A program made the translations under genes and the position numbers. Positions 1 through 64,000 of a DNA stretch of 64,000 bases are shown here, one piece after another (within the stretch, counting starts at the first letter, position 1; each line of letters starts with the position of its first letter). Source of the DNA: Nannocystis bainbridge. Its GTDB lineage: Bacteria > Myxococcota_A > Polyangia > Nannocystales > Nannocystaceae. The DNA is taken from assembly GCF_028368995.1 (NCBI RefSeq), contig NZ_JAQNDL010000001.1, positions 2,176,001-2,240,000 on the forward strand, given 5' to 3'. A model generated the notes under the pieces. It saw only the letters and a program-made list of their open reading frames with translations, had not been told where the DNA came from and did not search any database.

Positions 1-422
1 TGCCGCCCCTGCCCCCAGCAGCGCTGGCGATCGCCGGTCAGGTCGGCTCCACGGGCTGCGAGGTCGTCGAGCGTCCCCGTCTCGCCGTCGAGCAGCCACA
101 AGTGCTTGCCCGCGAGGGCCACCGCCCAGCGCCCGCGCGGGTCGGTGGCGACGACCTCCTCGATCATGCGCCGCGTCCCCGCGACCGTGTCGTGGAGCAT
201 CAACAGCGGCGGCACGTCCAGGCCGAGCTTCCTCTTGCTCTCCTCGTCCGTGTACACGTACAGCGCCACGAACCGCGCGTTCGCGCTCATCCACTTGAGC
301 TCGCCCGGCCGTCGCTCGCCGAGCTCGATCACCTCCGGCTCGCCGGCGATCTCATGCACCATGGGGGCCGGCTTCGCCGTGCACGCCGCCAGCGACAGGG
401 CCACGATCGTCGTGCGTCGCAT
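1..422 (-). CDS. Lipoprotein, hypothetical; 3' end runs off the window
   Basis: Translated by hand (not in the ORF track): MRRTTIVALSLAAC-TAKPAPMVHEIAGEPEVIELGERR...; lipobox LAAC; frame open to position 1; GC3-rich codons. Confidence 0.7.
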   Translation of the reverse strand, partial: MRRTTIVALSLAACTAKPAPMVHEIAGEPEVIELGERRPGELKWMSANARFVALYVYTDEESKRKLGLDVPPLLMLHDTVAGTRRMIEEVVATDPRGRWAVALAGKHLWLLDGETGTLDDLAARGADLTGDRQRCWGQGR

Positions 423-643
423 TCGCCGTGCAACGCCCGTCGCCCGCTGAAGTTTCCCGCCCCTGCACTCCGCGGCGCCAGGTCGCGCCTGTCCTGCGGC
501 CCGCGAGCTCAAAAAACAATCGCCGGCCGTGTCGCACGCCCTGCCGAAGCCTGCTGCTCCTTCGGGCATGTCCTTTCTGCCATATTCCCAGTGCACCACG
601 AGCCGTCGGGCGTCCCCTCGCGCGGGCCCGACGCGCGATCACT

Positions 644-713
644 TGACCTTTCGGACATGTCTCATCAGCCATGTCCACAGGCCCCCGCGTCATGGAACCT
701 GTCCTCCGGGACA
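644..713. repeat. Phased array of the 14-bp TGTCC-N4-GGACA palindrome (5 units, two degenerate)
   Basis: TGACCTTTCGGACA 644, TGTCTCATCAGCCA 658, TGTCCACAG.. 672, degenerate unit 686, perfect TGTCCTCCGGGACA 700; two further units at 555-582. Confidence 0.75.
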
Positions 714-1290
714 TGCGCGCACAGGTCGCCGTGCGCGCCCATGCCGAACTCGTCGAGCACCCGCTCGCCGAGCAACCCGCACCGGCCGCGCGCATCCGCC
801 GGACGTGGCCCTGTCGTCGCGGTCGTCGTGGGCGCGGGCCCGCGGCGATCGTCCCGAGCCGCACCGTGTCGGCGAGCTCACCGGTGGTGAGCGGGGCGAA
901 CCGGGCGCGGCCTGCGGTCACGAGACGGCGACGACAGCTCGCGGCCCGCGCACCACCCCACGCGCACCCAGCCAGTCGACAACACCCGGCCACAGCCACT
1001 CGCCGCGACCGCAGGGACATCTGCCTGTGGAACCAGCTCCGCAGCCCGCACTCTCCGGCGCATCCTCCGCACCCACGGGCGGAAGCGCCCCGAGCCGCCC
1101 CCGCACCGGCTGCAGCCTCGCCCGGACCGCCCGCTCCGACCGCGGACCCGTCCCCCACGAGAACCGCGCGCCCCAGCGCCTCAGCCGCTCCGGGGCCGGT
1201 CTGGGTGCGCCCGCCTACCACAAGGGGTCGTGGTCGCCGAATCACCCCGCTTCCGTGACTTGGCCGCCGGGCCGCGGTAATTCTGGATCC

Positions 1291-2247
1291 GTGACCGACC
1301 GCTCCGTCGCCTGTCGCCGGCCCGCCGCTCTGGGCCTCGTGCTCGCCGCCGCCATCGCGGCGTGCAGCGGCGTCGACGATCCAGGCGAGCTCGGCGTGGC
1401 CCCGCAGGAGTCGGGCGAGCCGGCGGCCACCTCGCGGCTGGCCCAGATCCGCGTCGTCGTCCAGCCGCCCGGCGAGTTCGCGGGTGACGAGCCGGCGCTC
1501 GAGGTCTCGGCCGTGTTCGCCCAGTACCGCGGCTACGACGAGGCCGCCGCGCGCACCCGCCTCGACCTGCCGCGGCCCCCGGCCGAGCGCATGCGTCCCG
1601 GCCACTGTGCCCCGAGCGACCAGCTGCTGGCCGCCGACGAACCTGTCTCCAAGGACAGCAGCAGCAGCGCGCGCGAGCTGATCTTGCTCGACGCCGGCAA
1701 CCTCGGCGTCACCATCGGCGAGGCCGCGATCGACGTCCCGCTGGCGCTGCTGCCCGACCTGGTGCCCAACATCTCCGGCGTCACCTACACCTACCTGGGC
1801 GACAGCCTGCCTGCCGGTGCCTGGCCGCCGGGCGAGCCGGCCCCGTCCGAGTTGGTCGTCCGCGTCGACGGCGAGGGCGACGAGCTGCCCGGCTTCACCC
1901 TGCGCCCGCGCCTGCCCGAGCCGGCCGCGCTGACCGGCAGCATCGACCGCGGTCGCGACGAGCTGCGCCTCGAGTGGCGCCCCGGCGCCCGCGAGCCGCT
2001 GGTCCTGCGCCTCGCCAGCCTGATCGGCGGCGAGCCGGTCGGCGAGGAGCTGACCTGCGTGACCCATGACGACGGCTCGTTCGTCGCCGACCTCGACGAG
2101 CTGCACGCGCTCGGCCTCGACGCCGGCCCCGGCACCGCCCTGCGCATCGCGGCCACCCGCTCCGGCCGCACCGTGTTCGACGCCGGCGAGTTCGTCGGCG
2201 CCGAAGCCGTCGTCGAGGTCCGCACCGTCACCGTGCTCCCCCCCTGA
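1291..2247 (+). CDS. Secreted lipoprotein, hypothetical
   Basis: 3' part of ORF 529..2247; GTG start followed by ...LGLVLAAAIAAC-SG lipobox. Confidence 0.75.
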   Translation: MTDRSVACRRPAALGLVLAAAIAACSGVDDPGELGVAPQESGEPAATSRLAQIRVVVQPPGEFAGDEPALEVSAVFAQYRGYDEAAARTRLDLPRPPAERMRPGHCAPSDQLLAADEPVSKDSSSSARELILLDAGNLGVTIGEAAIDVPLALLPDLVPNISGVTYTYLGDSLPAGAWPPGEPAPSELVVRVDGEGDELPGFTLRPRLPEPAALTGSIDRGRDELRLEWRPGAREPLVLRLASLIGGEPVGEELTCVTHDDGSFVADLDELHALGLDAGPGTALRIAATRSGRTVFDAGEFVGAEAVVEVRTVTVLPP

Positions 2248-2278
2248 GCCGCCGGGTCGCTCGAGCGACAGAGGGACA

Positions 2279-2348
2279 TGTCCACCCGGACATGTCCCTT
2301 TCGACATTTCTCTCACGACATGTCGATGAAGACATGTCCGATCGGCCA
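2279..2348. repeat. Phased array of the 14-bp palindrome (5 units) between convergent genes
   Basis: TGTCCACCCGGACA|TGTCCCTTTCGACA|TTTCTCTCACGACA|TGTCGATGAAGACA|TGTCCGATCGGCCA. Confidence 0.9.
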
Positions 2349-2365
2349 TCTCCTGGCCCGCGAGC

Positions 2366-3871
2366 TCACCCCGACGCCCGCAGGCGCAGCGCCGCGGCTG
2401 CCTCCTCGCGGTCGTCGAAGTGCAGCTTGGTCGTCCCGACGACTTGATAGTCCTCGTGCCCCTTGCCCGCGATCACCACCACATCCTCGACGCCCGCCTC
2501 CGCGACCGCGCGGGCGATCGCCGCGCGGCGGTCGACCTCCGGCACCACCCGGTCGCGGCGGCTGGCCGGCACGCCGGCCAGCATCTGCGCCACGATCGCC
2601 GCCGGATCTTCCGTGCGCGGGTTGTCGGAGGTCGCGTAGAAGCGATCGGCCAGGGTCGCCGCGAACTCGCCCATCGGCGCCCGCTTGCCTGGATCGCGAT
2701 CGCCGCCGCAGCCCAGCACCACGAACAGCCGGCCGCTGCAGGCCCGCCGCACCGCTTGCAGCGCCCGCGCCACCGCGTCGGGCGTGTGCGCGTAGTCGAC
2801 GAGCACCGTCGGCCCGCGCGCGCCCGCCACCGTCACCCGCTCGAGCCGCCCCGGCGCCCCGCGGCACTCCGCCAGCGCCGCCGCGATCGCCGGCGGCTCC
2901 AGCCCCAGCCCCAGCCCCAGCCCGATCGCCACCAGCAGGTTGTCGAGGTTGAACGCCCCGACCAGCGGCGAGCGCAGCGCCAGCGGCCCCGCCGGCGTGT
3001 CCACGCGCGCCGTCAGACCTGTGCTTTCGGACATCACCGAAGACGCCACGATCTCCGCCCCCGGCAGCCCGCCGCGCGACGCTCGCCACACCTGCGACCC
3101 GGCCGGCGCCGCCGCCAAGAATTGCTGCGCCGCCGGCTGCTCGTCGACCGCCGCCACCACCACCCCGCCGGCCCGCAGGTGCTCTGCCGGCAGCAGGCAC
3201 TTGGCCGCCAGGTACTCGGCCATCGTCGCGTGGAAATCGAGGTGGTCCTGCGAGAAGCTGGTCAGCCCGGCCGCGTCGTAGCGCAGCGGCTTCGCCCGGC
3301 CCTGCGCCAGCGCGTGCGACGACACCTCCATCACCGCGTCGGTCGCCCCGCGCTCGCGCGCCCGCGCCAGCAGCTCCTGCAGCTCGAGCGGGAACGGCGT
3401 GGTGAAGGCCGCCGTCTCCTCGCGGTCGCCGACCCAGTTGCCCGTCGTACCGATCCGCGCGTGCTTGCGCCCCGCGGCCGCCAGCATCGCCGCGACCAGG
3501 AACGTCACCGTCGTCTTGCCGTTGGTCCCCGTCACGCCCGCCAGGCGCAGGTGCTCGCCGGGCTCGCCCCAGGCGCGCGCACACAGCCGCGGCAGCGCGT
3601 CGGCGATCGCCGGCAGCTCGACCCGCGGCTCCGGCTGCGGCGCCGCCAGCCGCCCGCGCTCGACGATCGCCAGCGCCGCGCCTGCCGCCAGCGCCGCCGG
3701 CACGAACGCGTGCCCGTCGTGTGCCAGCCCCGGCACCGCCACGAACGCCGCGCCGGGGACCACCCGCCGCGAATCGACGACCAGCCGCGCGACCGCCGTC
3801 TCCGGCCCGCAGCCGTGGTAGCTCGCGTCTTCACCGGCGAGCAGGGCGCCGAGGCGCAGCGTGTCGGACAT
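2366..3871 (-). CDS. murE: UDP-N-acetylmuramoyl-L-alanyl-D-glutamate--2,6-diaminopimelate ligase
   Basis: GVTGTNGKTT P-loop, MEVSSHAL, DYAHTPD, GCGGDRD, SDNPR (meso-DAP motif), IAGKGHE. Confidence 0.95.
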   Translation of the reverse strand: MSDTLRLGALLAGEDASYHGCGPETAVARLVVDSRRVVPGAAFVAVPGLAHDGHAFVPAALAAGAALAIVERGRLAAPQPEPRVELPAIADALPRLCARAWGEPGEHLRLAGVTGTNGKTTVTFLVAAMLAAAGRKHARIGTTGNWVGDREETAAFTTPFPLELQELLARARERGATDAVMEVSSHALAQGRAKPLRYDAAGLTSFSQDHLDFHATMAEYLAAKCLLPAEHLRAGGVVVAAVDEQPAAQQFLAAAPAGSQVWRASRGGLPGAEIVASSVMSESTGLTARVDTPAGPLALRSPLVGAFNLDNLLVAIGLGLGLGLEPPAIAAALAECRGAPGRLERVTVAGARGPTVLVDYAHTPDAVARALQAVRRACSGRLFVVLGCGGDRDPGKRAPMGEFAATLADRFYATSDNPRTEDPAAIVAQMLAGVPASRRDRVVPEVDRRAAIARAVAEAGVEDVVVIAGKGHEDYQVVGTTKLHFDDREEAAAALRLRASG

Positions 3872-3950
3872 CGCCCGCAGGCTAGCGCACCCGCGCCCGC
3901 CCGAACAGCACCCCTCCGCCCGCCCGCCCGAGCTTCCGGGGCGCCAGTCC

Positions 3951-4265
3951 TCGCCTGTCCCTTCAGTCAGCTCCTCGCAATGCCCGCTCGCCCGCCCGCC
4001 CGCAGATCCGGCCGCGCTCGCGGACATGCTCGATCGGACATGCCCCGGCGCCGCTGCTCGCCTGTCCTTCAGTCAGCTCCTCGCAGCGCGGCCGAGCGCG
4101 GGAGACGATGCCCAGCCGCGCTCGCACACATGCCCGGCGCCGGTTCTCGCCTGTCCCTTCAGTCGGCTCCTCGCAGCACGGCCGAGCGCGGGAGACGATG
4201 CCCGGCCGCGCTCGCGGACATGCCCGGCGCCGCGCCTCGCCTCGCCCTTCAATCAGCTCCTCGCA
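3951..4265. repeat. Imperfect tandem repeat (4 copies, about 90-107 bp) upstream of murE, carrying degenerate 14-bp palindromes
   Basis: TCGCCTGTCCCTTCAGTCAGCTCCTCGCA-like core at about 3951, 4058, 4147 and 4237. Confidence 0.8.
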
Positions 4266-4329
4266 ATGCCCACGATTCACCCCTCAACGGCCGAACGCGG
4301 GTGGCGAAACCCGGCCGCGCTCAAGGACA

Positions 4330-4436
4330 TGCCCGATCGGACATGCCCCAAGGGGCATGCCATCATGAACATGTCCCCCGCGCCATCTCCCCACATTCGA
4401 TCTCGCTGATTTTTAAAGGACATGTCCCGGAGGACA
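4330..4436. repeat. Phased arrays of the 14-bp palindrome (4 units at 4330-4385; perfect unit at 4423-4436)
   Basis: TGCCCGATCGGACA|TGCCCCAAGGGGCA|TGCCATCATGAACA|TGTCCCCCGCGCCA ... TGTCCCGGAGGACA. Confidence 0.85.
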
Positions 4437-4448
4437 TGCCTTTAATCA

Positions 4449-5402
4449 TCAGCTGCCGCCGGGCGTCTTGACCAGGCGACCGATCCGCAGGTTGGGGATG
4501 AACGCCTCGGTCAGGGCCGCCGGCGTCTGGATCTTCCCGCGCATCGTGTCCTCGAGCCGGCGCGGCACCTCCGGGATCGGGGGCGGCGGCGGCGAGTCGT
4601 CGGCCGGCAACGCCGCCAGCAGCGGCGGCGGCGGCATCGTCAGCTGCGCCGCGGGCATCGGCGGCGGCGGCGGCAGGTCGGTGTACGCGTCGTACTCCTC
4701 GTGTTCCTGTTCGTGCTCGAGCTCGACCTCGAGTTCGCCGGAGATGGCGACCTGCGCCGGGCGGGACCCGAGCACCGGCTGCGCTGGCGCGAACTCGGGG
4801 ACGCGGGCCTGCGGCCGGCTCGGCTCCGCGGGCGCGCTCGCCTGCTCGTCCGCGCGGGCGAAGATCCCCGACTGCGCCGCCAGGTCGAGCTCACCGCGCA
4901 GCGCCGGCACATCGAGCCGCTCGAGCCACGCCCGGTCGACCAGGAACCGGCCGTCGAGCGGCACCAGCGTCAGCGACCCGCGCGTGATGCTGTGGAGCAG
5001 CTTGCCACCTGCGTGGTGTCGCAGGCGACGGCCGAGCTCCGCCACCGCCTCGTCGTCGTCGTCGAGCGCCCGGGTCAACGCCGACAGCACCAGCCCGAGC
5101 ACCTCGCGGGCGCGATCGAACTCGCTCTGGAGCTGCTGCTGCTCGGCGTCGGTGCGGTCGGTTCGCACCACCACCTTGGGCGTCGGCAGCGGCGGCTCGT
5201 GCTGGGCGGCGCGCAGCCGCTGGGCCAGGCCGGCCGCCACCTGCAGCTTCTTGTTCAGCTGGCGAGCCAGGCCCGCCCAGTGGTCACGCTCGTGCTGACC
5301 GGTCGCGACCGCGCTCTCGAGCTCCGCCACTCGCGCTTCGAGCTGTCGGATGTGCAGGACCTTCGCGTCGTAGCGCTGCCAGATATCACCGGAGTCCGTC
5401 AT
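4449..5402 (-). CDS. Hypothetical coiled-coil protein with Pro/Glu-rich C-terminus
   Basis: MTDSGDIWQRYDAKVLHIRQLEARVAELE... heptads; polyproline tail; coding-like codon bias begins at the ATG at 5402. Confidence 0.7.
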   Translation of the reverse strand: MTDSGDIWQRYDAKVLHIRQLEARVAELESAVATGQHERDHWAGLARQLNKKLQVAAGLAQRLRAAQHEPPLPTPKVVVRTDRTDAEQQQLQSEFDRAREVLGLVLSALTRALDDDDEAVAELGRRLRHHAGGKLLHSITRGSLTLVPLDGRFLVDRAWLERLDVPALRGELDLAAQSGIFARADEQASAPAEPSRPQARVPEFAPAQPVLGSRPAQVAISGELEVELEHEQEHEEYDAYTDLPPPPPMPAAQLTMPPPPLLAALPADDSPPPPPIPEVPRRLEDTMRGKIQTPAALTEAFIPNLRIGRLVKTPGGS

Positions 5403-5808
5403 CGGCGGGTTCCAAGCATAGTCGGGAATCCCTGCCGACGCGAACCCCCAGCGCCGGGCAGCGACGCCCCTCGACGCAGCGAGACGTAGGTCCGCGTGAG
5501 CCCGCGCCGCGCACCATGGGCGACTGCGACGGCGAACACATGTCCGCCGGAATTCCAGGTCTGCTCCCGCAGCGGCACCCCCTGCGCGATGTACGTCCCC
5601 TGGCAGCCGTCCGGCGTCGCGCTGGCGAGCCGCAGTGGAGCCCGCCGGCGCCGACGATCCTCGCTTCGTCGCCGATGTCGGCGATGTCGAAGTCGGTGAT
5701 CGGTGTCCCATCGTGATCACCGAGCGCGAGCGCGAGGCCGGCGGGATCACGGTCGCCGGCCGCGGCGATCGTATCGGCCGCGATCGCCTCGAGGATGAGC
5801 CGTGTCAT
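5399..5808 (-). pseudogene. Small hypothetical gene with an apparent single-base frameshift near 5640
   Basis: MTRLILEAIAADTIAAAGDRD...RIVGAGG reads as protein; the protein-like continuation PLRLASATPDGCQGTYIAQGVPLREQTWNSGGHVFAVAVAHG...TRTYV is in another frame that ends at a TGA overlapping the next ATG. Confidence 0.5.
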
Positions 5809-5935
5809 GCCGCCGTCACGTGTGATCTCGGTCGCTGCGCCAGCTTACGCCGGCCGGGCCGCGCAGCCGGACGCCGCGGCGCACGCGCCAGAGGCCCGTT
5901 TCCGCGATCCCTGTCTCTTGCGCCAGGAGCCCGGC

Positions 5936-6751
5936 TCAGGCCGCCTCGGGGGCGGTCTCAGCCGCATCAGGGTTCAGGCGCTGCGCCAGCGCCGGCAGGC
6001 GGCGGTCGGGCACCGCCGTGAACAGGTGGTGCAGGAAATGGAAGCGCACCCCCAGGTAGTTCTCGCGGCCGACCAGCGCGATCCACAGCCACCGCAGCGG
6101 GCGCGGGAACTCGGGCGGATCGACCTGTCCGTAGAGCCATGGCTGATGGACCAGCCACGCGAACACCAGCCAGGCCAGCGCGTTGCCGATCCGGACCACC
6201 AGGTTGTAGGCGATGAAGCCGCGCAGGCCGCCGAGCCACATCAGCGCCGCCCACGTCGCCGCGTGCGTCAGCATGGCCAGCGCCAGGCGCGAGTCGAGGC
6301 CGCGACGTCGCAGGTACCACACCGCCAGCAGCTCCGGCTGGACCAGGCACAGCAGCGCCGCCCGCAGCGGCCCGGTGTCCATCATCTCGCGGTCCGGGTC
6401 GGCCTCGCTGCCCTCCTCGCGGTGGTGCATCACGTGCAGCTCCTCGAGCTGCGGGCGACCGAGATAGATCGGCGACACCACCACCAGCAGCGCCCGCGCC
6501 GGGTGCCAGCGCGCTGCCACCCGCTGGTCGGCGTGCAGCGCCTCGTGCCAGCGGTTGAAGTAGCGCAGGAACAGCACCACCCCCAGCGGGCCGAACAGCC
6601 AGCCCGGCATCACCTCGGCCACGAACGCGAAGTAGCTGGCGTGGAAGGCCAGCGACCACGCCAGCATCGCGTCGTCGTAGCGCGTGCGTGGGTCGCCCGG
6701 AAACACCGCGTTGACCTCTCGCCGCGTCATGCGGAGAGTGCGCGCGGCCAT
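5936..6751 (-). CDS. Membrane fatty-acid desaturase/hydroxylase family protein
   Basis: His boxes WHEALH, LHVMHH and FHFLHH; hydrophobic segments; start uncertain (6730-6775). Confidence 0.75.
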   Translation of the reverse strand: MAARTLRMTRREVNAVFPGDPRTRYDDAMLAWSLAFHASYFAFVAEVMPGWLFGPLGVVLFLRYFNRWHEALHADQRVAARWHPARALLVVVSPIYLGRPQLEELHVMHHREEGSEADPDREMMDTGPLRAALLCLVQPELLAVWYLRRRGLDSRLALAMLTHAATWAALMWLGGLRGFIAYNLVVRIGNALAWLVFAWLVHQPWLYGQVDPPEFPRPLRWLWIALVGRENYLGVRFHFLHHLFTAVPDRRLPALAQRLNPDAAETAPEAA

Positions 6752-7005
6752 CGTCCGGAGGTTTCCCGCCACCACCCCGTGATAGCGATTCCCGCCCCGC
6801 CTCGCAAAGCGCGCTCCGCGACCGACCCTCTCCGCTCGTGGACAGGCGAACGCAGTTCACTCGCGCAGACCGATCGATGCAACTGCAACCGAGGTCTCCC
6901 GGCCTCTTGACGGGCCGCGGCAGTGCCCGGGCCCGAAAGCCCCGGCCCGCCGCCCGGCGCCGGCCCGGGCCAGCCCTGCGCGGGGCGCACCGGGACTTCA
7001 GGACA

Positions 7006-7061
7006 TGTCCTTGCGGACACCTCGTCCGGGACATGTCCCGGAGGACATGTCCCGCGAGCCA
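7006..7061. repeat. Phased array of the 14-bp palindrome (4 units) just past the protease stop codon
   Basis: TGTCCTTGCGGACA|CCTCGTCCGGGACA|TGTCCCGGAGGACA|TGTCCCGCGAGCCA. Confidence 0.9.
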
Positions 7062-7065
7062 GCCC

Positions 7066-8478
7066 CTAGTTCGGCTTCTTGGCGTAGAACTTGTACGCCC
7101 CGGCGCCGCTGTACGACTGGATCAGCCACGTGTAGTGGCCCGCGGTCCCGTTGTACTTGACGGTCTCGTTGGTCGAGGCCGTCTCGGCCTTGGCGACCAC
7201 CGCCCACGCGCTGCCGTTCCACTTGTAGAGCAGCAGGTCGAAGTCGGTGCCGGCCGGCCCGACCAGGTAGCCCTCGTGCGCGCCCGCGCCGTTGCTCGTG
7301 TAGTAGCTGGCGTTCGGGTGCTGGTCGCTGTCGCCGCTGCCGGACAGCGAGCCGCTGTACTCGGTGCAGCCGGTGCACGGCACGTCCGCCGGCGGCGGCG
7401 GCGGCGGCGGCGGCGGATTGCCCCCGCCCTGGTACGGCGAGCCGCACGTCGCGCTGTACGCCCCGTTCGGCGCGCCCGCGTTGCAGCCGCCGCTCCACGT
7501 GTCGTTCACGCTGCCCGGATTGGTCTGGAAGTTGAAGCACTTGGGCCCCGGGTTCCAGGTGCCGTTGGCGTCGTGGCACGGCGTCAGATCGATCGCCGTC
7601 TGCTGCTCGAACCACGCGATGCCCTTGTGCATCATCGAGTACATGCCGCCGCTGCCGCACGCCCCGCCGTACGAGGTGATGCCGAACACGCGCCATGTCC
7701 CATCGGCCAGCTTGATGAACGCCGGCCCGCCGGAGTCGCCCTGACAGGTGTCCTTGCCGTTGCCGCCGATCGAGATCTCGTCGCCCTGGAACCCGTTGAT
7801 CGTCGTCGTCACCTGGCGCTTCACGCCGTAGGGCCCGTTGTCGGCGTTGCCGAAGCCGACCAGCGTGACCTGCTTGCCGGGCTGCAGGTTGCTCGTCTCG
7901 CAGCCCATCAAGATCGGCACGATCGGCACGTCGGTGACCGGCGTCGAAAGCTTGCACACCGCGAAGTCGTTGCCCGAGCCCGGCTGGCCGCCCGGATAGA
8001 TCTTGCACCACTGCGGCGTGACCGACTTGGCCGCCGCCGTGTACTTCTCGCCGAAGTAGATCTTGTTGTAGCTGGCGCCGCAGTGGGCGGCGTAGATGAC
8101 CACCTGCGGGTCGACCAGCGTGCCCGTGCACGAGCCGCCGAGCTCGACCGTCGACGCCCAGCCGCACACCGGCACCGTCGTGCCGCCGTAGATGGCCTCG
8201 CCGTCCTGCTCGTCCGCCGACGAGAATTCGTCGCTCGCCTCGTCGGCGCCCGGCGCCGGCGGTGGGTCGTCCACGCCCGCGAACAGCTCCGCGTGGCTGA
8301 GGATCTTCGGCTGGCCGGCGTCGGTGAAGTCGGCCTCGGCGACCGCGAGGTCGACGCTGTCGAGCTCGGCGTCGCTCTCGACCTCCGGATCGCATCCGCC
8401 CGCGATCAGCGCGAGCATGGAGAGCGGTGTGAGCAGTACGGTCGAGCGATGCTTCCGGGCAATGAGGCGATGCGTCAT
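7066..8478 (-). CDS. Trypsin-like (S1) serine protease lipoprotein with polyproline linker and C-terminal PPC-type domain
   Basis: IYGG mature N-terminus, AAHC, GNDFA, CQGDSGGP; GPAGTDFDLLLYKWNG PPC-like tail; IAGGC lipobox. Confidence 0.92.
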   Translation of the reverse strand: MTHRLIARKHRSTVLLTPLSMLALIAGGCDPEVESDAELDSVDLAVAEADFTDAGQPKILSHAELFAGVDDPPPAPGADEASDEFSSADEQDGEAIYGGTTVPVCGWASTVELGGSCTGTLVDPQVVIYAAHCGASYNKIYFGEKYTAAAKSVTPQWCKIYPGGQPGSGNDFAVCKLSTPVTDVPIVPILMGCETSNLQPGKQVTLVGFGNADNGPYGVKRQVTTTINGFQGDEISIGGNGKDTCQGDSGGPAFIKLADGTWRVFGITSYGGACGSGGMYSMMHKGIAWFEQQTAIDLTPCHDANGTWNPGPKCFNFQTNPGSVNDTWSGGCNAGAPNGAYSATCGSPYQGGGNPPPPPPPPPADVPCTGCTEYSGSLSGSGDSDQHPNASYYTSNGAGAHEGYLVGPAGTDFDLLLYKWNGSAWAVVAKAETASTNETVKYNGTAGHYTWLIQSYSGAGAYKFYAKKPN

Positions 8479-9026
8479 GGCGGCGTCCTTGTCGATGAAC
8501 GTGGTCGATGAATGGGGTCGGTCGATCGCGGCGCGGAGCCGCGGAGCCGGGGCTTCACGCGCCCGGGCGCGCCAGGTCCGAACGTGCCAGTGACACCAAT
8601 TCCTGCCCCCACCTCATTCGGCAGGTACGACTCGGAAACAGGGTATATCGCTGCACAGGCACACGAATCCTAGCTCATCCCTTCGCTATCCCGACCGCCC
8701 ACACTCCGTCAAGAAGAATCGCGGACCGGGCCCATGGCCCCCACATGGGGGCCCACAGCACGCAGCCGCGACCCACAACGATTATTCGGTGTGCGCATCG
8801 GCAATGGCACGGCCGTGCTTCGCGCAGCTCGCTCGATTGCAGCTGCACGAACACCGAACCCGACGTCGCACGACGCGCCCCGCGCAGCGCGCTCGGCGGA
8901 TCCGAGCCGCGCAATGTCGTCACGCCCCCTCGCGCATCCCGCTCCGGCGCGACCGCGGCGAGCCGCGTGATGACGTCATCGCCGCAGCCGCGACATCGCG
9001 CACAGGCATCGACGCGAACCTCCGCG

Positions 9027-10169
9027 CTACACGAAGCGGATCGGGTGCGGCACCGGGGCCGCGAACAGATAGCCCTTGTCGTTCAGCCGCTGCTGCGACA
9101 GCGGCGGCTGCGTATGTCCATGCTCGTCGACCGCGCGCGGCGTGATCGAAAGCTCCCCCGGCGGCGCCTCGAGCTCGAGCTGCCACCACGTGCCCGCGAC
9201 CGGCAGGTCGTCGCCGATCAGCCGGGCCACCCGCGTGAAATTATGCCCGCCGTCGAGGCTGACTTCGACCCTGGCGATCGCGCCGAACGGCGACCACGCG
9301 AGGCCGTAGATCGTTCGCCGCCCGGCCGGCAGCAGCCCCGGCCACGGCATGCAGACGGCGCTGCGGATCACCTGCGTCGTCAGCACCGGCGGCGGCCGCG
9401 GATAGTCGGCGCCGAGCAGCACGTAGTCCTCGGTGTTCGCCGGCACCATCGGCTCGCGCGTCGACACCTCGAGCGCCCCGACCCACTTCACGCTCGCCGC
9501 CCCGATCCACCCCGGCACCACCACCCGCGCCGGAAACCCGTGGTCCATCGGCAACGGCCCGCCGTTCATGCGATAGGCCAGGATCGTATCCTCCATCATC
9601 GCCTTCGCCAGCGGCAGCGGCCGCGCGTAGCCGTCGCCGTCGAGCCCCACCGGCATCACCCACGCCGCCCCGTCGCGCAGGCCCGCCAGGCCCAGCAGAC
9701 GCGCCAGCGGCACCCCCGTCCATGTCGCCACTCCGTACGCCCCGTCGCGCCACGGATCGCCGTCGGCCGCGAACCCGAGCAGTTCGGCGAAGAAGGCCCG
9801 CCCGTTGCCCGCGCATTCGAGGTAGCGCGTGATCGTCCGCGACGGCAGCGTGACCAATTCGTCGTACGTCAGGCTCACCGGCCGTGCCACCGCATCCCCA
9901 TGAATCTCCAGTCGCCACCCCGCCGCCGACAGCCGCGGCGTCGGCCCGTGGTTGCGCACGTAGAAGCGATCGTTCGGCGTGACGAGCTGCCCCGGCGACA
10001 GGCTCTCGAGCCGCGTCTCGGCGTTGTGCGCCCCGTGGCGGATGAACAGCGCGTCCGGCAACGGCTTGACGAGCTCCGACCTGGCCCCGCTCGCCCGGCA
10101 CCCGAGCGCGGCGACCAACCCGCCGCCGCCCGCGAGCGCGAGGAACCGGCGGCGCGAGGATTCGTCCAT
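9027..10169 (-). CDS. Tat-exported sulfite-oxidase-family molybdopterin oxidoreductase
   Basis: SRRRFL Tat motif; FYVRNH, LECAGNGR, DHGFPARVVVPGWIG, VKW. Confidence 0.9.
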   Translation of the reverse strand: MDESSRRRFLALAGGGGLVAALGCRASGARSELVKPLPDALFIRHGAHNAETRLESLSPGQLVTPNDRFYVRNHGPTPRLSAAGWRLEIHGDAVARPVSLTYDELVTLPSRTITRYLECAGNGRAFFAELLGFAADGDPWRDGAYGVATWTGVPLARLLGLAGLRDGAAWVMPVGLDGDGYARPLPLAKAMMEDTILAYRMNGGPLPMDHGFPARVVVPGWIGAASVKWVGALEVSTREPMVPANTEDYVLLGADYPRPPPVLTTQVIRSAVCMPWPGLLPAGRRTIYGLAWSPFGAIARVEVSLDGGHNFTRVARLIGDDLPVAGTWWQLELEAPPGELSITPRAVDEHGHTQPPLSQQRLNDKGYLFAAPVPHPIRFV

Positions 10170-10404
10170 CCGCACGCCCGCAAGCATGGCCTGCGGCCCC
10201 TGTTTCGCCACCGACCTCTCGCCGACGCCCGCCCCGTGAATGCGCCACGACGCCCCGCGCGGCGACCACGAGCCCGGCGCGGGGCTCGAGCAGCGCCTCG
10301 CCGCCGCTCGCTCGAAGCGCTGCCCGGCTCGCTGCAATCCGGGCAGCTCCCCGACCGAGCGAGCGTCCTCCCGTGATTGCCTCTATACCGAAAGCGAACC
10401 CGAC

Positions 10405-11367
10405 TCAGCCGTTTCGCAGCTGCGGCAGCACCTTCGCCGCGAAATCATCGATGAAGCGCCCCTGCTCGCCGCCCACCTGATGCAGCGACACCAGATCGAT
10501 CCCCAGCTCGGCGTCTTTGGCCAGCCACTCGGCGTGTTGCGAAAGATCGGCCGCCACCCGCACCGGCCCGCGGATCGCCTCCGGCGTCACGAACTCGGCA
10601 GCCGCCTCGAATTGCCCCGGCGTGCGCAGCTCGGCCAGCACCTCGCTGGCGAGCACATTGGTGCGCCACTGCGCCCACGCCTCGTGCAGTGCCGTCGCCT
10701 CGTCGCGCGCGTACGCCAGCTGCACCTTGAGGTGGACCGGCTTGCCGGCGCCGCCGCCCTCGCGGAACGCCTCGATCACCCGCGCGTGCCCCTGGTCCGG
10801 CTGCGCCGCCGTGATCAGCCCATCGGCCCAGCCGCCCAGCCAGCGCGCCGTCGCGGCCGTCATCGCCGCCCCGAACAGCGCCGGCCGCTCGCGCGGTCGC
10901 GTGTAGAGTTGCGCCGCTTCGACCTGCACCAGCCCGCGGTGCGTCACCGTCTCACCGGCCCACAGCGCGCGCATCACCTCCGCGCATTCGCGCAGGCGCT
11001 CGTTGCGGCGCTGCTTGAGCGGCCACGGCTCGCCGGTGATGCCCTCGTTGAGCAGCTCGCCGCTGCCGATCGCCAGCCAGAAGCGCCCGGGGAACAGCTC
11101 GAGCAGCGTCGCCACCGCCTGCGCGTGCACGGCCGGGTGGTAGCGCTGACCCGGCGCCGTCACCACCCCGAAGCCGCACGACGTCGCCTGCAGCGCCGCG
11201 CCGAGCCACGTCCACGCGTGACCGCTGTGGCCCTGGCGCTCGTTCCACGGGTGAAAATGATCCGAGCAGGTCACCGCGTCGAAGCCGGCCGCCTCGGCCC
11301 GCCGCGCCAGCGCCAGCAGCTCGCTCGGCGCAAATTGCTCGTGAGAGCAGTGATACGCCAGCCTCAT
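10405..11367 (-). CDS. LLM-class (luciferase-like, FMN/F420) oxidoreductase
   Basis: MRLAYHCSHEQF, SDHFHPW, RYHPAV, GSGELLNE. Confidence 0.9.
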   Translation of the reverse strand: MRLAYHCSHEQFAPSELLALARRAEAAGFDAVTCSDHFHPWNERQGHSGHAWTWLGAALQATSCGFGVVTAPGQRYHPAVHAQAVATLLELFPGRFWLAIGSGELLNEGITGEPWPLKQRRNERLRECAEVMRALWAGETVTHRGLVQVEAAQLYTRPRERPALFGAAMTAATARWLGGWADGLITAAQPDQGHARVIEAFREGGGAGKPVHLKVQLAYARDEATALHEAWAQWRTNVLASEVLAELRTPGQFEAAAEFVTPEAIRGPVRVAADLSQHAEWLAKDAELGIDLVSLHQVGGEQGRFIDDFAAKVLPQLRNG

Positions 11368-13829
11368 CGCGCCTCCAGGCACTCGCCGAGCTTGCGCGCG
11401 CTGGCCGGCGCGACCGCGAACGTGCGCCGCGCCCCCGGCTGGACCGTCTCCGCCTGCCCGTCGATGCGCACCGTCACCGGGTGCTCCGCGTCGTCGTCGA
11501 CCTGCACCGTCACCCCGTCGTTGCGGACCGTCAGCGACACCCACGCGCAGCGGTGGCGCACGCGGAACGACACGCTCTTCAGCTCGTCCGGCAGCGCCGG
11601 CCGCAGCCACAGCGCCCCGTCGCGCGCCTCGAGCCCGGTGTAACAGCGCTGGAAGATGTCGATCGTGCCCGCCATCGCCCCGAGGTGCACCCCCTCCTCC
11701 GTCGTCCCGCCCTGGATGTCGCCCAGATCGCTGCCCAGCGCCTCGCGCAACATCTGCCACGAGTGCGCCGGATCGCAGCGCGCCAGCACCCACGCGTGGA
11801 CCACCCGGCTCAGCGTCGACCCGTGCGACGTGCGCCGCAAATAATAGCGGGCGTTGACCGCCAGCATCGCGTCGTCCCACGCGTAGCCCAGGCCGGTGAA
11901 GATCGCGCGCAGCTCCTCCGGCGCCAGCAGGTAGAACAGCATCAACACGTCGGCCTGCTTCGACACCTTGTAGCGATTGGCCGTGTCGCCCTCGGCCTCG
12001 AGGATGTTGTCGAGCCGGTGGATGTCGTCGCGGTAGCGGGCGCGGTACAGGTCCCAGTCGAACTCGGCCAGCCGCTCGTAGCCCTCGAATTGACTGATGA
12101 GCCCCTCGCCGTGGAACGGCACGAACATCCGCCGCGTGATGTCCTCCCAGGTCCGCAGCTCGTCGGCGCCGAGCCCCAGCCGGTCCACCAGCAATTGTCG
12201 CGCCCCCTCCGGCAGCAGCGCCAGCGCCTCGCGGGCCCGCAGCAGCGTCCACACCGCCATCACGTTGGTATAGGCGTTGTTGTCGACCCCGGGCCGGGCG
12301 GCCTCGGGGTACGCGTCGTGGAACTCGTCCGGCCCGCCGACCCCGCGGATCACGTAGCGCTCGCGCGCCGGCTCGAACTGCGCCGCGCTGGCCCAGAACC
12401 GCGCCACCTCGACCAGCATCTCGGCCCCGTGCTCGGCCATGAATTCGCGGTCGCCGGTGATCTCGTAATAATGCCAGACGTTGTAGGCCACCGCCGCGCC
12501 GATGTGCCGCTGCAGTCGGCTGTTGTCGGCGATCCACCGGCCCGAGCGCGTGTTCTTGCGCCGCGGCTCGCTGACCTCGCGGCCGTCGCTGGCGCTGCGC
12601 CACGGGAACATCGCCCCGCGCAGCCCGGCCGCCCGCGCCGCGGCCCGCGCCGCCGGCAGGCGCCGGAATCGATAGAGCAGCAGCGAGCGCGCCAGCTCGG
12701 GCAGGCGATACGCGAGCACCGGGAACACGAACAGCTCGTCCCAGAACACGTGCCCGCGATACCCCTCACCGTGCCAGCCACGCCCGGGGATCCCCGCGTC
12801 GAGCCCGATCGTGTGCGGCGAGACCGTCTGCAGGATGTGAAACAGGTGCAGCCGCAGCGTCGTCGTCGTCGATTGCTCGTCCTCGACCTCGACGTCGAAG
12901 CGGTCCCACAGCTCGGCCCACGCCCGCGTGTGCGCCGGCAGCAGCGCCGCGAAGTCCGGGGCCCCGGCGACCGCGCTGGCGGCCGCGTCGAGCGGCTCGC
13001 GGATCGTGCGATCGTGGCGGGCGTACAGCGCGGCGATCTTCTCGAGCGTGACGCTGCCGCCGGTCTCCAGCGCGGCGCAGGTGTGGAGCCCGACCCTGCG
13101 CGCCCCGTCGGCCAGCGGCGCCAGCGGCTCGACCTCGCCGCCCTCGACCAGCACGCGCGTGCGCGTCGCGACCGCGAACTCGAGCCGCGAGCCGCAGGTG
13201 CGAGCCCGCAGCGTCAGCACGCCCGCCCCCGGCGCCGCGACCTCGAATTGCTCGAGGTGCTCGCCGTCGGCCCCGCGGTACTCCTCGGCGTTGGCGTTCG
13301 TCACCTGTCCGTCGAGCCAGGAGCGCAGGCGGACCCGCGCTCCCGCGCCCGCGAGCTCGAGCCGAAGCTGCTGCGCCGCCAGGTGCGGCATGCCGAGGTG
13401 CACCAGCCGCTGCTCGTGCAGCGTCGCGCGCAGGCCGTCGACCTCGAAGCGAATCGTGCGGACCAGCAGGCCGCGCCGCAGATCCAGCTCCTGCCGATAT
13501 TCACGCACGGTCACCCGCTCGGGCGAGAACCAGTCGCCGTCGCCGAGGCCGACGTCGATCCGCAACCAGTTCGGGAGATTGACGAGACCCTCGTGCGCGA
13601 GCGGCTCGCCGTCGACGACGCTGGTCTTGTGATTGTAGAGCCCCGCGCGGTACGTGCCCGGATAGTGCGACTCGCCCGCGACCGCCCACGGGGCCGCCGC
13701 GCGCGTCACGAAATGCCCGTTGCCGAGCGCGCACAGCACCTCGCGCTGGCCCTCGCGCTCGCGCTCGAACGACTCGTAGACGATCGACCACGGCGCCAGC
13801 CGGGCCCCGTCGCGCTCGTGCGGGCTCAA
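11364..13829 (-). CDS. Glycoside hydrolase family 65 (trehalose/maltose/kojibiose phosphorylase-like)
   Basis: LGNGHF, GEGYRGHVFWDE, GPDEFH, KQADVLML, HGSTLS; TTG start overlaps the ribokinase stop. Confidence 0.9.
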   Translation of the reverse strand: MSPHERDGARLAPWSIVYESFEREREGQREVLCALGNGHFVTRAAAPWAVAGESHYPGTYRAGLYNHKTSVVDGEPLAHEGLVNLPNWLRIDVGLGDGDWFSPERVTVREYRQELDLRRGLLVRTIRFEVDGLRATLHEQRLVHLGMPHLAAQQLRLELAGAGARVRLRSWLDGQVTNANAEEYRGADGEHLEQFEVAAPGAGVLTLRARTCGSRLEFAVATRTRVLVEGGEVEPLAPLADGARRVGLHTCAALETGGSVTLEKIAALYARHDRTIREPLDAAASAVAGAPDFAALLPAHTRAWAELWDRFDVEVEDEQSTTTTLRLHLFHILQTVSPHTIGLDAGIPGRGWHGEGYRGHVFWDELFVFPVLAYRLPELARSLLLYRFRRLPAARAAARAAGLRGAMFPWRSASDGREVSEPRRKNTRSGRWIADNSRLQRHIGAAVAYNVWHYYEITGDREFMAEHGAEMLVEVARFWASAAQFEPARERYVIRGVGGPDEFHDAYPEAARPGVDNNAYTNVMAVWTLLRAREALALLPEGARQLLVDRLGLGADELRTWEDITRRMFVPFHGEGLISQFEGYERLAEFDWDLYRARYRDDIHRLDNILEAEGDTANRYKVSKQADVLMLFYLLAPEELRAIFTGLGYAWDDAMLAVNARYYLRRTSHGSTLSRVVHAWVLARCDPAHSWQMLREALGSDLGDIQGGTTEEGVHLGAMAGTIDIFQRCYTGLEARDGALWLRPALPDELKSVSFRVRHRCAWVSLTVRNDGVTVQVDDDAEHPVTVRIDGQAETVQPGARRTFAVAPASARKLGECLEAR

Positions 13830-14779
13830 GACCGCCGCTCCCGGCCTCCACGCGCCCGCTCGACCGCCCCGCGATCGGGGTACGCCTGCTGCGACCCGTA
13901 GGCCGTCACCGCCAGGCTCGACACCGCCGCCGCGAACTTGACCGCCTGCAGCAGCTCCTGCCGCTCGAGCAGCGCCACCCCGAGCGCCCCCGCGAACGCG
14001 TCGCCCGCCCCCGTCTTGTCGACCACCGGCACCGCCAGCGGCCGCACGATCTCCTGCTGGTCCGCCGTCACCAGCGCCGTCCCGCCGGCGCGCAGCTTGA
14101 CGCACGCGACCGCGACCCCGCGGGCCAGCAGCTGCTCGCCGGCGCGAATCGCATCCTCGTCGGTCTGGACGTCGAGCCCGATGAGCCCGCGCGTCTCCTC
14201 GGGGTTGGGGGTGACGACATCGATCATGGCGTAGAGGTCGTCCTCCATGTTGCCGGCCGGCGACGGATCGAGCACCACCTTGAACCCTCGCTCACGCGCC
14301 GCTTTGGCGGCCGCGCGCACGACGTCGATCGGCACCTCGAGGTCGACGGTCAGCACCGAGCCCGCCGGCGCCGCCGCGATGACCTTCACCACCGCCTCGG
14401 CGTCGCCGGCCTGCCACGCCTCGTTGGCGTTCGCCGCCAGCAGGATGGTCTTGTCGCCGTCGTCGTCCCGCACCACGATCATCGCCAGCGCCGTCGCCTG
14501 CCCGGCGACCCGCTTCACGTGCGAGACGTCGACCCCGACCTCCCGCGGCCCGCGCAGCACCTCGTCGGCGAAATCGTCGTCCCCGACATGACCCAAAAGA
14601 CAGGCATTTACGCCGAGCCTCCGGCCCAGGAACGCGCGATTGGCCGCCTTGCCCCCGCCCGTGCGCAGCAGGTCGCGGACCGGCAACGTCTCGCCCGGCC
14701 CGGGCCAGCGGTCGGCGCGGACCTGCAGGTCGAGGTTGATGCTACCCAGCGCGAGCAACAGCGGTGAATCGTTCGTCAT
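13826..14779 (-). CDS. rbsK: Ribokinase / PfkB-family sugar kinase
   Basis: GSINLDL, GGKAAN, VGDDDF, VDKTGAGDAF. Confidence 0.85.
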   Translation of the reverse strand: MTNDSPLLLALGSINLDLQVRADRWPGPGETLPVRDLLRTGGGKAANRAFLGRRLGVNACLLGHVGDDDFADEVLRGPREVGVDVSHVKRVAGQATALAMIVVRDDDGDKTILLAANANEAWQAGDAEAVVKVIAAAPAGSVLTVDLEVPIDVVRAAAKAARERGFKVVLDPSPAGNMEDDLYAMIDVVTPNPEETRGLIGLDVQTDEDAIRAGEQLLARGVAVACVKLRAGGTALVTADQQEIVRPLAVPVVDKTGAGDAFAGALGVALLERQELLQAVKFAAAVSSLAVTAYGSQQAYPDRGAVERARGGRERRS

Positions 14780-14826
14780 CGTGAAATCACCACAGGCGAA
14801 CCCCTCGCGGCGCGAGGGAGGGGAGG

Positions 14827-15204
14827 TCAGGCCGGGAACGCGATCGTCGTGATCAGCGCATTCTCGGCCTGCCGCGAATCGAGGCGCGTGTGCTGGACCA
14901 CGATCGGCTGGTCCGACTCGATCACGCACGAGAAATCGGTGCCCAGCGGGATCGGCTCCGGATCGTTCAAATCGTTGAAGCGCACGTGGCGGGTCCGCCG
15001 GGCCGGCACCGTCACCTCGTAGGGCCCGGCCGGCTCGCGGTCGGCGAAGTAAATCGTGAATCGCACGTGGGCGTCGTGGCCCGAGGCGTTGAGGATCGAA
15101 GCCGTCTCGTGGCTCGTCATCTCCGGCTCGGGTCCGTGACTCTCCCGGGGGATGTACCCGTCGGCGATGGCCCAGCGACGATGACCCAGCGGTGTCTCGC
15201 TCAC
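14827..15204 (-). CDS. Anabaena sensory rhodopsin transducer (ASRT) family protein
   Basis: GHRRWAIADGYIP...SHETASILN...VPARRTRHVRFNDL...IVVQHTRLDSRQAENAL. Confidence 0.85.
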   Translation of the reverse strand: MSETPLGHRRWAIADGYIPRESHGPEPEMTSHETASILNASGHDAHVRFTIYFADREPAGPYEVTVPARRTRHVRFNDLNDPEPIPLGTDFSCVIESDQPIVVQHTRLDSRQAENALITTIAFPA

Positions 15205-15446
15205 GCAGGCACCGTGAGCGGTGTGCTCGCCCTGCGCAAGCCCGCGGCCGCCACGGCTCGGACCGGCGGGTGCTCCATTCATCCTACACGGCCGAGCCCG
15301 CTGCCGTCGCGGCGAATCCGCGCCTGGCCGCGGCTCCTGCGCGACAATCTCCGCAGCGCGTCCGGGAGCCCGCGTCGTCCCGCCATTCGGCCCGCCTGCG
15401 GTGCGAGCATTGAACGCGCCCTGCCCTTCGCCCAGCCTCGCCGCGC

Positions 15447-16568
15447 ATGACCGCAAAGACACCCAGCAAAAAGGCCCGTTACGCCGTGGTCGGCGCCGGC
15501 AACATCGCCCAGGTCGCAGTGTTGCCGGCCTTCGCCAACGCCGGCGAGAACTCCGAGCTGGTCGCGCTCGTCTCCGGCGACCCGATCAAGCGCGAGGCCC
15601 TGCCCGAGCGCTACGCCAGCATCGAGCACCTCGGCGACTACGACCAATTCGAGGCCGTGCTGCAGCGCGCCGGCGTCGACGCCGTGTTCATCGCCACCCC
15701 CAACACCCACCACCGCGAGTTCACCGAGCGCGCCGCGCGGATCGGCGTCCATGTCCTGTGCGAGAAGCCGATGGCGCCGACCGTCGCCGACTGCGAGGCC
15801 ATGATCGCCGTCTGCCGCGAGCACCGCGTCAAGCTCATGATCGCCTACCGCCTCCACTTCGAGGCCGCCAACCTGCAGGCCATCGAGGCCCTCAAGGACG
15901 GCAAGATCGGCGACCCGCGGATGTTCAGCTCGCTGTTCACCCAGCAGGTCCGGCCCGGCGACATCCGCACCCGCCGCGAGCTGGCCGGCGGCGCCCTCCT
16001 CGACCTCGGCGTCTACCCGATCAACGCCGTGCGCTACCTGTTCCGCGAGGAGCCGACCGAGGTCCTCGCCGCCGTGTCGAGCAGCGGCGACGCCCGCTTC
16101 GACGGCGTCGACGAGACCACCACCGCGATCCTCCGCTTCGCCAGCGGCCGCGTCGCCCAGCTCACCGTCAGCCTCGGCGGCTCGTCGGCCGGCTATTACC
16201 GCGTCGTCGGCACCGAGGGCGACCTCCACGCCGAGCCGATCTACGACTACGAGCAGGGCCTCGAGCTCGCCATCACCACCGAGGGCAAGCGCAGCGAGCA
16301 AAAATTCCCCAAGCGCGATCAGTTCGCCCCCGAGCTGCTCGAGTTCTCGCGCTGCGTGCTCGAGGATCGCGAGCCCGAGCCGTCGGGCGAGGAGGGCCTG
16401 GCCGACCTCCGCGTGGTCGAGGCGATCTTCGAGTCGGCCCGCAGCGGTCGCGCCGTGCAGCTGCCCCCGTGGTCGCGGGCCCAGCGGCCCGACGCCACGC
16501 AGGAGCACAAGAGGCCGCCCGTCGACCCGCCCGAGCCGATCCGCGCCCCCTCGCCGACGATCCGCTGA
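15447..16568 (+). CDS. Gfo/Idh/MocA oxidoreductase (glucose-fructose oxidoreductase-like)
   Basis: YAVVGAGNIA, HVLCEKPM, GGALLDLGVYPIN. Confidence 0.92.
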   Translation: MTAKTPSKKARYAVVGAGNIAQVAVLPAFANAGENSELVALVSGDPIKREALPERYASIEHLGDYDQFEAVLQRAGVDAVFIATPNTHHREFTERAARIGVHVLCEKPMAPTVADCEAMIAVCREHRVKLMIAYRLHFEAANLQAIEALKDGKIGDPRMFSSLFTQQVRPGDIRTRRELAGGALLDLGVYPINAVRYLFREEPTEVLAAVSSSGDARFDGVDETTTAILRFASGRVAQLTVSLGGSSAGYYRVVGTEGDLHAEPIYDYEQGLELAITTEGKRSEQKFPKRDQFAPELLEFSRCVLEDREPEPSGEEGLADLRVVEAIFESARSGRAVQLPPWSRAQRPDATQEHKRPPVDPPEPIRAPSPTIR

Positions 16569-16688
16569 TTCGTCCGCGACGGCCCCACGCGCGCCTCGCA
16601 GCGCGCCCGGGCCCGCGCGTGCGTCGACGCAGTCCTGCTGGCGGCGCGAGGGCTTGCGCCGCCGGGGCCGACGGCGGTCAATCGCGGC

Positions 16689-18572
16689 ATGCATCGATTC
16701 AGCCTACCCCTCACCGCGGCCGCGCTCGTCCTCGTCGGCTGCGGCGGCGACGACTCCGCCGTGTCCGCCAGCCAGACCGACGGCAGCACCGCGACCGCGA
16801 CGGCCCCCGCGACCGACACCCAGGGCCCCACCTCGACCGAGGCCGCACCGACCTCCTCGACCACCGAGGCCAGCGGCACCGCCGGCGCCAGCGACTCGAC
16901 CACGACGTCCTCCACCACCGCCAGCTCCGACACCACCTCGCCCACCGGCACCGGCGTCGTCACGGCCAGCGACCCCTCCACGAGCACCACCGGCACCACC
17001 CAGCCCTGCCTCTGCGTCCCCGGCGAGCTCGCCGGCTGCGACCGCGACGGCCAGCAGCTCGTGTGTCAGGACGACTGTCAGACCCTCGATCCCGAGCCGT
17101 GCCCCGGCGGCGGCGCCTGCATCGACGGCGCCTGCTCGACCGACCTCTGCAAGCCCGGGCAAAAGGTCTGCGAGGGCGAGGACGCCTACAAAGAATGCAA
17201 CGACCAGGGCGACGGCTGGCAGCCCCCCGTCGATTGCGCGCTCGAGGAGACCTGCGCCGGCGGCCAGTGCCTCTCGCTGTGCAGCCTCGCCGAGGAGACC
17301 CCCAGCTCGGTCGGCTGCTCCTTCTTCGCGGTGCGCCAGGACAACTACGATTACGAGCAGGTCGACTCGCTGGTGGTCGGCAACACCTCCAAGACCAAGA
17401 CCGCCTCCGTCCAGCTCTACTTCACCCCCGACGGCACCAACAACGAGCAGCCCTCCGGCATGCCCGCCAACCTCCTCCCGGGCGTCACCCTCGAGTTCCA
17501 GCTCACCAACCAGCCCTTCATGAAGGTCAGCGCCCTGCGCAAGGGCGGCGTCTACCGCGTCCAGAGCACCATCCCGATCGTCGCCTATCAACATTCGCCG
17601 ATCACCGCCCAGGCCACCAACGACTCGTCGATGCTGCTGCCCGAGCACGCCCTGCGGCAGGACCACGTCATCACCGCCTATGGTGACACCGTCGGCGGCG
17701 AGGACCGCCCCAGCTACTTCAACGTCGTCGCCACCACCGACGGCACCACCGTCCAGTGGACCCCGCCGATCGGCACCGTCGCCGGCGCCGGCGTGCCGGG
17801 CGTCGCCGCCAACCAGACCGGCAGCGTCATGATGAACCGCTTCGACGTCATGCAGGTCCGCGCCCCCAACGACGCCGACCTGTCCGGCACCTTCGTGCAC
17901 GCCGACAAGCCGATCTGGGTCATCGGCGCCGTCAACTGCGCCAACGTCCCCGCCAACGTCTTCTTCTGCGACCACCTCGAGGAGCAGGTCATCCCGCTCG
18001 ACTATTGGGGCAAGCAGTACATCGGCGCCCACTCGCCCAAGCGCGGCTCCGAGAAGCACTACTGGCGCGTCTACGCCGGCGAGGACCAGACCACGATCAC
18101 CACCACCCCGGTCCAGGCCGGCACCCCCTTCGTGCTCAACAAGGGCCAGTGGAAGGAGCTCGTGATCCCCAACAACACCAGCTTCGTGTTCGACGGCGAC
18201 AAGCCGTTCATGCCCGTGCAATACCTCGAGGGCGAGGGCGGCGGCGCCGGCACCGGCGACCCCGCCATGTACCAGATGGTCCCGGTCGAGCAGTTCCTCG
18301 ACCGTTATGCCTTTGTCACCGGCACCGGCTACTCCATCCATTATGCCCAGATCATCCGCCTCGCCGGCAACCCCGACGTCGTCATCGACGGCCAGACCGT
18401 CACCGGCTACTACGCCGTCGGCGGCTACGAGGTCGCCGACTTCCCGATCGACGAGGGCGCCCACCTGGCCGAGAGCGACGCCCCGTTCGGCATCCTCAAC
18501 ATCGGCTACACGCCGGTGACGTCGTACGCGTACCCGGGCGGGCTGAAGCTGAAGATCATCAACCCGCAGTGA
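16689..18572 (+). CDS. Lipoprotein with Ser/Thr linker, Cys-rich repeats and IgGFc-binding-type domain
   Basis: LVGC lipobox; PSSVGCSFFA, NDSSMLLP, CDHLEEQVIP, GDPAM, SYAYPGG. Confidence 0.85.
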   Translation: MHRFSLPLTAAALVLVGCGGDDSAVSASQTDGSTATATAPATDTQGPTSTEAAPTSSTTEASGTAGASDSTTTSSTTASSDTTSPTGTGVVTASDPSTSTTGTTQPCLCVPGELAGCDRDGQQLVCQDDCQTLDPEPCPGGGACIDGACSTDLCKPGQKVCEGEDAYKECNDQGDGWQPPVDCALEETCAGGQCLSLCSLAEETPSSVGCSFFAVRQDNYDYEQVDSLVVGNTSKTKTASVQLYFTPDGTNNEQPSGMPANLLPGVTLEFQLTNQPFMKVSALRKGGVYRVQSTIPIVAYQHSPITAQATNDSSMLLPEHALRQDHVITAYGDTVGGEDRPSYFNVVATTDGTTVQWTPPIGTVAGAGVPGVAANQTGSVMMNRFDVMQVRAPNDADLSGTFVHADKPIWVIGAVNCANVPANVFFCDHLEEQVIPLDYWGKQYIGAHSPKRGSEKHYWRVYAGEDQTTITTTPVQAGTPFVLNKGQWKELVIPNNTSFVFDGDKPFMPVQYLEGEGGGAGTGDPAMYQMVPVEQFLDRYAFVTGTGYSIHYAQIIRLAGNPDVVIDGQTVTGYYAVGGYEVADFPIDEGAHLAESDAPFGILNIGYTPVTSYAYPGGLKLKIINPQ

Positions 18573-18689
18573 CCCGCGCTCGTGTCCCTGCGTGTCGACC
18601 GCGATGAGCAGCCTCGAGCTGCTCGTCGCCATGCTCGAGCTCGGTGCCCTTCTCGATCATGAAGCTCGCCACGAACCGGTACCGGAGCG

Positions 18690-19637
18690 TCACGAGCATA
18701 CCCCGCGCTGCAGTCGGGCCGCGATCGCCTGCAGCGTCGGGGCCAGCTCCGCCGGCTCGAGCAGCGTGAACTCGAGGCCCGCGTGGACGATCAGCGCCGC
18801 CAGCGTCTCGGCCGACTCGGCGCCGATGACGTACACCGCGCTGCTCGCGTCGGACGACTCCAGCAGGCCCGTCCACGGCGGGACGCGCTCGGCGATCTGC
18901 TCCGGCGACCCGTACAGGCGCACCCGCGCCTGGTGCTGGTACGGCGCCACCGCGATCGACCGCGACACGTACGACGCGATGTCCTCCGGCAGTTCGCGCG
19001 GCGTGAATCGGGCCCCGCGGATCAGCTTCGCCGCCACGCGGTCGACCCGGAACGTCCGCAAGCTCTCGCGCCCGAGGTCCCACGCGACCAGGTACCAGAC
19101 CCGGCCGGTGTGCACGAGCCGCAGCGGCTGGACCTGGCGCGTCGTCGACTTCCCGTCCCGGTCGCCGTAATCGAAGCGCAGCTCGACCTCATCGCGGCAA
19201 GCCGCGGCGATCGCCGTCAACGCCCCGAGGTCCGCCGCGGTCCGCCGGTCGAGCAGCGACAGCGTCACCTCCGGCAGCGCGCCCAGGCGACGGCGCAGGC
19301 GCGACGGCAGCAGCTGATCGAGCTTGGCCAGCACGCGCAGCGCCACCGCCTGCAGGTTGGCCACCGTGCCCGCCGCCGCCCCGAGCGCGACGGCCACCGC
19401 CACCGCCTCGTCGTCGTCCAGCAGCAGCGGCGGCGTCCTCGTGCCCGCGCCGAGGCGATAGCCGCCGCCGGGCCCCGAGGACGCCTCGACCGCGTAGCCG
19501 AGCTCGCGCAGTCGATCGACGTCGCGCCGGACCGTGCGCACATCGACCTCGAGCCGCTCGGCCAGCTCGTCGCCCGACCACTCGTGCCGGGCCTGAAGTA
19601 GCGAGAGGAGCCGCAGCACCCGCGTCGAGGCCTTCAC
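18690..19637 (-). CDS. wHTH-WYL-WCX transcriptional regulator (YafY-like)
   Basis: RLLSLLQ, ELAERLEVDVRTVRRDVDRLRELGY, RVWYLVAWD, RTFRVDR. Confidence 0.93.
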   Translation of the reverse strand: MKASTRVLRLLSLLQARHEWSGDELAERLEVDVRTVRRDVDRLRELGYAVEASSGPGGGYRLGAGTRTPPLLLDDDEAVAVAVALGAAAGTVANLQAVALRVLAKLDQLLPSRLRRRLGALPEVTLSLLDRRTAADLGALTAIAAACRDEVELRFDYGDRDGKSTTRQVQPLRLVHTGRVWYLVAWDLGRESLRTFRVDRVAAKLIRGARFTPRELPEDIASYVSRSIAVAPYQHQARVRLYGSPEQIAERVPPWTGLLESSDASSAVYVIGAESAETLAALIVHAGLEFTLLEPAELAPTLQAIAARLQRGVCS

Positions 19638-19652
19638 CGCGCCAGGATAATC

Positions 19653-19671
19653 GAGGACCGATCCTGTCCTC
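19653..19671. promoter_or_regulatory. Inverted repeat between the divergent WYL regulator and GFA genes; probable operator
   Basis: GAGGAC-cgatcct-GTCCTC within an 87-bp divergent intergenic region. Confidence 0.55.
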
Positions 19672-19724
19672 AACCCCTGGTATCCCTGGAAGCGCGTCTC
19701 CGACGCGAGAAAGGTTCAAAAAGC

Positions 19725-20159
19725 ATGAGCGACACGACCACGGATGCGGGCGGCGGTTCGAAGCGGACCTACCACGGGAGCTGCGCGTGCCGCAGGGTGC
19801 GCTTCGAGGCGGACATCGACCTCTCGCAGGGCACCGGCAAGTGCAACTGCACGAGCTGCTGGAAGCGGCGCTGGTGGAGCGTCAAGGTCCAGCCGGGCGA
19901 TTTCCGGGCGATGGGCGGCGAGGACGCGCTGAGCAAATACCGCCCGGACGCGACGAGCGGCGGCCACTGCAAGCACTGCGGCGTCACCCCGTACGACTTC
20001 GTCGACGCCGCCGAGTGGAACGAAGGCGCGTACGTCTCGGTCAACATCGCCTGCCTCGACGACCTCGAGCCCGCCGACCTGGTCGCAGCGCCGGTCGTCT
20101 ACATGAACGGCCGCGCCGACGACTGGTGGCACCCGCCCGCCGAGACGCGGCACCTGTGA
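19725..20159 (+). CDS. GFA/CENP-V family Zn-binding protein
   Basis: GSCACRRV, KCNCTSC, HCKHCG, SVNIACLDD. Confidence 0.9.
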   Translation: MSDTTTDAGGGSKRTYHGSCACRRVRFEADIDLSQGTGKCNCTSCWKRRWWSVKVQPGDFRAMGGEDALSKYRPDATSGGHCKHCGVTPYDFVDAAEWNEGAYVSVNIACLDDLEPADLVAAPVVYMNGRADDWWHPPAETRHL

Positions 20160-20242
20160 ATGGGGCGGGCCCGCGGCTCACGTGGCCGCGCGGGCGGGAT
20201 TCGAGCAAACCGCAAAGATGCTCGTCAGGGCGACCCGCAGTC

Positions 20243-20773
20243 CTACCAGTTCGGCACGAGCACGAACACGGCCGGATTCGCGGGGTCGTACGCGACCTCG
20301 ACCGCCCGGTTCACGAACTCCGCCGCGTCGCTCGCCGTGTCGACCAGCGTCGTGAACGGCGCCACCGGCCCGTTCACCCCCACCGCGAGCCTGAGCTTCG
20401 TCGTGGTCACGCGCTGCGCCTGGACCACCCGCGCCTGGGCCCGCGAGCCACGCTCGAGCAGGCCCTGAATCCTGGCGATCGCCCGGCTGCGCCGGCTCAG
20501 GCCGAGGCGGTTAACCGCCACGGCTGTCGCCACCGCGCCGACCATGACGCCGATCCCGACGAACTGCCAGCTCCACCCATTCGCCGCGTTCTCGCCGCCG
20601 AGCGCCGTCGGCACAGGATCGCGTCCGACGGACTCCATCTCAAAACTCCCGAAAAAGCACAGGGCCCCGCCCACCATCACGCCGAGCAATCCGACCCCGA
20701 TCGCCGCGACGAGCACCAGCGCCCTGGACTGCTCCCGGGAGTCGACGATGCGCGCGGCGAGGACCTCGTTCAT
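20243..20773 (-). CDS. Two-TM membrane protein with C-terminal beta domain
   Basis: Two hydrophobic helices, then ARVV...VEVAYDPANP. Confidence 0.65.
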   Translation of the reverse strand: MNEVLAARIVDSREQSRALVLVAAIGVGLLGVMVGGALCFFGSFEMESVGRDPVPTALGGENAANGWSWQFVGIGVMVGAVATAVAVNRLGLSRRSRAIARIQGLLERGSRAQARVVQAQRVTTTKLRLAVGVNGPVAPFTTLVDTASDAAEFVNRAVEVAYDPANPAVFVLVPNW

Positions 20774-20849
20774 CGCCGCCAAGTATAACCCGGCGCGAGG
20801 TCCGTGCCCGCGCACGTTCTCGCGCTTCGACCACGCCTGCTCGGCGCGA

Positions 20850-23522
20850 CTACCTTTTCGCCTTCTCCCCTGGCGACTTCGATCCCGACTTCTTCGTAGC
20901 CTTCTTCGTCGGCGACTTCTTCGCAGCCTTCTTCGCCGTCGTCGTCGTCCCCGACTTCTTCGCCCCCGACTTTGTCGACGCCTTCGCGGTCCTCGTCGTC
21001 ACCGACTTTTTGGTTCCCGACGTCTTCTCCCCCGACTTCTTCGCCGTCTTCTTCGCCCCCGACTTCTTCACCGCCTTCGCAGTCTTCGTCGTCCCCGAAT
21101 TCTTCCCGGCCTTCGCGGTTTTCTTCGTCGGCCCTGACCTCTTCGCCGCCTTCTTGGCTCCCGACTTCTTCGTAGTCTTCGCGGTCTTCGTCCCCGATTT
21201 CTTCGCCGCCTTCTTGGCTCCCGACTTCTTCACCGCCTTCGCGGTCTTCTTCCCTGACTTCTCCGCCCCCGCCGGCTTCGCGCTCACACGAACCGGGGGC
21301 TCCTCGCGCTCCGCGAGCTGGCGCAGCTCGAACGAGTCATACGGAAGATCGAAGTCGCCGAAGACCTCCGCGTGATTGACGAAGTTGGGGAATGCGTCGA
21401 CCACATCCGCGCAGGCTCGCAGCGCCCGGCGCTGCACCGGCGACAGCTGCTCGGGCTCGCCGTCCGGAAACAGCACCCCGAACAGCGTCTCCAGCGTCGT
21501 CACCTGCGACAGCGGATCTTGCTCGTGCATCACCGCGATCAAGCCGCCCATGTGCTGTGCCAGCACCTCGTCGGGCAGATGGTCGCGCGCCACCTCGGCC
21601 GCGTCTCCGCGGAAGAACGGCTCCAGCGCCACCATCGCCTCGTCGATCGGCGAACCGTCGATCACGTACGGCTCAATCGCTGCGATCCACGCCGGCGCCG
21701 GCTCCTCCGCGCGCGAGTCGAGCAGCACCGCCAGCAGGAAGCGCACCATCGGGTCGCTCTCGACCGCGAACGCCGCCTCGAACGCCGCCTGCGACGCCTC
21801 CGCGCTGGCCGTCATCCCCAGCCCCATCGCCGCCCGCCCGCGCTCGCCCGGCGTCGCTCCTGCTCGCAGGCGCTGCGCGAAGAACTCGATCGTCTCCCGC
21901 TGCCCGCGCCCCGCGTGCGCCATCAAGAACTCACCCTCGCGCGCCAGCTCCTCGTCCTCGCCGCTCGCCAGCGCCATGAAGCGGGCCAGCGACGGGCGCA
22001 TCGCCGTCATCCACGCCTCGTACGGCTTTCGCGTCTCGGTGATGTACGGCAATTGCAGCACCTGGACCAGGAATTCGATCACTCGCCGCTCCACCGCCGG
22101 CCGCGACCCCTGCAGCGGCAGCATCGTCGCCAGCGCCGTCGCCACCCGATACGTCGCCGGATACACGCTGCCCTGATGCTCGATCTCCGGCCAGATCTGC
22201 CCCAGCGAATACTCCGCGATGGCCGGCTCGTCCGCCAGCACCCCTTTCACGTACAGCGGCAGCGCCTTGCCCGCGCCGAACGCCGTCTCCACCCGCGCCC
22301 ACGAGCCCGGACCCAGGGCCGCCTTCAGCTCCGGCGACACTTCCAGCCGCTCCAACGCCTCCGCAGTGACGTTCTCCTCGTGGGCCTGGTGAAACGCCTC
22401 GCGCACGAACGACGGATCGTCCTGCGTCTGCTCCTCGTCATAGGCGGCGAACCCCGGCAGGAAGCAGCTCCAACCGTCATATTCGTTGAGCGAGTGCTCG
22501 CCGTCCGTCGCCATCGTCAGCTCTGCCGCGCCCGTCGAATCGTGCAGCGTCCACACCCCTTTGCCCCCGCCCGACGACGCATACGAGACCAGCAGCGCGC
22601 CCGACAGCTCGTAGTATTCGACCTTGCGCGGCGGCTGCTCCGGGTCCTCGCCCGATTGCGCCTCGAACACCAGCCTGTCCTCGTAATAGCGGCGCACGTG
22701 GTGCGGCCCGACCTCCTCCATCCGCACCGAGTACAGCCGCTTCCCCGCCGGATCGAAGAACGTCTCCGTGCGATCGTTATCGCCATTGCGGTACAGCGTC
22801 GCGCTGCGGACCGCTGGCGGCTCGGTGTCATCATAATAGAACGACTGCACCAGATCACCGTTCTCCGCCCACCGCCTGGTCATCGACAGCGCACCACTGC
22901 TATAAGTATCCTCCTCGCGCGGCTGCCCCGCGGGCTCGTGCAGGCTGCGCTCCGCGAGAACTCCGTTGCGGTCCCACTGGCGCCGCTCCCCGCGGAGCTC
23001 GCCGGTCCCCATCGCGCTCCGCTGCAGCACCCAGGCGTCCACCTCCGGGTCGTAGAACGCCTCCGCCGGCACGCTCGCCGGCCGCGGCGGCAGCGCTTCG
23101 CCGTCGCGCGCCACAGGCCGCCCCTGCGCGTCGAACGTCCGCTCCGTGGCGATGTAACCGTCGTCGTCGAACTCGCGCTCGATGACCCGCACCGCCTCGC
23201 CAAGGTCCGGGTCCCAGTATTTGTCCTCCGGCGACGGCCCGTCCAGCCGCCTCCACCGCATCAGCCCCGTCCACGCATCTTTTAAAAGATTCTTCGCCCC
23301 GCGCTGCGCCTCCGAGCCGTCCGGATGGAACCGCCGATACTCGAGCCGCTGCGTCCCGTCGCCCCACTCCTCCACGCACTCGACCTCGCCGCTCGCGCGC
23401 CACGAGGTCCACGTCCCGACCCGCCGCCCGGTGGCGTCCTTGGGCCCCGAGTTCCAGACTTCATCCTCCCAGAACGCATCGGCAGGCACATGAGCGGGCT
23501 TCGCGGGGGGGTGCTTCGGCAT
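20850..23522 (-). CDS. Large protein: MORN/YwqK-like beta repeats, HEAT-like helical region, Lys/Ala-rich histone-H1-like tail
   Basis: GTWTSWRASG, RRFHPDG, RQWDRNG repeats; EIEHQGSVYPAT; KKSGAKKAAK repeats over the last ~140 aa. Confidence 0.8.
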   Translation of the reverse strand: MPKHPPAKPAHVPADAFWEDEVWNSGPKDATGRRVGTWTSWRASGEVECVEEWGDGTQRLEYRRFHPDGSEAQRGAKNLLKDAWTGLMRWRRLDGPSPEDKYWDPDLGEAVRVIEREFDDDGYIATERTFDAQGRPVARDGEALPPRPASVPAEAFYDPEVDAWVLQRSAMGTGELRGERRQWDRNGVLAERSLHEPAGQPREEDTYSSGALSMTRRWAENGDLVQSFYYDDTEPPAVRSATLYRNGDNDRTETFFDPAGKRLYSVRMEEVGPHHVRRYYEDRLVFEAQSGEDPEQPPRKVEYYELSGALLVSYASSGGGKGVWTLHDSTGAAELTMATDGEHSLNEYDGWSCFLPGFAAYDEEQTQDDPSFVREAFHQAHEENVTAEALERLEVSPELKAALGPGSWARVETAFGAGKALPLYVKGVLADEPAIAEYSLGQIWPEIEHQGSVYPATYRVATALATMLPLQGSRPAVERRVIEFLVQVLQLPYITETRKPYEAWMTAMRPSLARFMALASGEDEELAREGEFLMAHAGRGQRETIEFFAQRLRAGATPGERGRAAMGLGMTASAEASQAAFEAAFAVESDPMVRFLLAVLLDSRAEEPAPAWIAAIEPYVIDGSPIDEAMVALEPFFRGDAAEVARDHLPDEVLAQHMGGLIAVMHEQDPLSQVTTLETLFGVLFPDGEPEQLSPVQRRALRACADVVDAFPNFVNHAEVFGDFDLPYDSFELRQLAEREEPPVRVSAKPAGAEKSGKKTAKAVKKSGAKKAAKKSGTKTAKTTKKSGAKKAAKRSGPTKKTAKAGKNSGTTKTAKAVKKSGAKKTAKKSGEKTSGTKKSVTTRTAKASTKSGAKKSGTTTTAKKAAKKSPTKKATKKSGSKSPGEKAKR

Positions 23523-23831
23523 GGTGCGCGCGAGGGTGGCCTGCGTCTCATATCGCTGTCAACCCGAGGCGGCACCGAAGCGCTCGTTCGCGCATGCAGC
23601 CTAACATGTCCTTACGGTCATATATCTATGAGGCATCATCTGGCTGGCGCTTGGAGCCCGTACCTCGTCGGCGACAACGACCCTCGTCGTCGCCCGGATC
23701 GTCCGGCCGAAGTTTGGCCGCAAGGGATCTGCGGCTGGCACGAGCAGCTCGCCGGCCTGTGCCCGACCCGACCCGCCGTGAACGGCGGCCCTCGGATCAT
23801 GCTCGGGTCCGAGAGCACGCGGGAAGCTTTG

Positions 23832-25013
23832 TCAAGGGAGCTTCGTAATGCTGCCGGAGACCTGATCGCCCGTCTGATAAAGCTCCAAGCGAGCTGAAGC
23901 AAGCATTGCACCGATGCCCAGATCGCCCAGGCCTGGAACCTTTTGAGTGTCCGCCACCTGAATAGCGAGTTTGTAATGGCGTGGAGCCTCGGGTGCGGAG
24001 TCGAGGTGGCGTTTCACCCTCTCCGGCTGCGTCGTGAGGATTGCCCATCCCCCTTGCTCGTCCGCCCAGGCGTAAAGGTAAACGGCCAGTCCGCCCACAC
24101 CGAACACCGGCTTGCCGCGCTTGGGGGACCGCGCCGGATGTCCCCCGCCCCCTCGGCCCTCGACCAGGCCGACGAGTGAGGCTGCAGCCGCCGGGAGCGT
24201 TCGGACGAGCACCGTTACTGCCAGTCCTTGCCCCGCGTCCTCGACAGCGACGCCGACATCCGTCGTGTTGTCATAAATCGCACGCAGCTCAGGGGGTAGC
24301 CCATTGACGATCGCAGCGAGGGCGTTGGGCCACTGCTCGACCGCGAACAAGATAAGGAGAGTAGAATTTGCGAGGCCGAGAGTGTCAAGCAGCTCAGATA
24401 CCCGCTCAGGGGCGAAGCTCCCCGTCGCCAGCGGAGCGAGGGCGCCGGCCGACGGTGTTCCGACGACATGCGCACACAGCAAAGTCTCGCTACAGAGAGA
24501 CTCGACAGGAAATCGAGTCGGCGCCGGAGTCGGCCACATCCCGGCGATCAACTCGCTCGCTGAGGTTTCCGGCACCCATCGAAATGTTAATATGTTGTCG
24601 CGGGCAGGCTGTCCTACTACGGCCGTGAAGATCCGCTTGGCCTCCCGGAGCTCGCCAAACTGTTCGATAAGGGAGAACCCCTGATCCAACAACCGCACGC
24701 CGTCCACCGGAGACCTCGTCACCAGAGCATCCGCGAGCTCGCTCGCAGAGGTGCTACCCCAATTCAACGCGAGCGCGGAGCCATCGAGGGTAAACTCCAT
24801 TGAGGGCCCTGAACTACCGGCTTGCTGGACCGGTGCGACGAGGCCTTCAGATACGATCGCCATCCGCTGCGAACGTGTCAGGGGATCCAGGAGATCCTCC
24901 GGTCGCAAATGGCTGTGCTTGGGGTATCTAATATCAAATTGATCGTACACCACTTCCGTTTCGTCTACGCGGACGACCAAGGCGCGGTCATCGGCACCGC
25001 CGCAGAAGGCCAT
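23832..25013 (-). CDS. Hypothetical protein, possibly N-terminally truncated, in a lower-GC island
   Basis: 393-aa ORF with atypical codon usage; abuts the divergent fragment at 25013 with no promoter space. Confidence 0.5.
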   Translation of the reverse strand: MAFCGGADDRALVVRVDETEVVYDQFDIRYPKHSHLRPEDLLDPLTRSQRMAIVSEGLVAPVQQAGSSGPSMEFTLDGSALALNWGSTSASELADALVTRSPVDGVRLLDQGFSLIEQFGELREAKRIFTAVVGQPARDNILTFRWVPETSASELIAGMWPTPAPTRFPVESLCSETLLCAHVVGTPSAGALAPLATGSFAPERVSELLDTLGLANSTLLILFAVEQWPNALAAIVNGLPPELRAIYDNTTDVGVAVEDAGQGLAVTVLVRTLPAAAASLVGLVEGRGGGGHPARSPKRGKPVFGVGGLAVYLYAWADEQGGWAILTTQPERVKRHLDSAPEAPRHYKLAIQVADTQKVPGLGDLGIGAMLASARLELYQTGDQVSGSITKLP

Positions 25014-25390
25014 TGGAACTCGACCTGGACCTCACCGCGGAGCGGTTCCCATATCTCGGGGCAACCTCGCCGGGACTGGAAATCAACGCCGTGCGCCTGG
25101 TTCTCGTCCCAGACCTCGAGACACCCATCGGCGGCGTCCAGCTCGAGAGCGCCGGCGTCGCGGTCGGGGAAGCACAGGGTCTGACGCCGAACGCGGCGAT
25201 CCTCGGGGGCTTGCCGACGACTCGCTGGGGCGACCTCACGGAGGCGCCTGGCGCCTTCAAGGTAAAGATCGCGGACGGGCAAATCCCCGAGGCCCATCGA
25301 GAGGAGTACACTATCGATGGGATCACTTATCGTCGGTTCAAGGCCGGGTCGGTACGTGACCTGCTCGTCATCGTGCACTTCACCGTGTGA
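25013..25390 (+). pseudogene. Probable C-terminal fragment of a large Tc-toxin-A-like protein
   Basis: LDLTAERFPY...LEINAVRLVL...VRDLLVIVHFTV-stop resembles TcA-like C-termini (from memory); no upstream coding frame or RBS. Confidence 0.4.
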
Positions 25391-25456
25391 GCGTCAGCGC
25401 GCGCAAATCGCGCCCGGACGCTTGCGCGGTTACCCCCTCGCTTGTATAAAAGGAGC

Positions 25457-26368
25457 ATGCGCACGCGCTTTCGAGCCTCCACTGCCTTCCTGCTCGTTGC
25501 AGCTTGCATATTTGCTTGCCAAGACGATTCCTCGGGGACCCCTGGCACGACGACCACGATGACTTCTGGGCCATCGTCGAGTCCGTCTGGGTCGGACAGC
25601 GCGGGCTCTACGACTGACGGCCCCAACACGAGCTTCGGGTCTGGCACCGAAACCGGCGGGTCGAACCCGCACGAAATCTGCCAGCGCTATCTTGCTTGCA
25701 TCGCCGAAGTATCGCCCGGAGGGCTGCCAGAGGCGCAGATGGGCTTCGGCGAGAACGGCTCTTGCTGGCAGGGCAGCGACGCGGAGGCGCAACTCTGCAT
25801 TGATGCCTGCCGGTCGGCGCTTGAGATGTACAACGAGCTGTTCCCCGAAGAGATGACTTGCGCCCAGTGCCACGCCGATTCCGAATGCGATACAACGGCA
25901 GGCGAGGTTTGTTTCTTGGGTAATTGCGCAGTCACCAGCTGCGGGGATGGGGTTGTCGATCCCACCGAGATGTGCGATTCACAGCCAAGCTGCGACGAGG
26001 ACTGCCAGGGGCCTCAACAGTGCAATCCTCTCTCCAATTATCCCTGTCCGGAGTTCGAGGTCTGCTACTTGGACGACCAGCAGCCTGATCTGCTCGACGC
26101 GCATTGTTCACAGGAGTTCAGTGCGGCGGGGCTCGGTCAGTCCTGTGGCTTCGATGTCAGCAGGCGCTGCGTTGATCGAATGGGATGCGTTCCCAAAGAC
26201 TTTGATCCCACCTGCATCGCCCTCGGGGACGACGGGTGTTGCCAGCCGCTATGCGACCTCGGCGTCCCGGAATCATGCGAGATGGGCCGCACGTGCATCG
26301 CTTATCAGGACTACTTCGGCGCCTTTCCCCCAGAACTCGGCTTCCTCGGGGTCTGCGTCCTATCCTAA
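25457..26368 (+). CDS. Cys-rich lipoprotein
   Basis: AAGGAG RBS; IFAC lipobox; Ser/Thr linker; CGDGVVDPTEMCD, CNPL, CCQPLCD. Confidence 0.8.
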   Translation: MRTRFRASTAFLLVAACIFACQDDSSGTPGTTTTMTSGPSSSPSGSDSAGSTTDGPNTSFGSGTETGGSNPHEICQRYLACIAEVSPGGLPEAQMGFGENGSCWQGSDAEAQLCIDACRSALEMYNELFPEEMTCAQCHADSECDTTAGEVCFLGNCAVTSCGDGVVDPTEMCDSQPSCDEDCQGPQQCNPLSNYPCPEFEVCYLDDQQPDLLDAHCSQEFSAAGLGQSCGFDVSRRCVDRMGCVPKDFDPTCIALGDDGCCQPLCDLGVPESCEMGRTCIAYQDYFGAFPPELGFLGVCVLS

Positions 26369-26562
26369 GCCAAACGGCACGCCCCCAGAGCTACCCTTTC
26401 CTCATGCCGCGACCACGACCGCCTCGGCGGAAATGACAATCAGCGGCGGGCGGAAGCGGGGGTGGCGTTCAGGGATTCTCGACTCGGTCGAGAGCAGGGA
26501 GATCATGCGAGTTTACGCGTCGACCGGTCGTCCGCTTGCGCGGCCGCAGGGTCGAGGTATTC

Positions 26563-27210
26563 TCAAATGCCCGTGGGGCACGATACTCCGGTGCCACCAA
26601 TCCCACAGTAACCCCCCGGGTTCTTCTCTAAATACTGCTGGTGATAGTCCTCCGCGTAATAGAACGTCGGCGCCGGCAGCACCTCCGTCGTGATCTCGCC
26701 GAAGCCTGCGTCGCGCAGTCGCTTTTGAAAGCCCTCGCGCGACGCCTCGGCCGCGGTCTTCTGCGACTCGCTCGTGTAGTAGATCCCCGAGCGGTACTGC
26801 GTGCCGACGTCGTTGCCCTGGCGCATGCCCTGCGTCGGGTCGTGGTTCTCCCAGAACACCCGCAGCAGCTCCTCGTAGCGGACCCGCTGCGGGTCGAACA
26901 CCACCTGCACCACCTCGTTGTGGCCGGTGCGGCCGCTGCAGACCTCGCGGTAGCTCGGGTTGGGGGTGAAGCCGGCCGCGTAGCCGACCATCGTCGAGAT
27001 CACGCCGGGCACCTGCCAGAACTTGCGCTCGGCGCCCCAGAAGCAGCCCAGGCCGAAGATGGCGATCTCGGCGCCGGCGGGGAACGGCGCGGACATCGGG
27101 CCGCCGAGGACCACGTGCTGCGCGGCGACCGGCATCGCCGTGTCGCGGCCGGGGAGCGCCTCGTGCGGGCGCGGCATCTGAACCTTGTCGGAGGAGGCGA
27201 ACCAGGACAT
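26563..27210 (-). CDS. msrA: Peptide methionine-(S)-S-oxide reductase
   Basis: [42 protein letters not shown]. Confidence 0.97.
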
Positions 27211-27346
27211 CCCTCGCAGGGTGACGCATGGCGAGGGCCGCGGCCAGCGGCGGGCCCGGCCGGCGGCGTGCCCGATCGCGCACACGGTGGCGGGCGCGCG
27301 GTCGGGCGCGCGCGGACGGCTCTGCTATCTTCGCCCCCGCCCCCGC

Positions 27347-28123
27347 ATGTCCACGCTCACCCGCGACCGGCTCGTCACGTCCCTGCAGCAGCTCACCGAA
27401 AGCGGCGGGGCCGACAACCACCTGGTCGTCGCTGCGGGGGACCACTACGTGGTCGTGCACGGCCGCCTGGGCGGGTCGGACCTGGCGGTCGAGGTCGTGT
27501 CGAACTTCTACCTCGGGGCCGCGGCCCAGCTGACCCCGGCGCGGCTGCGGTCGCTCGGCGATCGCGGCTACTTCGAGCGCAGCGGCTTCAACAACCTGTT
27601 CCGCGACGTGCGGCTGGTCGGGGCCGACGCGGCCGGCAAGCTGGCCGACGAGCTGCTGGCCCTGTTCGCCCAGATCTTCGGGGTCGAGGCCGACGCGCCG
27701 GCGACGTTCGACCTGCAGCTCGGCGACCCCGAGCCGACGCGCAACCCCGACCTGGTGCGGGCGATGAAGCAGCTGGCGGTGCGCCGCGACATGGACGCGC
27801 GCCAGCGGGTCTACGTGGCGGTGATGAACGCGACCTTCCTGATGCCCATCAACCCCGCGGGCCGCATCCCTGACGAGCCGCTCGAGGTCGACCGGCTCGG
27901 CAACTTCCCGGTGATCGCGGCCTTCACCGAGGTCGACTCGCTGCGGCTGTGGCAGCCGAAGGGCTGGCCGTTCGCGCTGGTGCCGGGGTCGCGGCTGGTG
28001 CCGATCGCGGTGTCGCGGCGGGTCGGCTCGCTGCTGGTGAACCCGCGCGGCAACGTCGGCGGCGAGCTCTACATCAACGAGCTCGAGTCGATCGAGGGCG
28101 CGCTGCGCCGCCGCAACAACTAG
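27347..28123 (+). CDS. SseB-family protein
   Basis: C-terminal VMNATFLMP...VIAAFT...LLVNPRG SseB-like pattern. Confidence 0.65.
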   Translation: MSTLTRDRLVTSLQQLTESGGADNHLVVAAGDHYVVVHGRLGGSDLAVEVVSNFYLGAAAQLTPARLRSLGDRGYFERSGFNNLFRDVRLVGADAAGKLADELLALFAQIFGVEADAPATFDLQLGDPEPTRNPDLVRAMKQLAVRRDMDARQRVYVAVMNATFLMPINPAGRIPDEPLEVDRLGNFPVIAAFTEVDSLRLWQPKGWPFALVPGSRLVPIAVSRRVGSLLVNPRGNVGGELYINELESIEGALRRRNN

Positions 28124-28164
28124 CGAGGCACGGCGCCGACGCGGGCGCGGCACGAGGGGGCGCG

Positions 28165-29094
28165 ATGGAGGGCGAGTTCTCGAGCACCACGACCTTGACC
28201 GCGGACGAGCGGCGCGAGCTGTACGCCCGCCGCGACGGTCCCGGGCTGCGCAGGTTCACGGTCCAGCTCGCCCTGCTGGCGGCCTCGGCGGCCGCCGTGG
28301 TCGCGCTCGCCGACGCCGACGCGTGGTGGTTCTGGCCGGCGTTCGCGGCCTACAGCGTACTGCTGGCGTCGATGTTCGCGCCGATGCACGAGGCCGGCCA
28401 CGGCACCGCCTTCGCCAGCAAGCAGCTCAACCGCCGGGTGTTGCAGATCGCCGCGAACCTGTCGCTGCTGCCCCCGACCGCGTTCGTCGCCTTCCACTTC
28501 GAGCACCATCGCAAGACCCACGAGGTCGGCGACCCCGAGATCCCCGGCGGCAACCTCGAGCTGGCGGCCTGGCCCAAGAACCCGATCGCGGCGCTGATCG
28601 TGCTCAGCGGGCTGCCGCTGCTGCTCGGCAAGCTGATCGTGCTGCTCACCCTGGTGGTGCCGCGCGGGCCGCAGTGGTTCGACAAGTGGCTGCCGTGGCT
28701 GCCCGCGGCCCAGCGCCCGGCGACGATCGCCGAGGCGCGGCGGATCCTCGCCGGCCTGGCCGCGCTGGCGCTGCTGGCCTGGCAGGTGTGGCCGCCGCTG
28801 GGCTGGCTGCTGGCCGGCTTGGCCGGCGCGCACGTGGTCCTCGGGCCGTACCTCGCGGCCGAGCACACCGGCATGCCGACCACCGGCGACGTGCTGGCGC
28901 GCACGCGATCGATCCGCAGCAACGCGGTCGTCAGGTGGCTGTTCTGGAACATGCCCTACCACGCCGAGCACCACGGCTGGCCCGCCGTGCCGTTCCACGC
29001 CGTGCCGGCCCTGCACCGCCGCGTCGCGCCCGGGCTGCCGCACCGCTACCGCGGGTACCTGCACGTGTACCTGGCGGCGCTGCGCGGCAGGTGA
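28165..29094 (+). CDS. Fatty-acid desaturase family protein
   Basis: MHEAGHGTAF, HFEHHRKT, AEH, WNMPYHAEHHGWPAVPFH. Confidence 0.9.
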   Translation: MEGEFSSTTTLTADERRELYARRDGPGLRRFTVQLALLAASAAAVVALADADAWWFWPAFAAYSVLLASMFAPMHEAGHGTAFASKQLNRRVLQIAANLSLLPPTAFVAFHFEHHRKTHEVGDPEIPGGNLELAAWPKNPIAALIVLSGLPLLLGKLIVLLTLVVPRGPQWFDKWLPWLPAAQRPATIAEARRILAGLAALALLAWQVWPPLGWLLAGLAGAHVVLGPYLAAEHTGMPTTGDVLARTRSIRSNAVVRWLFWNMPYHAEHHGWPAVPFHAVPALHRRVAPGLPHRYRGYLHVYLAALRGR

Positions 29095-29161
29095 CCTCGA
29101 GGACATGCCCCCTGAGGCATGTCCTAGGAACCATGTCCTATTGAGCATGTCCCGTGAGACA
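29092..29161. repeat. Phased array of the 14-bp palindrome (5 units) starting on the desaturase stop codon
   Basis: TGACCTCGAGGACA|TGCCCCCTGAGGCA|TGTCCTAGGAACCA|TGTCCTATTGAGCA|TGTCCCGTGAGACA. Confidence 0.9.
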
Positions 29162-29367
29162 TGGGATTCCTCGAGCTCGACCGAGGACGCGTCGACGCCC
29201 GGCCGGCATGTCACCTCGGGTCGTCCGGCGGCTTGCCTCGTGCGACCGCGCGGGCTCGACTGGCGTCACGTGGGCCGCAGCGCGGACGACTCATCGCTTC
29301 CCGGCCGGGTTCTACCGCGCCGCGCCTCGGCGGTCCGCCCGACCGGCCAGCGCTCAGCCTCGTGCTC

Positions 29368-29409
29368 TGTCTCGAAGAACATGTCCTCACAGACATGCTC
29401 TCGCAGGCG
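29368..29409. repeat. Phased array (3 units) abutting the ftsI stop codon
   Basis: TGTCTCGAAGAACA|TGTCCTCACAGACA|TGCTCTCGCAGGCG. Confidence 0.8.
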
Positions 29410-31497
29410 TCACTTCTTCGGCGCGAACGCGACCTGCACGACCTTGCCGCTCTCGACCTGGCCGGGGGTCACGTCTTGCGACACGGCGATGCCGGAGCCC
29501 GAGGCGCGCAGCTCGACGTGGTTGCGGCCGGCGAGGTCGAGCGCCTGCGCCAGCGTGAGGCCGGTGAAGTCGGGCATGCCGGTGGTGACCTTGGGGTGGG
29601 CCGTGCCGCTGCCGCGCTCGTCGGAGCCGGGCAGTGACGGCTCGCCGTCGATCTCGGCGAGCACCCCGAGCGCGGCCTCCATCTGCTTGGCGGCCACCAC
29701 CACCGGCTTCGGCGGCGGCGGCGTCTTGCCGTCGTCGCGCGGCACCCCGAGGTGGGTCATGATCTGCCCGCCGAGGCGGGCGAAGCTGGGGGCCGCGACG
29801 TCGTTGCCGTAGTGGGCGCCCTCGGGCACGTCGACCGACACGAGGATCACCACCCGCGGCGCGCGGGCCGGCAGCGCGCCGATGAAGCTCGAGTAGTACA
29901 TGCCGTCGGCGTAGCCCTTGGTGCCGGCCTTCTGCGCCGTCGAGGTCTTGCCGGCCACCAGGTAACCGGCGACGTGGGCGTTGTTGCCGGTGCCGAGCTC
30001 GGTGTGGACGACGTCCTCGAGCATGCGCATCACGGACTTGGCGGTCGAGCTGCGGACCAGGCGCTCGCCCTCGGGCGCGTGCTCCCACACGCTGCCGCCG
30101 CGGGCGTCGAGGATCTTCTGGACGATGGTGGGGTCGTGATAGACGCCGTCGTTGGCCAGCGCGCCGAAGGCCGCGGTCACCTGCAGCGGCGACGCGGCCA
30201 TGCCCTGGCCGAACGCGATGTTGGCCATCTGGATGTCGGACCACTTCTCCGGCGGCGCCAACAGGCCCGCGGTCGCGCCCGGCAGCTGGACCCCGGGGCG
30301 CTCGCCGAAGTGGAACTTCTTGACCCACTTCGAGAGCGTCTGCTTGCCGAGGCGGTCGGCGATCTTGGTCGTGCAGATGTTCGACGACGCCGCCAGGATC
30401 TCCGTCACCGTCAGCCACTCGGCCGCGTGCGCGTCGTGGATCGTGTTGCGCGGGGTGTACTTCCAGCGGCCCTTCTCGCAGTAGAACGTCTCGTTCTCGC
30501 GCACCGCCCCGAGCTCGAGCGCGGCCGCCACGGTCACCGCCTTGAGCGTCGAGCCGGGCTCGTAGGCGGCCTGCACGGCCAGGTTCTGGGTCTGCTGGGC
30601 CTTCTCGACCGGGTGGTTGGGGTCGAAGGTCGGCCGGTTGGCCAGGGCGAGGATCTCGCCGTTGCGCGGGTCGAGCACCAGGATCGAGGTGCCGACCGGG
30701 TTCCACTGGCGGACGAGGGTGTTGATCTCCTCCTCGACCATCGCCTGGATCGCCGAGTCGATCGTCAGCACCACCGTGTCGCCGCGCGCGACCCCGGGGT
30801 CGGGCACGCCGTCGACCAGCAGCTTCTTGCCGGCCGCGAAGTAGGCCGGCGACAGCGCCTCGCGCCCGCGCAGCTGCATGTCGAGCCCGAGCTCGACGCC
30901 AGCGGTGCCGCTGCCCTGGGCGCCGACGCGGCCGAGCACGTGCGAGGCCAGGAGCCCGCGCGGGTACACGCGCGCGGTCGACGGCTCGAACGACACGCCG
31001 GGGATGCCCTTGGCCTGCAGCGCGGTCACCTGCGCGTCGGACAGGGGCAGGCGCAGCAAGCGATAGGCCTTGTCCTTGGCGATCTCCTCGCGCAGGTAAT
31101 CGGCGCTCTCGTCGGGCTCGAGCTCCAGCACCGCCTCGACGAGCGCCTCCTCGGCCCCGCGCGCGCGCACGAGGCGGGGGTTGATGGCGATCTTGTGTAC
31201 GCGGTCGTCGACCGCCAGCGTCATGAAGTCGCGGTCGACGATCTCGCCGCGGCTGGCCGCCAGCTTGAAGCTACGCAGCTGCTGGCGGTTGCCCTGCTCG
31301 GCGTAGGCCTCGTGCTCGACGGTGGCGAGCCGGGTCGCCTTGACCCCGGCGCCGACCAGCGCCGCGCAGATCGCCGCGCCGACCAGCGACGCGCGCCGCC
31401 CGACCGCCCGCATGTCGCTCGCCATCGGCGCGGGGATCAGGTTCTTGCGCATGGTGTTGCCGCGCTTTTCGGACATGTTCGATCCGCCCTGTCTCAT
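29410..31497 (-). CDS. ftsI: Cell-division penicillin-binding protein FtsI/PBP3 with C-terminal PASTA-like domain
   Basis: RGEIVDR, EPGSTLK (SxxK), SSN, KTS, MPDFTGLTL; lies downstream of rsmH-ftsL. Confidence 0.92.
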   Translation of the reverse strand: MRQGGSNMSEKRGNTMRKNLIPAPMASDMRAVGRRASLVGAAICAALVGAGVKATRLATVEHEAYAEQGNRQQLRSFKLAASRGEIVDRDFMTLAVDDRVHKIAINPRLVRARGAEEALVEAVLELEPDESADYLREEIAKDKAYRLLRLPLSDAQVTALQAKGIPGVSFEPSTARVYPRGLLASHVLGRVGAQGSGTAGVELGLDMQLRGREALSPAYFAAGKKLLVDGVPDPGVARGDTVVLTIDSAIQAMVEEEINTLVRQWNPVGTSILVLDPRNGEILALANRPTFDPNHPVEKAQQTQNLAVQAAYEPGSTLKAVTVAAALELGAVRENETFYCEKGRWKYTPRNTIHDAHAAEWLTVTEILAASSNICTTKIADRLGKQTLSKWVKKFHFGERPGVQLPGATAGLLAPPEKWSDIQMANIAFGQGMAASPLQVTAAFGALANDGVYHDPTIVQKILDARGGSVWEHAPEGERLVRSSTAKSVMRMLEDVVHTELGTGNNAHVAGYLVAGKTSTAQKAGTKGYADGMYYSSFIGALPARAPRVVILVSVDVPEGAHYGNDVAAPSFARLGGQIMTHLGVPRDDGKTPPPPKPVVVAAKQMEAALGVLAEIDGEPSLPGSDERGSGTAHPKVTTGMPDFTGLTLAQALDLAGRNHVELRASGSGIAVSQDVTPGQVESGKVVQVAFAPKK

Positions 31498-31931
31498 CCG
31501 CCATGTCCCTTGGGACCGGTCTGATTGGACTCGTCACGCAGCCGGATCGCCTGCAGCCGGTCCGGCGTGGCCGGCACCATCTGCATGCGCCCGGCCGCCA
31601 CGTCCTCGATGTAGTCCGGGTGGCGCAGGTAGGCCCGCTCGGCCTCGAGCCGACGCTTCTCGTCGAGCAGGCGCCCGTGCTCGGCCGTCAGCTCGGCGAT
31701 GTCGGCCCCGAGCTCGAGCACCCGCGCCCGCGTCCGCACCTGGACCACGCCGGCCGCGGTCATTAGCCCGAGCGCCAGCATCAACACCAGCGGCAGCCCG
31801 GTCGGCCGGCGCGGCGGCGGCGGCGGCAGGCCGTCGTCGGCGCGCTGGAAGCCGTGCTCGAAGTTCGCCGGGGTCGCGCCGCGCCGCCCGTTGCGGCCGC
31901 GCGCGGGCGCGGTGGTGGGCGGCGGCGTCAT
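31494..31931 (-). CDS. ftsL: Cell division protein FtsL
   Basis: One TM helix plus leucine-zipper coiled coil; lies between rsmH and ftsI with ATGA overlaps. Confidence 0.8.
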   Translation of the reverse strand: MTPPPTTAPARGRNGRRGATPANFEHGFQRADDGLPPPPPRRPTGLPLVLMLALGLMTAAGVVQVRTRARVLELGADIAELTAEHGRLLDEKRRLEAERAYLRHPDYIEDVAAGRMQMVPATPDRLQAIRLRDESNQTGPKGHGG

Positions 31932-32899
31932 GGCAGCGCGCGCTCCACGACGCGCAGCCGGCTGCTGCGGCTGCGCGGGTTGGCGGCCACCTCGGCGTCG
32001 CCGGGCGCGGCGCCCTGGCGGTAGCCGGCGGGCACGACGAAGCGGGGCTGCGGCAGGTCGCGGGCGGCGATCGGCAAGCCGGGCGGCGGCTGCTCGGCGC
32101 GGGTCAGGGCGGAGAACCGCTGCTTGGTCGCGCGGTCCTCGAGCGAGTGGAACGTGATGATGCCGAGGCGACCGCCGACCTGCAGCCGCTCGGGGGCCGC
32201 GCTCAGCAGCGCATCGAGCTCGCCGAGCTCGTCGTTGACGCGGATCCGCAGCGCCTGGAAGGTGCGCGTGGCGGGGTGGATCCGCAGCCCCAGCTTGCGC
32301 CGCTGCGGCGCGCTCATGGCCGCGGCCACGACCTTCGCCAGCACGCCGGTGGTGGTCGGCCGCACCGCCACGATCGCGGTGGCGATCCGCGAGGCGTCGG
32401 TCTCCTCGCCGTAGTCGCGCAAGATCCGGGTCAGCTCCCCCACGCTGATGTCGGCCAGCAGCTGCGAGGCCGACATGCCGCGGCTCGGGTCCATCCGCAT
32501 GTCGAGCGGGGCGTCGGCCTGGAACGAGAAGCCGCGCGCGCCCGTGTCGAGCTGGTGTGAGGACACTCCGAGGTCGGCGAGGATGGCCGTCGCTGCCGCC
32601 ACGCCGGCCGCTTCGAGCACCGCGGGCAAGTGACGGAAGCTCGAGTGCACGAGCTCGACGTCGGCGGGGACCTTCTGGCGCGCCTCGGCCAGCGCCTCCT
32701 CGTCGCGGTCGAGGGCGATGGCCCGCAGCTTGGGCCCGTCCGGTCGCGCCGCGGCGTAGGCGGCCAGGACGGCGAGCGTGTGCCCGGCCCCGCCGCAGGT
32801 CGCGTCGACGAACACCGGCGCCTCGGCGCGCACGAGCGCCGGCGTCAGCGCCTCGCAGACCTCGCGGACCAGAACCGGCCTGTGAAATTCGGAGGACAT
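31928..32899 (-). CDS. rsmH: 16S rRNA m4C1402 methyltransferase
   Basis: HRPVL, DATCGGAGH, DLGVSSHQLD, PLDMRMD, ITFHSLEDR, NPRSRS. Confidence 0.97.
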   Translation of the reverse strand: MSSEFHRPVLVREVCEALTPALVRAEAPVFVDATCGGAGHTLAVLAAYAAARPDGPKLRAIALDRDEEALAEARQKVPADVELVHSSFRHLPAVLEAAGVAAATAILADLGVSSHQLDTGARGFSFQADAPLDMRMDPSRGMSASQLLADISVGELTRILRDYGEETDASRIATAIVAVRPTTTGVLAKVVAAAMSAPQRRKLGLRIHPATRTFQALRIRVNDELGELDALLSAAPERLQVGGRLGIITFHSLEDRATKQRFSALTRAEQPPPGLPIAARDLPQPRFVVPAGYRQGAAPGDAEVAANPRSRSSRLRVVERALP

Positions 32900-33068
32900 C
32901 GCGGGCGCGCCAGGGGGGTGTGACAGCGCCGGCCGGCCCGGTCAAAAAACCGGACCGGCCGGCGCCGGGGAGGTGCCCGCGCGGGGCGCCCGCGCCGGAC
33001 TCGGCCGTGGACGGAGGGCGTCTACGTCGAAAATTAGCCGGCAAAAACGGCACTTTGGACGCTTTTCA

Positions 33069-33098
33069 TTGACCCCCCGGGGCCAAAATTTGTAGGTT
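33069..33098 (+). promoter_or_regulatory. Possible sigma70-type promoter for the fic-ribA genes
   Basis: TTGACC-N18-TAGGTT in an AT-rich patch of the divergent intergenic region. Confidence 0.3.
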
Positions 33099-33141
33099 GC
33101 GCTGCCTTATTTCGAGGGAGCCCGCCGTGCTTTCGACGCGG

Positions 33142-33891
33142 ATGAAGAATTATCGCCAGCTCTTCGAGTCCTCGGAGCTCCTCTGGGAAAAGCTCGGGAT
33201 GCTCAATGCCGCGCAGCGTCGGAACTTCGACGAGCGCTTCATGATGTCGTGGATCTTCCACGACTTCGCCCTCGAGGGGCAGATGCTGTCGGTCGCGGAG
33301 ATCAAGGCCGCGATCGACGACGAGATCATCTCGACGCCGAGCTTGATCCCCGCGTATCTGCACGTCAAAGCGGTGCGCGACGGCATCTACATGCTGCTCG
33401 AGACCCGCGGACAGCGCCTGCAGCTGTCGCTCGAGTGGCTGAAGAAGCTGCACCAGACGCTGCTGCCGCAGGGCAAGAAGGATCAGGTCCAGTACCGCAA
33501 GGACAACCCGATCCACCGCATGTACTTCCACGACCTCGCGCCGGCCGACAAGATCAGCTACCGCATGCGCAAGCTGACCGACTGGTTCCGGACGGAGGAG
33601 TGCCGCAAGGCCCACCCGATCGAGCTGGCGGTCGAGGTCCACCGCGAGCTGATCCGGATCTTCCCCTGGCCGGACATCAGCGGGCGCGTCGCGCGCTTGG
33701 CGATGAACGCGATCCTGATCGCCGAGAACTACTGGCCGTGCATCCTGCACCACAACGAGCGCCAGACGTACTACGACGTGCTTCGGCTCGATCAGGACCA
33801 GCTGCTGCAGTTGGTGCTCGACAGCATGGACGAGGGGATCCGCTCGTCGAGCAAGCTCTACCAGAGCATTGTTGATTCGTCGCGCGCGTGA
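33142..33891 (+). CDS. Fic/Doc-fold protein with a degenerate active-site motif
   Basis: SWIFHDFALEG, WLKKLHQTL, YRK, HPIELA, IFPWPDISGRVAR in place of HPFxDGNGRxxR. Confidence 0.8.
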   Translation: MKNYRQLFESSELLWEKLGMLNAAQRRNFDERFMMSWIFHDFALEGQMLSVAEIKAAIDDEIISTPSLIPAYLHVKAVRDGIYMLLETRGQRLQLSLEWLKKLHQTLLPQGKKDQVQYRKDNPIHRMYFHDLAPADKISYRMRKLTDWFRTEECRKAHPIELAVEVHRELIRIFPWPDISGRVARLAMNAILIAENYWPCILHHNERQTYYDVLRLDQDQLLQLVLDSMDEGIRSSSKLYQSIVDSSRA

Positions 33892-34541
33892 CAGACCTTA
33901 GGCACCGCATGCCCGTGCCGAACAACCTCCAGGCCCGGCCGCTGCGCGCCGTCCGCGATGCGCAGGTGTTCGCCCGGGCGCGCCTGCCCTCGCGCCACGG
34001 CGAGTTCGAGATCGTGTCGTTCATCGACGACGTCGGCCGCACGCTCGACGACGTGGCGATCGTGCGCGGCGACGTCCGCGGCCGCGTCGAGGTGCCGACG
34101 CGGATCCACTCCGAGTGCCTGACAGGCGACGTGTTCGGCTCGTTCCGCTGCGACTGCCGCGACCAGCTCGAGCTGGCGCTGCAGCGGATCGCCGGCGGCG
34201 ACGCGGGCATCATCCTGTACCTCCGCCAGGAGGGCCGCGGGATCGGCATCGCCCAGAAGATCCGCGCCTACCACCTCCAGGAGCAAGGCCTCGACACCGT
34301 CGAGGCCAACCTCCACATGGGTTTCGATGATGACCTGCGCGACTACTCGGTCGCGGCGGCGATGCTGCGCGCGCTCGAGGTCGGCTCGGTCGTGCTGCAC
34401 ACCAACAACATGCGCAAGATCGCCGGCCTGCAGCAGGGCGGGGTCGCGGTGACCCGCCGCGAGCCGCTGATCGCCGAGGCCCGCGAGCACAACCGCCGCT
34501 ACCTGGCGACCAAGCGCGACAAGAGCGGTCACCTGCTCTGA
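33888..34541 (+). CDS. ribA: GTP cyclohydrolase II
   Basis: RIHSECLTGDVFGSFRCDC, YLRQEGRGIG, DTVEAN, YLATK..KSGH. Confidence 0.96.
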   Translation: MTDLRHRMPVPNNLQARPLRAVRDAQVFARARLPSRHGEFEIVSFIDDVGRTLDDVAIVRGDVRGRVEVPTRIHSECLTGDVFGSFRCDCRDQLELALQRIAGGDAGIILYLRQEGRGIGIAQKIRAYHLQEQGLDTVEANLHMGFDDDLRDYSVAAAMLRALEVGSVVLHTNNMRKIAGLQQGGVAVTRREPLIAEAREHNRRYLATKRDKSGHLL

Positions 34542-34617
34542 GGGACATGTCTGTTCGGGCATGGCCTCTGCGCCATGTCCGATCGGACATTTCCCCGCGG
34601 ACATGCCCCATCGAACA
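34534..34617. repeat. Phased array of the 14-bp palindrome (6 units) overlapping the ribA stop codon
   Basis: TGCTCTGAGGGACA|TGTCTGTTCGGGCA|TGGCCTCTGCGCCA|TGTCCGATCGGACA|TTTCCCCGCGGACA|TGCCCCATCGAACA. Confidence 0.9.
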
Positions 34618-34673
34618 TCCGGGACGCGCGGCGGCCGCTTGTGCGGCGCGGCCGCCGCGGATACCGTGGCTGC

Positions 34674-35093
34674 ATGACGGACGCTGCCATCTCCGACGCC
34701 GAGGCGATCGCCATCCTGGGCGACGCCTTCGTCGAGCCGATCGTCGTCGCCATCGCCGAGCCCGACGCGTGGTGGGGCCAGCCGGAGGTGACGCTGCGCT
34801 TCCGCGTAGAGCCGGTCGAGGACGCCGGCTGGGCCGACTTCAAGCGCGAGCTCGACACGCACGGCCTCGGCCGGACGCGGACCGGCCAGTGGATCGAGCT
34901 GGTGCCGCGCGGCACGACCGTCTCGCGCGCGCGCTACCAGGCGTTCGCGCTCGGCCTGCGCGACGCGATGCCGGCGATCTTCGTCCGCCTCGGGCCGCAC
35001 GACGAGGACCCGGCGCACGCCTTCCTGGTCGCGACCCTGCGCGACGCCTCGCTCGTCACGCGCGAGGAATTCGCCCGCGCCATGCGCGGCTGA
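34674..35093 (+). CDS. Hypothetical protein
   Basis: 139-aa ORF with host-like codon bias. Confidence 0.65.
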   Translation: MTDAAISDAEAIAILGDAFVEPIVVAIAEPDAWWGQPEVTLRFRVEPVEDAGWADFKRELDTHGLGRTRTGQWIELVPRGTTVSRARYQAFALGLRDAMPAIFVRLGPHDEDPAHAFLVATLRDASLVTREEFARAMRG

Positions 35094-35130
35094 CCCCGCG
35101 GCCAGCCGCGGCTTGTTCGTCGCCCGCGAC

Positions 35131-35337
35131 GCCTCGCGCGGTCGCCTGCGCCCTGCCTCGCACGGGCGCGCGAGCCCACGGCTGCCTCGCGCGGTCGCCT
35201 GCGCCTCCCCGGGCGCGCGAGGCCACGACTGCCCCGCGCGGTCGCCTGCGCCCTGGCTCGCGTGGGCGCGCGAGCCCACGGCTGCCTCGCGCGGTCGCCT
35301 GCGCCCTGCCTCGCCGGGCGAGCCCGCGGCTGCCTCG
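35131..35337. repeat. GC-rich tandem repeat, 4 copies of 47-53 bp
   Basis: GCCTCGCGCGGTCGCCTGCG-like unit starts at 35131, 35184, 35231 and 35284. Confidence 0.85.
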
Positions 35338-35678
35338 AGGCCCGCGACGAAGCGTCCGGCGAACCAAACAAGAAGCGGCGGAGCACGATGCTCCGCCGCG
35401 GGTCACCTCGGGCGCGATGCCGGTTCGAGTTGCGGGGGACGAGCCCCGTCAGGGGTTTCCGGCCGCGGTGGGCCGGGTGCCACGGGCGTGGCGCGCGGTC
35501 AGTCGCCGGGCTGACCAGTGGGTGACTTTCGGCGGCGCGGCGGCGCCGTCGCAGGGTCGGTCCGCGCGGGGCGAACCGGTGGAAGCGTGACTTTGCGGCC
35601 GCGATCACGCGACCGGGGGTGTCACTGCGTGCCCGCCCCGCAGAGCGGACACGGGAAGGGGCGGCTCGGCGAAGCGAG

Positions 35679-35805
35679 CCTCAGACCCCGGCAAAGGCTA
35701 GTGCGCACCTCCTGAAGAGCAGGACAGTCGAGGCGCAGCGCAAAGACGACACACACAACGATCTGCTTGGTTCATCAGCTACCTCCTTTTGCCGGTGGCC
35801 TGAGG
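35679..35805 (-). ncRNA. Candidate structured RNA whose terminal stem encloses a 25-aa ORF (35698..35775)
   Basis: 5' arm CCTCAGGCCACCGGCAAAAGG pairs with 3' arm CCTTTGCCGGGGTCTGAGG; AGGAGGT-N5-ATG; peptide MNQADRCVCRLCAAPRLSCSSGGAH. Confidence 0.45.
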
Positions 35806-35967
35806 GTGACGATCCAACCTTAGCAAGCTTGTGTGCGCCGGCAAAGAGTTGTGGCGGGCCACGCCCCTCTCGCGGCGGACCCGCGAGCAGAGGCCCGCGG
35901 AGCCGGCGCGGGAGCGGGTTTGACAGTGCGCCGCCCCGCGTGGCAAGAGCCAGGCGATGAGGTCCGC

Positions 35968-37299
35968 GTGGTAAGCTCCGAAGTGGTTCAGACCGGCCCC
36001 GATCACGCGCCGGTGTTCGCCGCTCCGGCGCGCTGGGGCCTGCGCGTGCACGCCGGCCGGCTCGCGGTCGAGGACGTGGCGCTCGCCGAGATCGCCGCGG
36101 CCGTGGGGACGCCGACGTACGTGTACGGCGCCGGCGAAATCGCCGCTCGCTTTCATGCCCTGGCCCGCGCGTGCCGCTCGCACCCGACGCTCATCGCCTA
36201 CGCGGTCAAGGCCAACAGCAGCCAGGCGGTCCTGGCTCACCTCGCGCAGCTCGGCGCCGGGGCCGACATCGTGTCCGGCGGCGAGCTGCGGCGGGCCCTC
36301 GTGGCCGGCGTGCCGGCCGACAAGATCGTGTTCTCCGGGGTCGGCAAGCTCGACGCGGAACTCGACGCGGCGATCGCCGCCGGCGTGCGCGCGATCAACA
36401 TCGAGTCGGTGGCAGAGCTCGACCGCGTGGCCGCCCGCGCCCGCGCCCTCGGCCGCGTGGCCGCCGTCGCCCTCCGCCTCAACCCCGACATCGACCCCGA
36501 CACCCACCCGTACCTGGCCACCGGCCTGCGCGAGAGCAAGTTCGGCATCGCCATGAGCGACGGCGCGGCCGTGGCGGCCCGCGCCCGCGCCCTGCCCGAG
36601 CTGCGGCTGGTCGGCCTGGCCTGCCACATCGGCTCGCAGATCCTCGACGCCGCGCCGTTCCTGGCCAGCTTCGAGCGCCTGTGCGGCCTCGTGCGCGCGC
36701 TGCAGGCGGACGGCGCGCCGCTGCGCCAGCTCGACCTCGGCGGCGGCATGGGCATCGCCTACGCGCCGACCGACCGCGAGCTCGACGTCGAGCGCCTCGG
36801 CGCCGCCCTCACCGCCGCGGTCGCGCCGCTCGGCCTCGAGCTGGTGCTGGAACCGGGCCGCTTCCTGGTCGGCACCGCCGGCGTGCTGCTCACGCAGGTG
36901 ATCGGGCGCAAGCGCAGCGGCGAGCGCGAGTTCGTGATCGTCGACGCGGCGATGAACGACCTGCTGCGCCCGGCCCTCTACGGCGCGTACCACCCGATCG
37001 TCCCGGTCGAGGTGGCCGCCGGCGAGCGGCCGACGCTGCGCGCCGACGTCGTCGGGCCGGTGTGCGAGTGCGGCGACTTTTTGGCGGAGAACCGCCTGAT
37101 CGCCGCGGCCGAGCCGGGCGAGCTGCTCGCGGTCCTCAGCGCCGGCGCCTACGGCATGGCCATGGCCTCGACCTACAACTCGCGCCCGCTGGCCGCCGAG
37201 GTGATGGTGCACGGGCGCGAGTTCGCGGTCACGCGCGCGCGCAAGACCGTCGACCAGCTGATCGCCGAGGAGCAGCTCCCGGCCTGGCTGGCGCGCTGA
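35968..37299 (+). CDS. lysA: Diaminopimelate decarboxylase
   Basis: YAVKANS, DIVSGGEL, SKFGI, CHIGSQI, DLGGG, EPGR, GPVCECGD, GAYG..MASTYN; start uncertain. Confidence 0.95.
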   Translation: MVSSEVVQTGPDHAPVFAAPARWGLRVHAGRLAVEDVALAEIAAAVGTPTYVYGAGEIAARFHALARACRSHPTLIAYAVKANSSQAVLAHLAQLGAGADIVSGGELRRALVAGVPADKIVFSGVGKLDAELDAAIAAGVRAINIESVAELDRVAARARALGRVAAVALRLNPDIDPDTHPYLATGLRESKFGIAMSDGAAVAARARALPELRLVGLACHIGSQILDAAPFLASFERLCGLVRALQADGAPLRQLDLGGGMGIAYAPTDRELDVERLGAALTAAVAPLGLELVLEPGRFLVGTAGVLLTQVIGRKRSGEREFVIVDAAMNDLLRPALYGAYHPIVPVEVAAGERPTLRADVVGPVCECGDFLAENRLIAAAEPGELLAVLSAGAYGMAMASTYNSRPLAAEVMVHGREFAVTRARKTVDQLIAEEQLPAWLAR

Positions 37300-37363
37300 C
37301 AGGCTGTTCTTCGGGCAGGTCGGCTGCGACGCGGCGGCTGCCTGCCCTTGCCGTGGGCTCGCC

Positions 37364-37787
37364 TGTCCCTTCGGCCAGACCGACGCCCGGAGAACCGGCG
37401 CTGCTCCAAGGACCTCTGCGGCGCCACGTCGCCCCCGGGTCAGCACCCGCATGGGAAGTTCGGCGCCGCTCCCTGGATCATCTCGCCGCACGCTCACCTG
37501 TCCTTTCGGGCAGCCCGTCACGCGAAGGTTGGGCGCTGACCTGACGGACATCTTCCGCGCGCCGCATTCGCCTGTCCTTTCGGGCAGCCCGCAAAGGCGC
37601 TGACCGGACGGACATTTCTCGCGCGCCGCGTTCGCCTGTCTCTTCGGGCAGCCCGCCCCGCGCGCAGGTTCGGCCCTGACCTGACGGACATCTTCCACGC
37701 GCAGCCCGCCTGTCCCTTCGGTCAGCCGCCGCGCGGACAGTCAGCGCTGACCGCCGGACCTTCTCGCCTCACATGTCTCTCGGGACA
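37364..37787. repeat. Imperfect tandem repeat (about 64-74 bp) downstream of lysA; most units carry two 14-bp palindrome variants
   Basis: TGTCCYTTCGGNCA-type units at 37364, 37499, 37573, 37637 and 37711; TGACCNGACGGACA at 37537, 37601 and 37677; TGTCTCTCGGGACA at 37774. Confidence 0.85.
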
Positions 37788-37995
37788 GCCGGCGGCTGAG
37801 CTCGCCACACCTTCCCTAACGTCAGCTTGCGGCCATGCGCGAGGTCCAGGGCCCCCTGCCACACAGGACATCACGGCGCGGGCGTGCGCGCCCGTGGGCG
37901 CCGCTGCGCGTCGGCGATCGCGGCCGCGTGCGCGACAACGGATTCTTGCGCCTCGTGGCCGGCGCTGGCTATCGTCCGCCGCGATCGACACGCTC

Positions 37996-38403
37996 ATGAA
38001 TTACTCGCGCGCCCACACCCTGTTCACCGACCTTCGTACGTTGATGTTCGCCCTCGTCCTCGCGCCGCTGGCGGCCGCGGGTTGCGGCGGCGGCGAGGGC
38101 AAGGACGACGCCGGCGACGGCCCCGAGATCGACTGCAGCACCGGGACGACGCCGAAGTTCTCGGAGATGACGGCCGTGTGGGGCAAGTGCACCACCTGTC
38201 ACGCCTCGACCCTGAGCGGGGCGAGCCGCGTGAACGCGCCCCCGGGCGTCGACTTCGACGTCTACGCCGCCGCCAAGACCCACGCCCAGACCGCCATGCA
38301 CGAGGTCTACGAGGGCGAGATGCCGCCCGCCGGCCTGCCCGCGCTGTCCACCGAGGAAGAGGATCAGCTGTTCCGCTGGGCCAGCTGCGGCACCCCCGAG
38401 TGA
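37996..38403 (+). CDS. Small monoheme c-type cytochrome lipoprotein
   Basis: AAGC lipobox; CTTCH heme motif; distal MPP. Confidence 0.75.
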   Translation: MNYSRAHTLFTDLRTLMFALVLAPLAAAGCGGGEGKDDAGDGPEIDCSTGTTPKFSEMTAVWGKCTTCHASTLSGASRVNAPPGVDFDVYAAAKTHAQTAMHEVYEGEMPPAGLPALSTEEEDQLFRWASCGTPE

Positions 38404-38405
38404 CG

Positions 38406-38503
38406 TGCCCGCAGGGACATGCCCCGAAGGGCATGTCCCTCTCGACATGTCATCGAGGACATGTCTATGAGGGCATGTCCTCGATGACATGTCCTCAGCG
38501 ACC
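38406..38503. repeat. Longest phased array of the 14-bp palindrome (7 units), filling a convergent intergenic gap
   Basis: TGCCCGCAGGGACA|TGCCCCGAAGGGCA|TGTCCCTCTCGACA|TGTCATCGAGGACA|TGTCTATGAGGGCA|TGTCCTCGATGACA|TGTCCTCAGCGACC. Confidence 0.95.
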
Positions 38504-38510
38504 GCTCGGG

Positions 38511-38849
38511 TCAGGCGGGCCCGGCGCTGAACTTGAGGCCGACGATGGCGACCACCAGCATCGTCAAGAACAGCAGCCGCAGCGGCGCCACCGGCTCGCC
38601 GAGCAGCATCATCCCGCCGATCGCGGCCCCGGCGGCGCCGATCCCGGTCCACACCGCGTAGGCGGTGCCGATCGGCAGCGTCTTGCTGGCCTGGGCCAGC
38701 AGGGCGAAGCTGGCCACCAGGGCGACCACGGTGACGAGCGTCGGCAGCGGCTTGTTACGAAAGTCGAAGCCGTCGCTCCACTTGAGGCCGAGGGCCCAGC
38801 CGACCTCGAGCAGACCGGCGACGAACAGATAGATCCACGCAGTGGACAT
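38511..38849 (-). CDS. sugE: SMR-family guanidinium exporter Gdx (SugE)
   Basis: AWIYLFVAGLLEVGWA, LPIGTAYAVWTGIG; four TM helices; riboswitch upstream. Confidence 0.93.
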   Translation of the reverse strand: MSTAWIYLFVAGLLEVGWALGLKWSDGFDFRNKPLPTLVTVVALVASFALLAQASKTLPIGTAYAVWTGIGAAGAAIGGMMLLGEPVAPLRLLFLTMLVVAIVGLKFSAGPA

Positions 38850-38868
38850 GATGGCGCGCTCCTTCCAC

Positions 38869-38909
38869 GCGTCGTCTTGTCCTCACCGGGTACGGCGCAC
38901 CTCGTCCGG
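38869..38909 (-). promoter_or_regulatory. Guanidine-III (ykkC-III) riboswitch
   Basis: Minus strand CCGGACGAGGTGCGCCGTACCCGGTGAGGACAAGACGACGC closely matches the ykkC-III aptamer and lies directly before the GGAAGGAG RBS of sugE. Confidence 0.9.
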
Positions 38910-39061
38910 GCCCGCGAAGCGGGCGAGCTTCGGGTCAGCTTAGCCGCTCCCCCGTGGCGGGCCCGGCGGGGACGCGTGAGCCAACTCCGGCCCCCGCCGT
39001 CCCACCTGTCCTTTTGCGCAGGTCTTTCGCGCCTGGCGGCCGGGCCGCGGCGCGTGGGCGA

Positions 39062-40102
39062 TCAGCCGGGCGGCACGAAGTTCTCGCAGGCCTGGTCGAT
39101 GACCGCGATCGCGTCGTGGAAGAACGGCTGGAACGAGTCGGCGCAGATCTGGCCGATGCTGCCGTAGGTGAACATCTCGGCGAACTCGACGATGCGGTAC
39201 GCGACCTCGGCCGCGCTGGCGCACTCCGGGTTCTCGGGGCCGATCAGCGCCAGCGTCACGATGTTGGTCTCGACCCCGCCCTTGAGCGCCACCAGCTCGT
39301 TGAACCAGTCGGGTGGGTCGCCGGAGGAGCCGTCCTCTTCCTCGTCGGTGATGACGACCAGGACCAGCAGCGCGTCCTCGCGGACGAAGCCCTCGTTGCA
39401 CTGGCCGGGCTGGCCCAGCTCGGGCCCCAGCGCGCGCAGGGCCGCCTGCAGCGGCTTCTCGTTGCTGTCGCCCGCCGTCCCGACCTGGGCCGCGCAGGCG
39501 AACTTGCTCGCCAGGTCGTCCTGCTCCGTCATGTAGCGCTGGCCGCTGACATACGGCCCGCACGTCGCCTTGCTCGAGTTGCTGCCGCTGGTGCGGGTGA
39601 TGAGCCCGCCGAGCACCCCGCACGGGCTCTCGTTGCCGTCGTACTTGTCGGTCGCGACCACCCCGATGTGCAGGCTCTCCGCGTCCTCGAGCTGCTGCTG
39701 GATCTCCTGCACGAAGCCCGGGAAGCTCGCCACCAGGTTGTCCTGCTCGTTCTTCATGCTCGCCGAATTGTCGACCACGAACAGCAGGTCGACCTTCAGG
39801 CACGCCTTGGGCGGCGGCGGCGGCCCGGCGTCGGGCGTCTCGCCGATGTCGAACTTCGGCCCGCTCGCGCCGCTCGGGTCGACCGCGCTCGTCGCCTCGT
39901 CCTCGGTCGCGCTCGCGCTCGTGCCGGCCGCCTCGCCGGTCGAAGTCGGCGCCGCGGTCGACGTCGCGTCCTCGCTGGTCTGCGGCAGCGTGCCGACCCC
40001 CGAGACGATCGCCGCGGTGGCCGAGGCGCGGCCGCCACCGTCGTCGGAGCAGGCAGACAGCGCGAGCGAGGCGAGCGTGACGAGGGCCGCGGCGCGGAGC
40101 AT
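39062..40102 (-). CDS. vWA-like domain lipoprotein (myxobacterial type)
   Basis: LSAC lipobox; Ser/Thr linker; VDLLFVVDNSASM MIDAS-like motif; VITDEE. Confidence 0.8.
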   Translation of the reverse strand: MLRAAALVTLASLALSACSDDGGGRASATAAIVSGVGTLPQTSEDATSTAAPTSTGEAAGTSASATEDEATSAVDPSGASGPKFDIGETPDAGPPPPPKACLKVDLLFVVDNSASMKNEQDNLVASFPGFVQEIQQQLEDAESLHIGVVATDKYDGNESPCGVLGGLITRTSGSNSSKATCGPYVSGQRYMTEQDDLASKFACAAQVGTAGDSNEKPLQAALRALGPELGQPGQCNEGFVREDALLVLVVITDEEEDGSSGDPPDWFNELVALKGGVETNIVTLALIGPENPECASAAEVAYRIVEFAEMFTYGSIGQICADSFQPFFHDAIAVIDQACENFVPPG

Positions 40103-40242
40103 GTCGCCACGGTACGTCGCGCCCGCGGCCTGCTCAAGCTGCGCCGCGCCGCGCGACCGACCTGCAGTTCTCGGGTCGGCGCCGATTCACGCCTTGCGGA
40201 CCGGCGGGCCGCCTCGCGCCCTGGGGGCCTGCAGGCCTCGCC

Positions 40243-41214
40243 TCAGGCCGCGCGACGGACCAGGTGGACCACCGCGAAGCGGGCCGCGTCGTCGGTCCAC
40301 GCCTGGGTCAGCGTCAGACCTGCGCTGGAGGACATGTCCGAAAAGCCATCCAGCGTATACTTGTGCGACAGCTCGGTCAGGATCGACTCGCGGGCGCGGA
40401 AGCTGAAGCTGCGGCCGCCGACCCCGACGACCTGGTCGATCTTGCTGACCAGGTGCATCTCGATGCGGCTGGCGGCCTCGTTGAACACGGCGCGGTGGGC
40501 GAAGCGGCCCGGCTGGAACTCACCGCCGAGCTCGCTGTTGATGCGGTGGAGCAGGTTGAGGTTGAACGCCGCGGTCACCAGGTCGCGGTCGTTGTAGGCG
40601 GCCTCGAGCACCGACTTCGACTTGACCAGGTCGATGCCGACCAGCGCGCCCTCGCAGCCGGGCGCGCGGGCGATGTTTCGCAGCAGCGCGGTCGCCTCGC
40701 TCGGGTCGAAGTTGCCGATCGTCGAGCCCGGGAAGTACACCAGGCTGCGGCCGAGCGCCCCGACCGGCAGGGCGAACGGGCGCGTGAAGTCGGCGTGCAG
40801 CGGCAGCACCTTGAGCTTCGGGTACTCGGCCTGGATCGCCGCGCTGGCGGCCAGCAGCGGCTTCTCCGACACGTCGACCGGCACGTACGCGGTCGCGTCG
40901 AGGTGGTCGAGCAGCAGCCGGGTCTTGATGCTCTCGCCGCTGCCGTACTCGACGATGATCCGGCGCGGGCCGACGGCGGCCGCCATCTCCATCGCGTGGT
41001 CGCCGAGGATCTCGATCTCCGCGCGGGTCAGGTAGTACTCCGGGGTCTCGCAGATCGCCTCGAACAGGTGCGAGCCGCGGGCGTCGTAGAAATACTTGGA
41101 GGGCAGGCGCTTGACCGGGCGCGACAGCCCCTCGATCACGTCGGCGAGGAACCCGTCGGCTGGCGCCTGCGTCGCCTCGTCATCGCGCGGGCGTTGGTGG
41201 AGCGGTCGCATCAT
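40243..41214 (-). CDS. egtD: L-histidine N-alpha-methyltransferase
   Basis: KRLPSKYFYDARGSHLFEAICETPEYYLTRAE, VEYGSG, FPGSTIGNF, AAFNLNLL, TELSHKY. Confidence 0.95.
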   Translation of the reverse strand: MMRPLHQRPRDDEATQAPADGFLADVIEGLSRPVKRLPSKYFYDARGSHLFEAICETPEYYLTRAEIEILGDHAMEMAAAVGPRRIIVEYGSGESIKTRLLLDHLDATAYVPVDVSEKPLLAASAAIQAEYPKLKVLPLHADFTRPFALPVGALGRSLVYFPGSTIGNFDPSEATALLRNIARAPGCEGALVGIDLVKSKSVLEAAYNDRDLVTAAFNLNLLHRINSELGGEFQPGRFAHRAVFNEAASRIEMHLVSKIDQVVGVGGRSFSFRARESILTELSHKYTLDGFSDMSSSAGLTLTQAWTDDAARFAVVHLVRRAA

Positions 41215-42449
41215 GCATCCTTGGTGAGACGGATCCCCGTGAACGGCCACCGCGCCCGGGGCGGAAAGAAATTGCGGTAGCTGGCACGCAAATGATCCCG
41301 CGGGGAAGCGCACGAACCGCCGCGCAGCACCATCTGGTTCGACATGAACTTGCCGTTGTATTCGCCGAGCGCGCCCGCCGGCGGGTGATAGCCGGGGTAC
41401 GGCAAGTACGCGCTCGCGGTCCACTCCCACACGTCGCCGAACAGCTGCGCCGGCCGGGGCTCGGCCTGCGGCGGCGCGTCCGCGACGGTCGGGTGGAGGC
41501 GGCCCGAATCGACGAAGTTACCGGCCACCGGCGCGCCCTCGGCCGCCGCTTCCCACTCGAACTCGGTCGGCAGGCGGGCGCCGGCCCAGCGGGCGAACGC
41601 GTCGGCCTCGTAGTGCGACACGTGGACCACCGGCGCGTGCGGGTCGAGCGGGCGCGGCCCGCCGAGCGTCATCTGCCACCATGTCCCCTGGGACATGTAC
41701 CAGTAGAGCGGCGCCGTCCAGCCCTCGGCCTGCGCCTGGGCCCAGCCGTCGGCCAGCCACAGCGTGCTGCGGCGGTAGCCGCCGTCGGCCACGAACTCCG
41801 CGTACTCCGCGTTGGTCACGCAGCGCGACGCCAGCGCGTGCGGCCGCAGCAGCGTCTGGTGGCGCGGGCCCTCGTTGTCGAAATGAAAGCCCGCGCCGGC
41901 GTTGCCCACCTCGCGCAACCCGCTCGGCCCCGGGCACCAGCGCAGCGGCGCCGCCGGTCGCGACGACGGCGGCGCCGCCTCCGCCCGCAGCCCCGGCCGC
42001 AGCGGGTTCTGGGCGTACAGGTGCAGCAGGTCCATCAGGATCAGCTCCTGGTGCTGCTGCTCGTGCTCGAGCCCGAGGCGGACCCGCTCGACCAGCCACG
42101 CCGGCCCGCCGCGGGCCAGCAGCTCGAGCATCGCCGCGTCGACGTGGGTCCGGTACTGCAGCACCTCGGCCCCGGTCGGCCGCGTCAGCAGCCCGCGGCG
42201 CGGCCGGCTGAACTGCGGGCCCACCGACTCGTAATACGAGTTGAAGAGGACCTCGAACTGCGGGTGAAACGGGCGGTAGCCGGGGTCGGCCGGGCCGAGC
42301 ACGAACGTCTCGAAGAACCACGTCGTGTGCGCCAGGTGCCACTTGGCCGGGCTCGCGTCCGGCATGCTCTGGACCGCGAGGTCCTCCGCGGGCAGCCCCG
42401 CGACCAGCCCCTCCGTGGCCGCGCGCACCCGGGCGTAGGCCGCCTCCAC
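41211..42449 (-). CDS. egtB: Ergothioneine sulfoxide synthase
   Basis: QSMPDASPAKWHLAHTTWFFE, HEQQHQEL, RLPTEFEWE, GEYNGKFM. Confidence 0.95.
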   Translation of the reverse strand: MEAAYARVRAATEGLVAGLPAEDLAVQSMPDASPAKWHLAHTTWFFETFVLGPADPGYRPFHPQFEVLFNSYYESVGPQFSRPRRGLLTRPTGAEVLQYRTHVDAAMLELLARGGPAWLVERVRLGLEHEQQHQELILMDLLHLYAQNPLRPGLRAEAAPPSSRPAAPLRWCPGPSGLREVGNAGAGFHFDNEGPRHQTLLRPHALASRCVTNAEYAEFVADGGYRRSTLWLADGWAQAQAEGWTAPLYWYMSQGTWWQMTLGGPRPLDPHAPVVHVSHYEADAFARWAGARLPTEFEWEAAAEGAPVAGNFVDSGRLHPTVADAPPQAEPRPAQLFGDVWEWTASAYLPYPGYHPPAGALGEYNGKFMSNQMVLRGGSCASPRDHLRASYRNFFPPRARWPFTGIRLTKDA

Positions 42450-43427
42450 TCAGAACCTCCCGCCGAGCGCGACCCCGAAGCCCTGGCCCGAAGGACCTGC
42501 CCCCAGGTGCAGCTGACCGCGGCGGGCCGTCTTGCCCACGCCGGTGTCCTGCCGCTCGAGCGTCTTCAGCTCGGCGCGCGACGACAGGGCGTCGACCGCC
42601 ATGAACGCCGAGCCGGCCAGCCCGAGCCCGCCCGCCAGGCTGGTGACGCCGACGAAGCGCAGCGGCTCCTTGTCGCCGTACTGACCGATCAGCCACAGCG
42701 CGCTGAACACCGCCGCCCCGGCGTAGAGGGCGTAGCCGAGCCCGCGGGCCCACAGCTTGCCGCGCACGCGCAGGTCCCGGCCGGTGCTGGCGCCGCCGAT
42801 GGCGACGATCGGCGTGCCGAGCAGCGTCGTCGTCAGGCCGAGGCTGGCGTACATGAAGTGCTTCATGCCGTAGTCGCTCGGGTCGGTCTTGCCGGCGCGA
42901 CCGGCGTCGTAGAGCACGCCCATCAGCATGCCGACCGCCGAGAAGCCGACGCCGACGCCGGCGCCGACGCGGGCCCACTCCGACGGCGTCGACTCGCGGC
43001 CCTCGACGCACTCCCACGAGTTCTCGTGCACCGCCGTCACCGCCCCCAGCGGAGCCTGCTGCGCGCCGTTCTTCGGGTGCACGTAGTAGACCGCCGACTT
43101 GTCGGCGCGGGTCAGCGTCACGCACTCGCGCCCCGCGGTGCCGAGGATCACCAGCACCCGCCGCCCGGCCAGCCGCTGCCACTGCGCGTCGCTCACCGGC
43201 GCGGGGTAATAGCGCGGCATGTTGTCCGCGGCGGCCGGCGCCTCCGCGGCGGTCGCGTCACCGGCGACCGCGTGGTGGATCAGCGTGACATGACCTTCGG
43301 GCAAGGTCCGATCGGACATGTCCGAAGCGCCATCCACGATCACCGCCTCGGGCCCCTCGTAGCTGCGCAGGCCGGCGGGCGGGGTGAGGGCGAGCGACAC
43401 GACGGCGAGCGCGGCGAGCATGGCCAC
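42450..43427 (-). CDS. Exported/membrane hypothetical protein
   Basis: Signal peptide, several hydrophobic helices, C-terminal GVALGGRF. Confidence 0.65.
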   Translation of the reverse strand: MAMLAALAVVSLALTPPAGLRSYEGPEAVIVDGASDMSDRTLPEGHVTLIHHAVAGDATAAEAPAAADNMPRYYPAPVSDAQWQRLAGRRVLVILGTAGRECVTLTRADKSAVYYVHPKNGAQQAPLGAVTAVHENSWECVEGRESTPSEWARVGAGVGVGFSAVGMLMGVLYDAGRAGKTDPSDYGMKHFMYASLGLTTTLLGTPIVAIGGASTGRDLRVRGKLWARGLGYALYAGAAVFSALWLIGQYGDKEPLRFVGVTSLAGGLGLAGSAFMAVDALSSRAELKTLERQDTGVGKTARRGQLHLGAGPSGQGFGVALGGRF

Positions 43428-43430
43428 AGT

Positions 43431-44834
43431 CTACACGGCCTTGGGCGGCGCCTGCAGCAGGGCCTCGACGACCCGCTCGAGCCGCATGCCGCGGCTGCCC
43501 TTGACCAGGAGGGCGCCCGGTCGCTCGGCGAAGGTGGCGCGGACGGCCGCGACGAGGTCGGAGACGCCGAGCCCGGCGTGCCATGACGCGATCCCGCCGG
43601 CCTTGGCCGCGTCGGCGGCCGCCTGCGACAGCGTGCCGAAGGTGAACAGCGCGTCGAGCCCCAGCGCCGCCGCCAGCCGGCCGACCTCCGCGTGCAGCTC
43701 CGGCCCGCGCTCGCCCAGCTCGAGCATGTCGCCGATGACCGCGGCCAGCGGACCCGGCCGTGACGGGCGCAGCGCGGCCAGGCTCTGCAGCGCCGCCGTG
43801 ACCGACCCGGGGTTGGCGTTGTAGTTGTCGGCGATCAGCAGGTGATGCTCGTCGAAGCGCAGCACCCGGCCGCGGTCGCCGACCGGCAGCACCCCTTCGA
43901 GCGCCTCGATCATCGGCCCGACCGGGCAGTTCAGGTGCAGCCCGACGGCCAGGGCCGCCGCCGCGTTGCGGGCGTTGTGGGCCCCGAACACCCGCAGGCT
44001 GAGGCGGATCTCCTCGACCTCGCCGCCGGGCAGGTGCAGCCGCAAGGTCGCGTGGGTGCGCTCGTCGAGCTCGACCCCGACGATCCGCACCGACGCCTCC
44101 GGACCTTCCCCGAAGGGCAGGATCGAAAGGCCAGGTGGGAAGTGCGGCGGCAGCAGCCGCTCGTCGTCGGGCACCACCGCGACCCCGCCGGGTCGGACGT
44201 GGCGCAGCGGCTCGGCCTCGGCGGCGGCGATCGCCTCGAGGCTGCCCATGAACTCGAGGTGCTCGAGCGCGACGCTGGTGATCACGGCGACGTCGGGGCG
44301 CACCAGCGCGGCCAGCCGCTCGTTCTCGCCGGGCGCGCTCATCCCCAGCTCGAGCACGATCGCCTCCGGGTGGTCCGGCCCGTTGAGCAGCGACAGCGGC
44401 ACCCCGAGGTGATTGTTGAGGTTGCCGCGGGTCGCCAGCACGCGCCCGTGGCGGCTGCGCAGCACCGCCTCGATCAGCGCGCGCGTGGTCGTCTTGCCGT
44501 TGCTGCCGGAGATCGCCACCACCGGCCCGCTGCAGGCCTCGCGGACCGCCCCGCCGAGCGCTGTCAGGGCCGCGAACGTGTCCTCGACCTCGACCACCGT
44601 GACCGTCGGATCGTCCGGCAGCGGACGCCCCGGCGCCTGCAGGATCGCCGCGGCGCCGGCCCGGATCGCGTCGGGGATGAACGCGTGGCCGTCGCGGGCG
44701 GCCACGATCGGCACGAACAGGCCGCCCGGCACGGGGTCGCGGCTGTCGACGAAGGCGCCGCGGATCTCCCGCGAACCGGCGCGGAGCAGCCGTCCGCCGG
44801 AGGTCGCGGCCAGGGTCTCGGGGGTGAAGTGCAC
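43431..44834 (-). CDS. murF: UDP-N-acetylmuramoyl-tripeptide--D-Ala-D-Ala ligase
   Basis: AISGSNGKTTT, GNLNNHLGVP, ELGMS, DNYNANP, GDMLELG, KGSRGM. Confidence 0.95.
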   Translation of the reverse strand: MHFTPETLAATSGGRLLRAGSREIRGAFVDSRDPVPGGLFVPIVAARDGHAFIPDAIRAGAAAILQAPGRPLPDDPTVTVVEVEDTFAALTALGGAVREACSGPVVAISGSNGKTTTRALIEAVLRSRHGRVLATRGNLNNHLGVPLSLLNGPDHPEAIVLELGMSAPGENERLAALVRPDVAVITSVALEHLEFMGSLEAIAAAEAEPLRHVRPGGVAVVPDDERLLPPHFPPGLSILPFGEGPEASVRIVGVELDERTHATLRLHLPGGEVEEIRLSLRVFGAHNARNAAAALAVGLHLNCPVGPMIEALEGVLPVGDRGRVLRFDEHHLLIADNYNANPGSVTAALQSLAALRPSRPGPLAAVIGDMLELGERGPELHAEVGRLAAALGLDALFTFGTLSQAAADAAKAGGIASWHAGLGVSDLVAAVRATFAERPGALLVKGSRGMRLERVVEALLQAPPKAV

Positions 44835-45026
44835 GAGGAGACCGTTAGCACCCCGACGCGGCCGCGCGCCACTCTTCGGCAGGGCCCGCCGCGGCGGCTG
44901 CGCAGCGGGTCGGCGGTGCAGCGCGGACACGGGGTGCCCGGGGGCCCGGGGACCGCGACGGGGCGAGCGTCCCCCGGTCGTTCGGCGCGGTCGCGGCGGG
45001 CGCCGACCGGCGTTTGTCCCATCACA

Positions 45027-45054
45027 TGTCTTACGGGACATGTCCGATCGGACC
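45027..45054. repeat. Two in-phase 14-bp palindromes in the murF/HNH divergent region
   Basis: TGTCTTACGGGACA|TGTCCGATCGGACC. Confidence 0.8.
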
Positions 45055-45214
45055 TGTGATTGCGCGGCCCGGCGTTCGGCGGCCCCGCGCGCGGGCCCGG
45101 CTCGCGTTCGCCCGCGCCGATGCTCGCGCGTCGGCGCGCGCCTGCGTCGCAGCCGTCACGCGGGCGTGGCCGCGTCGACGCCGGGTCATGCTAGCCTCGT
45201 GGATGGGGAGCCTC

Positions 45215-45727
45215 ATGCACACGCTGGTCCTCGATCCCGGCTTCTTGCCGGTCAAGGTCATCTCCTGGCGGCGTGCCCTGTGCCTGAGCTTCCTCGCCAA
45301 GGTCGAGGTCCTCGCCAGCTACGAGCGCGAGGTCCGGACCGTCGACCGCGGCTTCCCCACCCCCTCGGTCGTCCGCCTGCTGCACGCCGCGCGTCCGGGC
45401 CCGCAGGTGGTCCGGTTCTCGCGCCGCAACGTGTACCTGCGCGACAACCATCGCTGTCAGTACTGCGGCGTGCAGTACAGCGACCACGAGCTGACCCTCG
45501 ACCACGTGGTCCCGCGCGTCGACGGCGGCAAGACCACCTGGACCAATGTCGTCGCCGCCTGCGCCGCCTGCAACCGGCGCAAGGGCGGCCGCACCCCCGA
45601 GCAGGCCGGCCTGCCGCTGCGCACCCGCCCGGCCCGGCCGAAGTGGACGCCGATGACCCTCGCCCAGCGGCTGCCGCTGCACGACGTGCCCGAGGCCTGG
45701 CGCGCCTGGCTCGGCGTCAAATATTAA
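45215..45727 (+). CDS. HNH endonuclease family protein
   Basis: FSRRNVYLRD..CQYCG..LTLDHVVPR..GG..W.NVVAAC..CN..K. Confidence 0.93.
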   Translation: MHTLVLDPGFLPVKVISWRRALCLSFLAKVEVLASYEREVRTVDRGFPTPSVVRLLHAARPGPQVVRFSRRNVYLRDNHRCQYCGVQYSDHELTLDHVVPRVDGGKTTWTNVVAACAACNRRKGGRTPEQAGLPLRTRPARPKWTPMTLAQRLPLHDVPEAWRAWLGVKY

Positions 45728-45730
45728 AGG

Positions 45731-45948
45731 TGTCCCGAGGGACAGGTCGCACCGGCCGGGCCCGGCGAACGCGGCGGCCGTCTCGGCGCAGGCCCGCCGC
45801 GCCTGCGCGCGGACCATTCACCGCATCCTGTCCCGAAGGCCAGGTCGCCGGCCGGGCCCGGCGAACGCGGTGCCCTCTCGGCGCAGGCCCGCCGCGCCCG
45901 CGTGCGCCGGGGCCATCCTCCACATCCTGTCCCGAAGGCCAGGTCGCT
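45731..45948. repeat. Tandem repeat of about 98 bp (2 copies plus a partial third), each starting with the 14-bp palindrome
   Basis: TGTCCCGAGGGACA 45731; TGTCCCGAAGGCCA 45829 and 45928. Confidence 0.85.
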
Positions 45949-45954
45949 CTTGTC

Positions 45955-47124
45955 TCACCCGGGGATCGTCGTCATGCACTCGGTGAGCGGCCCGGCGAGG
46001 CCGCTCCAGCCGTTGTAGCCGTTGTCCAGGCCGAGCACGGGCCCGACGATGAGCGGCTGCGAATCGGTGAAGTCGTCGAGGTCGACCTGCATCAGCTCGG
46101 CGCCGGTCTGGACGTCGCCCGAGCTGAGGATGTAGAGGCGCGGCTGCTGGTCGTCGAACAGCGGCCCTCCGAGCGCGTGGATCCCCCACGTCCCGTCGGT
46201 CTGGGCCAGCTGCGTCCCCGTGCCGGTCGTGTAGTCGATCTGCCACAGGTTGCTCGAGTCCATGGCGAACCCGAGGCTGTCGCTGACCTCGCCCTCGACG
46301 ATGCCCGGCGACATGTCGTCGATGTCGGCCACCGACGCGTTGCCGAGGTCGGTGATCACCTCGAACGTCAGGTCGCCGTCGAGGTACGCGCCGGTGAAGC
46401 GGAGCAGGCGGTTGCCCTCGGTGTTGCCCACGTCCTCGCCGGTGTCCATGAGGTAGACCCGGCCGTCGCAGTCGGTGTAGAGCGCCTCGATGCGGATCGG
46501 CTGGGCCTGGCCGTCGTTCGGCACCGTGCCCAGCAGCGTCGCCTGGGCCGGCGTATCCTCGGTGGTCGGCGGCGCGGCGATGTGGAAGATCTGGGTCCCC
46601 TCGGCCGACTCGCGCGAGCCGATCAGTGAGCCGTCCTCGAGCATCGTCAGCCCGTTCTGGCCGTGGATCAGCGGCGCGTCGGCGACCAGCTCGTTGTGCA
46701 CGAGCGCGACGACCGAGCCGTCGGACGGATCGATCTCGATGTACATCAGGTGATTTTCGACCGAGTACCACAGGTTCGGCGAGTCCCACAGCGGGTTGCC
46801 GCCGGTCGTCTCGGTGGTCGTCGCGTCGGTCGTCGTCGTCGTCGCGTCGGTCGTCGAGGTCGTCGTCGACGTCGTCGTCGCGTCGGTCGTCGGCAGCGCC
46901 TCGGTGGTCGCGTCGGTCGTGGTCGTGCTCGGATCGCTGGTGCCGAGCGTGGTGTCGGTCGCGCTCGTCGTCTCGCTGCCGCCGGTCGTCGGGTCGGTGT
47001 CGACGGTCGTCAGCGTCGTCGCCGTCGAGGCGTCCGAGTCGACCGCGGTGTCGGTCGAGCCCGGTTCGCTCGGGGTGCAGGCGACGAGGAGAGACAGGAG
47101 CGCGGCGCGGGCGGCATAATTCAT
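45955..47124 (-). CDS. Thr-rich-linker lipoprotein with probable beta-propeller domain
   Basis: LVAC lipobox; long Thr/Asp tract; beta-strand-rich C-terminal domain. Confidence 0.8.
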   Translation of the reverse strand: MNYAARAALLSLLVACTPSEPGSTDTAVDSDASTATTLTTVDTDPTTGGSETTSATDTTLGTSDPSTTTTDATTEALPTTDATTTSTTTSTTDATTTTTDATTTETTGGNPLWDSPNLWYSVENHLMYIEIDPSDGSVVALVHNELVADAPLIHGQNGLTMLEDGSLIGSRESAEGTQIFHIAAPPTTEDTPAQATLLGTVPNDGQAQPIRIEALYTDCDGRVYLMDTGEDVGNTEGNRLLRFTGAYLDGDLTFEVITDLGNASVADIDDMSPGIVEGEVSDSLGFAMDSSNLWQIDYTTGTGTQLAQTDGTWGIHALGGPLFDDQQPRLYILSSGDVQTGAELMQVDLDDFTDSQPLIVGPVLGLDNGYNGWSGLAGPLTECMTTIPG

Positions 47125-47439
47125 GGGCAAGACGATCACCTCGTTCGAGACGGCGGTCGCCCAGTGTCGCGGCCTCGGCCCGGCTTGTCCAGGCAGGCGC
47201 GTGTCGGCCACGCGCGCAGGTATTCGCACCGCGCTCCGGCGCTCGCCGATGCGCGCGATGAACCCGCCGGGGCTCGCAATTGCGACCCGTCACCCGTCGC
47301 GTCGCAAGACGCGAAGCCCGCGCCGCGGCGCGCCGCCGATCGCTCGTCGCTCGCGGCGCGCGAGCTCGTCGTCGCGACGCGAAGGCGCGGCTCATACGTG
47401 ATCGCGTCGAGCGACCGAGCTCGTCGGTGCATCTGTGCA

Positions 47440-47481
47440 TGGTCGAAACGACATGTCCAAAAGCACATGTACAAAAAATCA
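47440..47481. repeat. Phased array (3 units) with A-tract spacers
   Basis: TGGTCGAAACGACA|TGTCCAAAAGCACA|TGTACAAAAAATCA. Confidence 0.75.
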
Positions 47482-47678
47482 TGCCGATCGCGTCCCTCAG
47501 CCGCTCGCCGACGGCCAGCTCCTGGACGACGGACGTCGCACCGGGGGGCATCCGACCGCTCCTTCGATCACGAACGCCGCGACCCTCTCGCCAGAGCGCC
47601 GCGCTCGTGCGAATCGATCGCGCGGACTCGCACGAAACGCGCCCCAGGCCGGCTTGCGACGTGCGCTGGCTCAACTTT

Positions 47679-47697
47679 GACAGTGAAAATCAATTTC
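47679..47697 (+). promoter_or_regulatory. Fur box upstream of the methyltransferase
   Basis: GACAGTGAAAATCAATTTC, 14/19 match to GATAATGATAATCATTATC, in an AT-rich island. Confidence 0.7.
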
Positions 47698-47714
47698 ACT
47701 ATTAACTCCGCCCC

Positions 47715-48560
47715 ATGACGAACAAGCAAACGGTCGCCCTCGGCGACGTCAGCGAGACGCTCATGATCCCGCTGTGGTGCCGCGCGATCGAGACTGGCCG
47801 GCGCCGGCCGATCCTCCGCGACCCGCGGGCCCAGGAGATCGTCGCGCAGCTGGACTACGACTTCGAGCGGCGGTTCGCCTCGCAGCGCGACCTGGCCTTT
47901 CGCGCATGTCTGCGCACCGTCATGATCGATCGCTGGGTGCAGGAGTTCTTGCGCATGCACCCGGGCGGCACCGTGGTCGAGATCGGCACCGGGCTCAACA
48001 CTCGCTTCGAGCGGGTCGACAACGGCGCCATGCGGTGGTTCGACGTCGACCTGCCCGACTCGCTGGCGCTGCGGCGGCGGTTCTTCAGCGACACCGCGCG
48101 GCGGCGCATGCTGCCCGGCGCGTTCGGCGACGACGACTGGCTGGCCCAGCTCGGCTCCGCCGGCGACGGCCCGTTCCTGTTCATCGCCGAGGCGGTCCTC
48201 GTCTACCTGACCGAAGAGACAGTCCGTCGCGGCCTCAACGCGATCGCCTCCGCCTACCCCGGCAGCCAGTTCGTGCTCGACACCGTGACCCGGCGCGCGA
48301 TCGCCAGCCAGTCGCGGCCGATGATGCAGACCTACAACGCGCCGTTCGTGTGGGGCTGCGACGATCCGCGCACGATCGAGGCCTGGGGTCGCCACCGCTG
48401 CCTCGACTCGATCACCATGCTCGACCTGCCGCCCGAGCTGCGCCGCCGCGTCCCGCTCAAGCACCGCCTCGCCTTCTCGTACCTGCGCGCGCGCAAGCCC
48501 GAGGTGCTGCGCTCGCACGCGCTGCACCGCTTCGAGCTGCGCCCGCCCGCGTCCGCGTGA
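47715..48560 (+). CDS. Class I SAM-dependent methyltransferase, leucine-carboxyl-methyltransferase/TcmP-like
   Basis: VSETLMIPLWCRA, VVEIGTGLNTRFERVD, WFDVDLPD, FIAEAVLVYL. Confidence 0.88.
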   Translation: MTNKQTVALGDVSETLMIPLWCRAIETGRRRPILRDPRAQEIVAQLDYDFERRFASQRDLAFRACLRTVMIDRWVQEFLRMHPGGTVVEIGTGLNTRFERVDNGAMRWFDVDLPDSLALRRRFFSDTARRRMLPGAFGDDDWLAQLGSAGDGPFLFIAEAVLVYLTEETVRRGLNAIASAYPGSQFVLDTVTRRAIASQSRPMMQTYNAPFVWGCDDPRTIEAWGRHRCLDSITMLDLPPELRRRVPLKHRLAFSYLRARKPEVLRSHALHRFELRPPASA

Positions 48561-48751
48561 GCGCGCTCGCGTGACCTCGCCGGCGCAGCGAGCCGCGCCA
48601 AGATCTGCGCGCGGCGCCTGCGAATCATCCGGACGCTGCGAAGGCGCCGCGACGTCGCGCGTGCGGCGTCGCGAAGTGCACCTCGTCTCATCGACGCGGC
48701 GCGTGCGTCGCCGTGGCTCGCGCTCTGCCGCATGCGCGCTCTGCTGGCGAG

Positions 48752-49011
48752 CTCACGCGGCGGCTCGTGCGTCCCTCTCGCGCCATTCCCCTGGCGCGCG
48801 AGCATCCCCGCGGCTCGCGTTCGGCCTCACGCGCAGCGGCTGCGCGTCCCGTTCACGCCTTCTCCTGACGCCCGAGCATCCCCGCGGCTCGCGTTCGGCC
48901 TCACGCGCGGCAACTCGTGCGTCCGGCTCACGCCATCCTCCTGCCGCGCGAGCATCCCCGCAGCTCGCGTTCGGCCTCACCCGCGGCGGCTCGCTGTCCC
49001 GCTCACGCCAT
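48752..49011. repeat. Tandem repeat of about 75 bp, 3-3.5 copies
   Basis: CGAGCATCCCCGC(G/A)GCTCGCGTTCGGCCTCAC at 48799, 48873 and 48949. Confidence 0.85.
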
Positions 49012-49242
49012 GCACGTGGCGCTCGTCGCTCGCAGCTTCTGGACCCCACGCGCGTGGCCGTGACACCCGTGACATCTCACCGACGTCGTCGTCTCGGGTT
49101 GCGAGCAGCCTCGCGAATGCGCCTCCGACGTCGAGGCCGTCGGCGCGAACGAGTTCACGGCCGTGTCACGATTCTGAATGTCAAAATCCACATGAAGTGG
49201 CGCAAATAGCCTGAGAATTCTCTCCCCGAGCCCGGCACGTTT

Positions 49243-49261
49243 AATTTTGAAAATCATTATC
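49243..49261 (+). promoter_or_regulatory. Fur box upstream of the siderophore operon
   Basis: AATTTTGAAAATCATTATC, 15/19 match to the Fur consensus. Confidence 0.8.
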
Positions 49262-49283
49262 GCTTAACAATACCTTCCGCCGT

Positions 49284-50120
49284 ATGCGAACCAGCTTGCG
49301 ACGACCCCTCGTTGTCCTGTTCTCGGCGGCGTGCGTGCTCGCGTGTGGCACCACCGGGTCGGCGACGGACGCGACCTCCGACGGAGGCGTGACCACCACG
49401 ACCGGCGCGAGCACGGCCGCGAGCACCGACGCGAGCACCGGGACCACGACCGCCGAGCCGACCACCGGCGGCACCACCGATCCCGCCGAGGCCCAGTGTC
49501 AGGCCGACCTGCAGGACTGCCCCGACGAGTTCAAGTGCGTGCTGCGGCGCGGCGCCGCCGACTGGGAGTTCGTGTGCTTGCCGGTCCAGGGCGACAACGC
49601 GGCCGGCGACGCCTGTCATCACGACGGCGTGGTCGCCGGCACCGACGACTGCGACGAGACCTCGTGGTGCATCGGCGCCTTCGACACCACCGGCGCGCCG
49701 TGGGAGGGCCTGTGTTACCCGCTGTGCGTCGGCGACGTGTGCGGCAACGACCAGCGCTGCGTCGGCATCGGCGCGCTCCCGGTGTGCGCGCCGATCTGCG
49801 ACCCGCTGCTGGCCGTCGGCTGCACCGCCGACGAGGCCTGCATCTTCCGCGAGCCCGAGGGCTTCGTATGCTTCCCGCAGGGCACCGACGGCCACGCGAT
49901 CGGCGAGGACTGCGAGACCGCGATCAGCTGCGCGCCGGGCCTGCACTGCTCGCAGCGGGTCGCCGGCTGCCCGCCCGAGGCGTTCTGCTGCACCGACTAC
50001 TGCGACACCGGCAGCGCCGACAACACCTGCACCGCCCAGGGCATGGGCGCCACCTGCGAGACGATCGGCGCCACCGCGCCCGAGCAGGCCCACGTCGGCG
50101 CGTGCGTGATCCCGGAGTGA
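49284..50120 (+). CDS. Cys-rich lipoprotein, first gene of the siderophore operon
   Basis: VLAC lipobox; Thr linker; more than 20 Cys (CDPL, CAPGLHC, CCTDYCD); 3 bp from the next gene. Confidence 0.85.
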   Translation: MRTSLRRPLVVLFSAACVLACGTTGSATDATSDGGVTTTTGASTAASTDASTGTTTAEPTTGGTTDPAEAQCQADLQDCPDEFKCVLRRGAADWEFVCLPVQGDNAAGDACHHDGVVAGTDDCDETSWCIGAFDTTGAPWEGLCYPLCVGDVCGNDQRCVGIGALPVCAPICDPLLAVGCTADEACIFREPEGFVCFPQGTDGHAIGEDCETAISCAPGLHCSQRVAGCPPEAFCCTDYCDTGSADNTCTAQGMGATCETIGATAPEQAHVGACVIPE

Positions 50121-50123
50121 GCC

Positions 50124-52829
50124 ATGACCGCGCGCGCACCCACGACCCTCGGTGAACCCGACGACCTCGTGCTCGAGCCGTCCGCCCGGGCCCTGCTCAG
50201 CGCCCTCGTGCGCGAGCTCGACGGCTGGACGAGCGAGCGCGCGCCCGGCCGCGAGTGGCTGCGCCTGGCCATGCCGGTCCAGGGCGGCGCGATCGAGGTC
50301 CCGCTGGCGCGGCCGTTCGGCGTCGGCCGGATCGCCGGCGGTCAGGCCCGCTGGCGCGACGCCGCCGGCGCCAGCGAGCCGCTGCCGCTCGCCCGCCTGG
50401 TCGCCCGCCTGGTCGAAGAGCCAGCCGTCGCCGCCGCGCTCGGCCTGTCCTCCGGGCCAGGTCTCGATCGCTTCGTCGCCCGCGTGCGCGCCAGCGCGGC
50501 CAACCTCGAGGCCACCGTCAGCGCGCGCGCGGCCGACCTCGACGTCCTGTTCAGCGAGCCGCTCGGCTTCATCGCCGCCGAGCAGGGCCTGCTGCTCGGC
50601 CACTCGGTCCACCCGGCCCCGCGCCTGCGCGAGGGGCTCGGCGACGGCGACGACGACCTCGTGCCCGAGCTGCGCGGGCGCACGCCGCTGTGCGTGTGGG
50701 CGGTCCGGCGCGAGCGGCTGCTCCACGGCGGCGACGAGGCACCATCCCTGCTGGCGCGCCTGGTCGCCAGCGACCCGGCGTGGGCGGCCCAGGCCGACAC
50801 CGTCGGGCCCGAGTTCGTGCTGCTGCCGCTGCACCCGCTGCAGCACCGCGCGCTGCTCGACGATCCCTCGCTCGAAGCCGGTCGCCGGCGCGGCGAGCTC
50901 GTCCCGCTCGGTCCGCTCGGCGGCGCGTGGTCGGTGACCTCGTCGCTGCGCACGCTGCACCGCGACGGCGCGCCGTTCATGCTCAAGCAGTCGCTGCCGG
51001 TGCGGCTCACCAACTCGCGCCGGACCCTGTCGCTGGCCGAGCTCGACCGCGGCCTGCTGCTCGGGCGCGTGCTCGGCGACACCGACGCCCCGCTGCCGCT
51101 TCACCCCGACTTCCACATCCTGCGCGAGCCGGCGTGGTTCGGCCTGCGCGACGATCAGAATCAACCTGGCCCTTCGGTCAGCTTCTTCGCCCTGCGCGAC
51201 AACCCGTTCCGCGAAGGCCAACCGGCCGAGATGCTGGCGACCCTGCTGCAGGACGATCCCCGCAGCGGCCGCAGCCGCCTCGCCGTCCGCCTCGAGCGGG
51301 CCGCCGCGCGCCTCGGCGTGCGCCCGATCGCCCTCGCCGAGGCGTGGTTCGTCCGCTTCCTCGCCGTCGCGTTCGCGCCGATCGTCGCCGCCCAGGCCGA
51401 GCTCGGCCTACTGCTCAGCGCCCACCAGCAGAACCTGGTGATCGGCTTCGCCGACGACGGCCTCACCCCGGCGCGCGCGTGGTTCCGCGACGCCCAGGGC
51501 ACCGCGTACACCGAGCTCGCGCTGCGCCGCCACGGCGAGCGCGTGCCCGGGCTCGAGCGGGCGGTGTTCCGCGCGCCGCTGGCCGAGCGCGTGTGGGCCT
51601 ACTCCGTCGTCATCAACGGCGTGTTCAACACCGTCGCCTCGCTGGCGATGATCCCCGGCCTCGACCAGGGCCTGCTGCTCGAGCACCTGCGCGCTTGCCT
51701 GCAGGGGCTGCGCGCCGCGGCGCCCGCCGACCCGCGCGCGATCGACTACCTGCTGCGCTCGCCCGAGCTGTGGACCAAGGCCAATGCGCGCTGCTTCGCC
51801 GGCGGCGTCGACGAGGTCTCGCTCGCCGACCCGCTCACGATCTACCGCCCGATCGCAAACCCGCTGCACCGCGCGCCCGTCGACTCGCCCGCGCCGACCT
51901 CCGGCCGCGCCGCCGATCTCGACGGCGACGTCCAGGTCGAGCTCACCCAGCTCGCGCCGTCGCGGTTCACCGGCCACGTCGACGGCGCCCGGCCCTTCAC
52001 GCTCGACCTCGCCGACGATCACGCGACGATCGCGTGGGAACAGTTCGACCCACGCGCGCGCGACCTGGTGAGCGACCGCCTGTTCACCGGCCGCCTCGGC
52101 CTGCGCCACCTCGCGCATGTCCACGCGGAAGGGCGGGAGATCGTCGCCCGCGAGGCGTTTTATCAGCGCCCGCTGTGGCACCACCGCGGCGAATCACTGC
52201 CGGCGACCACGCCGCTCGTGCAGACCGGCGCGATCGTCCATCCCCTGCGCCAGGACGACGGCGAGTCCCTGCTCTACCGCCGCCACTGCGCCGCCATCGA
52301 TCGCACCTTCAGCCTGCGGCGCTTCGATCTGTCGCGCGACCTCGACCTGTTCTGCGCCTGGATGAACGACCCGGTGGTCGCGAAATTCTGGGAGCAGGCC
52401 TGGCCGCGCGCGCAGCTGCTCGACTACATCGAGCAGCGGCAGGCCGACCCGCACACGATCCCCGCGATCGGCTGGTTCGACGAGCGGCCGGTCGCCTACT
52501 ACGAGATCTACTGGGCCAAGGAGGACCGCCTCGGCCCGCACTACGCGGCCGACGACTTCGACCGCGGGTTCCACATGGCGATCGGCGACCCCGAGGTGCG
52601 TCACCGCGGCTGGGGTCGGCAGTGGTTCCTCTCGATGGCGCACTACCTGTTCCTCGACGACCCGCGGACGCAGCGGCTGGTCGGCGAGCCGCGCGTCGAT
52701 CAGGCCCGCGTGCGCAACTGGGCCAACTCCACCCCGTGGGAGGAGTGGGGCGAGGTCCACTTCCCGCACAAGACCGCCGTGCTGATGGTGCTCTCCCGCG
52801 AGCGCTTCTTCGCCACCTTCGAGGGCTGA
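50124..52829 (+). CDS. iucA: IucA/IucC-family NIS synthetase fused to a C-terminal IucB/AlcB-type N-acyltransferase
   Basis: EQGLLLGHSVHP, LHPLQ, TSSLRT, LTNSRR, AHQQN, FRDAQG; then WMNDP.V..FW, EIYWAKED, DRGFH, LDDPRT..VGEP, FPHK. Confidence 0.9.
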   Translation: MTARAPTTLGEPDDLVLEPSARALLSALVRELDGWTSERAPGREWLRLAMPVQGGAIEVPLARPFGVGRIAGGQARWRDAAGASEPLPLARLVARLVEEPAVAAALGLSSGPGLDRFVARVRASAANLEATVSARAADLDVLFSEPLGFIAAEQGLLLGHSVHPAPRLREGLGDGDDDLVPELRGRTPLCVWAVRRERLLHGGDEAPSLLARLVASDPAWAAQADTVGPEFVLLPLHPLQHRALLDDPSLEAGRRRGELVPLGPLGGAWSVTSSLRTLHRDGAPFMLKQSLPVRLTNSRRTLSLAELDRGLLLGRVLGDTDAPLPLHPDFHILREPAWFGLRDDQNQPGPSVSFFALRDNPFREGQPAEMLATLLQDDPRSGRSRLAVRLERAAARLGVRPIALAEAWFVRFLAVAFAPIVAAQAELGLLLSAHQQNLVIGFADDGLTPARAWFRDAQGTAYTELALRRHGERVPGLERAVFRAPLAERVWAYSVVINGVFNTVASLAMIPGLDQGLLLEHLRACLQGLRAAAPADPRAIDYLLRSPELWTKANARCFAGGVDEVSLADPLTIYRPIANPLHRAPVDSPAPTSGRAADLDGDVQVELTQLAPSRFTGHVDGARPFTLDLADDHATIAWEQFDPRARDLVSDRLFTGRLGLRHLAHVHAEGREIVAREAFYQRPLWHHRGESLPATTPLVQTGAIVHPLRQDDGESLLYRRHCAAIDRTFSLRRFDLSRDLDLFCAWMNDPVVAKFWEQAWPRAQLLDYIEQRQADPHTIPAIGWFDERPVAYYEIYWAKEDRLGPHYAADDFDRGFHMAIGDPEVRHRGWGRQWFLSMAHYLFLDDPRTQRLVGEPRVDQARVRNWANSTPWEEWGEVHFPHKTAVLMVLSRERFFATFEG

Positions 52830-52833
52830 CGAC

Positions 52834-54600
52834 GTGAACCCCGGCGAGACCTCCGAGTGGCAGGACCACGCCCGCCTGGCCGGCCGGCGCCGGCTGGCGC
52901 AGGCGATCGGCGAGCTCAGCTTCGAGGGGCTGCTGCACCCGCGTCCGCTCGGCGACGACCGCTGGGCGCTCGATCTGTCCGATGGGACATGTTATTCGTT
53001 CACAGGGCGGCCGAGCGCGTGGGGCGGGCTGCACGTCGAGGCCGACGGCATCACCCGCCGCGAAGGCGACGGCGACGAGCAACCGGCCGCCTCGCCGGTG
53101 CAGCTGATCCTCGACGCCCGGGCCGCGCTCGGGGTCGGCGCCGACGCGCTGGCCGAGTTCCTCGAGGAGCTCCACAACAGCCTGCTGGCCGAGACGGAGC
53201 AGTGCGCGCGCCTGGCCGAGCTGCGCGCGCCGCAGCTGGCCGCGCTGTCGGGCGCCGCGCTCGAGCAGCACCTCGACGGCCACCCCAAGCTGGTGGCGCA
53301 CCGCGGCCGCGTCGGCTGGGGCGTCGCCGATCTCGCAGCCTACGCGCCCGAGTCCGCCAGCCGCGTGCAGCTGCACTGGCTCGTCGTCGCGCCCGAGCTG
53401 GCCCGCTGCAGCGGCGCCGCCGGTCCGGGCCAGCTGCAGTTGGTCGACGAGAGCTGCGACGCCGAGGCCCGGGCCCGCCTGCTCGAGCAGCTGCACGCGC
53501 GCGCCCCCGGGCTCGCGCGCGGCGGCGTGCTGGTGCCGGTGCACCCGTGGCAATGGCAGCACCACCTGGCCGCCCAGTATATCGACGCGCTGACGCGCGG
53601 CGCGATCGTCTCGCTCGGCCGCTTCGGCGACGCCTACGCGCCGCGCCTCTCGATCCGCACCCTCGCCGACGCTTCGCGACCCGAGCGCGCCGACGTCAAG
53701 CTGGCGCTGACGATCCTCAACACCTCGTGCTGGCGCGGCCTGCCCGGCGAGCACATCGAGCAGGGCGTCGGCATCGGCGCGGCGCTGCGGCGGCGCGTCG
53801 CCGGCGATCCTCTGCTGCACGGCGTGCACGTGCTCGCCGACCTCGGCGGCGTGCACGTGCCGCAGCCCGAGTTCGAGGCCCTCGGCGCCGCGCCCTACCG
53901 CCTGCGCGAGCAGCTGGGGGCGCTGTGGCGCGAGAGCGCGACGGCTCGCCTCGGCGCCGACGAGCGCGAGGTCGCGGCCGCGGCGCTGCAGCAGACCGAC
54001 CTCCGCGGCGAGCCGCTGCTGCGCACATGGGTCGAGCAGAGCGGCGCCTCGATCACGGCGTGGTTGACCGCGCTGTTCGAGCGCACCGCGGCGCCGCTCT
54101 ATCACTTGCTGTGCCGCCACGGCATCGGCGTGATCGCCCACGGGCAGAACCTCGGGCTGGTGCTGCGCGCGGGAATGCCGACGGCGATCCTGCTGCGCGA
54201 CGTGCACGGCGACGTGCGCCGGGTGGCCGACGACCGCTTCGATCACGAGCCGGCGCTGCGCGGGCTCAAGGCGCTGCCGGCCGGCCAGATCGTGCACGAC
54301 CTCTACACCGGCTATTTCGTCAGCGTGCTGCGGTTCGTCGCGCCGCTGTGCGAGCGCAGCTTCGGCCTGCCGGAGCGCGAGTTCCTGCGGCTGCTGTCCG
54401 CGGTGCTCGCCGCCTACTGTGATTCGGTGCCGCACGAGGCGACGGCGCGCTTCGATCTGTTCCGTCCGGAGATGGAGCGGATCTGCCTCAACCGCGCCCG
54501 TCTGCGGATCGGCCACGGCGGCGGCGCCACGCGCCCGCTGCCCGCGCTCGGTCCGCCGCTGCATAACCCGTTGGTGAGGGAGGTGGACGATGAACGATGA
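52834..54600 (+). CDS. iucC: IucA/IucC-family NIS synthetase (IucC-like)
   Basis: GHPKLVAHRGRVGW, VHPWQW, SIRT, LNTS, HGQN. Confidence 0.9.
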   Translation: MNPGETSEWQDHARLAGRRRLAQAIGELSFEGLLHPRPLGDDRWALDLSDGTCYSFTGRPSAWGGLHVEADGITRREGDGDEQPAASPVQLILDARAALGVGADALAEFLEELHNSLLAETEQCARLAELRAPQLAALSGAALEQHLDGHPKLVAHRGRVGWGVADLAAYAPESASRVQLHWLVVAPELARCSGAAGPGQLQLVDESCDAEARARLLEQLHARAPGLARGGVLVPVHPWQWQHHLAAQYIDALTRGAIVSLGRFGDAYAPRLSIRTLADASRPERADVKLALTILNTSCWRGLPGEHIEQGVGIGAALRRRVAGDPLLHGVHVLADLGGVHVPQPEFEALGAAPYRLREQLGALWRESATARLGADEREVAAAALQQTDLRGEPLLRTWVEQSGASITAWLTALFERTAAPLYHLLCRHGIGVIAHGQNLGLVLRAGMPTAILLRDVHGDVRRVADDRFDHEPALRGLKALPAGQIVHDLYTGYFVSVLRFVAPLCERSFGLPEREFLRLLSAVLAAYCDSVPHEATARFDLFRPEMERICLNRARLRIGHGGGATRPLPALGPPLHNPLVREVDDER

Positions 54601-55882
54601 GATCGATCTCGCAGGCGTGGGCGTCGGGCCCTTCAACCTCAGCATCGCGGCGCTCGCCGACGAGCTGCCCGAGCTGCGAGCCCGCTTCTTCGAGAAGCGC
54701 GAGCGGTTCGCCTGGCACCCGGGCCTGTTGTTCCGCGGCTCGCGGATGCAAACTTCTTTCTTGAAGGACCTGGTGACGGCGGTCAGCCCGACCAGCGCGC
54801 ACTCCTTCATCAACTACCTGGTCCAGCACGGCCGCTTCCACGCGTTCCTGGCCGCAGACAGCTCGGCGATCGAGCGGCTCGAGTTCGCGGACTACCTCGG
54901 CTGGGTGGCGAGCCGGCTGTCGTCGCTGCGCTTCGGCGTCGAGGTCCGCGACGTCGTGCCGGTGCCCGGCGGCTTCGAGCTGCGCCACGACCACGACCGC
55001 ACGCGCACGCGTCACGTGGTCCTCGGGACAGGTCGCGTCCCCGCCATCCCCGAGTGCGCGCGGGCCCACCTCGGGCCGCGCTGCTTCCACGCGATCGACA
55101 TCCTCGCGCGCCCGCTCGAGCTGCGCGGGGCCCGGGTCGCCGTGGTCGGCGGCGGCCAGACCGGCGCCGAGGTGGTGCTCGAGCTGCTGCGCGGCAGCTG
55201 GGGCGAGATCGCCGAGCTGAGCTGGGTCTCGCGCCGCCTCAACTTCGAGCCGCTCGACGAGAGCCCGTTCACCAACCACCTGTTCACGCCCGGCTTCGTC
55301 GCCGCTTTCCACGAGCTCGACCGCCCGCGCCGGCAGTCGCTGCTGGCCCGCCACAAGCTGGCCGGCGACGGCATCTCGCTGTCGACCCTGCGCGAGCTGC
55401 ACGACCGCGTCTACCAGCTCACCGCCCTGCGCGCCGGCCCGCGGGTCGAGCTGCTGCCGGGCCGCGAGCTGGAGTCGCTGAGCCCGCGCGGGTCCGGCTT
55501 CGAGCTGCACACCCGCAACAACCTCGACGGCGAGCACGAGGAGGTCGCCGCCGACACGGTGATCCTCTGCACCGGTCTGCGCGAGCACCTGCCGCCGTGC
55601 ATCGAGTCGCTGCTGCCCGCGCTCGAGCGCGACGAGCACGGCGGCCTGCAGGTCGACGCCAACTTCGTGCTGCGCCGCCAGGCCGCCGGCGACGGCCGGC
55701 TCTACATCGTCAACGGCGGCCGCTCGACCCACGGGATCGCCGAGTCGCAGCTCAGCCTGATGGCCTGGCGCTCCGCCGTGATCCTCAACGACGTGCTCGG
55801 CCGGCGCCGCTTCGCCGTCGAGCAGGAGCGCGAGCTGGTGCGCTGGCGCGCCCGCCCGCGCGCGGACGCGAGGTCGCGATGA
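54590..55882 (+). CDS. iucD: L-lysine N6-monooxygenase (IucD/PvdA family)
   Basis: GVGVGPFNLS, WHPGL, MQTSFLKDLV, VVGGGQTGAE, ILCTG, LSLMAWRS. Confidence 0.92.
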   Translation: MNDEIDLAGVGVGPFNLSIAALADELPELRARFFEKRERFAWHPGLLFRGSRMQTSFLKDLVTAVSPTSAHSFINYLVQHGRFHAFLAADSSAIERLEFADYLGWVASRLSSLRFGVEVRDVVPVPGGFELRHDHDRTRTRHVVLGTGRVPAIPECARAHLGPRCFHAIDILARPLELRGARVAVVGGGQTGAEVVLELLRGSWGEIAELSWVSRRLNFEPLDESPFTNHLFTPGFVAAFHELDRPRRQSLLARHKLAGDGISLSTLRELHDRVYQLTALRAGPRVELLPGRELESLSPRGSGFELHTRNNLDGEHEEVAADTVILCTGLREHLPPCIESLLPALERDEHGGLQVDANFVLRRQAAGDGRLYIVNGGRSTHGIAESQLSLMAWRSAVILNDVLGRRRFAVEQERELVRWRARPRADARSR

Positions 55883-57729
55883 GCGAAGCTCCGCACGAGC
55901 CGGGCGCCCTCGAGGTCGCGGGCGAGGCCCTGCGCGAGCCGGGCTCCCGCGGACTCGCGGGCGAGGCCTCGCGCGAGCCGGGCTCGATCGAGGCGGTCGA
56001 ACTCCCCCGCGAACCCGACGCTCTCGAATTCACAGCAGGCGACGCGCCCCCGCGGGGCGCCCCCGCGCCGAACCTGCCCGACGCCCCGCGCAAGCTGGGC
56101 GCGCGCGCGCAGTTCGGCCTGGTCGTGTTCGCCGGCCTCGGCGCCGTCCTGCTCACCTGGGCGCTCGCGCGCTTCTGGCCCGACTCCCCGGCCGAGCGCG
56201 CCACCGTCGCCAGCGTCGCCTTCATCCCGATCTGGACCCTGCTCGCCCTCGCCCTGCTCGCCTGGCGGCGCCGCGCCCCTGCGGGCTCCGGTCGGCGGCG
56301 CCTGTTCGCCGTCCACCGCGGCCTCGGCGGCGCGCTCGCGCTCGCGGGCGTGCTGACCTTCGGCTCGGGCGTCGGCGCCGTGCTCGACCGCGCCCTCGCG
56401 CGCTGGCAGGTCGTGCACGCGGCCGCGAGCGACGTCCCGCCGGTCCACGAGCAGCCGATCGACGGCGTCCTGGCCGGCCTGCTGGAGGCCCAGCCGGCCC
56501 TGGTCCGCGGCGAAATCTCGATCCACCCCGCCGGCCCCGAGCACCCGTGGATCGAGGTCGTCTACTTCGGCCCCACGCGCGTCCCGGTCCGCGTCGATTT
56601 CGACCCCCGCAGCGGCGCCCCGATCGCCGAGGGACGCGGCCCGCTGTGGGTCGTGCGCGACCTGCACCGCCAGCTCCTGACCCAACCCTTGCTCGGCGAG
56701 ACCGTGCTCGGCCTGCTCGGGTTCGCCCTCGCGCTGATCCTCTGCACCGGCCTGGCCACCCGCCGCGACTGGCTGCGCAACCTGGTCCGCCGGCGCCGCC
56801 CGGCCCAGCCGCTGGCGATGCGCATGCACCAGTGGGTCGGCTTCTTCACCCTGCCCGCCGCGCTGCTGTGGGCCTGGACCGGCGCCCTGCTCGGCCTGAC
56901 CCTGATCGTCGTCCCGATCGTCGGCGGCGCAGCCTATGGCGGCGACCGGGCCGCCTTGATGCGCGACGTGCTCGCCAGCGATCGCCCGCCGCTGGTCGAC
57001 GCCCCGGCCCCGCGGCCCGACCTCCAGCGCTTGCTCGCGGCCCGCTGCCCCCTGATCGACGCCCACCTCCCCGAGGCCGAGGTCCACCAGCTGCGCGTGC
57101 GTCACCCCGGTCTCGCCAGCGGCACCGTGCGCATCGATCTCGAGGGCGACGGCCTGCTGCAGCGCGGCTCCTTCACCCGCGACGCTGACGGCGGCCTGCG
57201 GGACTGTCGCGCCCTGCCGGCGGCCGGCCCCGGCCTGCAGGCCTTCCTCGCCTCGATCGCGCTGCACTACGGCGAGTGGGGCCCCGGGTGGCTGGTCGAC
57301 CTCGCCTACGTCCTGCTCGGCGCCGGCCTCGTGGCCCTGTCGTGGCTCGGCGGGCTCCTGCTGGCCCGCCGGCGCGAGAAGGGCGGCGAGGCCCGCTCCG
57401 CCGAGCGCCTGCGTCGCTGGCTCGCCGGCCTCGGCTACGGCCTGCCGCTGGCCACCGGCGCCCTGCTGCTGCTGTCGCGCGTCCCGGCGCTGGCGCGGGC
57501 CGAGGACGTGGCGCTGCGCGTGTTCCTGGCGGTGCTCGTGCTGGCGCTGCTGCTCGCGCGGATCTTCGCCCGCGCCCCCGCGCTGCTGCACACCGCCCTC
57601 GTGGCCCTGCTCGCCGCCGTCCCGCTCGTCGGCTGGATCGCCGCCGGCGTGGTCCCGGGCGCGGTCGAAGCGGTGCTGGTGATCCTCGCCGCGGCCCTCG
57701 TCGGCCTGCACCGCCGCCGTCCCGCCTGA
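55879..57729 (+). CDS. PepSY-associated TM-helix (iron-uptake/ferrisiderophore reductase-type) membrane protein
   Basis: LFAVHRGLG, DLHRQL, MHQWVGFFTLP, ALHYGEWG; many TM helices; ATGA overlap with iucD. Confidence 0.8.
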   Translation: MSEAPHEPGALEVAGEALREPGSRGLAGEASREPGSIEAVELPREPDALEFTAGDAPPRGAPAPNLPDAPRKLGARAQFGLVVFAGLGAVLLTWALARFWPDSPAERATVASVAFIPIWTLLALALLAWRRRAPAGSGRRRLFAVHRGLGGALALAGVLTFGSGVGAVLDRALARWQVVHAAASDVPPVHEQPIDGVLAGLLEAQPALVRGEISIHPAGPEHPWIEVVYFGPTRVPVRVDFDPRSGAPIAEGRGPLWVVRDLHRQLLTQPLLGETVLGLLGFALALILCTGLATRRDWLRNLVRRRRPAQPLAMRMHQWVGFFTLPAALLWAWTGALLGLTLIVVPIVGGAAYGGDRAALMRDVLASDRPPLVDAPAPRPDLQRLLAARCPLIDAHLPEAEVHQLRVRHPGLASGTVRIDLEGDGLLQRGSFTRDADGGLRDCRALPAAGPGLQAFLASIALHYGEWGPGWLVDLAYVLLGAGLVALSWLGGLLLARRREKGGEARSAERLRRWLAGLGYGLPLATGALLLLSRVPALARAEDVALRVFLAVLVLALLLARIFARAPALLHTALVALLAAVPLVGWIAAGVVPGAVEAVLVILAAALVGLHRRRPA

Positions 57730-57870
57730 GCGCCGGCGCCGAAATCCATCGCTCACGCCTCGACATCGGCCGTGAGCGCTGGCGATCGCCGTCCCGTCTG
57801 AGCGCCGGCGGCGAAATCCATCGCTGCACGCCTCGACATCGACGCCCGCGAGCGCTGGCGATCGCCGCGG
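57727..57870. repeat. Two-copy direct repeat of about 70 bp after the siderophore operon
   Basis: TGAGCGCCGGCG.CGAAATCCATCGCT..CACGCCTCGACATCG at about 57727 and 57798. Confidence 0.7.
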
Positions 57871-58029
57871 CTCTCCGACCCGCGCGCACAGCCCTCTGCG
57901 GGCCGACGTGGACCGACGCGCACGCGCGGCCACCCACCCTGATTCCCCGCGCGGCCCGGGCGCCGCCTGGCGGCGCGTTCGGCGAATAGTTGCGCCATCG
58001 GGGCCATGCATGGCAAGCCGGCTTGCGAC

Positions 58030-59154
<1,125 letters not shown>

Positions 59155-59161
59155 GCCCCAC

Positions 59162-60712
59162 GTGACCGCCGACCACACGTCCCCCTCCGACCCCGCCGAC
59201 GCGAGAGCCCCCTCCGCGTCGGCGGCCGCCGTTTCGCCCCCGACGTCCGCGAGCGGCCTCGACCCGACCGCTTCGACCCCAGCGATCCGAAGCGCCGCGG
59301 GCTCGCCGGGTGACCCCGATCCGTCCGCCTCGTCGGCCCCGCCCGAACTCGATTTCGCCCGCACCACCGCCCTCGTCATCGGCGCCGGCGCCAGCGGCCG
59401 GGCCGCCGCCGAGCTGCTGGTGTTCCTCGGCGCTCGCGTCCGCCTCTACGACCAGAACCCTGACGCCACCGTGCCCGCCGGCGTCGAGCCGGTCCTCGGC
59501 GCCGCCGAATTGCCCGCCGAGGCCTTCGCCGGGCTCGGCCTCATGATCCTGAGCCCCGGCGTCCCGCCCGCCCGCTTCCGCGACGCCCAGCGACGCTGGG
59601 CCCCGCAGGCCCGGGTCCACGGCGAGATGAGCCTGAGCCTGGCGATCGCCGCGGCCCGCTTCGGCCGCCTGCCGACCGTCCTCATCACCGGCACCAACGG
59701 CAAGAGCACCGTCACCGCCCTCACCGGCGCCCTGCTCGAGGCCGGCGGCCTGAAGCCGTTCGTCGGCGGCAACCTCGGCGTCCCGCTGGCCGCCGCCCTG
59801 CTGGGCCTCCTGCGCGCCCGCGCCCCCGCGCCCGACGCCCTCGTGCTCGAGTGCTCGAGCTTCCAGCTCGAGACCCTCGAGCACGCCGCCACCGACGTGG
59901 CGATGGTCCTCAACATCACCCCCGACCACCTCGACCGCTACCCCGGCCTCGACGACTACGCCGCCACCAAGGCGCGCGTGTTCACCGGCCTGGGCCCGGA
60001 CGGCCTGGCCCTGCTCGACGCCGGCGACGGCTTCACGTCGTTCCTGCGCGCCCGCGTCGGCGCCGGCCGGCTCGTGCTCGTCGACGACCCCGACGGCGCG
60101 CGCCTCCTCGGACCTGGCCCCGGGGACAGCCTCGTCCTCCCGGACGGCGAGACCTTCGCCCGCCGGGCCCTGCCGATCCCCGGCCGCCACAACAGCAAGA
60201 ACGCCCTGTTCGCCCTGCTCGCCGCCCGCCGGCTCGGCGTCGACCACGACGCCTGCGTGCGCGGCCTGGAGGGCTTCCACGGCCTGCCGCACCGCATGAC
60301 CTTCGTCCGCGAGCGCGCCGGCGTCCGCTTCTACGACGACTCCAAGGCGACCAACGTCGCCAGCGTGCTCGCCAGCCTCGACGGCTTCGACCGCCCGGTC
60401 GTCCTCATCGCCGGCGGCCGGGCCAAGGGCGACGATCTCACGCCCCTGCGCGCCCTGCTGGGCCGCAGCGGCCGCGCCCTGGTCGCCATCGGCGAGTCGG
60501 CCGACGCCTTTTACCCCCTCGCCGACGGCCTCGTGCCGGCGCGCCGGGCGAACTCCATGGCCGAGGCCGTCGAGCTCGCGGCCGCGCTCGCCGGCCCGGG
60601 CGACGCCGTGGTCCTCTCGCCGGCGTGTGCCAGCTACGACTGGTTCAAGAATTACGGCGAACGCGGCGACACCTTCGCCCGCCTGGTGCGGGCGCTGCCT
60701 GCGGAGAAGTGA
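59162..60712 (+). CDS. murD: UDP-N-acetylmuramoyl-L-alanine--D-glutamate ligase
   Basis: SPGVP, ITGTNGKSTVT, ECSSFQLE, DHLDRY, DDSKATN, LSPACASYD. Confidence 0.96.
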   Translation: MTADHTSPSDPADARAPSASAAAVSPPTSASGLDPTASTPAIRSAAGSPGDPDPSASSAPPELDFARTTALVIGAGASGRAAAELLVFLGARVRLYDQNPDATVPAGVEPVLGAAELPAEAFAGLGLMILSPGVPPARFRDAQRRWAPQARVHGEMSLSLAIAAARFGRLPTVLITGTNGKSTVTALTGALLEAGGLKPFVGGNLGVPLAAALLGLLRARAPAPDALVLECSSFQLETLEHAATDVAMVLNITPDHLDRYPGLDDYAATKARVFTGLGPDGLALLDAGDGFTSFLRARVGAGRLVLVDDPDGARLLGPGPGDSLVLPDGETFARRALPIPGRHNSKNALFALLAARRLGVDHDACVRGLEGFHGLPHRMTFVRERAGVRFYDDSKATNVASVLASLDGFDRPVVLIAGGRAKGDDLTPLRALLGRSGRALVAIGESADAFYPLADGLVPARRANSMAEAVELAAALAGPGDAVVLSPACASYDWFKNYGERGDTFARLVRALPAEK

Positions 60713-60724
60713 TACACCGCCCGC

Positions 60725-61582
60725 ATGCGGCTCGACAGCGTGCGCGGCAACACCCAGAGGCTCGACGGCGGCGCGATGTTCGGCAACGTCCCGCGGCCCC
60801 TGTGGCAGCGCTGGGCCCCGCCTGACGACCTCAACCGGATCTCCCTGGCCTGTCGCTGCCTGCTCGTCCGCGACGACCGCGGCCGCACGATCCTCTTCGA
60901 GGCCGGCATCGGCGCCTTCTTCGAGCCCAAGCTGCGCGAGCGCTTCGGCGTCGTCGAGTCGGAGCACGTCCTCCTCGACTCGCTGGCCGCCCTCGGCGTC
61001 GGGCCCGACGACATCGACATCGTCGTGCTCTCGCACCTCCACTTCGATCACGCCGGCGGCCTGCTCACCACCTGGTCCGAAGGACAGGCGCCGGCCCTGG
61101 TATTCCCGCGCGCCAGCTACGTCGTCGGCGAGGACGCCTGGCAGCGCGCGCTGCACCCCCACCCGCGCGACCGGGCCTCGTTCATCCCCGGCCTCACCGA
61201 CTTGCTCCTCGCCACGGGTCGGCTCGAGCGCGTGAGCGGCGACCGCAGCGAGCTGCTCGGGCCCGGCTACACCTTCACGGTCTCCAACGGTCACACACCG
61301 GGGCTGCTGCTCGCACGCATCGAGACACCGCGGGGCGCCGTCACCTTCATGGGCGATCTCGTGCCCGGCGTCCCGTGGGTCCACCTGCCGATCACCATGG
61401 GCTACGACCGCTTCCCGGAGCTCCTCATCGACGAGAAGGAGGCCCTGCTGGCCCGGATCCTCGCCGACGACGGCACCGTCTTTTACACCCACGATCCAGA
61501 TGTCGCGGCCAGCAAGCTGACCCGCGACGCCCATGGCAAGTTCACCGCGACATCCATGGTCAGCGAGCTCCACTGGGCCTGA
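60725..61582 (+). CDS. MBL-fold metallo-hydrolase (YtnP-like)
   Basis: [30 protein letters not shown]. Confidence 0.92.
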
Positions 61583-61704
61583 CACCGCTGTCACATTCGC
61601 GGTGGCAGAGGTCGGTATTTTAAGTTCGCGCCATCGTCGAGGGCGGGCGCGTCGCCCGGACACATGCCCGAGACGGCCGGCGAACCGACCGCCGCGGGGT
61701 TTCA

Positions 61705-61821
61705 TTAAGTCAGCGCAAGCAGCTTCTTCTGCAGCCTGCGGACCGAGCGCGGCGCCGTCATCAGGTAGTACACGCCGGTCAGCACGTAGAGGGGCAGCTT
61801 GGAAGCATTGGGGGGGGTCAT
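61705..61821 (-). CDS. Putative 38-aa small membrane-associated protein
   Basis: GGAG RBS; MTPPNASKLPLYVLTGVYYLMTAPRSVRRLQKKLLALT; mostly GC3 codons. Confidence 0.4.
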   Translation of the reverse strand: MTPPNASKLPLYVLTGVYYLMTAPRSVRRLQKKLLALT

Positions 61822-62056
61822 GGCACGTTCTCCGCGATAAGGTCTGCGTCTTTGTAGCGGCGGGGGGCCGCGTGTCGGATCACTCGATGTCCGACACCGT
61901 TTCGATCTCGCACATCTCGGTGCTCTCTTGCAGATCACGCACCGAGATGGCGATCCGACCTCTGCGAAACGCATCGCATTCCTGTGAGATTCCGTCGCGA
62001 CAATTTGTCCGCCCGCGGTGACGGACGGCGCCGCTGGCGGCCAATTTATCTGGCTG

Positions 62057-63469
62057 TCAGGACATGCTCGGAGAGACAGGTACTCGCGGGCGCCCGGGGA
62101 ACATCGCTTCGACCTCGCGCGCGACCGCCAGCACCCGATCCTCGCGGCCGAGCGGGCCGACCAGCTGGACCGCGATCGGCAGGCCCTCGCGGGAGCTCGC
62201 CACCGGCAGCGCCACCGCCGGCTGACCGGTGACGTTGAACGGCGCCGTGAACGCCCCGTAGACCGCGTAGGCGCGGAACACCGCCTCGCCGTCGGGTCCG
62301 CGCCACGCCCCGATCGGCGGCGGAGGTCCCACCACTGCGGGCGTCAGCACCAACTCGGCGTCACCGACCCACGCCAGCACCCGCTCGCGCAGCGCCTCGA
62401 ACGCCGCGTGGGCCAGCGCCGGCGAGTTGCGGCGACCGGCCTCGACGAGCCAGCGCGTCGCCGGCTGCAGCCGGTCCGCCCGCACCCACGGCACCTCGGA
62501 CAGGAGGCGCTGGTAGATCGGCAAGAAATCGTCGACCGACCCCCGCGCCATCTCGACCTCCTCGACGCGGTGGCCCGCGCCGGCGAGCGCCTCGCCGACG
62601 GACCGCGTCGCCGCGGCCCACTCTGGCGCGGCGGCGGCCAGCGGCGAGTCGACCGCCAGCTTGATCCGCAGGCGCGGCGACGGCTCCAGCATCTGTCCGT
62701 AAGGACATGGCGGAGGGGACAGCCAGTGCGGCCGCCCGACGGTGAGCCCGGCCATCACGTCGAGCAGCGCCGTCGCGTCGGCGACCGAGCGCGCCAGCGG
62801 CCCGCAGGTGTAGAGCAGCGTGCGGTCGTCGCGACCGAACGCGTTGGCGACCCGCCCGCGCGACGGCTTGAGGCCGACGAGGCCGCAGAACGCGGAGGGG
62901 ATCCGGATCGAGCCGGCGCCGTCGCTGCCCTGGGCCCACGGCAGCAGGCCAGCGGCGACCGCCGCGCCCGAGCCCCCGCTCGAGCCGCCGGCCGTGCGCG
63001 CCGGGTCCCACGGGTTGCGCGTCGGCGGGTGCGTGTCAGGCTCCGTCACCGGCAGCGCCCCGAGCTCCGACGTCGCCAGCTTGCCGAGCACCACGAGGCC
63101 CGCCGCGCGCAGCTTGGCCACCGTCGCGTCGTCGATCGGCGAGTACAGCGGCAGCACCCCGCGCGAGCCCATGCGGGTCCGCGAGCCGCGGACGAAATTG
63201 AGGTCCTTGACGCCGATCGGCACCCCGAGCAGGGGCGGGACCGAGTCGAGCGCGCCGCGCCGCGCCGCGCGGTCGAGCGCATCGTCGGCGGCCCGGGCCG
63301 CTCGCCGCGCCCGCGCGTCGAACACCGACACGAAGGCCGACAGCGCGGGGTTGTGCGCGGCGATACGGTCCAGGTACAGCGCGACGAGCTCCTGGCTGCG
63401 GATCTCGCGGCGCCGCAACAGGCGCGCCTGTTCCAGGCCAGACACGTGGAGGAGCTCGGCGAGCGACAT
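62057..63469 (-). CDS. Amidase-signature family amidase
   Basis: GVPIGVKD, TRNPW, GGSSGGSG, GSDGAGSIRIP, GLKPSRG. Confidence 0.95.
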   Translation of the reverse strand: MSLAELLHVSGLEQARLLRRREIRSQELVALYLDRIAAHNPALSAFVSVFDARARRAARAADDALDRAARRGALDSVPPLLGVPIGVKDLNFVRGSRTRMGSRGVLPLYSPIDDATVAKLRAAGLVVLGKLATSELGALPVTEPDTHPPTRNPWDPARTAGGSSGGSGAAVAAGLLPWAQGSDGAGSIRIPSAFCGLVGLKPSRGRVANAFGRDDRTLLYTCGPLARSVADATALLDVMAGLTVGRPHWLSPPPCPYGQMLEPSPRLRIKLAVDSPLAAAAPEWAAATRSVGEALAGAGHRVEEVEMARGSVDDFLPIYQRLLSEVPWVRADRLQPATRWLVEAGRRNSPALAHAAFEALRERVLAWVGDAELVLTPAVVGPPPPIGAWRGPDGEAVFRAYAVYGAFTAPFNVTGQPAVALPVASSREGLPIAVQLVGPLGREDRVLAVAREVEAMFPGRPRVPVSPSMS

Positions 63470-63611
63470 CGGCCGCGCAGTCTTGCGCCGCCGGTCGCCG
63501 CGAAGCAAGCCCCGAACCTCGCGGAAGCGAGCCCCAGAGCCCCTCCGAGCGGCCATTGTGCTCCCGACGCGGCTTGGGTTAGCGTGACCACGGGGAACGG
63601 GGAGGGCACCG

Positions 63612-63842
63612 ATGGTCCCGCGTGGGGATAGGAAAAGCGCGAAGCCTCGCTCAGACAACGCCGCGGCGCTCGACCTGCTCACGGTCGACGAGGTCGCGAC
63701 CATGCTCAAGACCAGCCGCAAGGCCATCTATCACCGCATCAGCCGCGGCCAGATCCCGTCTGTGAGGCTCGGACGCAGCGTCTTCATCCGCCGCAGCGAC
63801 CTCGCCGCCTGCCTCGTGCCCGGCGCCTTCAACGACCCCTGA
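63612..63842 (+). CDS. Excisionase-like helix-turn-helix DNA-binding protein
   Basis: LLTVDEVATMLKTSRKAIYHRISRGQIPSVRLGRSVFIRRSDL. Confidence 0.85.
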   Translation: MVPRGDRKSAKPRSDNAAALDLLTVDEVATMLKTSRKAIYHRISRGQIPSVRLGRSVFIRRSDLAACLVPGAFNDP

Positions 63843-63894
63843 GCAGCCCACCACGCGGCGCGCCAGGGCCTCCCCCACGCCCCTGGCGCGCGCC

Positions 63895-64000
63895 TCACTT
63901 GCCGCGGGTCAGGTGCAGGCGGACCACCTGCAGCGTCGCCGTGAAGCCGCCGCAGCTGTCGCCCGCGCACACCTGCCACGCGCCCGGGGCCGCCGAGCCG
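63895..64000 (-). CDS. 3' end of a gene entering from outside the window, possibly a proprotein-convertase P-domain
   Basis: ...GSAAPGAWQVCAGDSCGGFTATLQVVRLHLTRGK-stop. Confidence 0.5.
   Translation of the reverse strand, partial: GSAAPGAWQVCAGDSCGGFTATLQVVRLHLTRGK

Follow-up and report, generated by a model that had tools for sequence, protein, structure and literature searches.

The window analysed here comprises 64,000 nt of Nannocystis bainbridge (NZ_JAQNDL010000001.1, 2,176,001 to 2,240,000, forward strand). Arrays and lone copies of a short palindrome are located past, between and in places within its genes, among them murE-, murF-, ftsI- and ftsL-like genes and ribA (Table 1). Gene boundaries were obtained from our own GC3-based caller, in which the stops are exact given the reading frame and the starts are approximate.

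Table 1. Palindromic elements of the window and their gene context (signs in brackets give the strand of the neighbouring gene).
Element	Position	Context
Lone core GGGCATGTCC (1 mismatch)	564..573	Intergenic
A1, 5 units in 14-bp register, one broken (681)	653..718	5'/divergent region
A2, 6 units, perfect double core 2274-2297	2274..2357	Convergent spacer of 118 bp, mostly occupied by A2; stops at 2247 (+) and 2366 (murE-like, -)
A3, two cores	4022..4045	Heads 90-bp tandem repeat 4038-4265
Extra core	4216-4225	In the 90-bp tandem repeat region of A3
A4, 5 units	4325..4390	58 nt past stop of gene 4449-5402 (-)
A4b, two-core hairpin	4418..4441	7 nt past stop at 4449 (-); stem lengthened by AAAGG/CCTTT flanks; orthologous element in locus L018
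A5, 4 units, perfect double core 7029-7052	7001..7052	13 nt past stop of trypsin-like protease gene (7066-8418, -)
A6, 4 units	29101..29152	6 nt past fatty-acid desaturase stop (28165-29094, +); one end of a convergent spacer
A6b, two units	29377..29400	9 nt past ftsI-like PBP stop (29410-31476, -); opposite end of the same spacer as A6
A7, 5 units	31471..31536	ftsL/ftsI junction; overlaps final ~20 codons of FtsL-like ORF (31494-31931, -) and ftsI start
A8, 5 units	34543..34608	Begins 1 nt past ribA stop (33909-34541, +)
A9, 7 units, longest; carries a 28-bp duplication	38401..38494	Starts at stop codon of 37996-38403 (+), ends 16 nt short of stop of SMR gene (38511-38849, -)
Lone perfect core	40330..40339	Within egtD-like coding sequence
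Two units, perfect inner 14-mer 41682-41695	41677..41700	Within egtB-like coding sequence
A12, 3 units	43286..43323	~105-145 nt past murF-like stop (43431, -); within uncertain 5' end of predicted ORF 42450-43427 (-)
A13, 3 units, the core at 45036 perfect	45022..45059	Divergent region, murF-like/HNH genes
Perfect inner TGTCC-N4-GGACA	45731..45744	3 nt past HNH gene stop; heads 99-bp tandem repeat (45731-45947)
A14, two cores, AAAA spacers	47449..47472	Divergent region
Perfect inner 14-mer, outer halves degenerate	52976..52989	Within IucA/IucC-like coding sequence
Perfect inner 14-mer, outer halves degenerate	62694..62707	Within amidase coding sequence

An earlier note on this DNA had reported ten perfect copies of TGTCCNNNNGGACA (TGTCC-N4-GGACA), and every one was present at its reported position. 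Dinucleotide shuffles of the window gave an expectation of 0.03 copies, and ten were reached in 0 of 100 shuffles, while the core GGACATGTCC with at most one mismatch occurred 30 times (1.72 expected). The enrichment also held when Markov models of order 3 and order 5, fitted to the window's own sequence, served as background; they predicted 0.02 and 0.13 copies of the 14-mer, respectively, and ~0.8 CATG pairs at a distance of 14 bp. The CATG autocorrelation showed 26 such pairs, the peak that the note had anticipated, followed by further peaks at 28 bp (19 pairs), 42 bp (12) and 56 bp (6), with 0-1 pairs at most of the neighbouring distances. The analysis was extended to 649 kb of Nannocystaceae DNA, consisting of the window and 75 Nannocystis/Nannocystaceae loci, some of which are mutually orthologous, so that the counts are not fully independent. 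Here, cores with at most two mismatches were spaced by 14 bp in 199 cases, and by 13 and 15 bp in one case each. The phase remained strict even across decayed units (54 at 28 bp, 41 at 42 bp). The motif thus departs massively from randomness and keeps a strict phase.

A better description of the unit than TGTCC-N4-GGACA is the 10-bp palindrome GGACATGTCC followed by four free bases. An in-phase neighbour was present for 297 of 387 good cores, compared with a background of 0.5% per site, and 40 of 90 seemingly lone cores kept a facing half-site with at most one mismatch. A position weight matrix revealed two-fold symmetry within each arm, with CATG as the best conserved part; core conservation peaks beside the spacer and declines outwards. 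The spacers are AT-enriched and practically devoid of information (0.1-0.3 bit). Adjacent spacers were identical in 7 of 129 cases (~1.2 expected), and spacers i and i+2 in 5 of 56 (~0.5 expected). The 14-bp arrays described previously were found in the proposed register; they are not gap-free, several of them containing broken units such as those at 681 (7 mismatches), 7015 (3) and 43300 (3), and the arrays at 29368-29409, 43277-43332 and 47440-47481 hold just 2-3 recognisable units each. Across the 649 kb, 173 of 246 arrays consist of only two cores, equivalent to one 24-nt hairpin, and longer arrays form the minority, so that the long cooperative arrays proposed earlier are exceptional.

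The 77 perfect double cores were distributed over convergent (42), tandem (23) and divergent (2) contexts, called coding sequences (6) and locus edges (4), leaving 73 classifiable by gene context. Convergent intergenic spacers represent 2.3% of the DNA, yet they hold 42 of these 73, and the per-kb excess of perfect copies over divergent spacers is 34-fold (42 in 15.2 kb vs 2 in 29.9 kb). In same-strand contexts, 18 of 23 perfect elements lie within 70 nt past the upstream stop. The median distances in tandem contexts were 38 nt to the upstream stop and 240 nt to the next start. The motif density within coding DNA is 0.05-0.1 per kb, 20-30 times below the intergenic value. Non-seed elements reached 2.1 per kb in convergent spacers, 0.7 in both tandem and divergent spacers and 0.096 in coding DNA. 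As the elements are spread at roughly one per 4 kb, with positions set by gene structure, the previously suggested centromere, nucleoid-occlusion or macrodomain mark finds no support.

Two observations on placement run against a gene-end reading, namely the equal density of non-seed elements in divergent and tandem spacers and the location of A7 within an operon junction.

When 185,579 species genomes were scanned, 78 loci were recovered, of which 75 belong to Nannocystis or Nannocystaceae. Without seed sites, the 14-mer density in five cultured species was 9.6-14.7 per 64 kb, the window containing 10. The contrast between conserved arms and drifting 4-bp centres, already described within the window, holds also between orthologous sites of different species: in orthologous non-seed arrays, identity was 130/140 for cores, 20/28 for spacers and 118/168 for flanks, and cores therefore evolve more slowly than spacers. 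The A5 double core, for example, is shared with three further species of Nannocystis and is thus intact in four, with the spacers CGGA, GAAC, GCGA and GCGA. Turnover was seen as well: in 11 of 29 orthologous comparisons there were indels or an alignable partner was missing, and species differ in the number of units. The element had no match in Rfam, and no description of the motif was found in the literature.

Covariation was measured on 111 two-core elements with 6-nt flanks. Flank covariation was 0.167 against 0.106±0.007 and 170 cells had changed on both sides against 112±9; neither value was reached in 500 shuffles, and both exceeded every slid control. The flank pair adjoining the core was paired in 67 of 111 elements through six pair types, and a separate count of this pair gave 55 Watson-Crick pairs (32.3 expected). 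Adjacent cores showed 87 compensatory double changes against 50±6.3 (maximum of 71 in 1000 shuffles); such changes were not in excess inside a single core (58 vs 71) or for core pairs i/i+2 (28 vs 25.5). In a smaller set, 70 core pairs oriented by the sense strand, covariation was only modest (0.187 vs 0.155, reached by 9 of 500 shuffles). Folded as RNA, the arrays were 3.8-10 sd better than shuffles, A9 reaching -69.6 kcal/mol (z = -10). Such Watson-Crick covariation of flanks and adjacent cores is predicted by a hairpin and not by the row of dimers on duplex DNA that the earlier note had envisaged. Complementary flanks could also arise without selection, through palindrome-perfecting template switching.

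None of the comparisons made distinguishes action as RNA from action as DNA. On the sense strand, G·U exceeded A·C by 72 to 33 (42 to 23 with each variant counted once), compared with 58 to 81 in the convergent control, each variant again counted once. The G·U excess tracks local GC skew (139 vs 80) and is gone where the sense-strand skew is negative (30 vs 31). Stable RNA tetraloops were not clearly enriched in the elements.

The elements are not canonical intrinsic terminators, because they lack a U-tract (T accounts for 18% of the 16 downstream nt, in runs of at most 3) and because their short T-rich flank is mirrored on the upstream side (41 T downstream vs 43 A upstream, of 144 positions).

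These results are best read as a new REP-like hairpin element that is specific to its lineage and placed at gene ends, its occurrence so far being almost confined to the soil myxobacterium genus Nannocystis and to Nannocystaceae. We assign a probability of about one half to the proposal that it is a repetitive extragenic palindrome working like a REP element at gene ends in this group. The elementary unit would be a hairpin of ~24-30 nt, in which two self-complementary GGACATGTCC 10-mers enclose a free 4-nt loop and the stem is often lengthened by 1-3 variable base pairs. Tandem duplication by 14 or 28 bp could turn a single hairpin into an in-phase array, after which the 4-nt spacers would drift. 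Given their location directly past stop codons, chiefly between convergent genes, the elements may act at the ends of transcription units; a symmetric hairpin would form in transcripts of either strand and might serve as a 3'-end barrier or a termination-assisting structure, as enterobacterial REP/BIME elements do. Since thousands of sites, also in different species, preserve the exact stem, beyond the needs of a simple hairpin, a lineage-specific factor probably reads the sequence, putatively a protein that binds this symmetric stem or the corresponding duplex, or an enzyme propagating the element. The sequence-specific reader of the earlier note remains a reasonable inference.

The same conservation beyond pairing ability would be explained by a duplex-DNA platform, which transfers the idea of the earlier note to gene ends. 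Here a homodimer would occupy each 10-bp palindrome or TGTCC-N4-GGACA, aligned every 14 bp, and would either form a roadblock or insulator that works in both directions where genes converge, or provide an entry point for gyrase or another nucleoid protein where positive supercoils accumulate. REP/BIME elements themselves bind gyrase and IHF. Two-fold symmetric arms with CATG best conserved are as expected for a dimer site, and the strict phase across decayed units, the symmetry of element and flanks even in one-directional contexts, the lack of a U-tract or RNA-specific signature and the convergent-gene enrichment, which would fit a topological or roadblock function too, are consistent with it. 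However, pure duplex binding leaves the base-pair covariation unexplained, the dominance of two-core elements and the facing half-sites fit a spacer-centred hairpin, conservation is maximal next to the spacer and declines outwards, and no candidate protein was identified. We consider this platform unlikely.

The hairpin covariation would also fit recognition as folded single-stranded DNA, as expected of a selfish, non-autonomous REPIN- or MITE-like element with no host function, copied by a Nannocystis-specific enzyme such as a RAYT/IS200-type single-strand transposase and building up past stop codons because insertions are least harmful there. Restriction to one lineage, one sharp consensus common to all copies, strong avoidance of coding regions, turnover with differing unit numbers, and tandem duplications together with longer tandem repeats carrying motif copies at their boundaries all agree with this. 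Nevertheless, a scan of 48 window proteins detected no transposase domain, Y1 or other, and the 537 predicted proteins of the window and loci included no recurrent transposase-like family; the large families, with 10 representatives annotated, were kinases, two-component proteins, STAS, ECF sigma factors and SDRs. The motif carries neither a GTAG nor a CGTC tag, many old sites have perfect cores with diverged spacers, and the 34-fold convergent/divergent excess is greater than simple insertion tolerance would give, unless insertion is targeted. A purely selfish origin is judged quite improbable.

A DNA-uptake signal comparable to Neisseria DUS or Haemophilus USS, which are over-represented short words often found as inverted pairs in terminators (a link of uptake sequences with terminators that Kingsford et al. 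reportedly drew in 2007), would account for a 10-mer hugely over-represented in one lineage with inverted pairs past genes, but is very improbable given the near-exclusion of the motif from coding DNA and its strict 14-bp phasing in tandem arrays, for which we know of no DUS/USS counterpart, and no finding here relates to competence in Nannocystis.

Among known systems, the uptake sequences resemble the element as lineage-specific, over-represented 10-12-mers that often form hairpin stems past genes; they occur frequently in coding DNA too and are not known to be phased in tandem, whereas the Nannocystis motif is depleted in coding DNA. Intrinsic (Rho-independent) terminators are similarly GC-rich hairpins right past stops, often shared by a convergent pair; the Nannocystis element differs in having no U-tract and one common stem sequence in place of site-specific stems. 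Hairpin clusters have been proposed as terminators in the available part of one account (PMC8355165).

REP/BIME elements of Enterobacteriaceae, Pseudomonas and Stenotrophomonas are also comparable. As far as the available excerpts describe them (PMC3733652, PMC2817692), they are short, imperfect, stem-loop-capable palindromes of 20-40 nt, high-copy, extragenic and lineage-specific, located mostly past genes or between convergent genes, singly or in regular clusters, with proposed roles in mRNA 3'-end protection, termination and supercoiling, and the Nannocystis element shares the short, extragenic, high-copy, lineage-specific stem-loop form, the placement past and between convergent genes and the occurrence as single copies or regular clusters. 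In contrast, each Nannocystis arm is itself a perfect palindrome, giving an element without orientation; clusters run head-to-tail with an exact 14-bp period instead of in alternating orientations with variable linkers; the GTAG or CGTC terminal tag is absent; and the window and loci yielded no RAYT gene. Untagged REP-like stem-loops of M. tuberculosis, D. radiodurans, Bordetella, Brucella and cyanobacteria are likewise abundant palindromic repeats without a RAYT-type tag or a known mobilising enzyme. In the available excerpts, phased 14-bp arrays are not described for these families, the account of them contains 0 matches to Myxococc, Sorangium, Haliangium, Anaeromyxobacter or Stigmatella, and the RepRanger survey mentions no myxobacterial family.

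Finally, FNR/CRP-type 5-4-5 operators, parS and matS share the two-fold symmetric 14-bp TGTCC-N4-GGACA geometry. FNR/CRP-type operators are promoter sites, whereas divergent promoter regions hold just 2 of the 73 perfect elements with a classifiable context; the number of Nannocystis sites is orders of magnitude above a regulon, and the covariation within the element indicates intrastrand pairing.

An earlier note on this DNA described TGTCC-N4-GGACA as the mark of a candidate chromosome-organising or protein-binding system, and the perfect 14-mer (TGTCCNNNNGGACA) was found in ten copies at exactly the coordinates it gave, against 0.03 expected from dinucleotide-preserving shuffles. When the frame is shifted by half a unit, a conserved 10-bp palindrome emerges, GGACATGTCC, referred to as the core, which is followed by four free bases (the spacer) to give the 14-bp period. 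At no more than one mismatch, 30 cores were observed in the window and 1.72 were expected. The autocorrelation of CATG peaked at 14 bp, as the note had predicted, with 26 pairs at 14 bp, 19 at 28, 12 at 42 and 6 at 56, and 0-1 pairs at most distances neighbouring these multiples. The motif was also enriched over Markov backgrounds of order 3 and order 5, which gave just 0.02 and 0.13 expected 14-mers and ~0.8 expected CATG pairs at 14 bp in the window, with the models trained on the window itself and the motif words therefore already included. All of the arrays said to be gap-free could be printed in the 14-bp register; broken units lie inside some of them, and several consist of just two or three recognisable units.

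A scan of 185,579 species, each represented by a single genome, for pairs of perfect cores at a distance of 14 bp, hereafter perfect double cores, gave at least 78 loci. Among the loci listed, 75 were derived from N. exedens, N. pusilla, N. punicea, N. radixulma, Nannocystis sp. RBIL2 and five MAGs labelled Nannocystis, Nannocystaceae or 'Myxococcales'. The other three, from a gammaproteobacterial MAG, Diplocloster and a Terriglobales MAG, each held one isolated double core with no further good cores nearby; these loci (L010, L015 and L065) were treated as chance or unrelated hairpins and omitted from every count. No locus was identical to the window, and three were orthologous to window 2343-13018 at 85-91% identity. 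When the seed sites, through which the loci had been found, were excluded, the 75 loci (585 kb) contained 85 further perfect 14-mers. Scaled to 64 kb, the five cultured species have 9.6-14.7 copies and the MAGs 0-7.7, compared with 10 in the window. These densities show that the repeat is a genus-wide feature. The window holds about 17 arrays in 64 kb, i.e. one per ~4 kb.

Chromosome-organising sites such as parS, centromeres and macrodomain marks are few, clustered in the ori or ter domain, and bound by ParB/MatP-type proteins. The motif was present at similar density in the window and in 75 scattered loci from ten genomes, which speaks against confinement to a single domain. The centromere, nucleoid-occlusion or macrodomain function put forward earlier found no support in the placement of the elements.

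The anatomy of the element was derived from the window and the 75 loci, 649 kb in total. Cores with up to two mismatches were spaced by 14 bp in 199 cases, and by 13 bp and 15 bp in one case each. The consensus was nnnGGACATGTCCnnnnGGACATGTCCnnn with variable flanks; the half-arms adjoining the spacer were the most conserved, conservation dropped outwards, and the spacer positions were AT-enriched at 0.1-0.3 bit. Among the 246 arrays with at least two units, 173 had two cores, 34 had three, 26 four, 10 five, two six and one seven. The usual form is therefore core-N4-core, a 24-bp palindrome, and the long arrays of the window are the tail of the array-size distribution. An in-phase neighbour was present for 297 of 387 cores (at most one mismatch) against a background of 0.5% per site, and 40 of the 90 'lone' cores faced a half-site (at most one mismatch) across a 4-nt spacer. 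Identical spacers were observed in 7 of 129 neighbouring pairs (~1.2 expected) and in 5 of 56 pairs two units apart (~0.5 expected), which shows that arrays grow by tandem duplication of 14 and 28 bp. A 28-bp duplication is contained in A9, one of the long arrays.

The intergenic DNA of the window is unusually rich in minisatellites. Three long-period tandem repeats carry a motif copy or half-copy at their head, as do tandem repeats with periods of 57-125 bp in the scanned loci (L016 5989-6361, L017 6158-6272 and L037/L068, the last with the variant core GGACCTGTCC); these look as if they arose by duplication between motif copies. The positions of the window features are listed in the table.

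The window has a GC content of 72%, and its products include MurE-, MurF-, MraY-, MurD-, FtsI-, FtsL- and RsmH-like proteins, RibA, EgtB/EgtD-like enzymes and an IucA/IucC siderophore cluster. Its dcw genes (cell wall and division) are dispersed with unrelated genes between them rather than forming one cluster. A stand-alone HNH endonuclease gene encodes a generic HNH domain, similar to the HNH of IscB/Cas9 at the domain level only; a 3-unit array precedes the gene by 143 nt and a perfect TGTCC-N4-GGACA follows its stop at 3 nt, which at one array per ~4 kb may be coincidence. The region of reduced GC may be acquired DNA.

Features of the window, with positions, strands and observations
Feature	Position	Strand	Observation
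murE-like gene	2366-3871 (2.4-3.9 kb)		
Intergenic tandem repeat	4038-4265		90 bp; motif copy or half-copy at head
ORF, 890 aa	20850-23522	-	No family match; contains the next feature
Repetitive coding stretch	20877-21267		Highly repetitive; periods 12-102 bp; CTTCGCCCCCGACTTC-like on plus strand
Region of reduced GC	23500-26500		GC 0.66-0.68 vs about 0.72; no motif copies
ORF	23832-25013	-	No Pfam or NCBIfam match
ORF	25442-26368	+	No Pfam or NCBIfam match
rsmH-ftsL-ftsI	29410-32899 (29-33 kb)	-	
Last ~20 codons of FtsL-like ORF	31494-31556	-	Cross array A7
Intergenic tandem repeat	35131-35320		53 bp x3.7; no obvious motif copy
Intergenic tandem repeat	37497-37727		64 bp; motif copy or half-copy at head
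SMR-family gene	38511-38849	-	
Guanidine-III riboswitch	38866-38929	-	Directly upstream of SMR-family gene; 64.2 bits vs gathering score 36
murF-like gene	43431-44834 (43.4-44.8 kb)		
HNH endonuclease gene	45203-45727	+	174 aa (HNH_5)
Intergenic tandem repeat	45731-45947		99 bp; motif copy or half-copy at head
Intergenic tandem repeat	48756-49011		76 bp x3.4; no obvious motif copy
Intergenic tandem repeat	57715-57867		72 bp x2.1; no obvious motif copy
mraY and murD	58030-60712 (58-60.7 kb)	+	

Genes were called by our own third-position-GC method, which fixes a stop exactly once the frame is given but places starts approximately; its output agreed with the Pfam matches and assigned 82% of the DNA to coding sequence. 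As the 77 perfect double cores were ascertained by sequence alone, their context is unbiased. Convergent spacers, which make up 15.2 kb or 2.3% of the DNA, held 42 of them, and same-strand spacers held 23, of which 18, all of them remote from the following start, were at most 70 nt from the upstream stop. Two were found in divergent spacers (29.9 kb), six in called coding sequences and four at locus edges. Non-seed arrays followed with densities per kb of 2.1 in convergent, 0.7 in tandem, 0.7 in divergent and 0.096 in coding DNA, and in same-strand contexts the upstream stop lay at a median distance of 38 nt, the next start at one of 240 nt.

Within the window, arrays A2, A4b, A5, A6, A6b, A8 and A9 start -3 to 26 nt from a stop codon, and the element is present at about 10 gene ends, for a total of roughly 48 genes. 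A9 is also located 3' of the SMR gene, whose upstream side carries the Guanidine-III riboswitch; such a riboswitch with a guanidinium exporter is an expected pairing. Exceptions to the placement at gene ends are A1, A13 and A14 in divergent regions, a few copies within coding sequences, and A7, which runs across the end of the FtsL reading frame and the beginning of ftsI. FtsL models matched the FtsL-like ORF over residues 49-125 only, and the C-terminal tail of this protein may have been extended or replaced by the array.

The orthologous sites allow the cores to be compared with their surroundings. At the A5 site, 3' of a protease gene, two perfect cores were kept in four species with the spacers CGGA, GAAC, GCGA and GCGA, whereas the intergenic DNA around them could barely be aligned; core identity is forced here, as three of the four species were ascertained through that very site. 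In seven pairs of non-seed orthologous arrays, taken from 13 locus pairs, identity was 130/140 in cores, 20/28 in spacers and 118/168 in flanks, and the seed pairs gave 23/44 in spacers and 166/264 in flanks. In 11 of the 29 comparisons an indel was present in the partner or no array could be aligned there, and Nannocystis sp. RBIL2 has counterparts of A2, A3, A4b and A5, each differing in the number of units. These alignments therefore show that the cores are held far tighter than their surroundings, and that arrays expand, shrink and occasionally vanish.

Hairpin formation was assessed at the non-conserved positions flanking the cores of 111 distinct two-core elements. The bases just outside the left and right core were Watson-Crick complementary in 55 elements (32.3 expected), the second flank pair in 44 (30.5) and the third in 34 (26.5), with no excess further out; slid controls gave 31 and 36. 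A pair-counting test of the same 111 elements with 6-nt flanks (500 shuffles and slid controls) returned a covariation of 0.167 vs 0.106±0.007, 170 vs 112±9 cells changed on both sides, and 74.7% vs 70.7±0.6 paired cells. None of the 500 shuffles was as high in any of the three measures, and each exceeded every slid control. The core-adjoining pair was formed in 67 of 111 elements by six pair types. Compensatory double changes between adjacent cores numbered 87 vs 50±6.3, above the maximum of 71 in 1000 shuffles, with no excess within a single core (58 vs 71) or between cores i and i+2 (28 vs 25.5). For 70 non-perfect core pairs in sense orientation, a smaller set, the covariation was only modest (0.187 vs 0.155) and was reached by 9 of 500 shuffles.

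Folded as RNA, the arrays were 3.8-10 sd better than shuffles (A9, -69.6 kcal/mol), and the 24-30-nt element has a predicted stem of 10-13 bp. The perfect 23-bp stem of A9 had prompted a model of long nested hairpins with mirror-complementary spacers, which was not general, as at least three matches occurred in 7 of 56 comparisons vs 4.2 expected. Taken together, the covariation of flanks and cores and the folding show that intrastrand pairing shapes the element sequences. The pairing could be due to selection for the hairpin or to palindrome-perfecting template switching, and either origin would require a hairpin to form in the cell. A platform for a dimer bound to the duplex, acting as a roadblock or topological site, would accommodate the strict phase and the constant cores, leaves the paired flanks unaccounted for, and is regarded as possible at rather long odds.

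An excess of G·U over A·C was considered as a sign of selection on RNA, and the sense-strand count of 72 vs 33 was dropped as a GC-skew artefact. With each variant counted once, the result was 42 vs 23, against 58 vs 81 in the convergent control, and the excess was absent where the sense-strand skew was negative (30 vs 31). Among core transition variants in the intergenic arrays of the window and the 75 loci, oriented to positive GC skew, A>G/C>T numbered 139 and T>C/G>A 80. As variants track the local GC skew, a strand-compositional bias is visible even within 10-bp palindromes and can mimic an RNA G·U signature. Stable tetraloops were weakly raised and not clearly enriched (GNRA 17 vs 10.8 expected; UNCG 8 vs 4.9).

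Intrinsic terminators carry a U-tract of 7-9 nt after the hairpin on the transcribed strand. The Nannocystis element resembles them as a GC-rich hairpin directly 3' of a gene, but no U-tract was found in the 16 nt downstream (T 18%, longest run 3). T-rich positions +1 to +3 were mirrored by upstream A even in one-directional contexts (41 vs 43 of 144). The elements are therefore not canonical intrinsic terminators and are symmetric in every setting.

The evidence best supports an extragenic palindrome of REP-like type that is lineage-specific and placed at gene ends. We give a probability of about one half to the reading in which its hairpin works at the ends of transcripts, in both directions, as a 3'-end barrier or an aid to termination. 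A hairpin role alone would permit compensatory drift of the stem, yet the cores are 93% identical and the spacers and flanks ~70%, which points to a sequence-reading factor or to some form of copying by which the repeats stay uniform. As the stem sequence is kept beyond the needs of pairing, it is probably read by some factor. A purely selfish hairpin element could draw on such copying and on the duplications within arrays; set beside the concentration at gene ends, this explanation seems unlikely. More speculatively, and with doubtful prospects, a Nannocystis-specific homodimer might read the GGACATGTCC helix, as duplex DNA or hairpin stem, and stack in the 14-bp register as a bidirectional end-of-gene insulator that halts converging RNA polymerases. 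This would be sequence-specific, factor-dependent termination with a genome-wide punctuation mark, of which we know no example in bacteria.

If the hairpin does act at transcript ends, a considerable fraction of the transcription-unit ends in Nannocystis would be marked by a single, exactly conserved hairpin sequence. It would be a landmark for annotating operon ends in 11-13 Mb genomes of 72% GC, where terminators are otherwise hard to see, and a portable candidate terminator or insulator for use when natural-product clusters of myxobacteria are engineered. It would also pose the question of what reads the sequence.

Among known systems, a CRISPR array has repeats of at least 23 nt and unique spacers of at least 26 nt; here a 10-bp repeat alternates with a 4-bp spacer. 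Rfam at gathering thresholds gave no family for the repeat in the window, the sole match being the riboswitch elsewhere. DNA uptake signals (DUS/USS) are over-represented lineage-specific 10-12-mers found genome-wide, coding DNA included, and are preferentially taken up by a competence receptor; the Nannocystis motif is over-represented yet almost excluded from coding DNA, which makes an uptake signal highly improbable.

The closest likeness is to REPs and BIMEs. The element shares with them a 20-40-nt imperfect palindrome with a stable stem-loop, here backed by covariation, and a high-copy, extragenic distribution. In BIMEs, REP clusters alternate in orientation with set linkers, whereas the Nannocystis units are orientation-free palindromes placed head-to-tail. 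REPs are associated with a RAYT (Y1 transposase) gene that they flank. Pfam identified none among the 48 window proteins, and an all-against-all BLASTP of the 537 predicted proteins of the window and loci revealed no transposase-like recurrent family; a gene family travelling with the repeat was also sought, and only the usual large myxobacterial paralogue families were obtained. Two REP super-families are distinguished, with a conserved GTAG or CGTC tetranucleotide at one end (PMC3733652); the Nannocystis consensus carries neither tag. Full-text literature searches on myxobacterial intergenic palindromes, terminators, Nannocystis repeats, the core sequence and REP/RAYT yielded no description of the repeat, and no myxobacterial terms were found in the text of two REP surveys, whose supplementary tables might list such genomes. 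The element thus has REP-like structure and distribution, but without the tag and without the alternating BIME layout. REP-like repeats that lack a known transposase are a poorly understood class, and to these it adds a family of unusual geometry, in which each arm is a palindrome in itself and the 14-bp phase is strict.

Follow-up and report, generated by a model that had tools for sequence, protein, structure and literature searches.

An undescribed two-fold symmetric motif tiles in 14-bp phase behind stop codons in Nannocystis

We analyzed a 64-kb stretch of the genome of the soil myxobacterium Nannocystis bainbridge (contig NZ_JAQNDL010000001.1, positions 2,176,001 to 2,240,000; here referred to as "the window"), in which sites built on the palindrome TGTCC-N4-GGACA occur between 555 and 62721 as 48 site groups comprising 94 units (36 tandem, 22 convergent, 13 divergent, and 23 coding). 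A 5-unit array at 2279..2348, opening with a perfect copy (2279), lies in a convergent gap, where a Mur ligase gene stops 17 nt before it. Five units at 4316-4385 and two more at 4409-4436 (perfect copy at 4423) lie 12 to 63 nt behind the stop of the minus-strand gene at 4449-5402, and arrays are also found in both of its anchored orthologues; the 5-unit array at 6992..7061 (perfect copies at 7006 and 7034) follows a trypsin-family gene, 4 nt past its stop, with one or two units in all four anchored orthologues. The first three letters of the 5-unit array at 29092..29161 are the TGA stop of a desaturase gene, and an array with different spacers is present in 5/5 orthologues. Two good units at 29368..29395 lie 14 nt behind the ftsI stop; a 200-bp insert separates the two arrays of this gap (29092-29395), which a single shared array fills entirely in four of five relatives. 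A weak 5-unit array at 31462..31531, conserved in 5/5 orthologues, spans the ftsL stop and the ftsI start inside a presumed operon. Further along, a 6-unit array (34534..34617; perfect copy at 34576) overlaps the stop of the GTP cyclohydrolase II gene and recurs in the one anchored orthologue, eight site groups lie behind lysA (37364..37787), several of them within a local 64-bp tandem repeat, and a 7-unit array at 38406..38503 fills a convergent gap, leaving 2 and 7 nt to the stops on either side, with four to five units in 5/5 orthologues. Three single sites (45731..45941) fall within a 99-bp tandem repeat between convergent genes, the perfect copy at 45731 being 3 nt behind a stop.

Other sites lie within genes or between divergent ones. 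Perfect single sites occur inside coding sequence at 41682..41695 and, within an IucA/IucC gene, at 52976..52989; two units, the first perfect, lie inside an amidase gene (62694..62721), and a 3-unit array at 43291..43332 inside the minus-strand coding sequence 42450-43427 is present in 5/5 orthologues. A 3-unit A/T-rich array (47440..47481) occupies a divergent region, as does a loose cluster of 2 + 2 + 1 units (555..713; perfect copy at 700), an exception to the gene-end rule described below.

All 10 perfect copies listed in the first-pass annotation are where it placed them, against 0.03 expected from 100 dinucleotide shuffles, and the enrichment holds for the whole genome. There are 1,987 perfect copies, compared with 0 to 19 for each of the other 15 spacer lengths tested, and a matrix scan at ≥14 bits returned 11,344 sites vs 5 to 66 with five column-shuffled matrices. 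The full matrix is a symmetric 20-bp dyad, RCM-TGTCC-N4-GGACA-KGY. A codon-aware background leaves the excess intact (701 perfect sites in CDS interiors vs 10 to 26 after synonymous shuffling), and the expected CATG autocorrelation peak at 14 is present (3,736 over a background of ~100 to 300), with further peaks at 28, 42, 56, and 70. Motif signal covers 1.6% of the genome. These results support the view that the motif is a previously undescribed site under selection, with two-fold symmetry and in-phase tiling.

The exact 14-bp period claimed for 11 arrays in the window stands, with small corrections to unit quality and extent in a few: unit 4 of 644-713 mismatches at 6 of 10 arm positions, unit 3 of 29368-29409 at five, and unit 1 of the array at 43277 at four, while the arrays at 4330, 7006, and 31462 are each one unit longer than first given. 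Where at least 250 bp of space is free, arrays of 4, 5, 6, 7, and 8 units number 32, 75, 53, 20, and 5, a preferred size of 5 to 6 units at an exact 14-bp period. Spacers mostly differ from unit to unit, as had been noted, but identical spacers in 189 of 6,344 adjacent pairs (89 expected) imply that some slippage occurs. The proposal that three units (42 bp) match four helical turns finds only faint support, units three apart being alike at 4.70 of 10 positions vs 4.38 to 4.51.

What the first-pass annotation missed is the main organising feature, placement behind stop codons. Site density per kilobase is 12.2 in convergent, 3.6 in tandem, and 1.1 in divergent regions and 0.46 in coding sequence. 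Arrays of 4 to 7 units start at a median of 5 to 10 nt behind the stop codon, and overlap with it is common, −3 being the most frequent array start. In promoter-free convergent gaps of at least 300 bp, density has fallen roughly six-fold by 200 nt from the stop, so relaxed constraint alone is insufficient as an explanation. Long convergent gaps with a single array favor the side of the head-on (lagging-strand) gene (86:40, p 5e-5) and the side of whichever gene has the higher expression proxy (79:47). No site was found in the three rRNA operons, and one lies downstream in 10 of 104 tRNA calls. Sites are depleted in highly expressed genes, for which protein constraint may be the cause.

Selection is evident in coding sequence. 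Between species, 92% of A/T third-codon bases are kept in the arms (145 bases) vs 35% elsewhere (3,189); where the protein permits a top site, 90% of coding places are occupied, and shuffled or motif-negative proteins offer ~7 times fewer such permissive places. The sites have reshaped protein sequences.

Gene-end placement is shared with REP and TRIT elements (PMC3733652, PMC3152330, as there described), and an array might likewise act in RNA, the transcript folding or being bound so as to protect the mRNA or be cut by RNase III. Convergent arrays are indeed ~3 kcal/mol more stable than shuffles (−32.0 vs −28.8 to −29.3 kcal/mol, n=358), tandem arrays beat within-array shuffles (−29.8 vs −28.1, p 4e-5), and intergenic sites show a small excess of symmetric arm changes. 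Against this, sense and antisense arrays fold alike (p 0.19), and arm complementarity within units (0.41/0.60/0.60) is barely above that of random pairs (0.41/0.59/0.59). Among 2,199 sites, we found no tetraloop bias on the sense strand (GNRA, 130 sense vs 127 antisense; UUCG, 100 vs 89). The G-U vs C-A asymmetry flips with replichore (198:43 behind leading genes, 106:164 behind lagging genes); with replichore controlled, no sense-strand loop or G-U preference, and hence no sign of the transcribed strand being selected for RNA pairing, was detected. A selected 5-bp stem would also fit poorly with thousands of CDS positions. We regard an RNA element as improbable; by these sequence comparisons, the motif behaves as a double-stranded DNA site.

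REP/BIME units are described as abundant lineage-specific palindromes behind genes, mostly in convergent or tandem settings and sometimes supplying the stop codon (PMC3733652), and E. coli REP325 as both terminator and stabiliser (10.64898/2026.03.23.713779). The Nannocystis motif is likewise a lineage-specific palindrome downstream of genes, but it bears RCM/KGY flanks rather than a GTAG or CGTC tag, lacks copy families and an RNA-pairing signature, and consists of degenerate units in exact 14-bp phase with thousands of selected coding sites; as no match to a RAYT (Y1_Tnp) transposase was found in genome G000 (90% complete) either, the earlier distinction from REP holds. Mycobacterium, home of TRIT, has Rho. 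TRIT is reported as a genus-level palindrome set tightly at stop codons, bidirectional, in a GC-rich genome poor in canonical terminators (PMC3152330), and as 147 copies of one long RNA hairpin, probably an RNase III substrate (PMC13714241). It resembles the present motif in being a palindrome at gene ends and differs from its ~11,000 short dyads with free spacers in a lineage where Rho was not found.

A mobile or recombination origin (REPIN or MITE copies, retrotransposed msDNA pieces, or attC-like cassette sites) is a further rival reading. Dispersed msDNA-like repeats have been reported for N. exedens (PMC6868368), the genome has five reverse transcriptase matches, and the 200-bp insert at 29092-29395 could be read in this way. 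The surroundings of those five matches show ordinary site patterns. Arrays are not near-identical: the median identity to the best other array is 73%, reaching at least 90% in 9 of 614, and among 1,781 single intergenic sites any 12-bp flank is common to at most five, so that neither set contains copy families. Together with the missing Y1_Tnp match and the fact that arrays follow core genes, at the same place across species, this largely refutes the idea, to which we attach very little probability.

Molecular drive offers another route to abundance: biased uptake, recombination, or methylation-directed repair would write the word wherever it is tolerated, and gene-end arrays would be a later co-option. 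The near-saturation of permissive coding positions, with proteins reshaped, fits such a process, as do the graded density across genera and the presence of CATG at 4,321 of 5,612 unit junctions. DUS/USS uptake sequences are accommodated in proteins, and HIP1 of cyanobacteria is a highly iterated palindrome in the coding DNA of a Rho-less lineage, a likeness to our motif. HIP1, however, is an octamer with no gap, linked to a methyltransferase site and distributed evenly, whereas the Nannocystis motif is a gapped 20-bp dyad, phased, with a 25-fold gene-end bias (12.2 vs 0.46 per kb), and the early judgment that the two differ was sound. Uptake sequences also gather at gene ends (PMC5217627, PMC13714241), occurring at ~1 per kb there and inside genes (PMC5217627); they are non-palindromic, inverted copies pairing into a stem before a U-tract, whereas the present word is self-complementary, forms stacks of 5 to 6, and has no surplus of U-tracts. 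Exact 14-bp stacking, the 5-6 unit mode, the head-on bias, and sparse promoter-free gap centers are not what drive would predict, and ~35% of unit flanks are of CCTG rather than CATG type. We consider it distinctly unlikely.

The first-pass annotation also suggested a centromere, nucleoid-occlusion, or macrodomain mark. Dyad geometry would suit one, and the terminus contig has ~1.5× higher site density and most of the longest arrays, including one of 21 units. Sites are nevertheless spread over all five contigs (84 to 134 per 100 kb), with 40 no more than 20 kb from the origin on either side and 32 around the dif candidate; they occur everywhere, origin included, and neither the confinement to nor the exclusion from one chromosome region by which parS, matS, or NBS sites are recognized was found. 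Four ordinary parS sites adjoin dnaA, and ParB is present. The motif is distinct from parS and matS, as first stated, and the chance of such a mark is negligible.

A genome-wide lattice of nucleoid protein deserves more weight, although we still judge it unlikely: a similar dimeric protein would constrain supercoils, or partition them, at places where transcription units end and encounter forks, leaving polymerase unhindered. All evidence for a double-stranded site applies equally here, as does the convergent and head-on preference, and there is ~1 site group per 2 kb, with fewer in atypical islands (7 vs 19 to 23 per 20 kb). A precedent is CdbA of Myxococcus xanthus, described as a sequence-specific nucleoid protein with partly intergenic sites and little effect on transcription (PMC7156744). 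Arrays in long convergent gaps hug the stop codon rather than the middle, however, spacing is clumped rather than regular (CV 1.28), and the rRNA operons are empty. Fis reads a 15-bp G-N13-C box. Like Fis and CdbA, the reader of this motif could be small and abundant, act as a dimer or tetramer, and have sites numbering in the hundreds to thousands; CdbA, by description, recognizes a direct repeat separated by 4 bp whereas the Nannocystis repeat is inverted, and neither protein is described in phased gene-end arrays.

How these bacteria end transcripts bears on the alternative that we favor. Rho scored above cut-off in none of 25 family genomes vs 12 of 16 others, whereas Mfd is present in 5/5 genomes. 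U-tract terminators number 439 vs 264 in controls across 5,507 3' regions, with no excess in 811 convergent regions with arrays (58 vs 58). Five motif-negative genomes have 16 vs 10 in controls (164 regions; 0/39 in G019). Because the loss of Rho extends to the whole family and genomes without the motif are just as poor in U-tract terminators, arrays are not needed for Rho-less life, which counts against the barrier reading below. In one Rho-less cyanobacterium, canonical ends are reported at only 22% of transcription units (PMC13289151).

Site symmetry and phased tiling fit the first-pass prediction of a dimeric protein binding cooperatively along arrays, and the A/T-rich center and TG/CA steps would suit helix-turn-helix reading. 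A protein probably binds the motif; if so, that the bound lattice works as a barrier seems slightly the likelier outcome, and a cooperative lattice forming a transcription barrier at gene ends, a little short of evenly probable overall, is our tentative reading. Each abundant dimer would read a 20-bp dyad, and neighbors, overlapping by 6 bp, would be packed at 14-bp intervals in short cooperative lattices of 5 to 6. Lone intragenic sites would be weak obstacles, passed by ribosome-pushed RNA polymerase; past the stop codon, polymerase without a ribosome would meet the lattice, stall, and be released, plausibly by Mfd, so that the mRNA ends and read-through, antisense, and head-on transcription are curbed in a Rho-less lineage. 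LacI roadblocks are described as ended chiefly by Mfd, with a trailing ribosome easing passage (PMC4132739). The proposed mechanism resembles Mfd-coupled roadblocks (LacI, CcpA, CodY) in these respects and differs in that those known concern individual regulatory operators rather than gene ends across a whole genome. Many arrays overlap the stop codon, which would be difficult to square with a hard roadblock unless the ribosome helped. Further observations run against a barrier: conserved arrays occur within the ftsL-ftsI junction (5 units) and within a CDS, and only 29% of convergent and 12% of tandem genes (gaps >100 bp) have at least three units behind them.

The motif bears on transcript termination in bacteria that have neither Rho nor many U-tract terminators, here in a whole GC-rich family without detected Rho. 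One culturable genus marks its gene ends with a defined, easily mutated lattice which, with a named candidate protein, makes the question directly testable. Under rival readings too, a signal on 1.6% of the genome overrides codon and amino-acid choice. Low-density sister genera show how the motif arose.

Of 59 family genomes, 19 carry the motif, and these belong to three genera; the best candidate reader, possible if somewhat doubtful, is a family of stand-alone Fis-like HTH_8 proteins (66 to 82 aa; 27.1 bits, cut-off 22). It has 3 to 14 copies in 19/19 motif-positive genomes, whereas of 40 motif-negative genomes 37 have one copy, two have two, and one has three. In a quick tree, two of these genera group in a single clade (support 93), so the correlation may reflect a single event; an extra HU/IHF paralogue tracks the same genera (4-5 copies in 17/19 vs 2-3 in 40/40), and the Fis-like recognition helix is invariant, identical in motif-negative genera too. 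The boldest version, in which this expanded family polymerises at 14-bp pitch on 5 to 6 sites past stop codons and on thousands of single intragenic sites, and with Mfd stops ribosome-uncoupled polymerases, strikes us as rather unlikely; it would be a third bacterial termination route, replacing Rho and strong enough to have reshaped the proteome. Motif sites lie upstream of some Fis-like paralogues only; G109, with approximately four tandem matches in its whole genome, has a 3-unit array 330 to 360 bp upstream of one such gene. The ancestral Fis-like promoter carries a different conserved palindrome, ATGGTG-N4-CACCAT, itself not enriched. LexA, whose SOS box has CTGT-N8-ACAG geometry, was rejected as no site of at least 10 bits lies upstream of any of 30 lexA genes, most of which have a GTTCAG-type box instead; motif sites do occur upstream of one of 10 recA genes.

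The Nannocystis assembly (11.05 Mb in five contigs, 72% GC) contains 1,987 perfect copies of TGTCC-N4-GGACA, and patterns with other spacer lengths give 0 to 19. In the window, which covers C1:2,176,001-2,240,000, the ten perfect copies reported by the first-pass annotation all lie where it placed them, against 0.03 expected, and the arrays that it described at 14-bp phase were borne out with slightly corrected edges. A genome-wide matrix scan of the kind it proposed recovered 11,344 sites of at least 14 bits, versus 5 to 66 with shuffled matrices, and the enrichment holds against a codon-aware background: interiors of coding sequences contain 701 perfect and 3,575 matrix sites, versus 10 to 26 and 172 to 198 after synonymous shuffling. 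A search of freely accessible article text found no published description; the exact pattern returned nothing, and the only matches were to TGT-N8-ACA. We conclude that the motif is a real, selected, and undescribed genome-wide DNA signal that forms an unusual lattice at gene ends and has a putative function.

Extended to its full 20 bp, the site reads RCM-TGTCC-N4-GGACA-KGY, a dyad whose center is enriched in A/T (47 to 51% A+T). Within arrays, the outer 3 bp of a unit come from the neighboring unit, such that adjacent sites share 6 bp, and CATG occurs at 4,321 of 5,612 unit junctions. When units were chained with tolerance for one weak unit between them, we counted 4,243 single units, 1,548 pairs, and 714, 247, 396, 218, 88, and 19 groups of three to eight units, respectively, plus 11 of at least nine; the second mode, at five to six units, persists given ample space. 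A unique array of 21 units (G000:C3:1237890-1238183; L081:9891-10184) becomes richer in A/T with distance from the stop codon. Its neighbors encode YbjQ and a PLP enzyme, and we rejected it as an autoregulatory site.

Relative to our own dicodon gene calls (8,308 genes, 83% coding; stops are reliable and starts approximate), sites are densest in convergent gaps (12.2 per kb), followed by tandem gaps (3.6), divergent gaps (1.1), and coding sequence (0.46). Arrays start at a median of 5 to 10 nt 3′ of the stop codon, TGA often providing their first letters, and site density drops about six-fold by 200 nt, promoter-free convergent gaps included, although uncalled small genes might contribute. In long convergent gaps with a single array, the array lies on the side of the head-on gene (86 versus 40) and of the gene whose expression proxy is higher (79 versus 47). 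With the leading strand assigned from GC skew, dnaA, and parS, a site follows 390 of 1,273 tandem genes on the lagging strand versus 249 of 1,158 of the others; genome-wide, gene orientation shows no leading-strand bias (49.5% of called genes). All contigs carry sites (84 to 134 per 100 kb), which are less frequent in atypical islands and absent from the three rRNA operons. Ordinary U-tract hairpins end the ribosomal-protein operon and most tRNAs. More than 20 tRNA genes stand in an array at G000:C2:2556665-2559233, and shorter clusters of Leu, Cys, and Ser tRNAs lie at other loci.

The first-pass annotation had also taken the arrays to point to selection rather than recent slippage. Selection is borne out: across five congeners the arrays keep their gene-end positions while their spacers drift. 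Some array growth is nevertheless due to unit slippage. Identity across congeners at site positions 1 to 7 was 0.91, 0.94, 0.65, 0.83, 0.75, 0.46, and 0.50 (59 window sites gave 88 site-genome pairs that aligned; those that did not were left out). In coding arms, 92% of A/T third-codon bases are retained (n = 145), versus 35% outside sites (n = 3,189). Among 2,500 sampled genes, 90% of positions whose amino acids permit a site of at least 23 bits are occupied, and permissive positions themselves occur at 0.159 per kb, versus 0.021 for shuffled proteins and 0.024 for motif-negative ones. Spread of the motif by molecular drive appears unlikely to us. Far less probable is a mobile origin: the arrays are not copies of each other, and a search of the genome for RAYT found none. 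We also discarded the idea of gene cassettes, since core genes precede the arrays and atypical islands have fewer of them. Two papers by Lampson, cited in PMC6868368, reportedly describe msDNA repeats in Nannocystis.

The strict pattern occurs in 10 of 10 congeners and, as a single match each, in 2 of 30 other genomes. Relaxed-pattern counts were 224 to 2,129 in Nannocystis, 35 to 102 and 49 to 173 in two other Nannocystaceae genera (g2 and g4), 0 to 8 in the remaining 40 of 59 family genomes, and, of 251 genomes surveyed across the class, 0 to 14 in the remaining 242. Sites in g2 and g4 are mostly single (14 to 18 per 100 kb), with phased pairs rare, and gene-end bias is incipient in one relative's genome (G259). 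The rare strong sites of motif-negative genomes share no neighboring gene (14 loci), and de novo searches of about 40 regions each in G019, G013, and G024 yielded no clear gene-end palindrome.

Rho scored above the cutoff in 0 of 25 Nannocystaceae genomes (G000 to G024) versus 12 of 16 other class members; a search for its RNA-binding domain was negative in 5 of 5 genomes, and tblastn of the Nannocystis genome gave weak ATPase matches only. In a published survey of 12 Myxococcota, Haliangium is the sole member listed as Rho-less (PMC11347177). In a Rho-less cyanobacterium, no more than 22% of transcription units have canonical ends (PMC13289151). Mfd was found in 5 of 5 genomes. The excess of U-tract terminators over the control amounts to about 3% of mRNA ends and is zero behind convergent arrays; a comparable scarcity in five motif-negative genomes weakens the idea of simple replacement. 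Our preferred reading, held tentatively, is that the arrays may be gene-end transcription barriers; we infer lattice, reader, and termination alike. A cooperative lattice of dimers would form on the array, a ribosome-coupled polymerase would get through it, and the lattice would take effect after the ribosome departs. The parts of such a mechanism are known from LacI roadblocks (PMC4132739). Contigs of four among 18 mixed-community RNA runs retrieved with an orthologue from G007, none of which contained half of its words, showed no transcript ends and bear on the barrier neither way. That the lattice has instead a topological role in the nucleoid is rather doubtful, if somewhat more probable than molecular drive. 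Action of the motif in the transcript, as an RNA 3′ element, is improbable: convergent arrays do fold about 3 kcal/mol more stably than shuffles, but the matrix is symmetric when oriented by the transcribed strand, loops lack UUCG or GNRA bias, and the apparent excess of G-U changes sign from leading to lagging genes, which identifies it as mutational skew.

As reader of this putative barrier, our candidate is a small stand-alone Fis-like HTH_8 protein. The family belongs to a set of small proteins whose codon usage bears a high-expression signature. It has 11 copies in the Nannocystis genome (C2:2,991,539-2,991,757 and C1:1,320,087-1,320,287 are examples), 3 to 14 copies in 19 of 19 motif-positive genomes, and one in 37 of 40 negative genomes, those of 11 to 15 Mb included; a search of 200 genomes from other families did not find it. 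The recognition helix is identical in all Fis-like copies, as expected if dosage, not specificity, increased, and in G109, a relative's genome, one of about four tandem matches lies upstream of a Fis-like gene. Against this candidate, the helix is unchanged where the motif is absent, a different palindrome stands at the ancestral promoter, a second paralogue, of HU/IHF (C5:217,084-217,377), is clade limited, and motif-positive genomes share ancestry. The Fis-like tree (55 columns) is mostly unresolved. At G000:C2:2992032, the palindrome ATGGTG-N4-CACCAT, upstream of the ancestral Fis-like gene, is kept in most family members. LexA does not fit the motif, and a winged-helix nucleoid-like family (five paralogues here) was rejected as reader, with 0 to 10 copies unrelated to the motif. 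This uncharacterized family, present in 56 of 59 family genomes, is typified by G000:C3:1107326-1107877 (L184) and its four paralogues, which combine an N-terminal helical part, a basic linker, and a C-terminal winged helix and resemble nucleoid proteins. A 65-aa histone-fold-like protein (G000:C1:1377114-1377311, minus strand; L185:4114-4311) has a high-expression codon signature and Pfam matches under the cutoff.

Fis, HIP1, matS, and NBS were among the systems compared; HIP1 is alike in coding saturation, but the motif fails a test that defines it. The same holds for DUS (PMC5217627). REP (PMC3733652; 10.64898/2026.03.23.713779) and TRIT (PMC3152330, PMC13714241) are alike in placement and nucleoid-protein sites (CdbA, PMC7156744) in geometry, but the motif fails a defining test of each. 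The motif resembles the p53 decamer GGACATGTCC by coincidence.

The RsmH encoded in the window has its nearest match among Nannocystaceae, and another of the encoded proteins has a homologue at 95% identity named Nannocystis sp. Elsewhere in the window, three Mur ligase genes, ftsI, ftsL, rsmH, and mraY are dispersed among unrelated genes (2366-60712), with no mraZ ahead of rsmH among the gene calls. A guanidine-III riboswitch (38866-38929, minus strand) precedes an SMR transporter gene, and an IucA/IucC siderophore cluster spans 50124-57729 and includes a lysine/ornithine monooxygenase. A conserved noncoding stretch upstream of lysA (35370-35900, minus strand; alignment over four genomes), ending in a U-tract terminator and without a match in an Rfam search, is a candidate abundant RNA; its orthologue in G007, a relative's genome, is spanned by contigs with depths of 183 to 875 in three RNA runs from two studies, versus about 2 to 20 elsewhere.

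Follow-up and report, generated by a model that had tools for sequence, protein, structure and literature searches.

The window analysed here is a 64,000-nucleotide stretch of the Nannocystis bainbridge genome (NZ_JAQNDL010000001.1:2176001-2240000; G+C content of the host genome, 72%). Between and inside its genes lie copies of a 14-bp interrupted palindrome, TGTCC-N4-GGACA (5-4-5), whose extended form is C-M-TGTCC-N4-GGACA-K-G, the flank consensus beyond the 14-bp unit consisting of C-M and K-G only. Gene families of the window were assigned with Pfam, which confirmed the names of the genes used as examples in the original prediction (Mur ligases, PfkB kinase, EgtD, EgtB, IucA/IucC, Lys/Orn monooxygenase, metallo-beta-lactamase, and amidase).

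Intergenic arrays

The majority of copies occur in tandem 14-bp arrays directly 3' of genes. Convergent intergenic regions of the window hold a tandem array with a 14-bp period (2279..2348), a seven-unit array (38406..38503), and two arrays (29092..29395) that were present in 4 of 4 close relatives with varying unit content and lengths. Units at 4330..4436 and an array at 7006..7061, also found in relatives G005, G007, and G001, lie directly behind the stop codons of genes 4449-5402 (-) and 7066-8418 (-), respectively, and an array at 34534..34617 begins at the stop codon of gene 33909-34541 (+). In one long intergenic region, dispersed units (37364..37787) lie within a 64-bp tandem repeat, and 3' of gene 45203-45727 (+) every copy of a 99-bp tandem repeat opens with a unit (45731..45941). 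Two units at 45027..45054, conserved in four relatives, occupy a divergent (promoter-side) intergenic region.

Exact copies per kb numbered 1.43 in convergent, 0.60 in tandem, and 0.21 in divergent intergenic regions and 0.081 in coding sequence; the motif is seven to eight times denser outside genes than inside. A site was held by 52% of convergent intergenic regions, and in tandem regions placement peaked 0-20 nt after the upstream stop codon; copies internal to genes number hundreds. In five genomes the same gene ends keep their arrays, with changing units, and intergenic lengths differ among close species (107 vs 63-69 bp; 315 vs 69-236 bp). Neighbouring units shared an identical loop 65 times, against an expectation of 15.5 +- 4.0, and the loops of more than 90% of neighbouring units differ. 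Intergenic arrays do change by duplication and by insertion and deletion.

Units inside genes of the window

Exact units were found in egtB (41682..41695; codons ATG TCC CAG GGG ACA), in iucC (52976..52989; codons CTG TCC GAT GGG ACA TGT), and in the amidase gene, where the exact unit is accompanied by an in-phase two-mismatch unit at 62708 (62694..62721). One-mismatch units lie at 1644..1657 in predicted gene 1339-2247 (+), which has no Pfam family; at 3020..3033 in the Mur ligase gene 2366-3871 (-), codons ATG TCC GAA AGC ACA; at 7696..7709 in the trypsin-like protease gene 7066-8418 (-); at 31504..31517 in predicted gene 31494-31931 (-), 10 nt from its 3' end; at 50446..50459 in the IucA/IucC-GNAT gene 50124-52829 (+); and at 60115..60128 in the Mur-ligase-family gene 59162-60712 (+). 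One-mismatch and two-mismatch units at 43305..43332, about 100 nt in from the start called for gene 42450-43421 (-), may be intergenic, that start call being uncertain.

Among the coding examples of the original prediction, those in egtB, iucC, and the amidase gene are exact copies, and that at 3020 has one mismatch. Two-mismatch examples belong to a class at chance level, although those at 14589, 40321, 40335, and 62708 are credible by their relatives or their phase: the decayed unit in the PfkB kinase gene (14589..14602; five rare codons, TGT CTT TTG GGT CAT) has a single mismatch in G005, G007, and G001, and the two egtD units (40321..40348) are in phase with each other and have a GGACATGTCC junction in common. 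The examples at 55017 and 61073, with two mismatches each, are ambiguous. The murF example (44106-44133) is not a copy; three mismatches were counted by eye at 44106 and four at 44120, and both are absent from the list of window matches with at most two mismatches.

Abundance and coding excess

Genome-wide, 1987 exact copies were counted at the N4 spacing, compared with 2-16 at each of the other spacings from N2 to N8 and 13 for a swapped-arm control; about 6000 copies have at most one mismatch. G2 and C13 are nearly invariant, and information content varies sharply among motif positions. In the window, 84 matches with at most two mismatches were found, against 24.9 +- 5.0 (largest 38) in 100 dinucleotide shuffles.

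With crude ORF and codon-usage gene calls made for this analysis, 729 of the 1987 exact copies (37%) fall in genes, 588 of them with strong frame support on both flanks. Genome-wide synonymous-codon shuffles gave 21.5 +- 4.8 exact copies, a 34-fold difference, and 397 +- 15 one-mismatch copies against 1688 observed (4.2-fold), whereas two-mismatch matches showed no excess (3958 vs 4520). The same held for the 45 complete predicted genes of the window in 500 synonymous shuffles: 3 exact copies (0.034 expected) and 7 one-mismatch copies (2.36 expected), a total that 0 of 500 shuffles reached, and 19 two-mismatch matches against 22.0 expected, with 407 of 500 shuffles reaching 19. TGTCC-N4-GGACA is far over-represented relative to composition and codon usage, as in a HIP1-like word.

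The original prediction placed the constraint on nucleic acid and not on protein, and the codon shuffle that it proposed bears this out. Its statement that copies lie in different frames also stands, T1 falling at codon position 3, 2, and 1 in 413, 253, and 63 of the 729 exact coding copies; strand is meaningless for a palindrome. The motif is built from codons with a 1-8% synonym share, and A- or T-ending codons make up 26.3% of those under exact coding copies compared with 4.3% genome-wide, an excess due partly to the motif's own letters. Site creation often alters amino acids as well, beyond synonymous codon choice: residue identity at exact sites was 0.381, and at one-mismatch sites 0.460, compared with a background of 0.685. 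Coding copies lie at poorly conserved residues, also in disordered linkers, and are spread evenly along genes without 3'-end enrichment. Copies 42 nt apart occur in disordered proteins.

Origin and conservation of coding copies

The origin of coding copies was examined in a small sample of 9 non-shared exact sites, obtained from 113 distant same-genus orthologue pairs, and 6 sites checked by hand. Five of the nine aligned without gaps, three had a gap within 3 codons, and one had a 6-nt gap inside; a 14- or 42-nt insertion was seen at 0 of 9. Alignments of egtD, amidase, egtB, and murE, together with solved EgtB and IucC homologues, agree with an origin by substitution. In egtD (40321..40348), DMSSS stands opposite ELAAA in G006 and GLAAA in G002 without an indel, and in the amidase (62694..62721) CPYGQM stands opposite ASFAEL (G006) and IPYAEA (G002) without a gap in the motif interior. 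The egtB unit at 41682 encodes the G-T-W common to solved EgtB homologues and differs in length from relatives by 1-2 codons, the iucC loop at 52976 has one residue more than solved IucC, and a murF site in G008, compared with G000, shows two synonymous changes and I/L. The place of the murE unit at 3020 carries the motif in 8 of 8 aligned same-genus orthologues and lacks it in G011 and G012. In the cases examined, coding copies are set apart from orthologues lacking the motif by runs of base substitutions, synonymous and non-synonymous, sometimes with 1-2-codon indels nearby. With indels in or near the motif at 4 of the 9 non-shared sites, patch-wise replacement may also have contributed. The predicted origin by point mutation is upheld as regards substitution and the absence of element-sized insertions in this sample.

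After a site has formed, its ten specified bases resist change at the level of the nucleotide sequence. Changes at third codon positions within them were compared with a codon-matched expectation in three close relatives, which are not independent. At coding sites with at most one mismatch, stem changes numbered 13 against 76.0 expected in G005 (P 5e-19), 14 against 75.5 in G001, and 7 against 30.9 in G003; at exact sites the stem values for the three were 2/19.7, 1/20.2, and 0/5.8, and the loop values 7/8.1, 8/8.6, and 1/1.8, so that the spacer changes at the neutral rate, and third positions of the stem do so 5 to 20 times less often than those of the same codons elsewhere. The drop in synonymous change inside sites for which the original prediction had suggested looking is accordingly present. 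Two-mismatch coding sites showed no difference in conservation between stem and loop. Of 17 alignable exact coding sites, 12 were also exact in G005, and no exact site stood opposite a sequence with at least 3 mismatches, the coding sequence aligned amounting to about 270 kb. Intergenic stems were only mildly conserved where alignable (difference from G005, 0.089 vs 0.148; of 48 exact sites between genes, 31 could not be aligned), and coding copies are more strongly conserved than intergenic ones.

Chromosomal and taxonomic distribution

Sites form 4059 clusters and occur in 544 of 550 20-kb bins, 6 being without one. The median cluster spacing of 1.7 kb agrees with the predicted site every 1-3 kb; spacing shows over-dispersion (CV 1.18), and the gaps between intergenic copies are not where coding copies fall. 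Bins with a G+C content of 0.66-0.69 hold 3.8 sites per 20 kb compared with 12.6 at 0.71-0.73, G+C being only a proxy for foreign DNA. The matS, SlmA-SBS, and Noc-NBS sites, short palindromes that bind proteins and can be accommodated within genes, number tens to about 100, and one region of the chromosome either contains all of them or is free of them. The number and spread of the Nannocystis clusters are unlike these, and the predicted likeness to NBS, SBS, and matS fails on cluster number, bin occupancy, CV, and unfilled gaps.

The palindrome is specific to the genus Nannocystis. It was present in 10 of 10 same-genus genomes and in none of the 10 others searched, of which 2 represent further genera of the family and 8 represent different families; a reversed-motif control gave 0 matches in the same genome set. 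A search of 185,579 species genomes for the double unit returned 49 stretches (32 in Nannocystis, 14 in Mesorhizobium, and 3 singletons), the Mesorhizobium stretches being a different, fixed 44-bp palindrome. Viral contigs contained 0 matches, and no Rfam family matched the element.

Comparison with known systems

HIP1 is an uninterrupted 8-mer that reportedly contains methylase sites, and we know of no report of it as phased tandem arrays behind genes. In cyanobacteria HIP1 (GCGATCGC) is described as a clade-hyperabundant palindrome in and between genes, conserved at orthologous places and taken as kept by selection, its reader and function having long been unknown (PMC5861425). The Nannocystis palindrome is likewise hyper-abundant, and its copies are retained at orthologous positions both within genes and between them; unlike the HIP1 8-mer it is interrupted (5-4-5), 7-8 times denser outside genes, and over-dispersed in spacing.

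Among uptake sequences, DUS dialects are said to be genus-specific; to our knowledge, known uptake sequences are not interrupted palindromes in 14-bp tandem arrays, and no uptake bias is known for Nannocystis. The USS of Pasteurellaceae and DUS of Neisseriaceae are described as asymmetric words with thousands of copies, a multi-frame coding excess at poorly conserved residues and genes, and frames that favour preferred codons; they accumulate after gene arrival and alter peptide content (PMC2817400). Nannocystis coding copies resemble them in lying at poorly conserved residues and in being fewer in low-GC bins (a proxy), and differ in being palindromic and in using rare codons.

TRIT of Mycobacterium is reported as a genus-restricted, palindromic, mostly bidirectional, and sequence-conserved gene-end motif, for which its authors suspected a dedicated factor; M. 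tuberculosis has 147 copies, whose placement centres on about -8 relative to the stop codon (PMC3152330). Unlike TRIT, the Nannocystis motif occurs thousands of times, forms 14-bp tandem arrays, and is conserved at hundreds of places deep inside genes. REPs are given as extragenic, 20-40 bp long, and tagged with GTAG or CGTC (PMC3733652). The likeness to REP/BIME is that short palindromes cluster 3' of genes and in convergent intergenic regions; the unit of 14 bp and the 37% of exact copies in genes are unlike them. A PF01797 (Y1/RAYT) profile had 0 matches in G000 (90.5% complete), while 6 of 14 control genomes were matched. REP/RAYT identity was rejected on the 14-bp unit, the 729 of 1987 copies in genes, the C-M and K-G flanks, and the lack of a Y1 transposase match.

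Interpretation

The motif is probably a genus-specific DNA word that arises in genes by substitution and is kept at the nucleotide level through a putative two-fold-symmetric reader of duplex DNA. Candidates for this reader are proteins of the nucleoid or of boundaries, receptors for DNA uptake, and enzymes of modification or repair. Such a factor would favour word-carrying alleles chromosome-wide, through selection for many sites or through drive, and copies would accumulate where their cost is least: most at gene ends, less in promoter regions, and least in coding sequence. At gene ends, units would multiply into 14-bp tandem arrays by local duplication. The positive selection originally predicted is one form of this; drive (biased uptake or biased repair) is indistinguishable from selection on the same evidence.

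An RNA-level gene-end signal, either a hairpin terminator or a TRIT/REP-like 3'-end stabiliser with functional arrays and coding copies as spill-over, seems unlikely. The gene-end peak and very stable array folds fit an RNA or terminator role (the 38400-38510 array as RNA, -72.5 kcal/mol, z -8.8), as do the high density and occupancy of convergent regions, the persistence of arrays at the same gene ends despite unit change, and the precedent of TRIT as a genus-restricted gene-end palindrome (PMC3152330). Arms of non-consensus units were complementary in 11.9% of cases compared with 6.7% under independence (MI 0.306 vs 0.223 +- 0.008), an excess that a simple homodimer site does not predict and that weakly suggests a hairpin or cruciform; yet double variants are near independence, conservation is on specific letters instead of pairing, and loops and outer flanks have no extra complementarity. 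On the sense strand behind genes, G.U-type single variants (236) were not preferred over C.A-type ones (210; z ~1.2), TTCG and CGAA loops numbered 24 each, and there was no T-run after the unit and no UUCG or GNRA loop preference. An intrinsic (Rho-independent) terminator was rejected on the missing T-run and the lack of G.U/C.A asymmetry. The even spread and better conservation of coding copies and the lack of an Rfam match also count against an RNA signal.

A DNA uptake sequence, in which a competence receptor prefers the word and recombination spreads alleles by molecular drive, would be a special case of the duplex-read word, and is distinctly unlikely. The multi-frame coding excess, the poorly conserved residues, and the scarcity in likely foreign DNA, as in USS/DUS (PMC2817400), would fit, and so would genus-specificity; a ComEC-type channel gene is present, but as ComEC matched 10 of 14 control genomes its presence is uninformative, and known uptake sequences are asymmetric, unlike this palindrome in arrays. 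Insertion into genes of a small element that moves or copies itself (REP/RAYT-like or MITE-like) is highly improbable. It would account for the tandem arrays, the variable intergenic lengths, the excess of adjacent same-loop units, the 42-nt-spaced copies, and a 3-4-unit array in the G006 egtB linker that is an in-frame insertion. However, inserting a 14-nt unit would break the reading frame, and of 2267 coding chains 1861 consist of one unit (353 of two, 40 of three, and 13 of more), so single coding units are not insertions; triples are not favoured in genes, and the origin sample, the differing loops, the Y1/RAYT search, and the viral contigs point the same way. The original exclusion of mobile insertions stands for single coding units and not for intergenic arrays or the G006 linker. 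Chance production from codon usage and amino-acid composition at 72% G+C is vanishingly improbable: it suits the two-mismatch class, which has neither coding excess nor stem-loop contrast, and is refuted for exact and one-mismatch copies by the shuffles, with other spacings 100 times rarer and the motif using rarely chosen codons.

Beyond the duplex-read word itself, we tentatively raise the possibility of an undescribed genus-wide DNA-word system, in which a dedicated putative reader of two-fold symmetry, whether an uptake receptor, a modification-linked enzyme, or a protein of the nucleoid or of boundaries, would exert selection or drive on nucleotides, with phased 14-bp arrays serving as factor-dependent, bidirectional gene-end boundaries. 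If true, selection or drive in Nannocystis would be strong enough to overwrite protein sequence and to force rare codons at about 2000 coding positions.

Form and abundance of the repeated word

The original prediction had reported a 14-bp motif inside conserved genes of the window, and inspection of the cited sites yielded a single common word, the interrupted palindrome TGTCC-N4-GGACA. The window contained 84 matches with no more than two mismatches in the ten specified arm bases, compared with 24.9 ± 5.0 in dinucleotide shuffles, and the Nannocystis bainbridge genome (11.05 Mb in 5 contigs, 71.5% G+C) contained 1987 exact copies. Identical arms separated by N0, N2, N3, N5, or N6 were found only 6, 8, 16, 5, and 3 times genome-wide, swapped arms at N4 were found 13 times, and there was no comparable spacing-specific excess among the other 5-bp stems tested in this genome. 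A weaker flank consensus (C-M...K-G) was present outside the arms, and position weights were unequal, with G2 and C13 nearly invariant and T3 and A12 most variable.

Solitary units without an adjacent half-unit accounted for 1145 of the 1987 exact copies, and others were arranged head to tail in arrays. CATG junctions lay 14, 28, and 42 bp apart in 3736, 2065, and 1458 cases, respectively, against a background of about 70-300. GGACATGTCC was rejected as the basic unit, because only 33 of 956 junctions lacked both flanking arms (at least 3 mismatches in the arm on both sides) and the arm symmetry spans N4 and not CATG. Neighbouring units had differing loops in more than 90% of cases; nevertheless, a loop was shared by neighbours 65 times (15.5 expected) and a neighbour carried the reverse-complement loop 26 times (14.4 expected), which indicates that arrays grew partly by local duplication. 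Intergenic tandem repeats with 53-99-bp units were located in the window at 4038-4265, 35131-35320, 37497-37727, 45731-45947, 48756-49011, and 57715-57867, and those at 37497-37727 and 45731-45947 carried the word once or twice in each unit.

Copies within coding sequence

Genes were called from ORFs and codon-usage log-odds, which yielded 7833 genes and a coding share of 82%; the gene names originally assigned within the window agreed with Pfam. Exact copies lay wholly within genes in 729 cases, outside genes in 1243, and across a gene boundary in 15. For the null expectation, synonymous codons were shuffled gene by gene across the whole genome eight times, a conservative procedure since the peptides encoded by the motif are kept. 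Exact copies in genes numbered 729 compared with 21.5 ± 4.8 after shuffling, and one-mismatch copies 1688 compared with 397 ± 15, so that the codon-shuffling check proposed with the original prediction came out in its favor and the presence of the motif in coding sequence beyond chance holds for these two grades. Two-mismatch copies (3958 observed, 4520 ± 36 shuffled) were at chance level as a class, with no excess over shuffles and no stem-loop contrast, and were rejected as real sites. The window itself, shuffled 500 times, gave 3 exact copies against 0.034, 7 one-mismatch copies against 2.36, and 19 two-mismatch copies against 22.0. The examples first cited include three exact copies and a fourth with a single mismatch; several others have two mismatches, and for some of these the relatives or the phase of the units still make them credible, but that at 44106-44133 is not a copy.

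For 588 of the 729 exact coding copies, GC3 was at least 0.85 on both flanks and highest in the annotated frame. Taken together, the coding copies are real. They were evenly distributed along gene length, and the first base of the word (T1) fell at codon position 3, 2, or 1 in 413, 253, and 63 copies, respectively. Codons ending in A or T made up 26.3% of those under exact coding copies and 4.3% of those in long ORFs, and codons with less than 10% synonym share made up 27.4% and 4.1% (synonym shares were 1.8% for ACA, 1.7% for GGA, 2.7% for CCT, 7.9% for TGT, and 0.8% for CTT). The reported use of rare AT-ending codons is thus correct, although largely a consequence of the word's own letters. 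For annotators, this is a warning that clusters of rare codons in Nannocystis are not a sign of foreign DNA or sequencing error.

Conservation and origin of the coding copies

A 584-kb region around the window was aligned to three close relatives (aligned fractions 0.525, 0.525, and 0.208; identity 91.1%, 90.6%, and 88.5%), and the change rate of the same codons elsewhere was taken as the expectation. At coding sites with no more than one mismatch, third positions within the ten specified bases showed 13, 14, and 7 changes, where 76.0, 75.5, and 30.9 were expected. At exact sites the specified third positions showed 2, 1, and 0 changes (19.7, 20.2, and 5.8 expected), whereas third positions in the spacer were near neutral, with 7, 8, and 1 changes (8.1, 8.6, and 1.8 expected). 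Rare codons with a replacement rate near one half elsewhere (0.52-0.54 for ACA) stayed fixed within the word, and in approximately 270 kb of aligned coding sequence the counterpart of an exact site always had fewer than three mismatches. The effect is five- to twenty-fold, with P values that overstate the evidence because the relatives share ancestry. The coding copies are held by nucleotide-level constraint, which may reflect either selection or a drive, and the lower synonymous change inside sites is as had been proposed. Faster evolution of the loop was rejected, as the raw difference in third-position rate (0.39-0.42 vs. 0.14) vanished against the codon-matched expectation. Intergenic units were less conserved where alignable (0.089 vs. 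0.148) and most did not align; the arrays nevertheless persisted at the same gene ends.

Coding chains comprised 1861 single, 353 double, 40 triple, and 13 longer cases, and multiples of three were not favoured; a lone coding unit, being 14 nt long, cannot have been inserted in frame. Codon alignment of egtD placed DMSSS opposite ELAAA or GLAAA of two same-genus relatives (G006 and G002, respectively) without an indel, and in the amidase six consecutive residues differed while the motif interior was ungapped. The Mur ligase motif, in a variable loop, was present in every same-genus orthologue aligned and absent from G011 and G012, which represent sister genera. The egtB site differed in length by 2 codons from G002 and G006 and by one residue from solved EgtB homologues, in which G-T-W is already present, and the motif loop of IucC exceeds that of the solved enzyme by one residue. 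A distant same-genus comparison of 113 orthologue-like pairs (42,900 codons, 68% identity) gave 9 non-shared exact sites, of which 5 aligned without gaps, 3 had a gap no more than three codons away, and 1 had an internal 6-nt gap. None of the 9 showed an insertion of 14 or 42 nt. A murF gain in the relative G008 required two synonymous substitutions plus an I/L exchange. Conservation was poor at residues encoded by exact and one-mismatch sites, with identities of 0.381 and 0.460 compared with 0.685 elsewhere.

In this small sample, coding copies arose in situ through base changes where the protein tolerates replacement. The original claim of point mutation and not inserted mobile elements was borne out by base changes without element-sized insertions in the orthologue alignments (9 non-shared sites), and it applies to single coding units but not to arrays. 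The egtB linker of G006 carries an array of 3-4 units that adds about 9 residues in frame (locus L014, contig C226, about 3150-3230), that of G002 carries two units (locus L008, contig C148, 3133-3173), and that of N. bainbridge none; intergenic array lengths also varied between close species. Copy-rich genes encoded long disordered proteins rich in Pro, Ala, Asp, and Ser, and G000:C3:712627-717846 (-), in the genome under study, and five other long genes had 6-12 exact copies each. In one long disordered protein, copies spaced at 42 nt gave a 14-residue peptide repeat (..PVLADSPADASPEA..), and the DNA word therefore shapes peptide repeats. Within the window, a predicted 879-aa gene at 20850-23489 (-) contained 12-, 15-, 27-, 36-, 60-, and 93-102-nt tandem repeats at 20877-21267, and its product looks like a repetitive low-complexity protein.

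Placement, structure, and candidate partners

Exact copies per kb were most frequent in convergent intergenic regions (1.43), followed by tandem (0.60) and divergent (0.21) regions and genes (0.081), and in tandem regions they were concentrated 0-20 nt past the upstream stop. This gradient fits a gene-end function and fits equally well the accumulation of the word at least-cost places. The convergent region at 2248-2365 of the window is 118 bp in N. bainbridge and 1126-1444 bp in four close relatives, where it includes additional conserved sequence and far more copies of the motif. Median site spacing was 1.7 kb, in agreement with the predicted one site every 1-3 kb. The suggested likeness to matS, NBS, or SBS sites failed, since spacing was over-dispersed (CV 1.18) and coding copies left gaps unfilled; regular spacing was rejected on the same value. 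Exact coding sites lay a median of 1839 bp from the closest intergenic site, compared with 1815 ± 92 bp for random coding positions. Low-GC bins carried fewer sites. The window also includes about 3 kb (23490-26560; G+C 0.66-0.68 in 4-kb bins) without a called gene and almost motif-free, possibly of foreign origin or a non-coding locus.

Action of the units as RNA hairpins is unlikely. UUCG-type loops were not preferred and no T-run followed the unit; on the sense strand behind genes, single variants of G.U type (236) were no commoner than those of C.A type (210), and double variants were near independence. Loops and outer flanks had no extra pairing, and an extended hairpin was rejected for this reason. 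The arrays do fold very stably, and non-consensus arms matched each other in 11.9% of cases (6.7% expected), as a structural element would; this covariation is weak, and template switching at quasi-palindromes is a possible source of it. Rfam gave no match at the motif. Its sole match in the window was a guanidine-III riboswitch (RF01763) at 38866-38929 (-), which scored 64.2 bits (gathering score 36) and lies upstream of a small gene at 38511-38849 (-). RAYT and Vsr were looked for in the genome and not found; ComEC is present, which is uninformative.

Distribution and relation to known systems

All 10 same-genus genomes searched carried a 19-letter form of the motif, which was missing from the 2 genomes searched from other genera in the family and from all 8 searched from other families; its reversed control had no match in any genome searched. 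The double unit occurred in 49 stretches among 185,579 species genomes (32 Nannocystis, 14 Mesorhizobium, and 3 singletons) and in no viral contigs. The Mesorhizobium matches (14 loci, L110-L156) are a fixed, conserved 44-bp perfect palindrome (CCCCCCTCTGTCCTGCCGGACA-TGTCCGGCAGGACAGAGGGGGG) with differing flanks and a second copy in L141. This palindrome resembles an independent REP-like repeat belonging to Mesorhizobium and was rejected as a lead to a putative reader of the word, as it contains the double-unit letters by happenstance.

The coding copies most closely resemble HIP1 (PMC5861425) and uptake sequences in proteomes (PMC2817400), and the gene-end arrays resemble TRIT (PMC3152330), beside REP. 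The motif showed the HIP-like features that were tested; tested as a REP/RAYT element, an intrinsic terminator, or a matS-type site, it failed. No published description of the motif was present among the matches listed for its letters with myxobacteria or for Nannocystis with repeat or palindrome, a search whose coverage lay outside subscription journals.

USS/DUS, HIP1, and Chi are cases in which a genome is shaped by a DNA reader as well as by its proteins. The DNA-word system described here would be a fresh case for the myxobacteria, natural-product producers with large genomes of 72% G+C, and is unusual in combining an interrupted palindrome, phased arrays, and a gene-end bias. The word has a measurable protein cost in rare codons and replaced residues, and it provides a concrete bait for finding a putative reader. 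For genetic tools in the hard-to-manipulate Nannocystis, the word may bear on transformation efficiency, terminators, and the design of synthetic genes that keep or avoid it.
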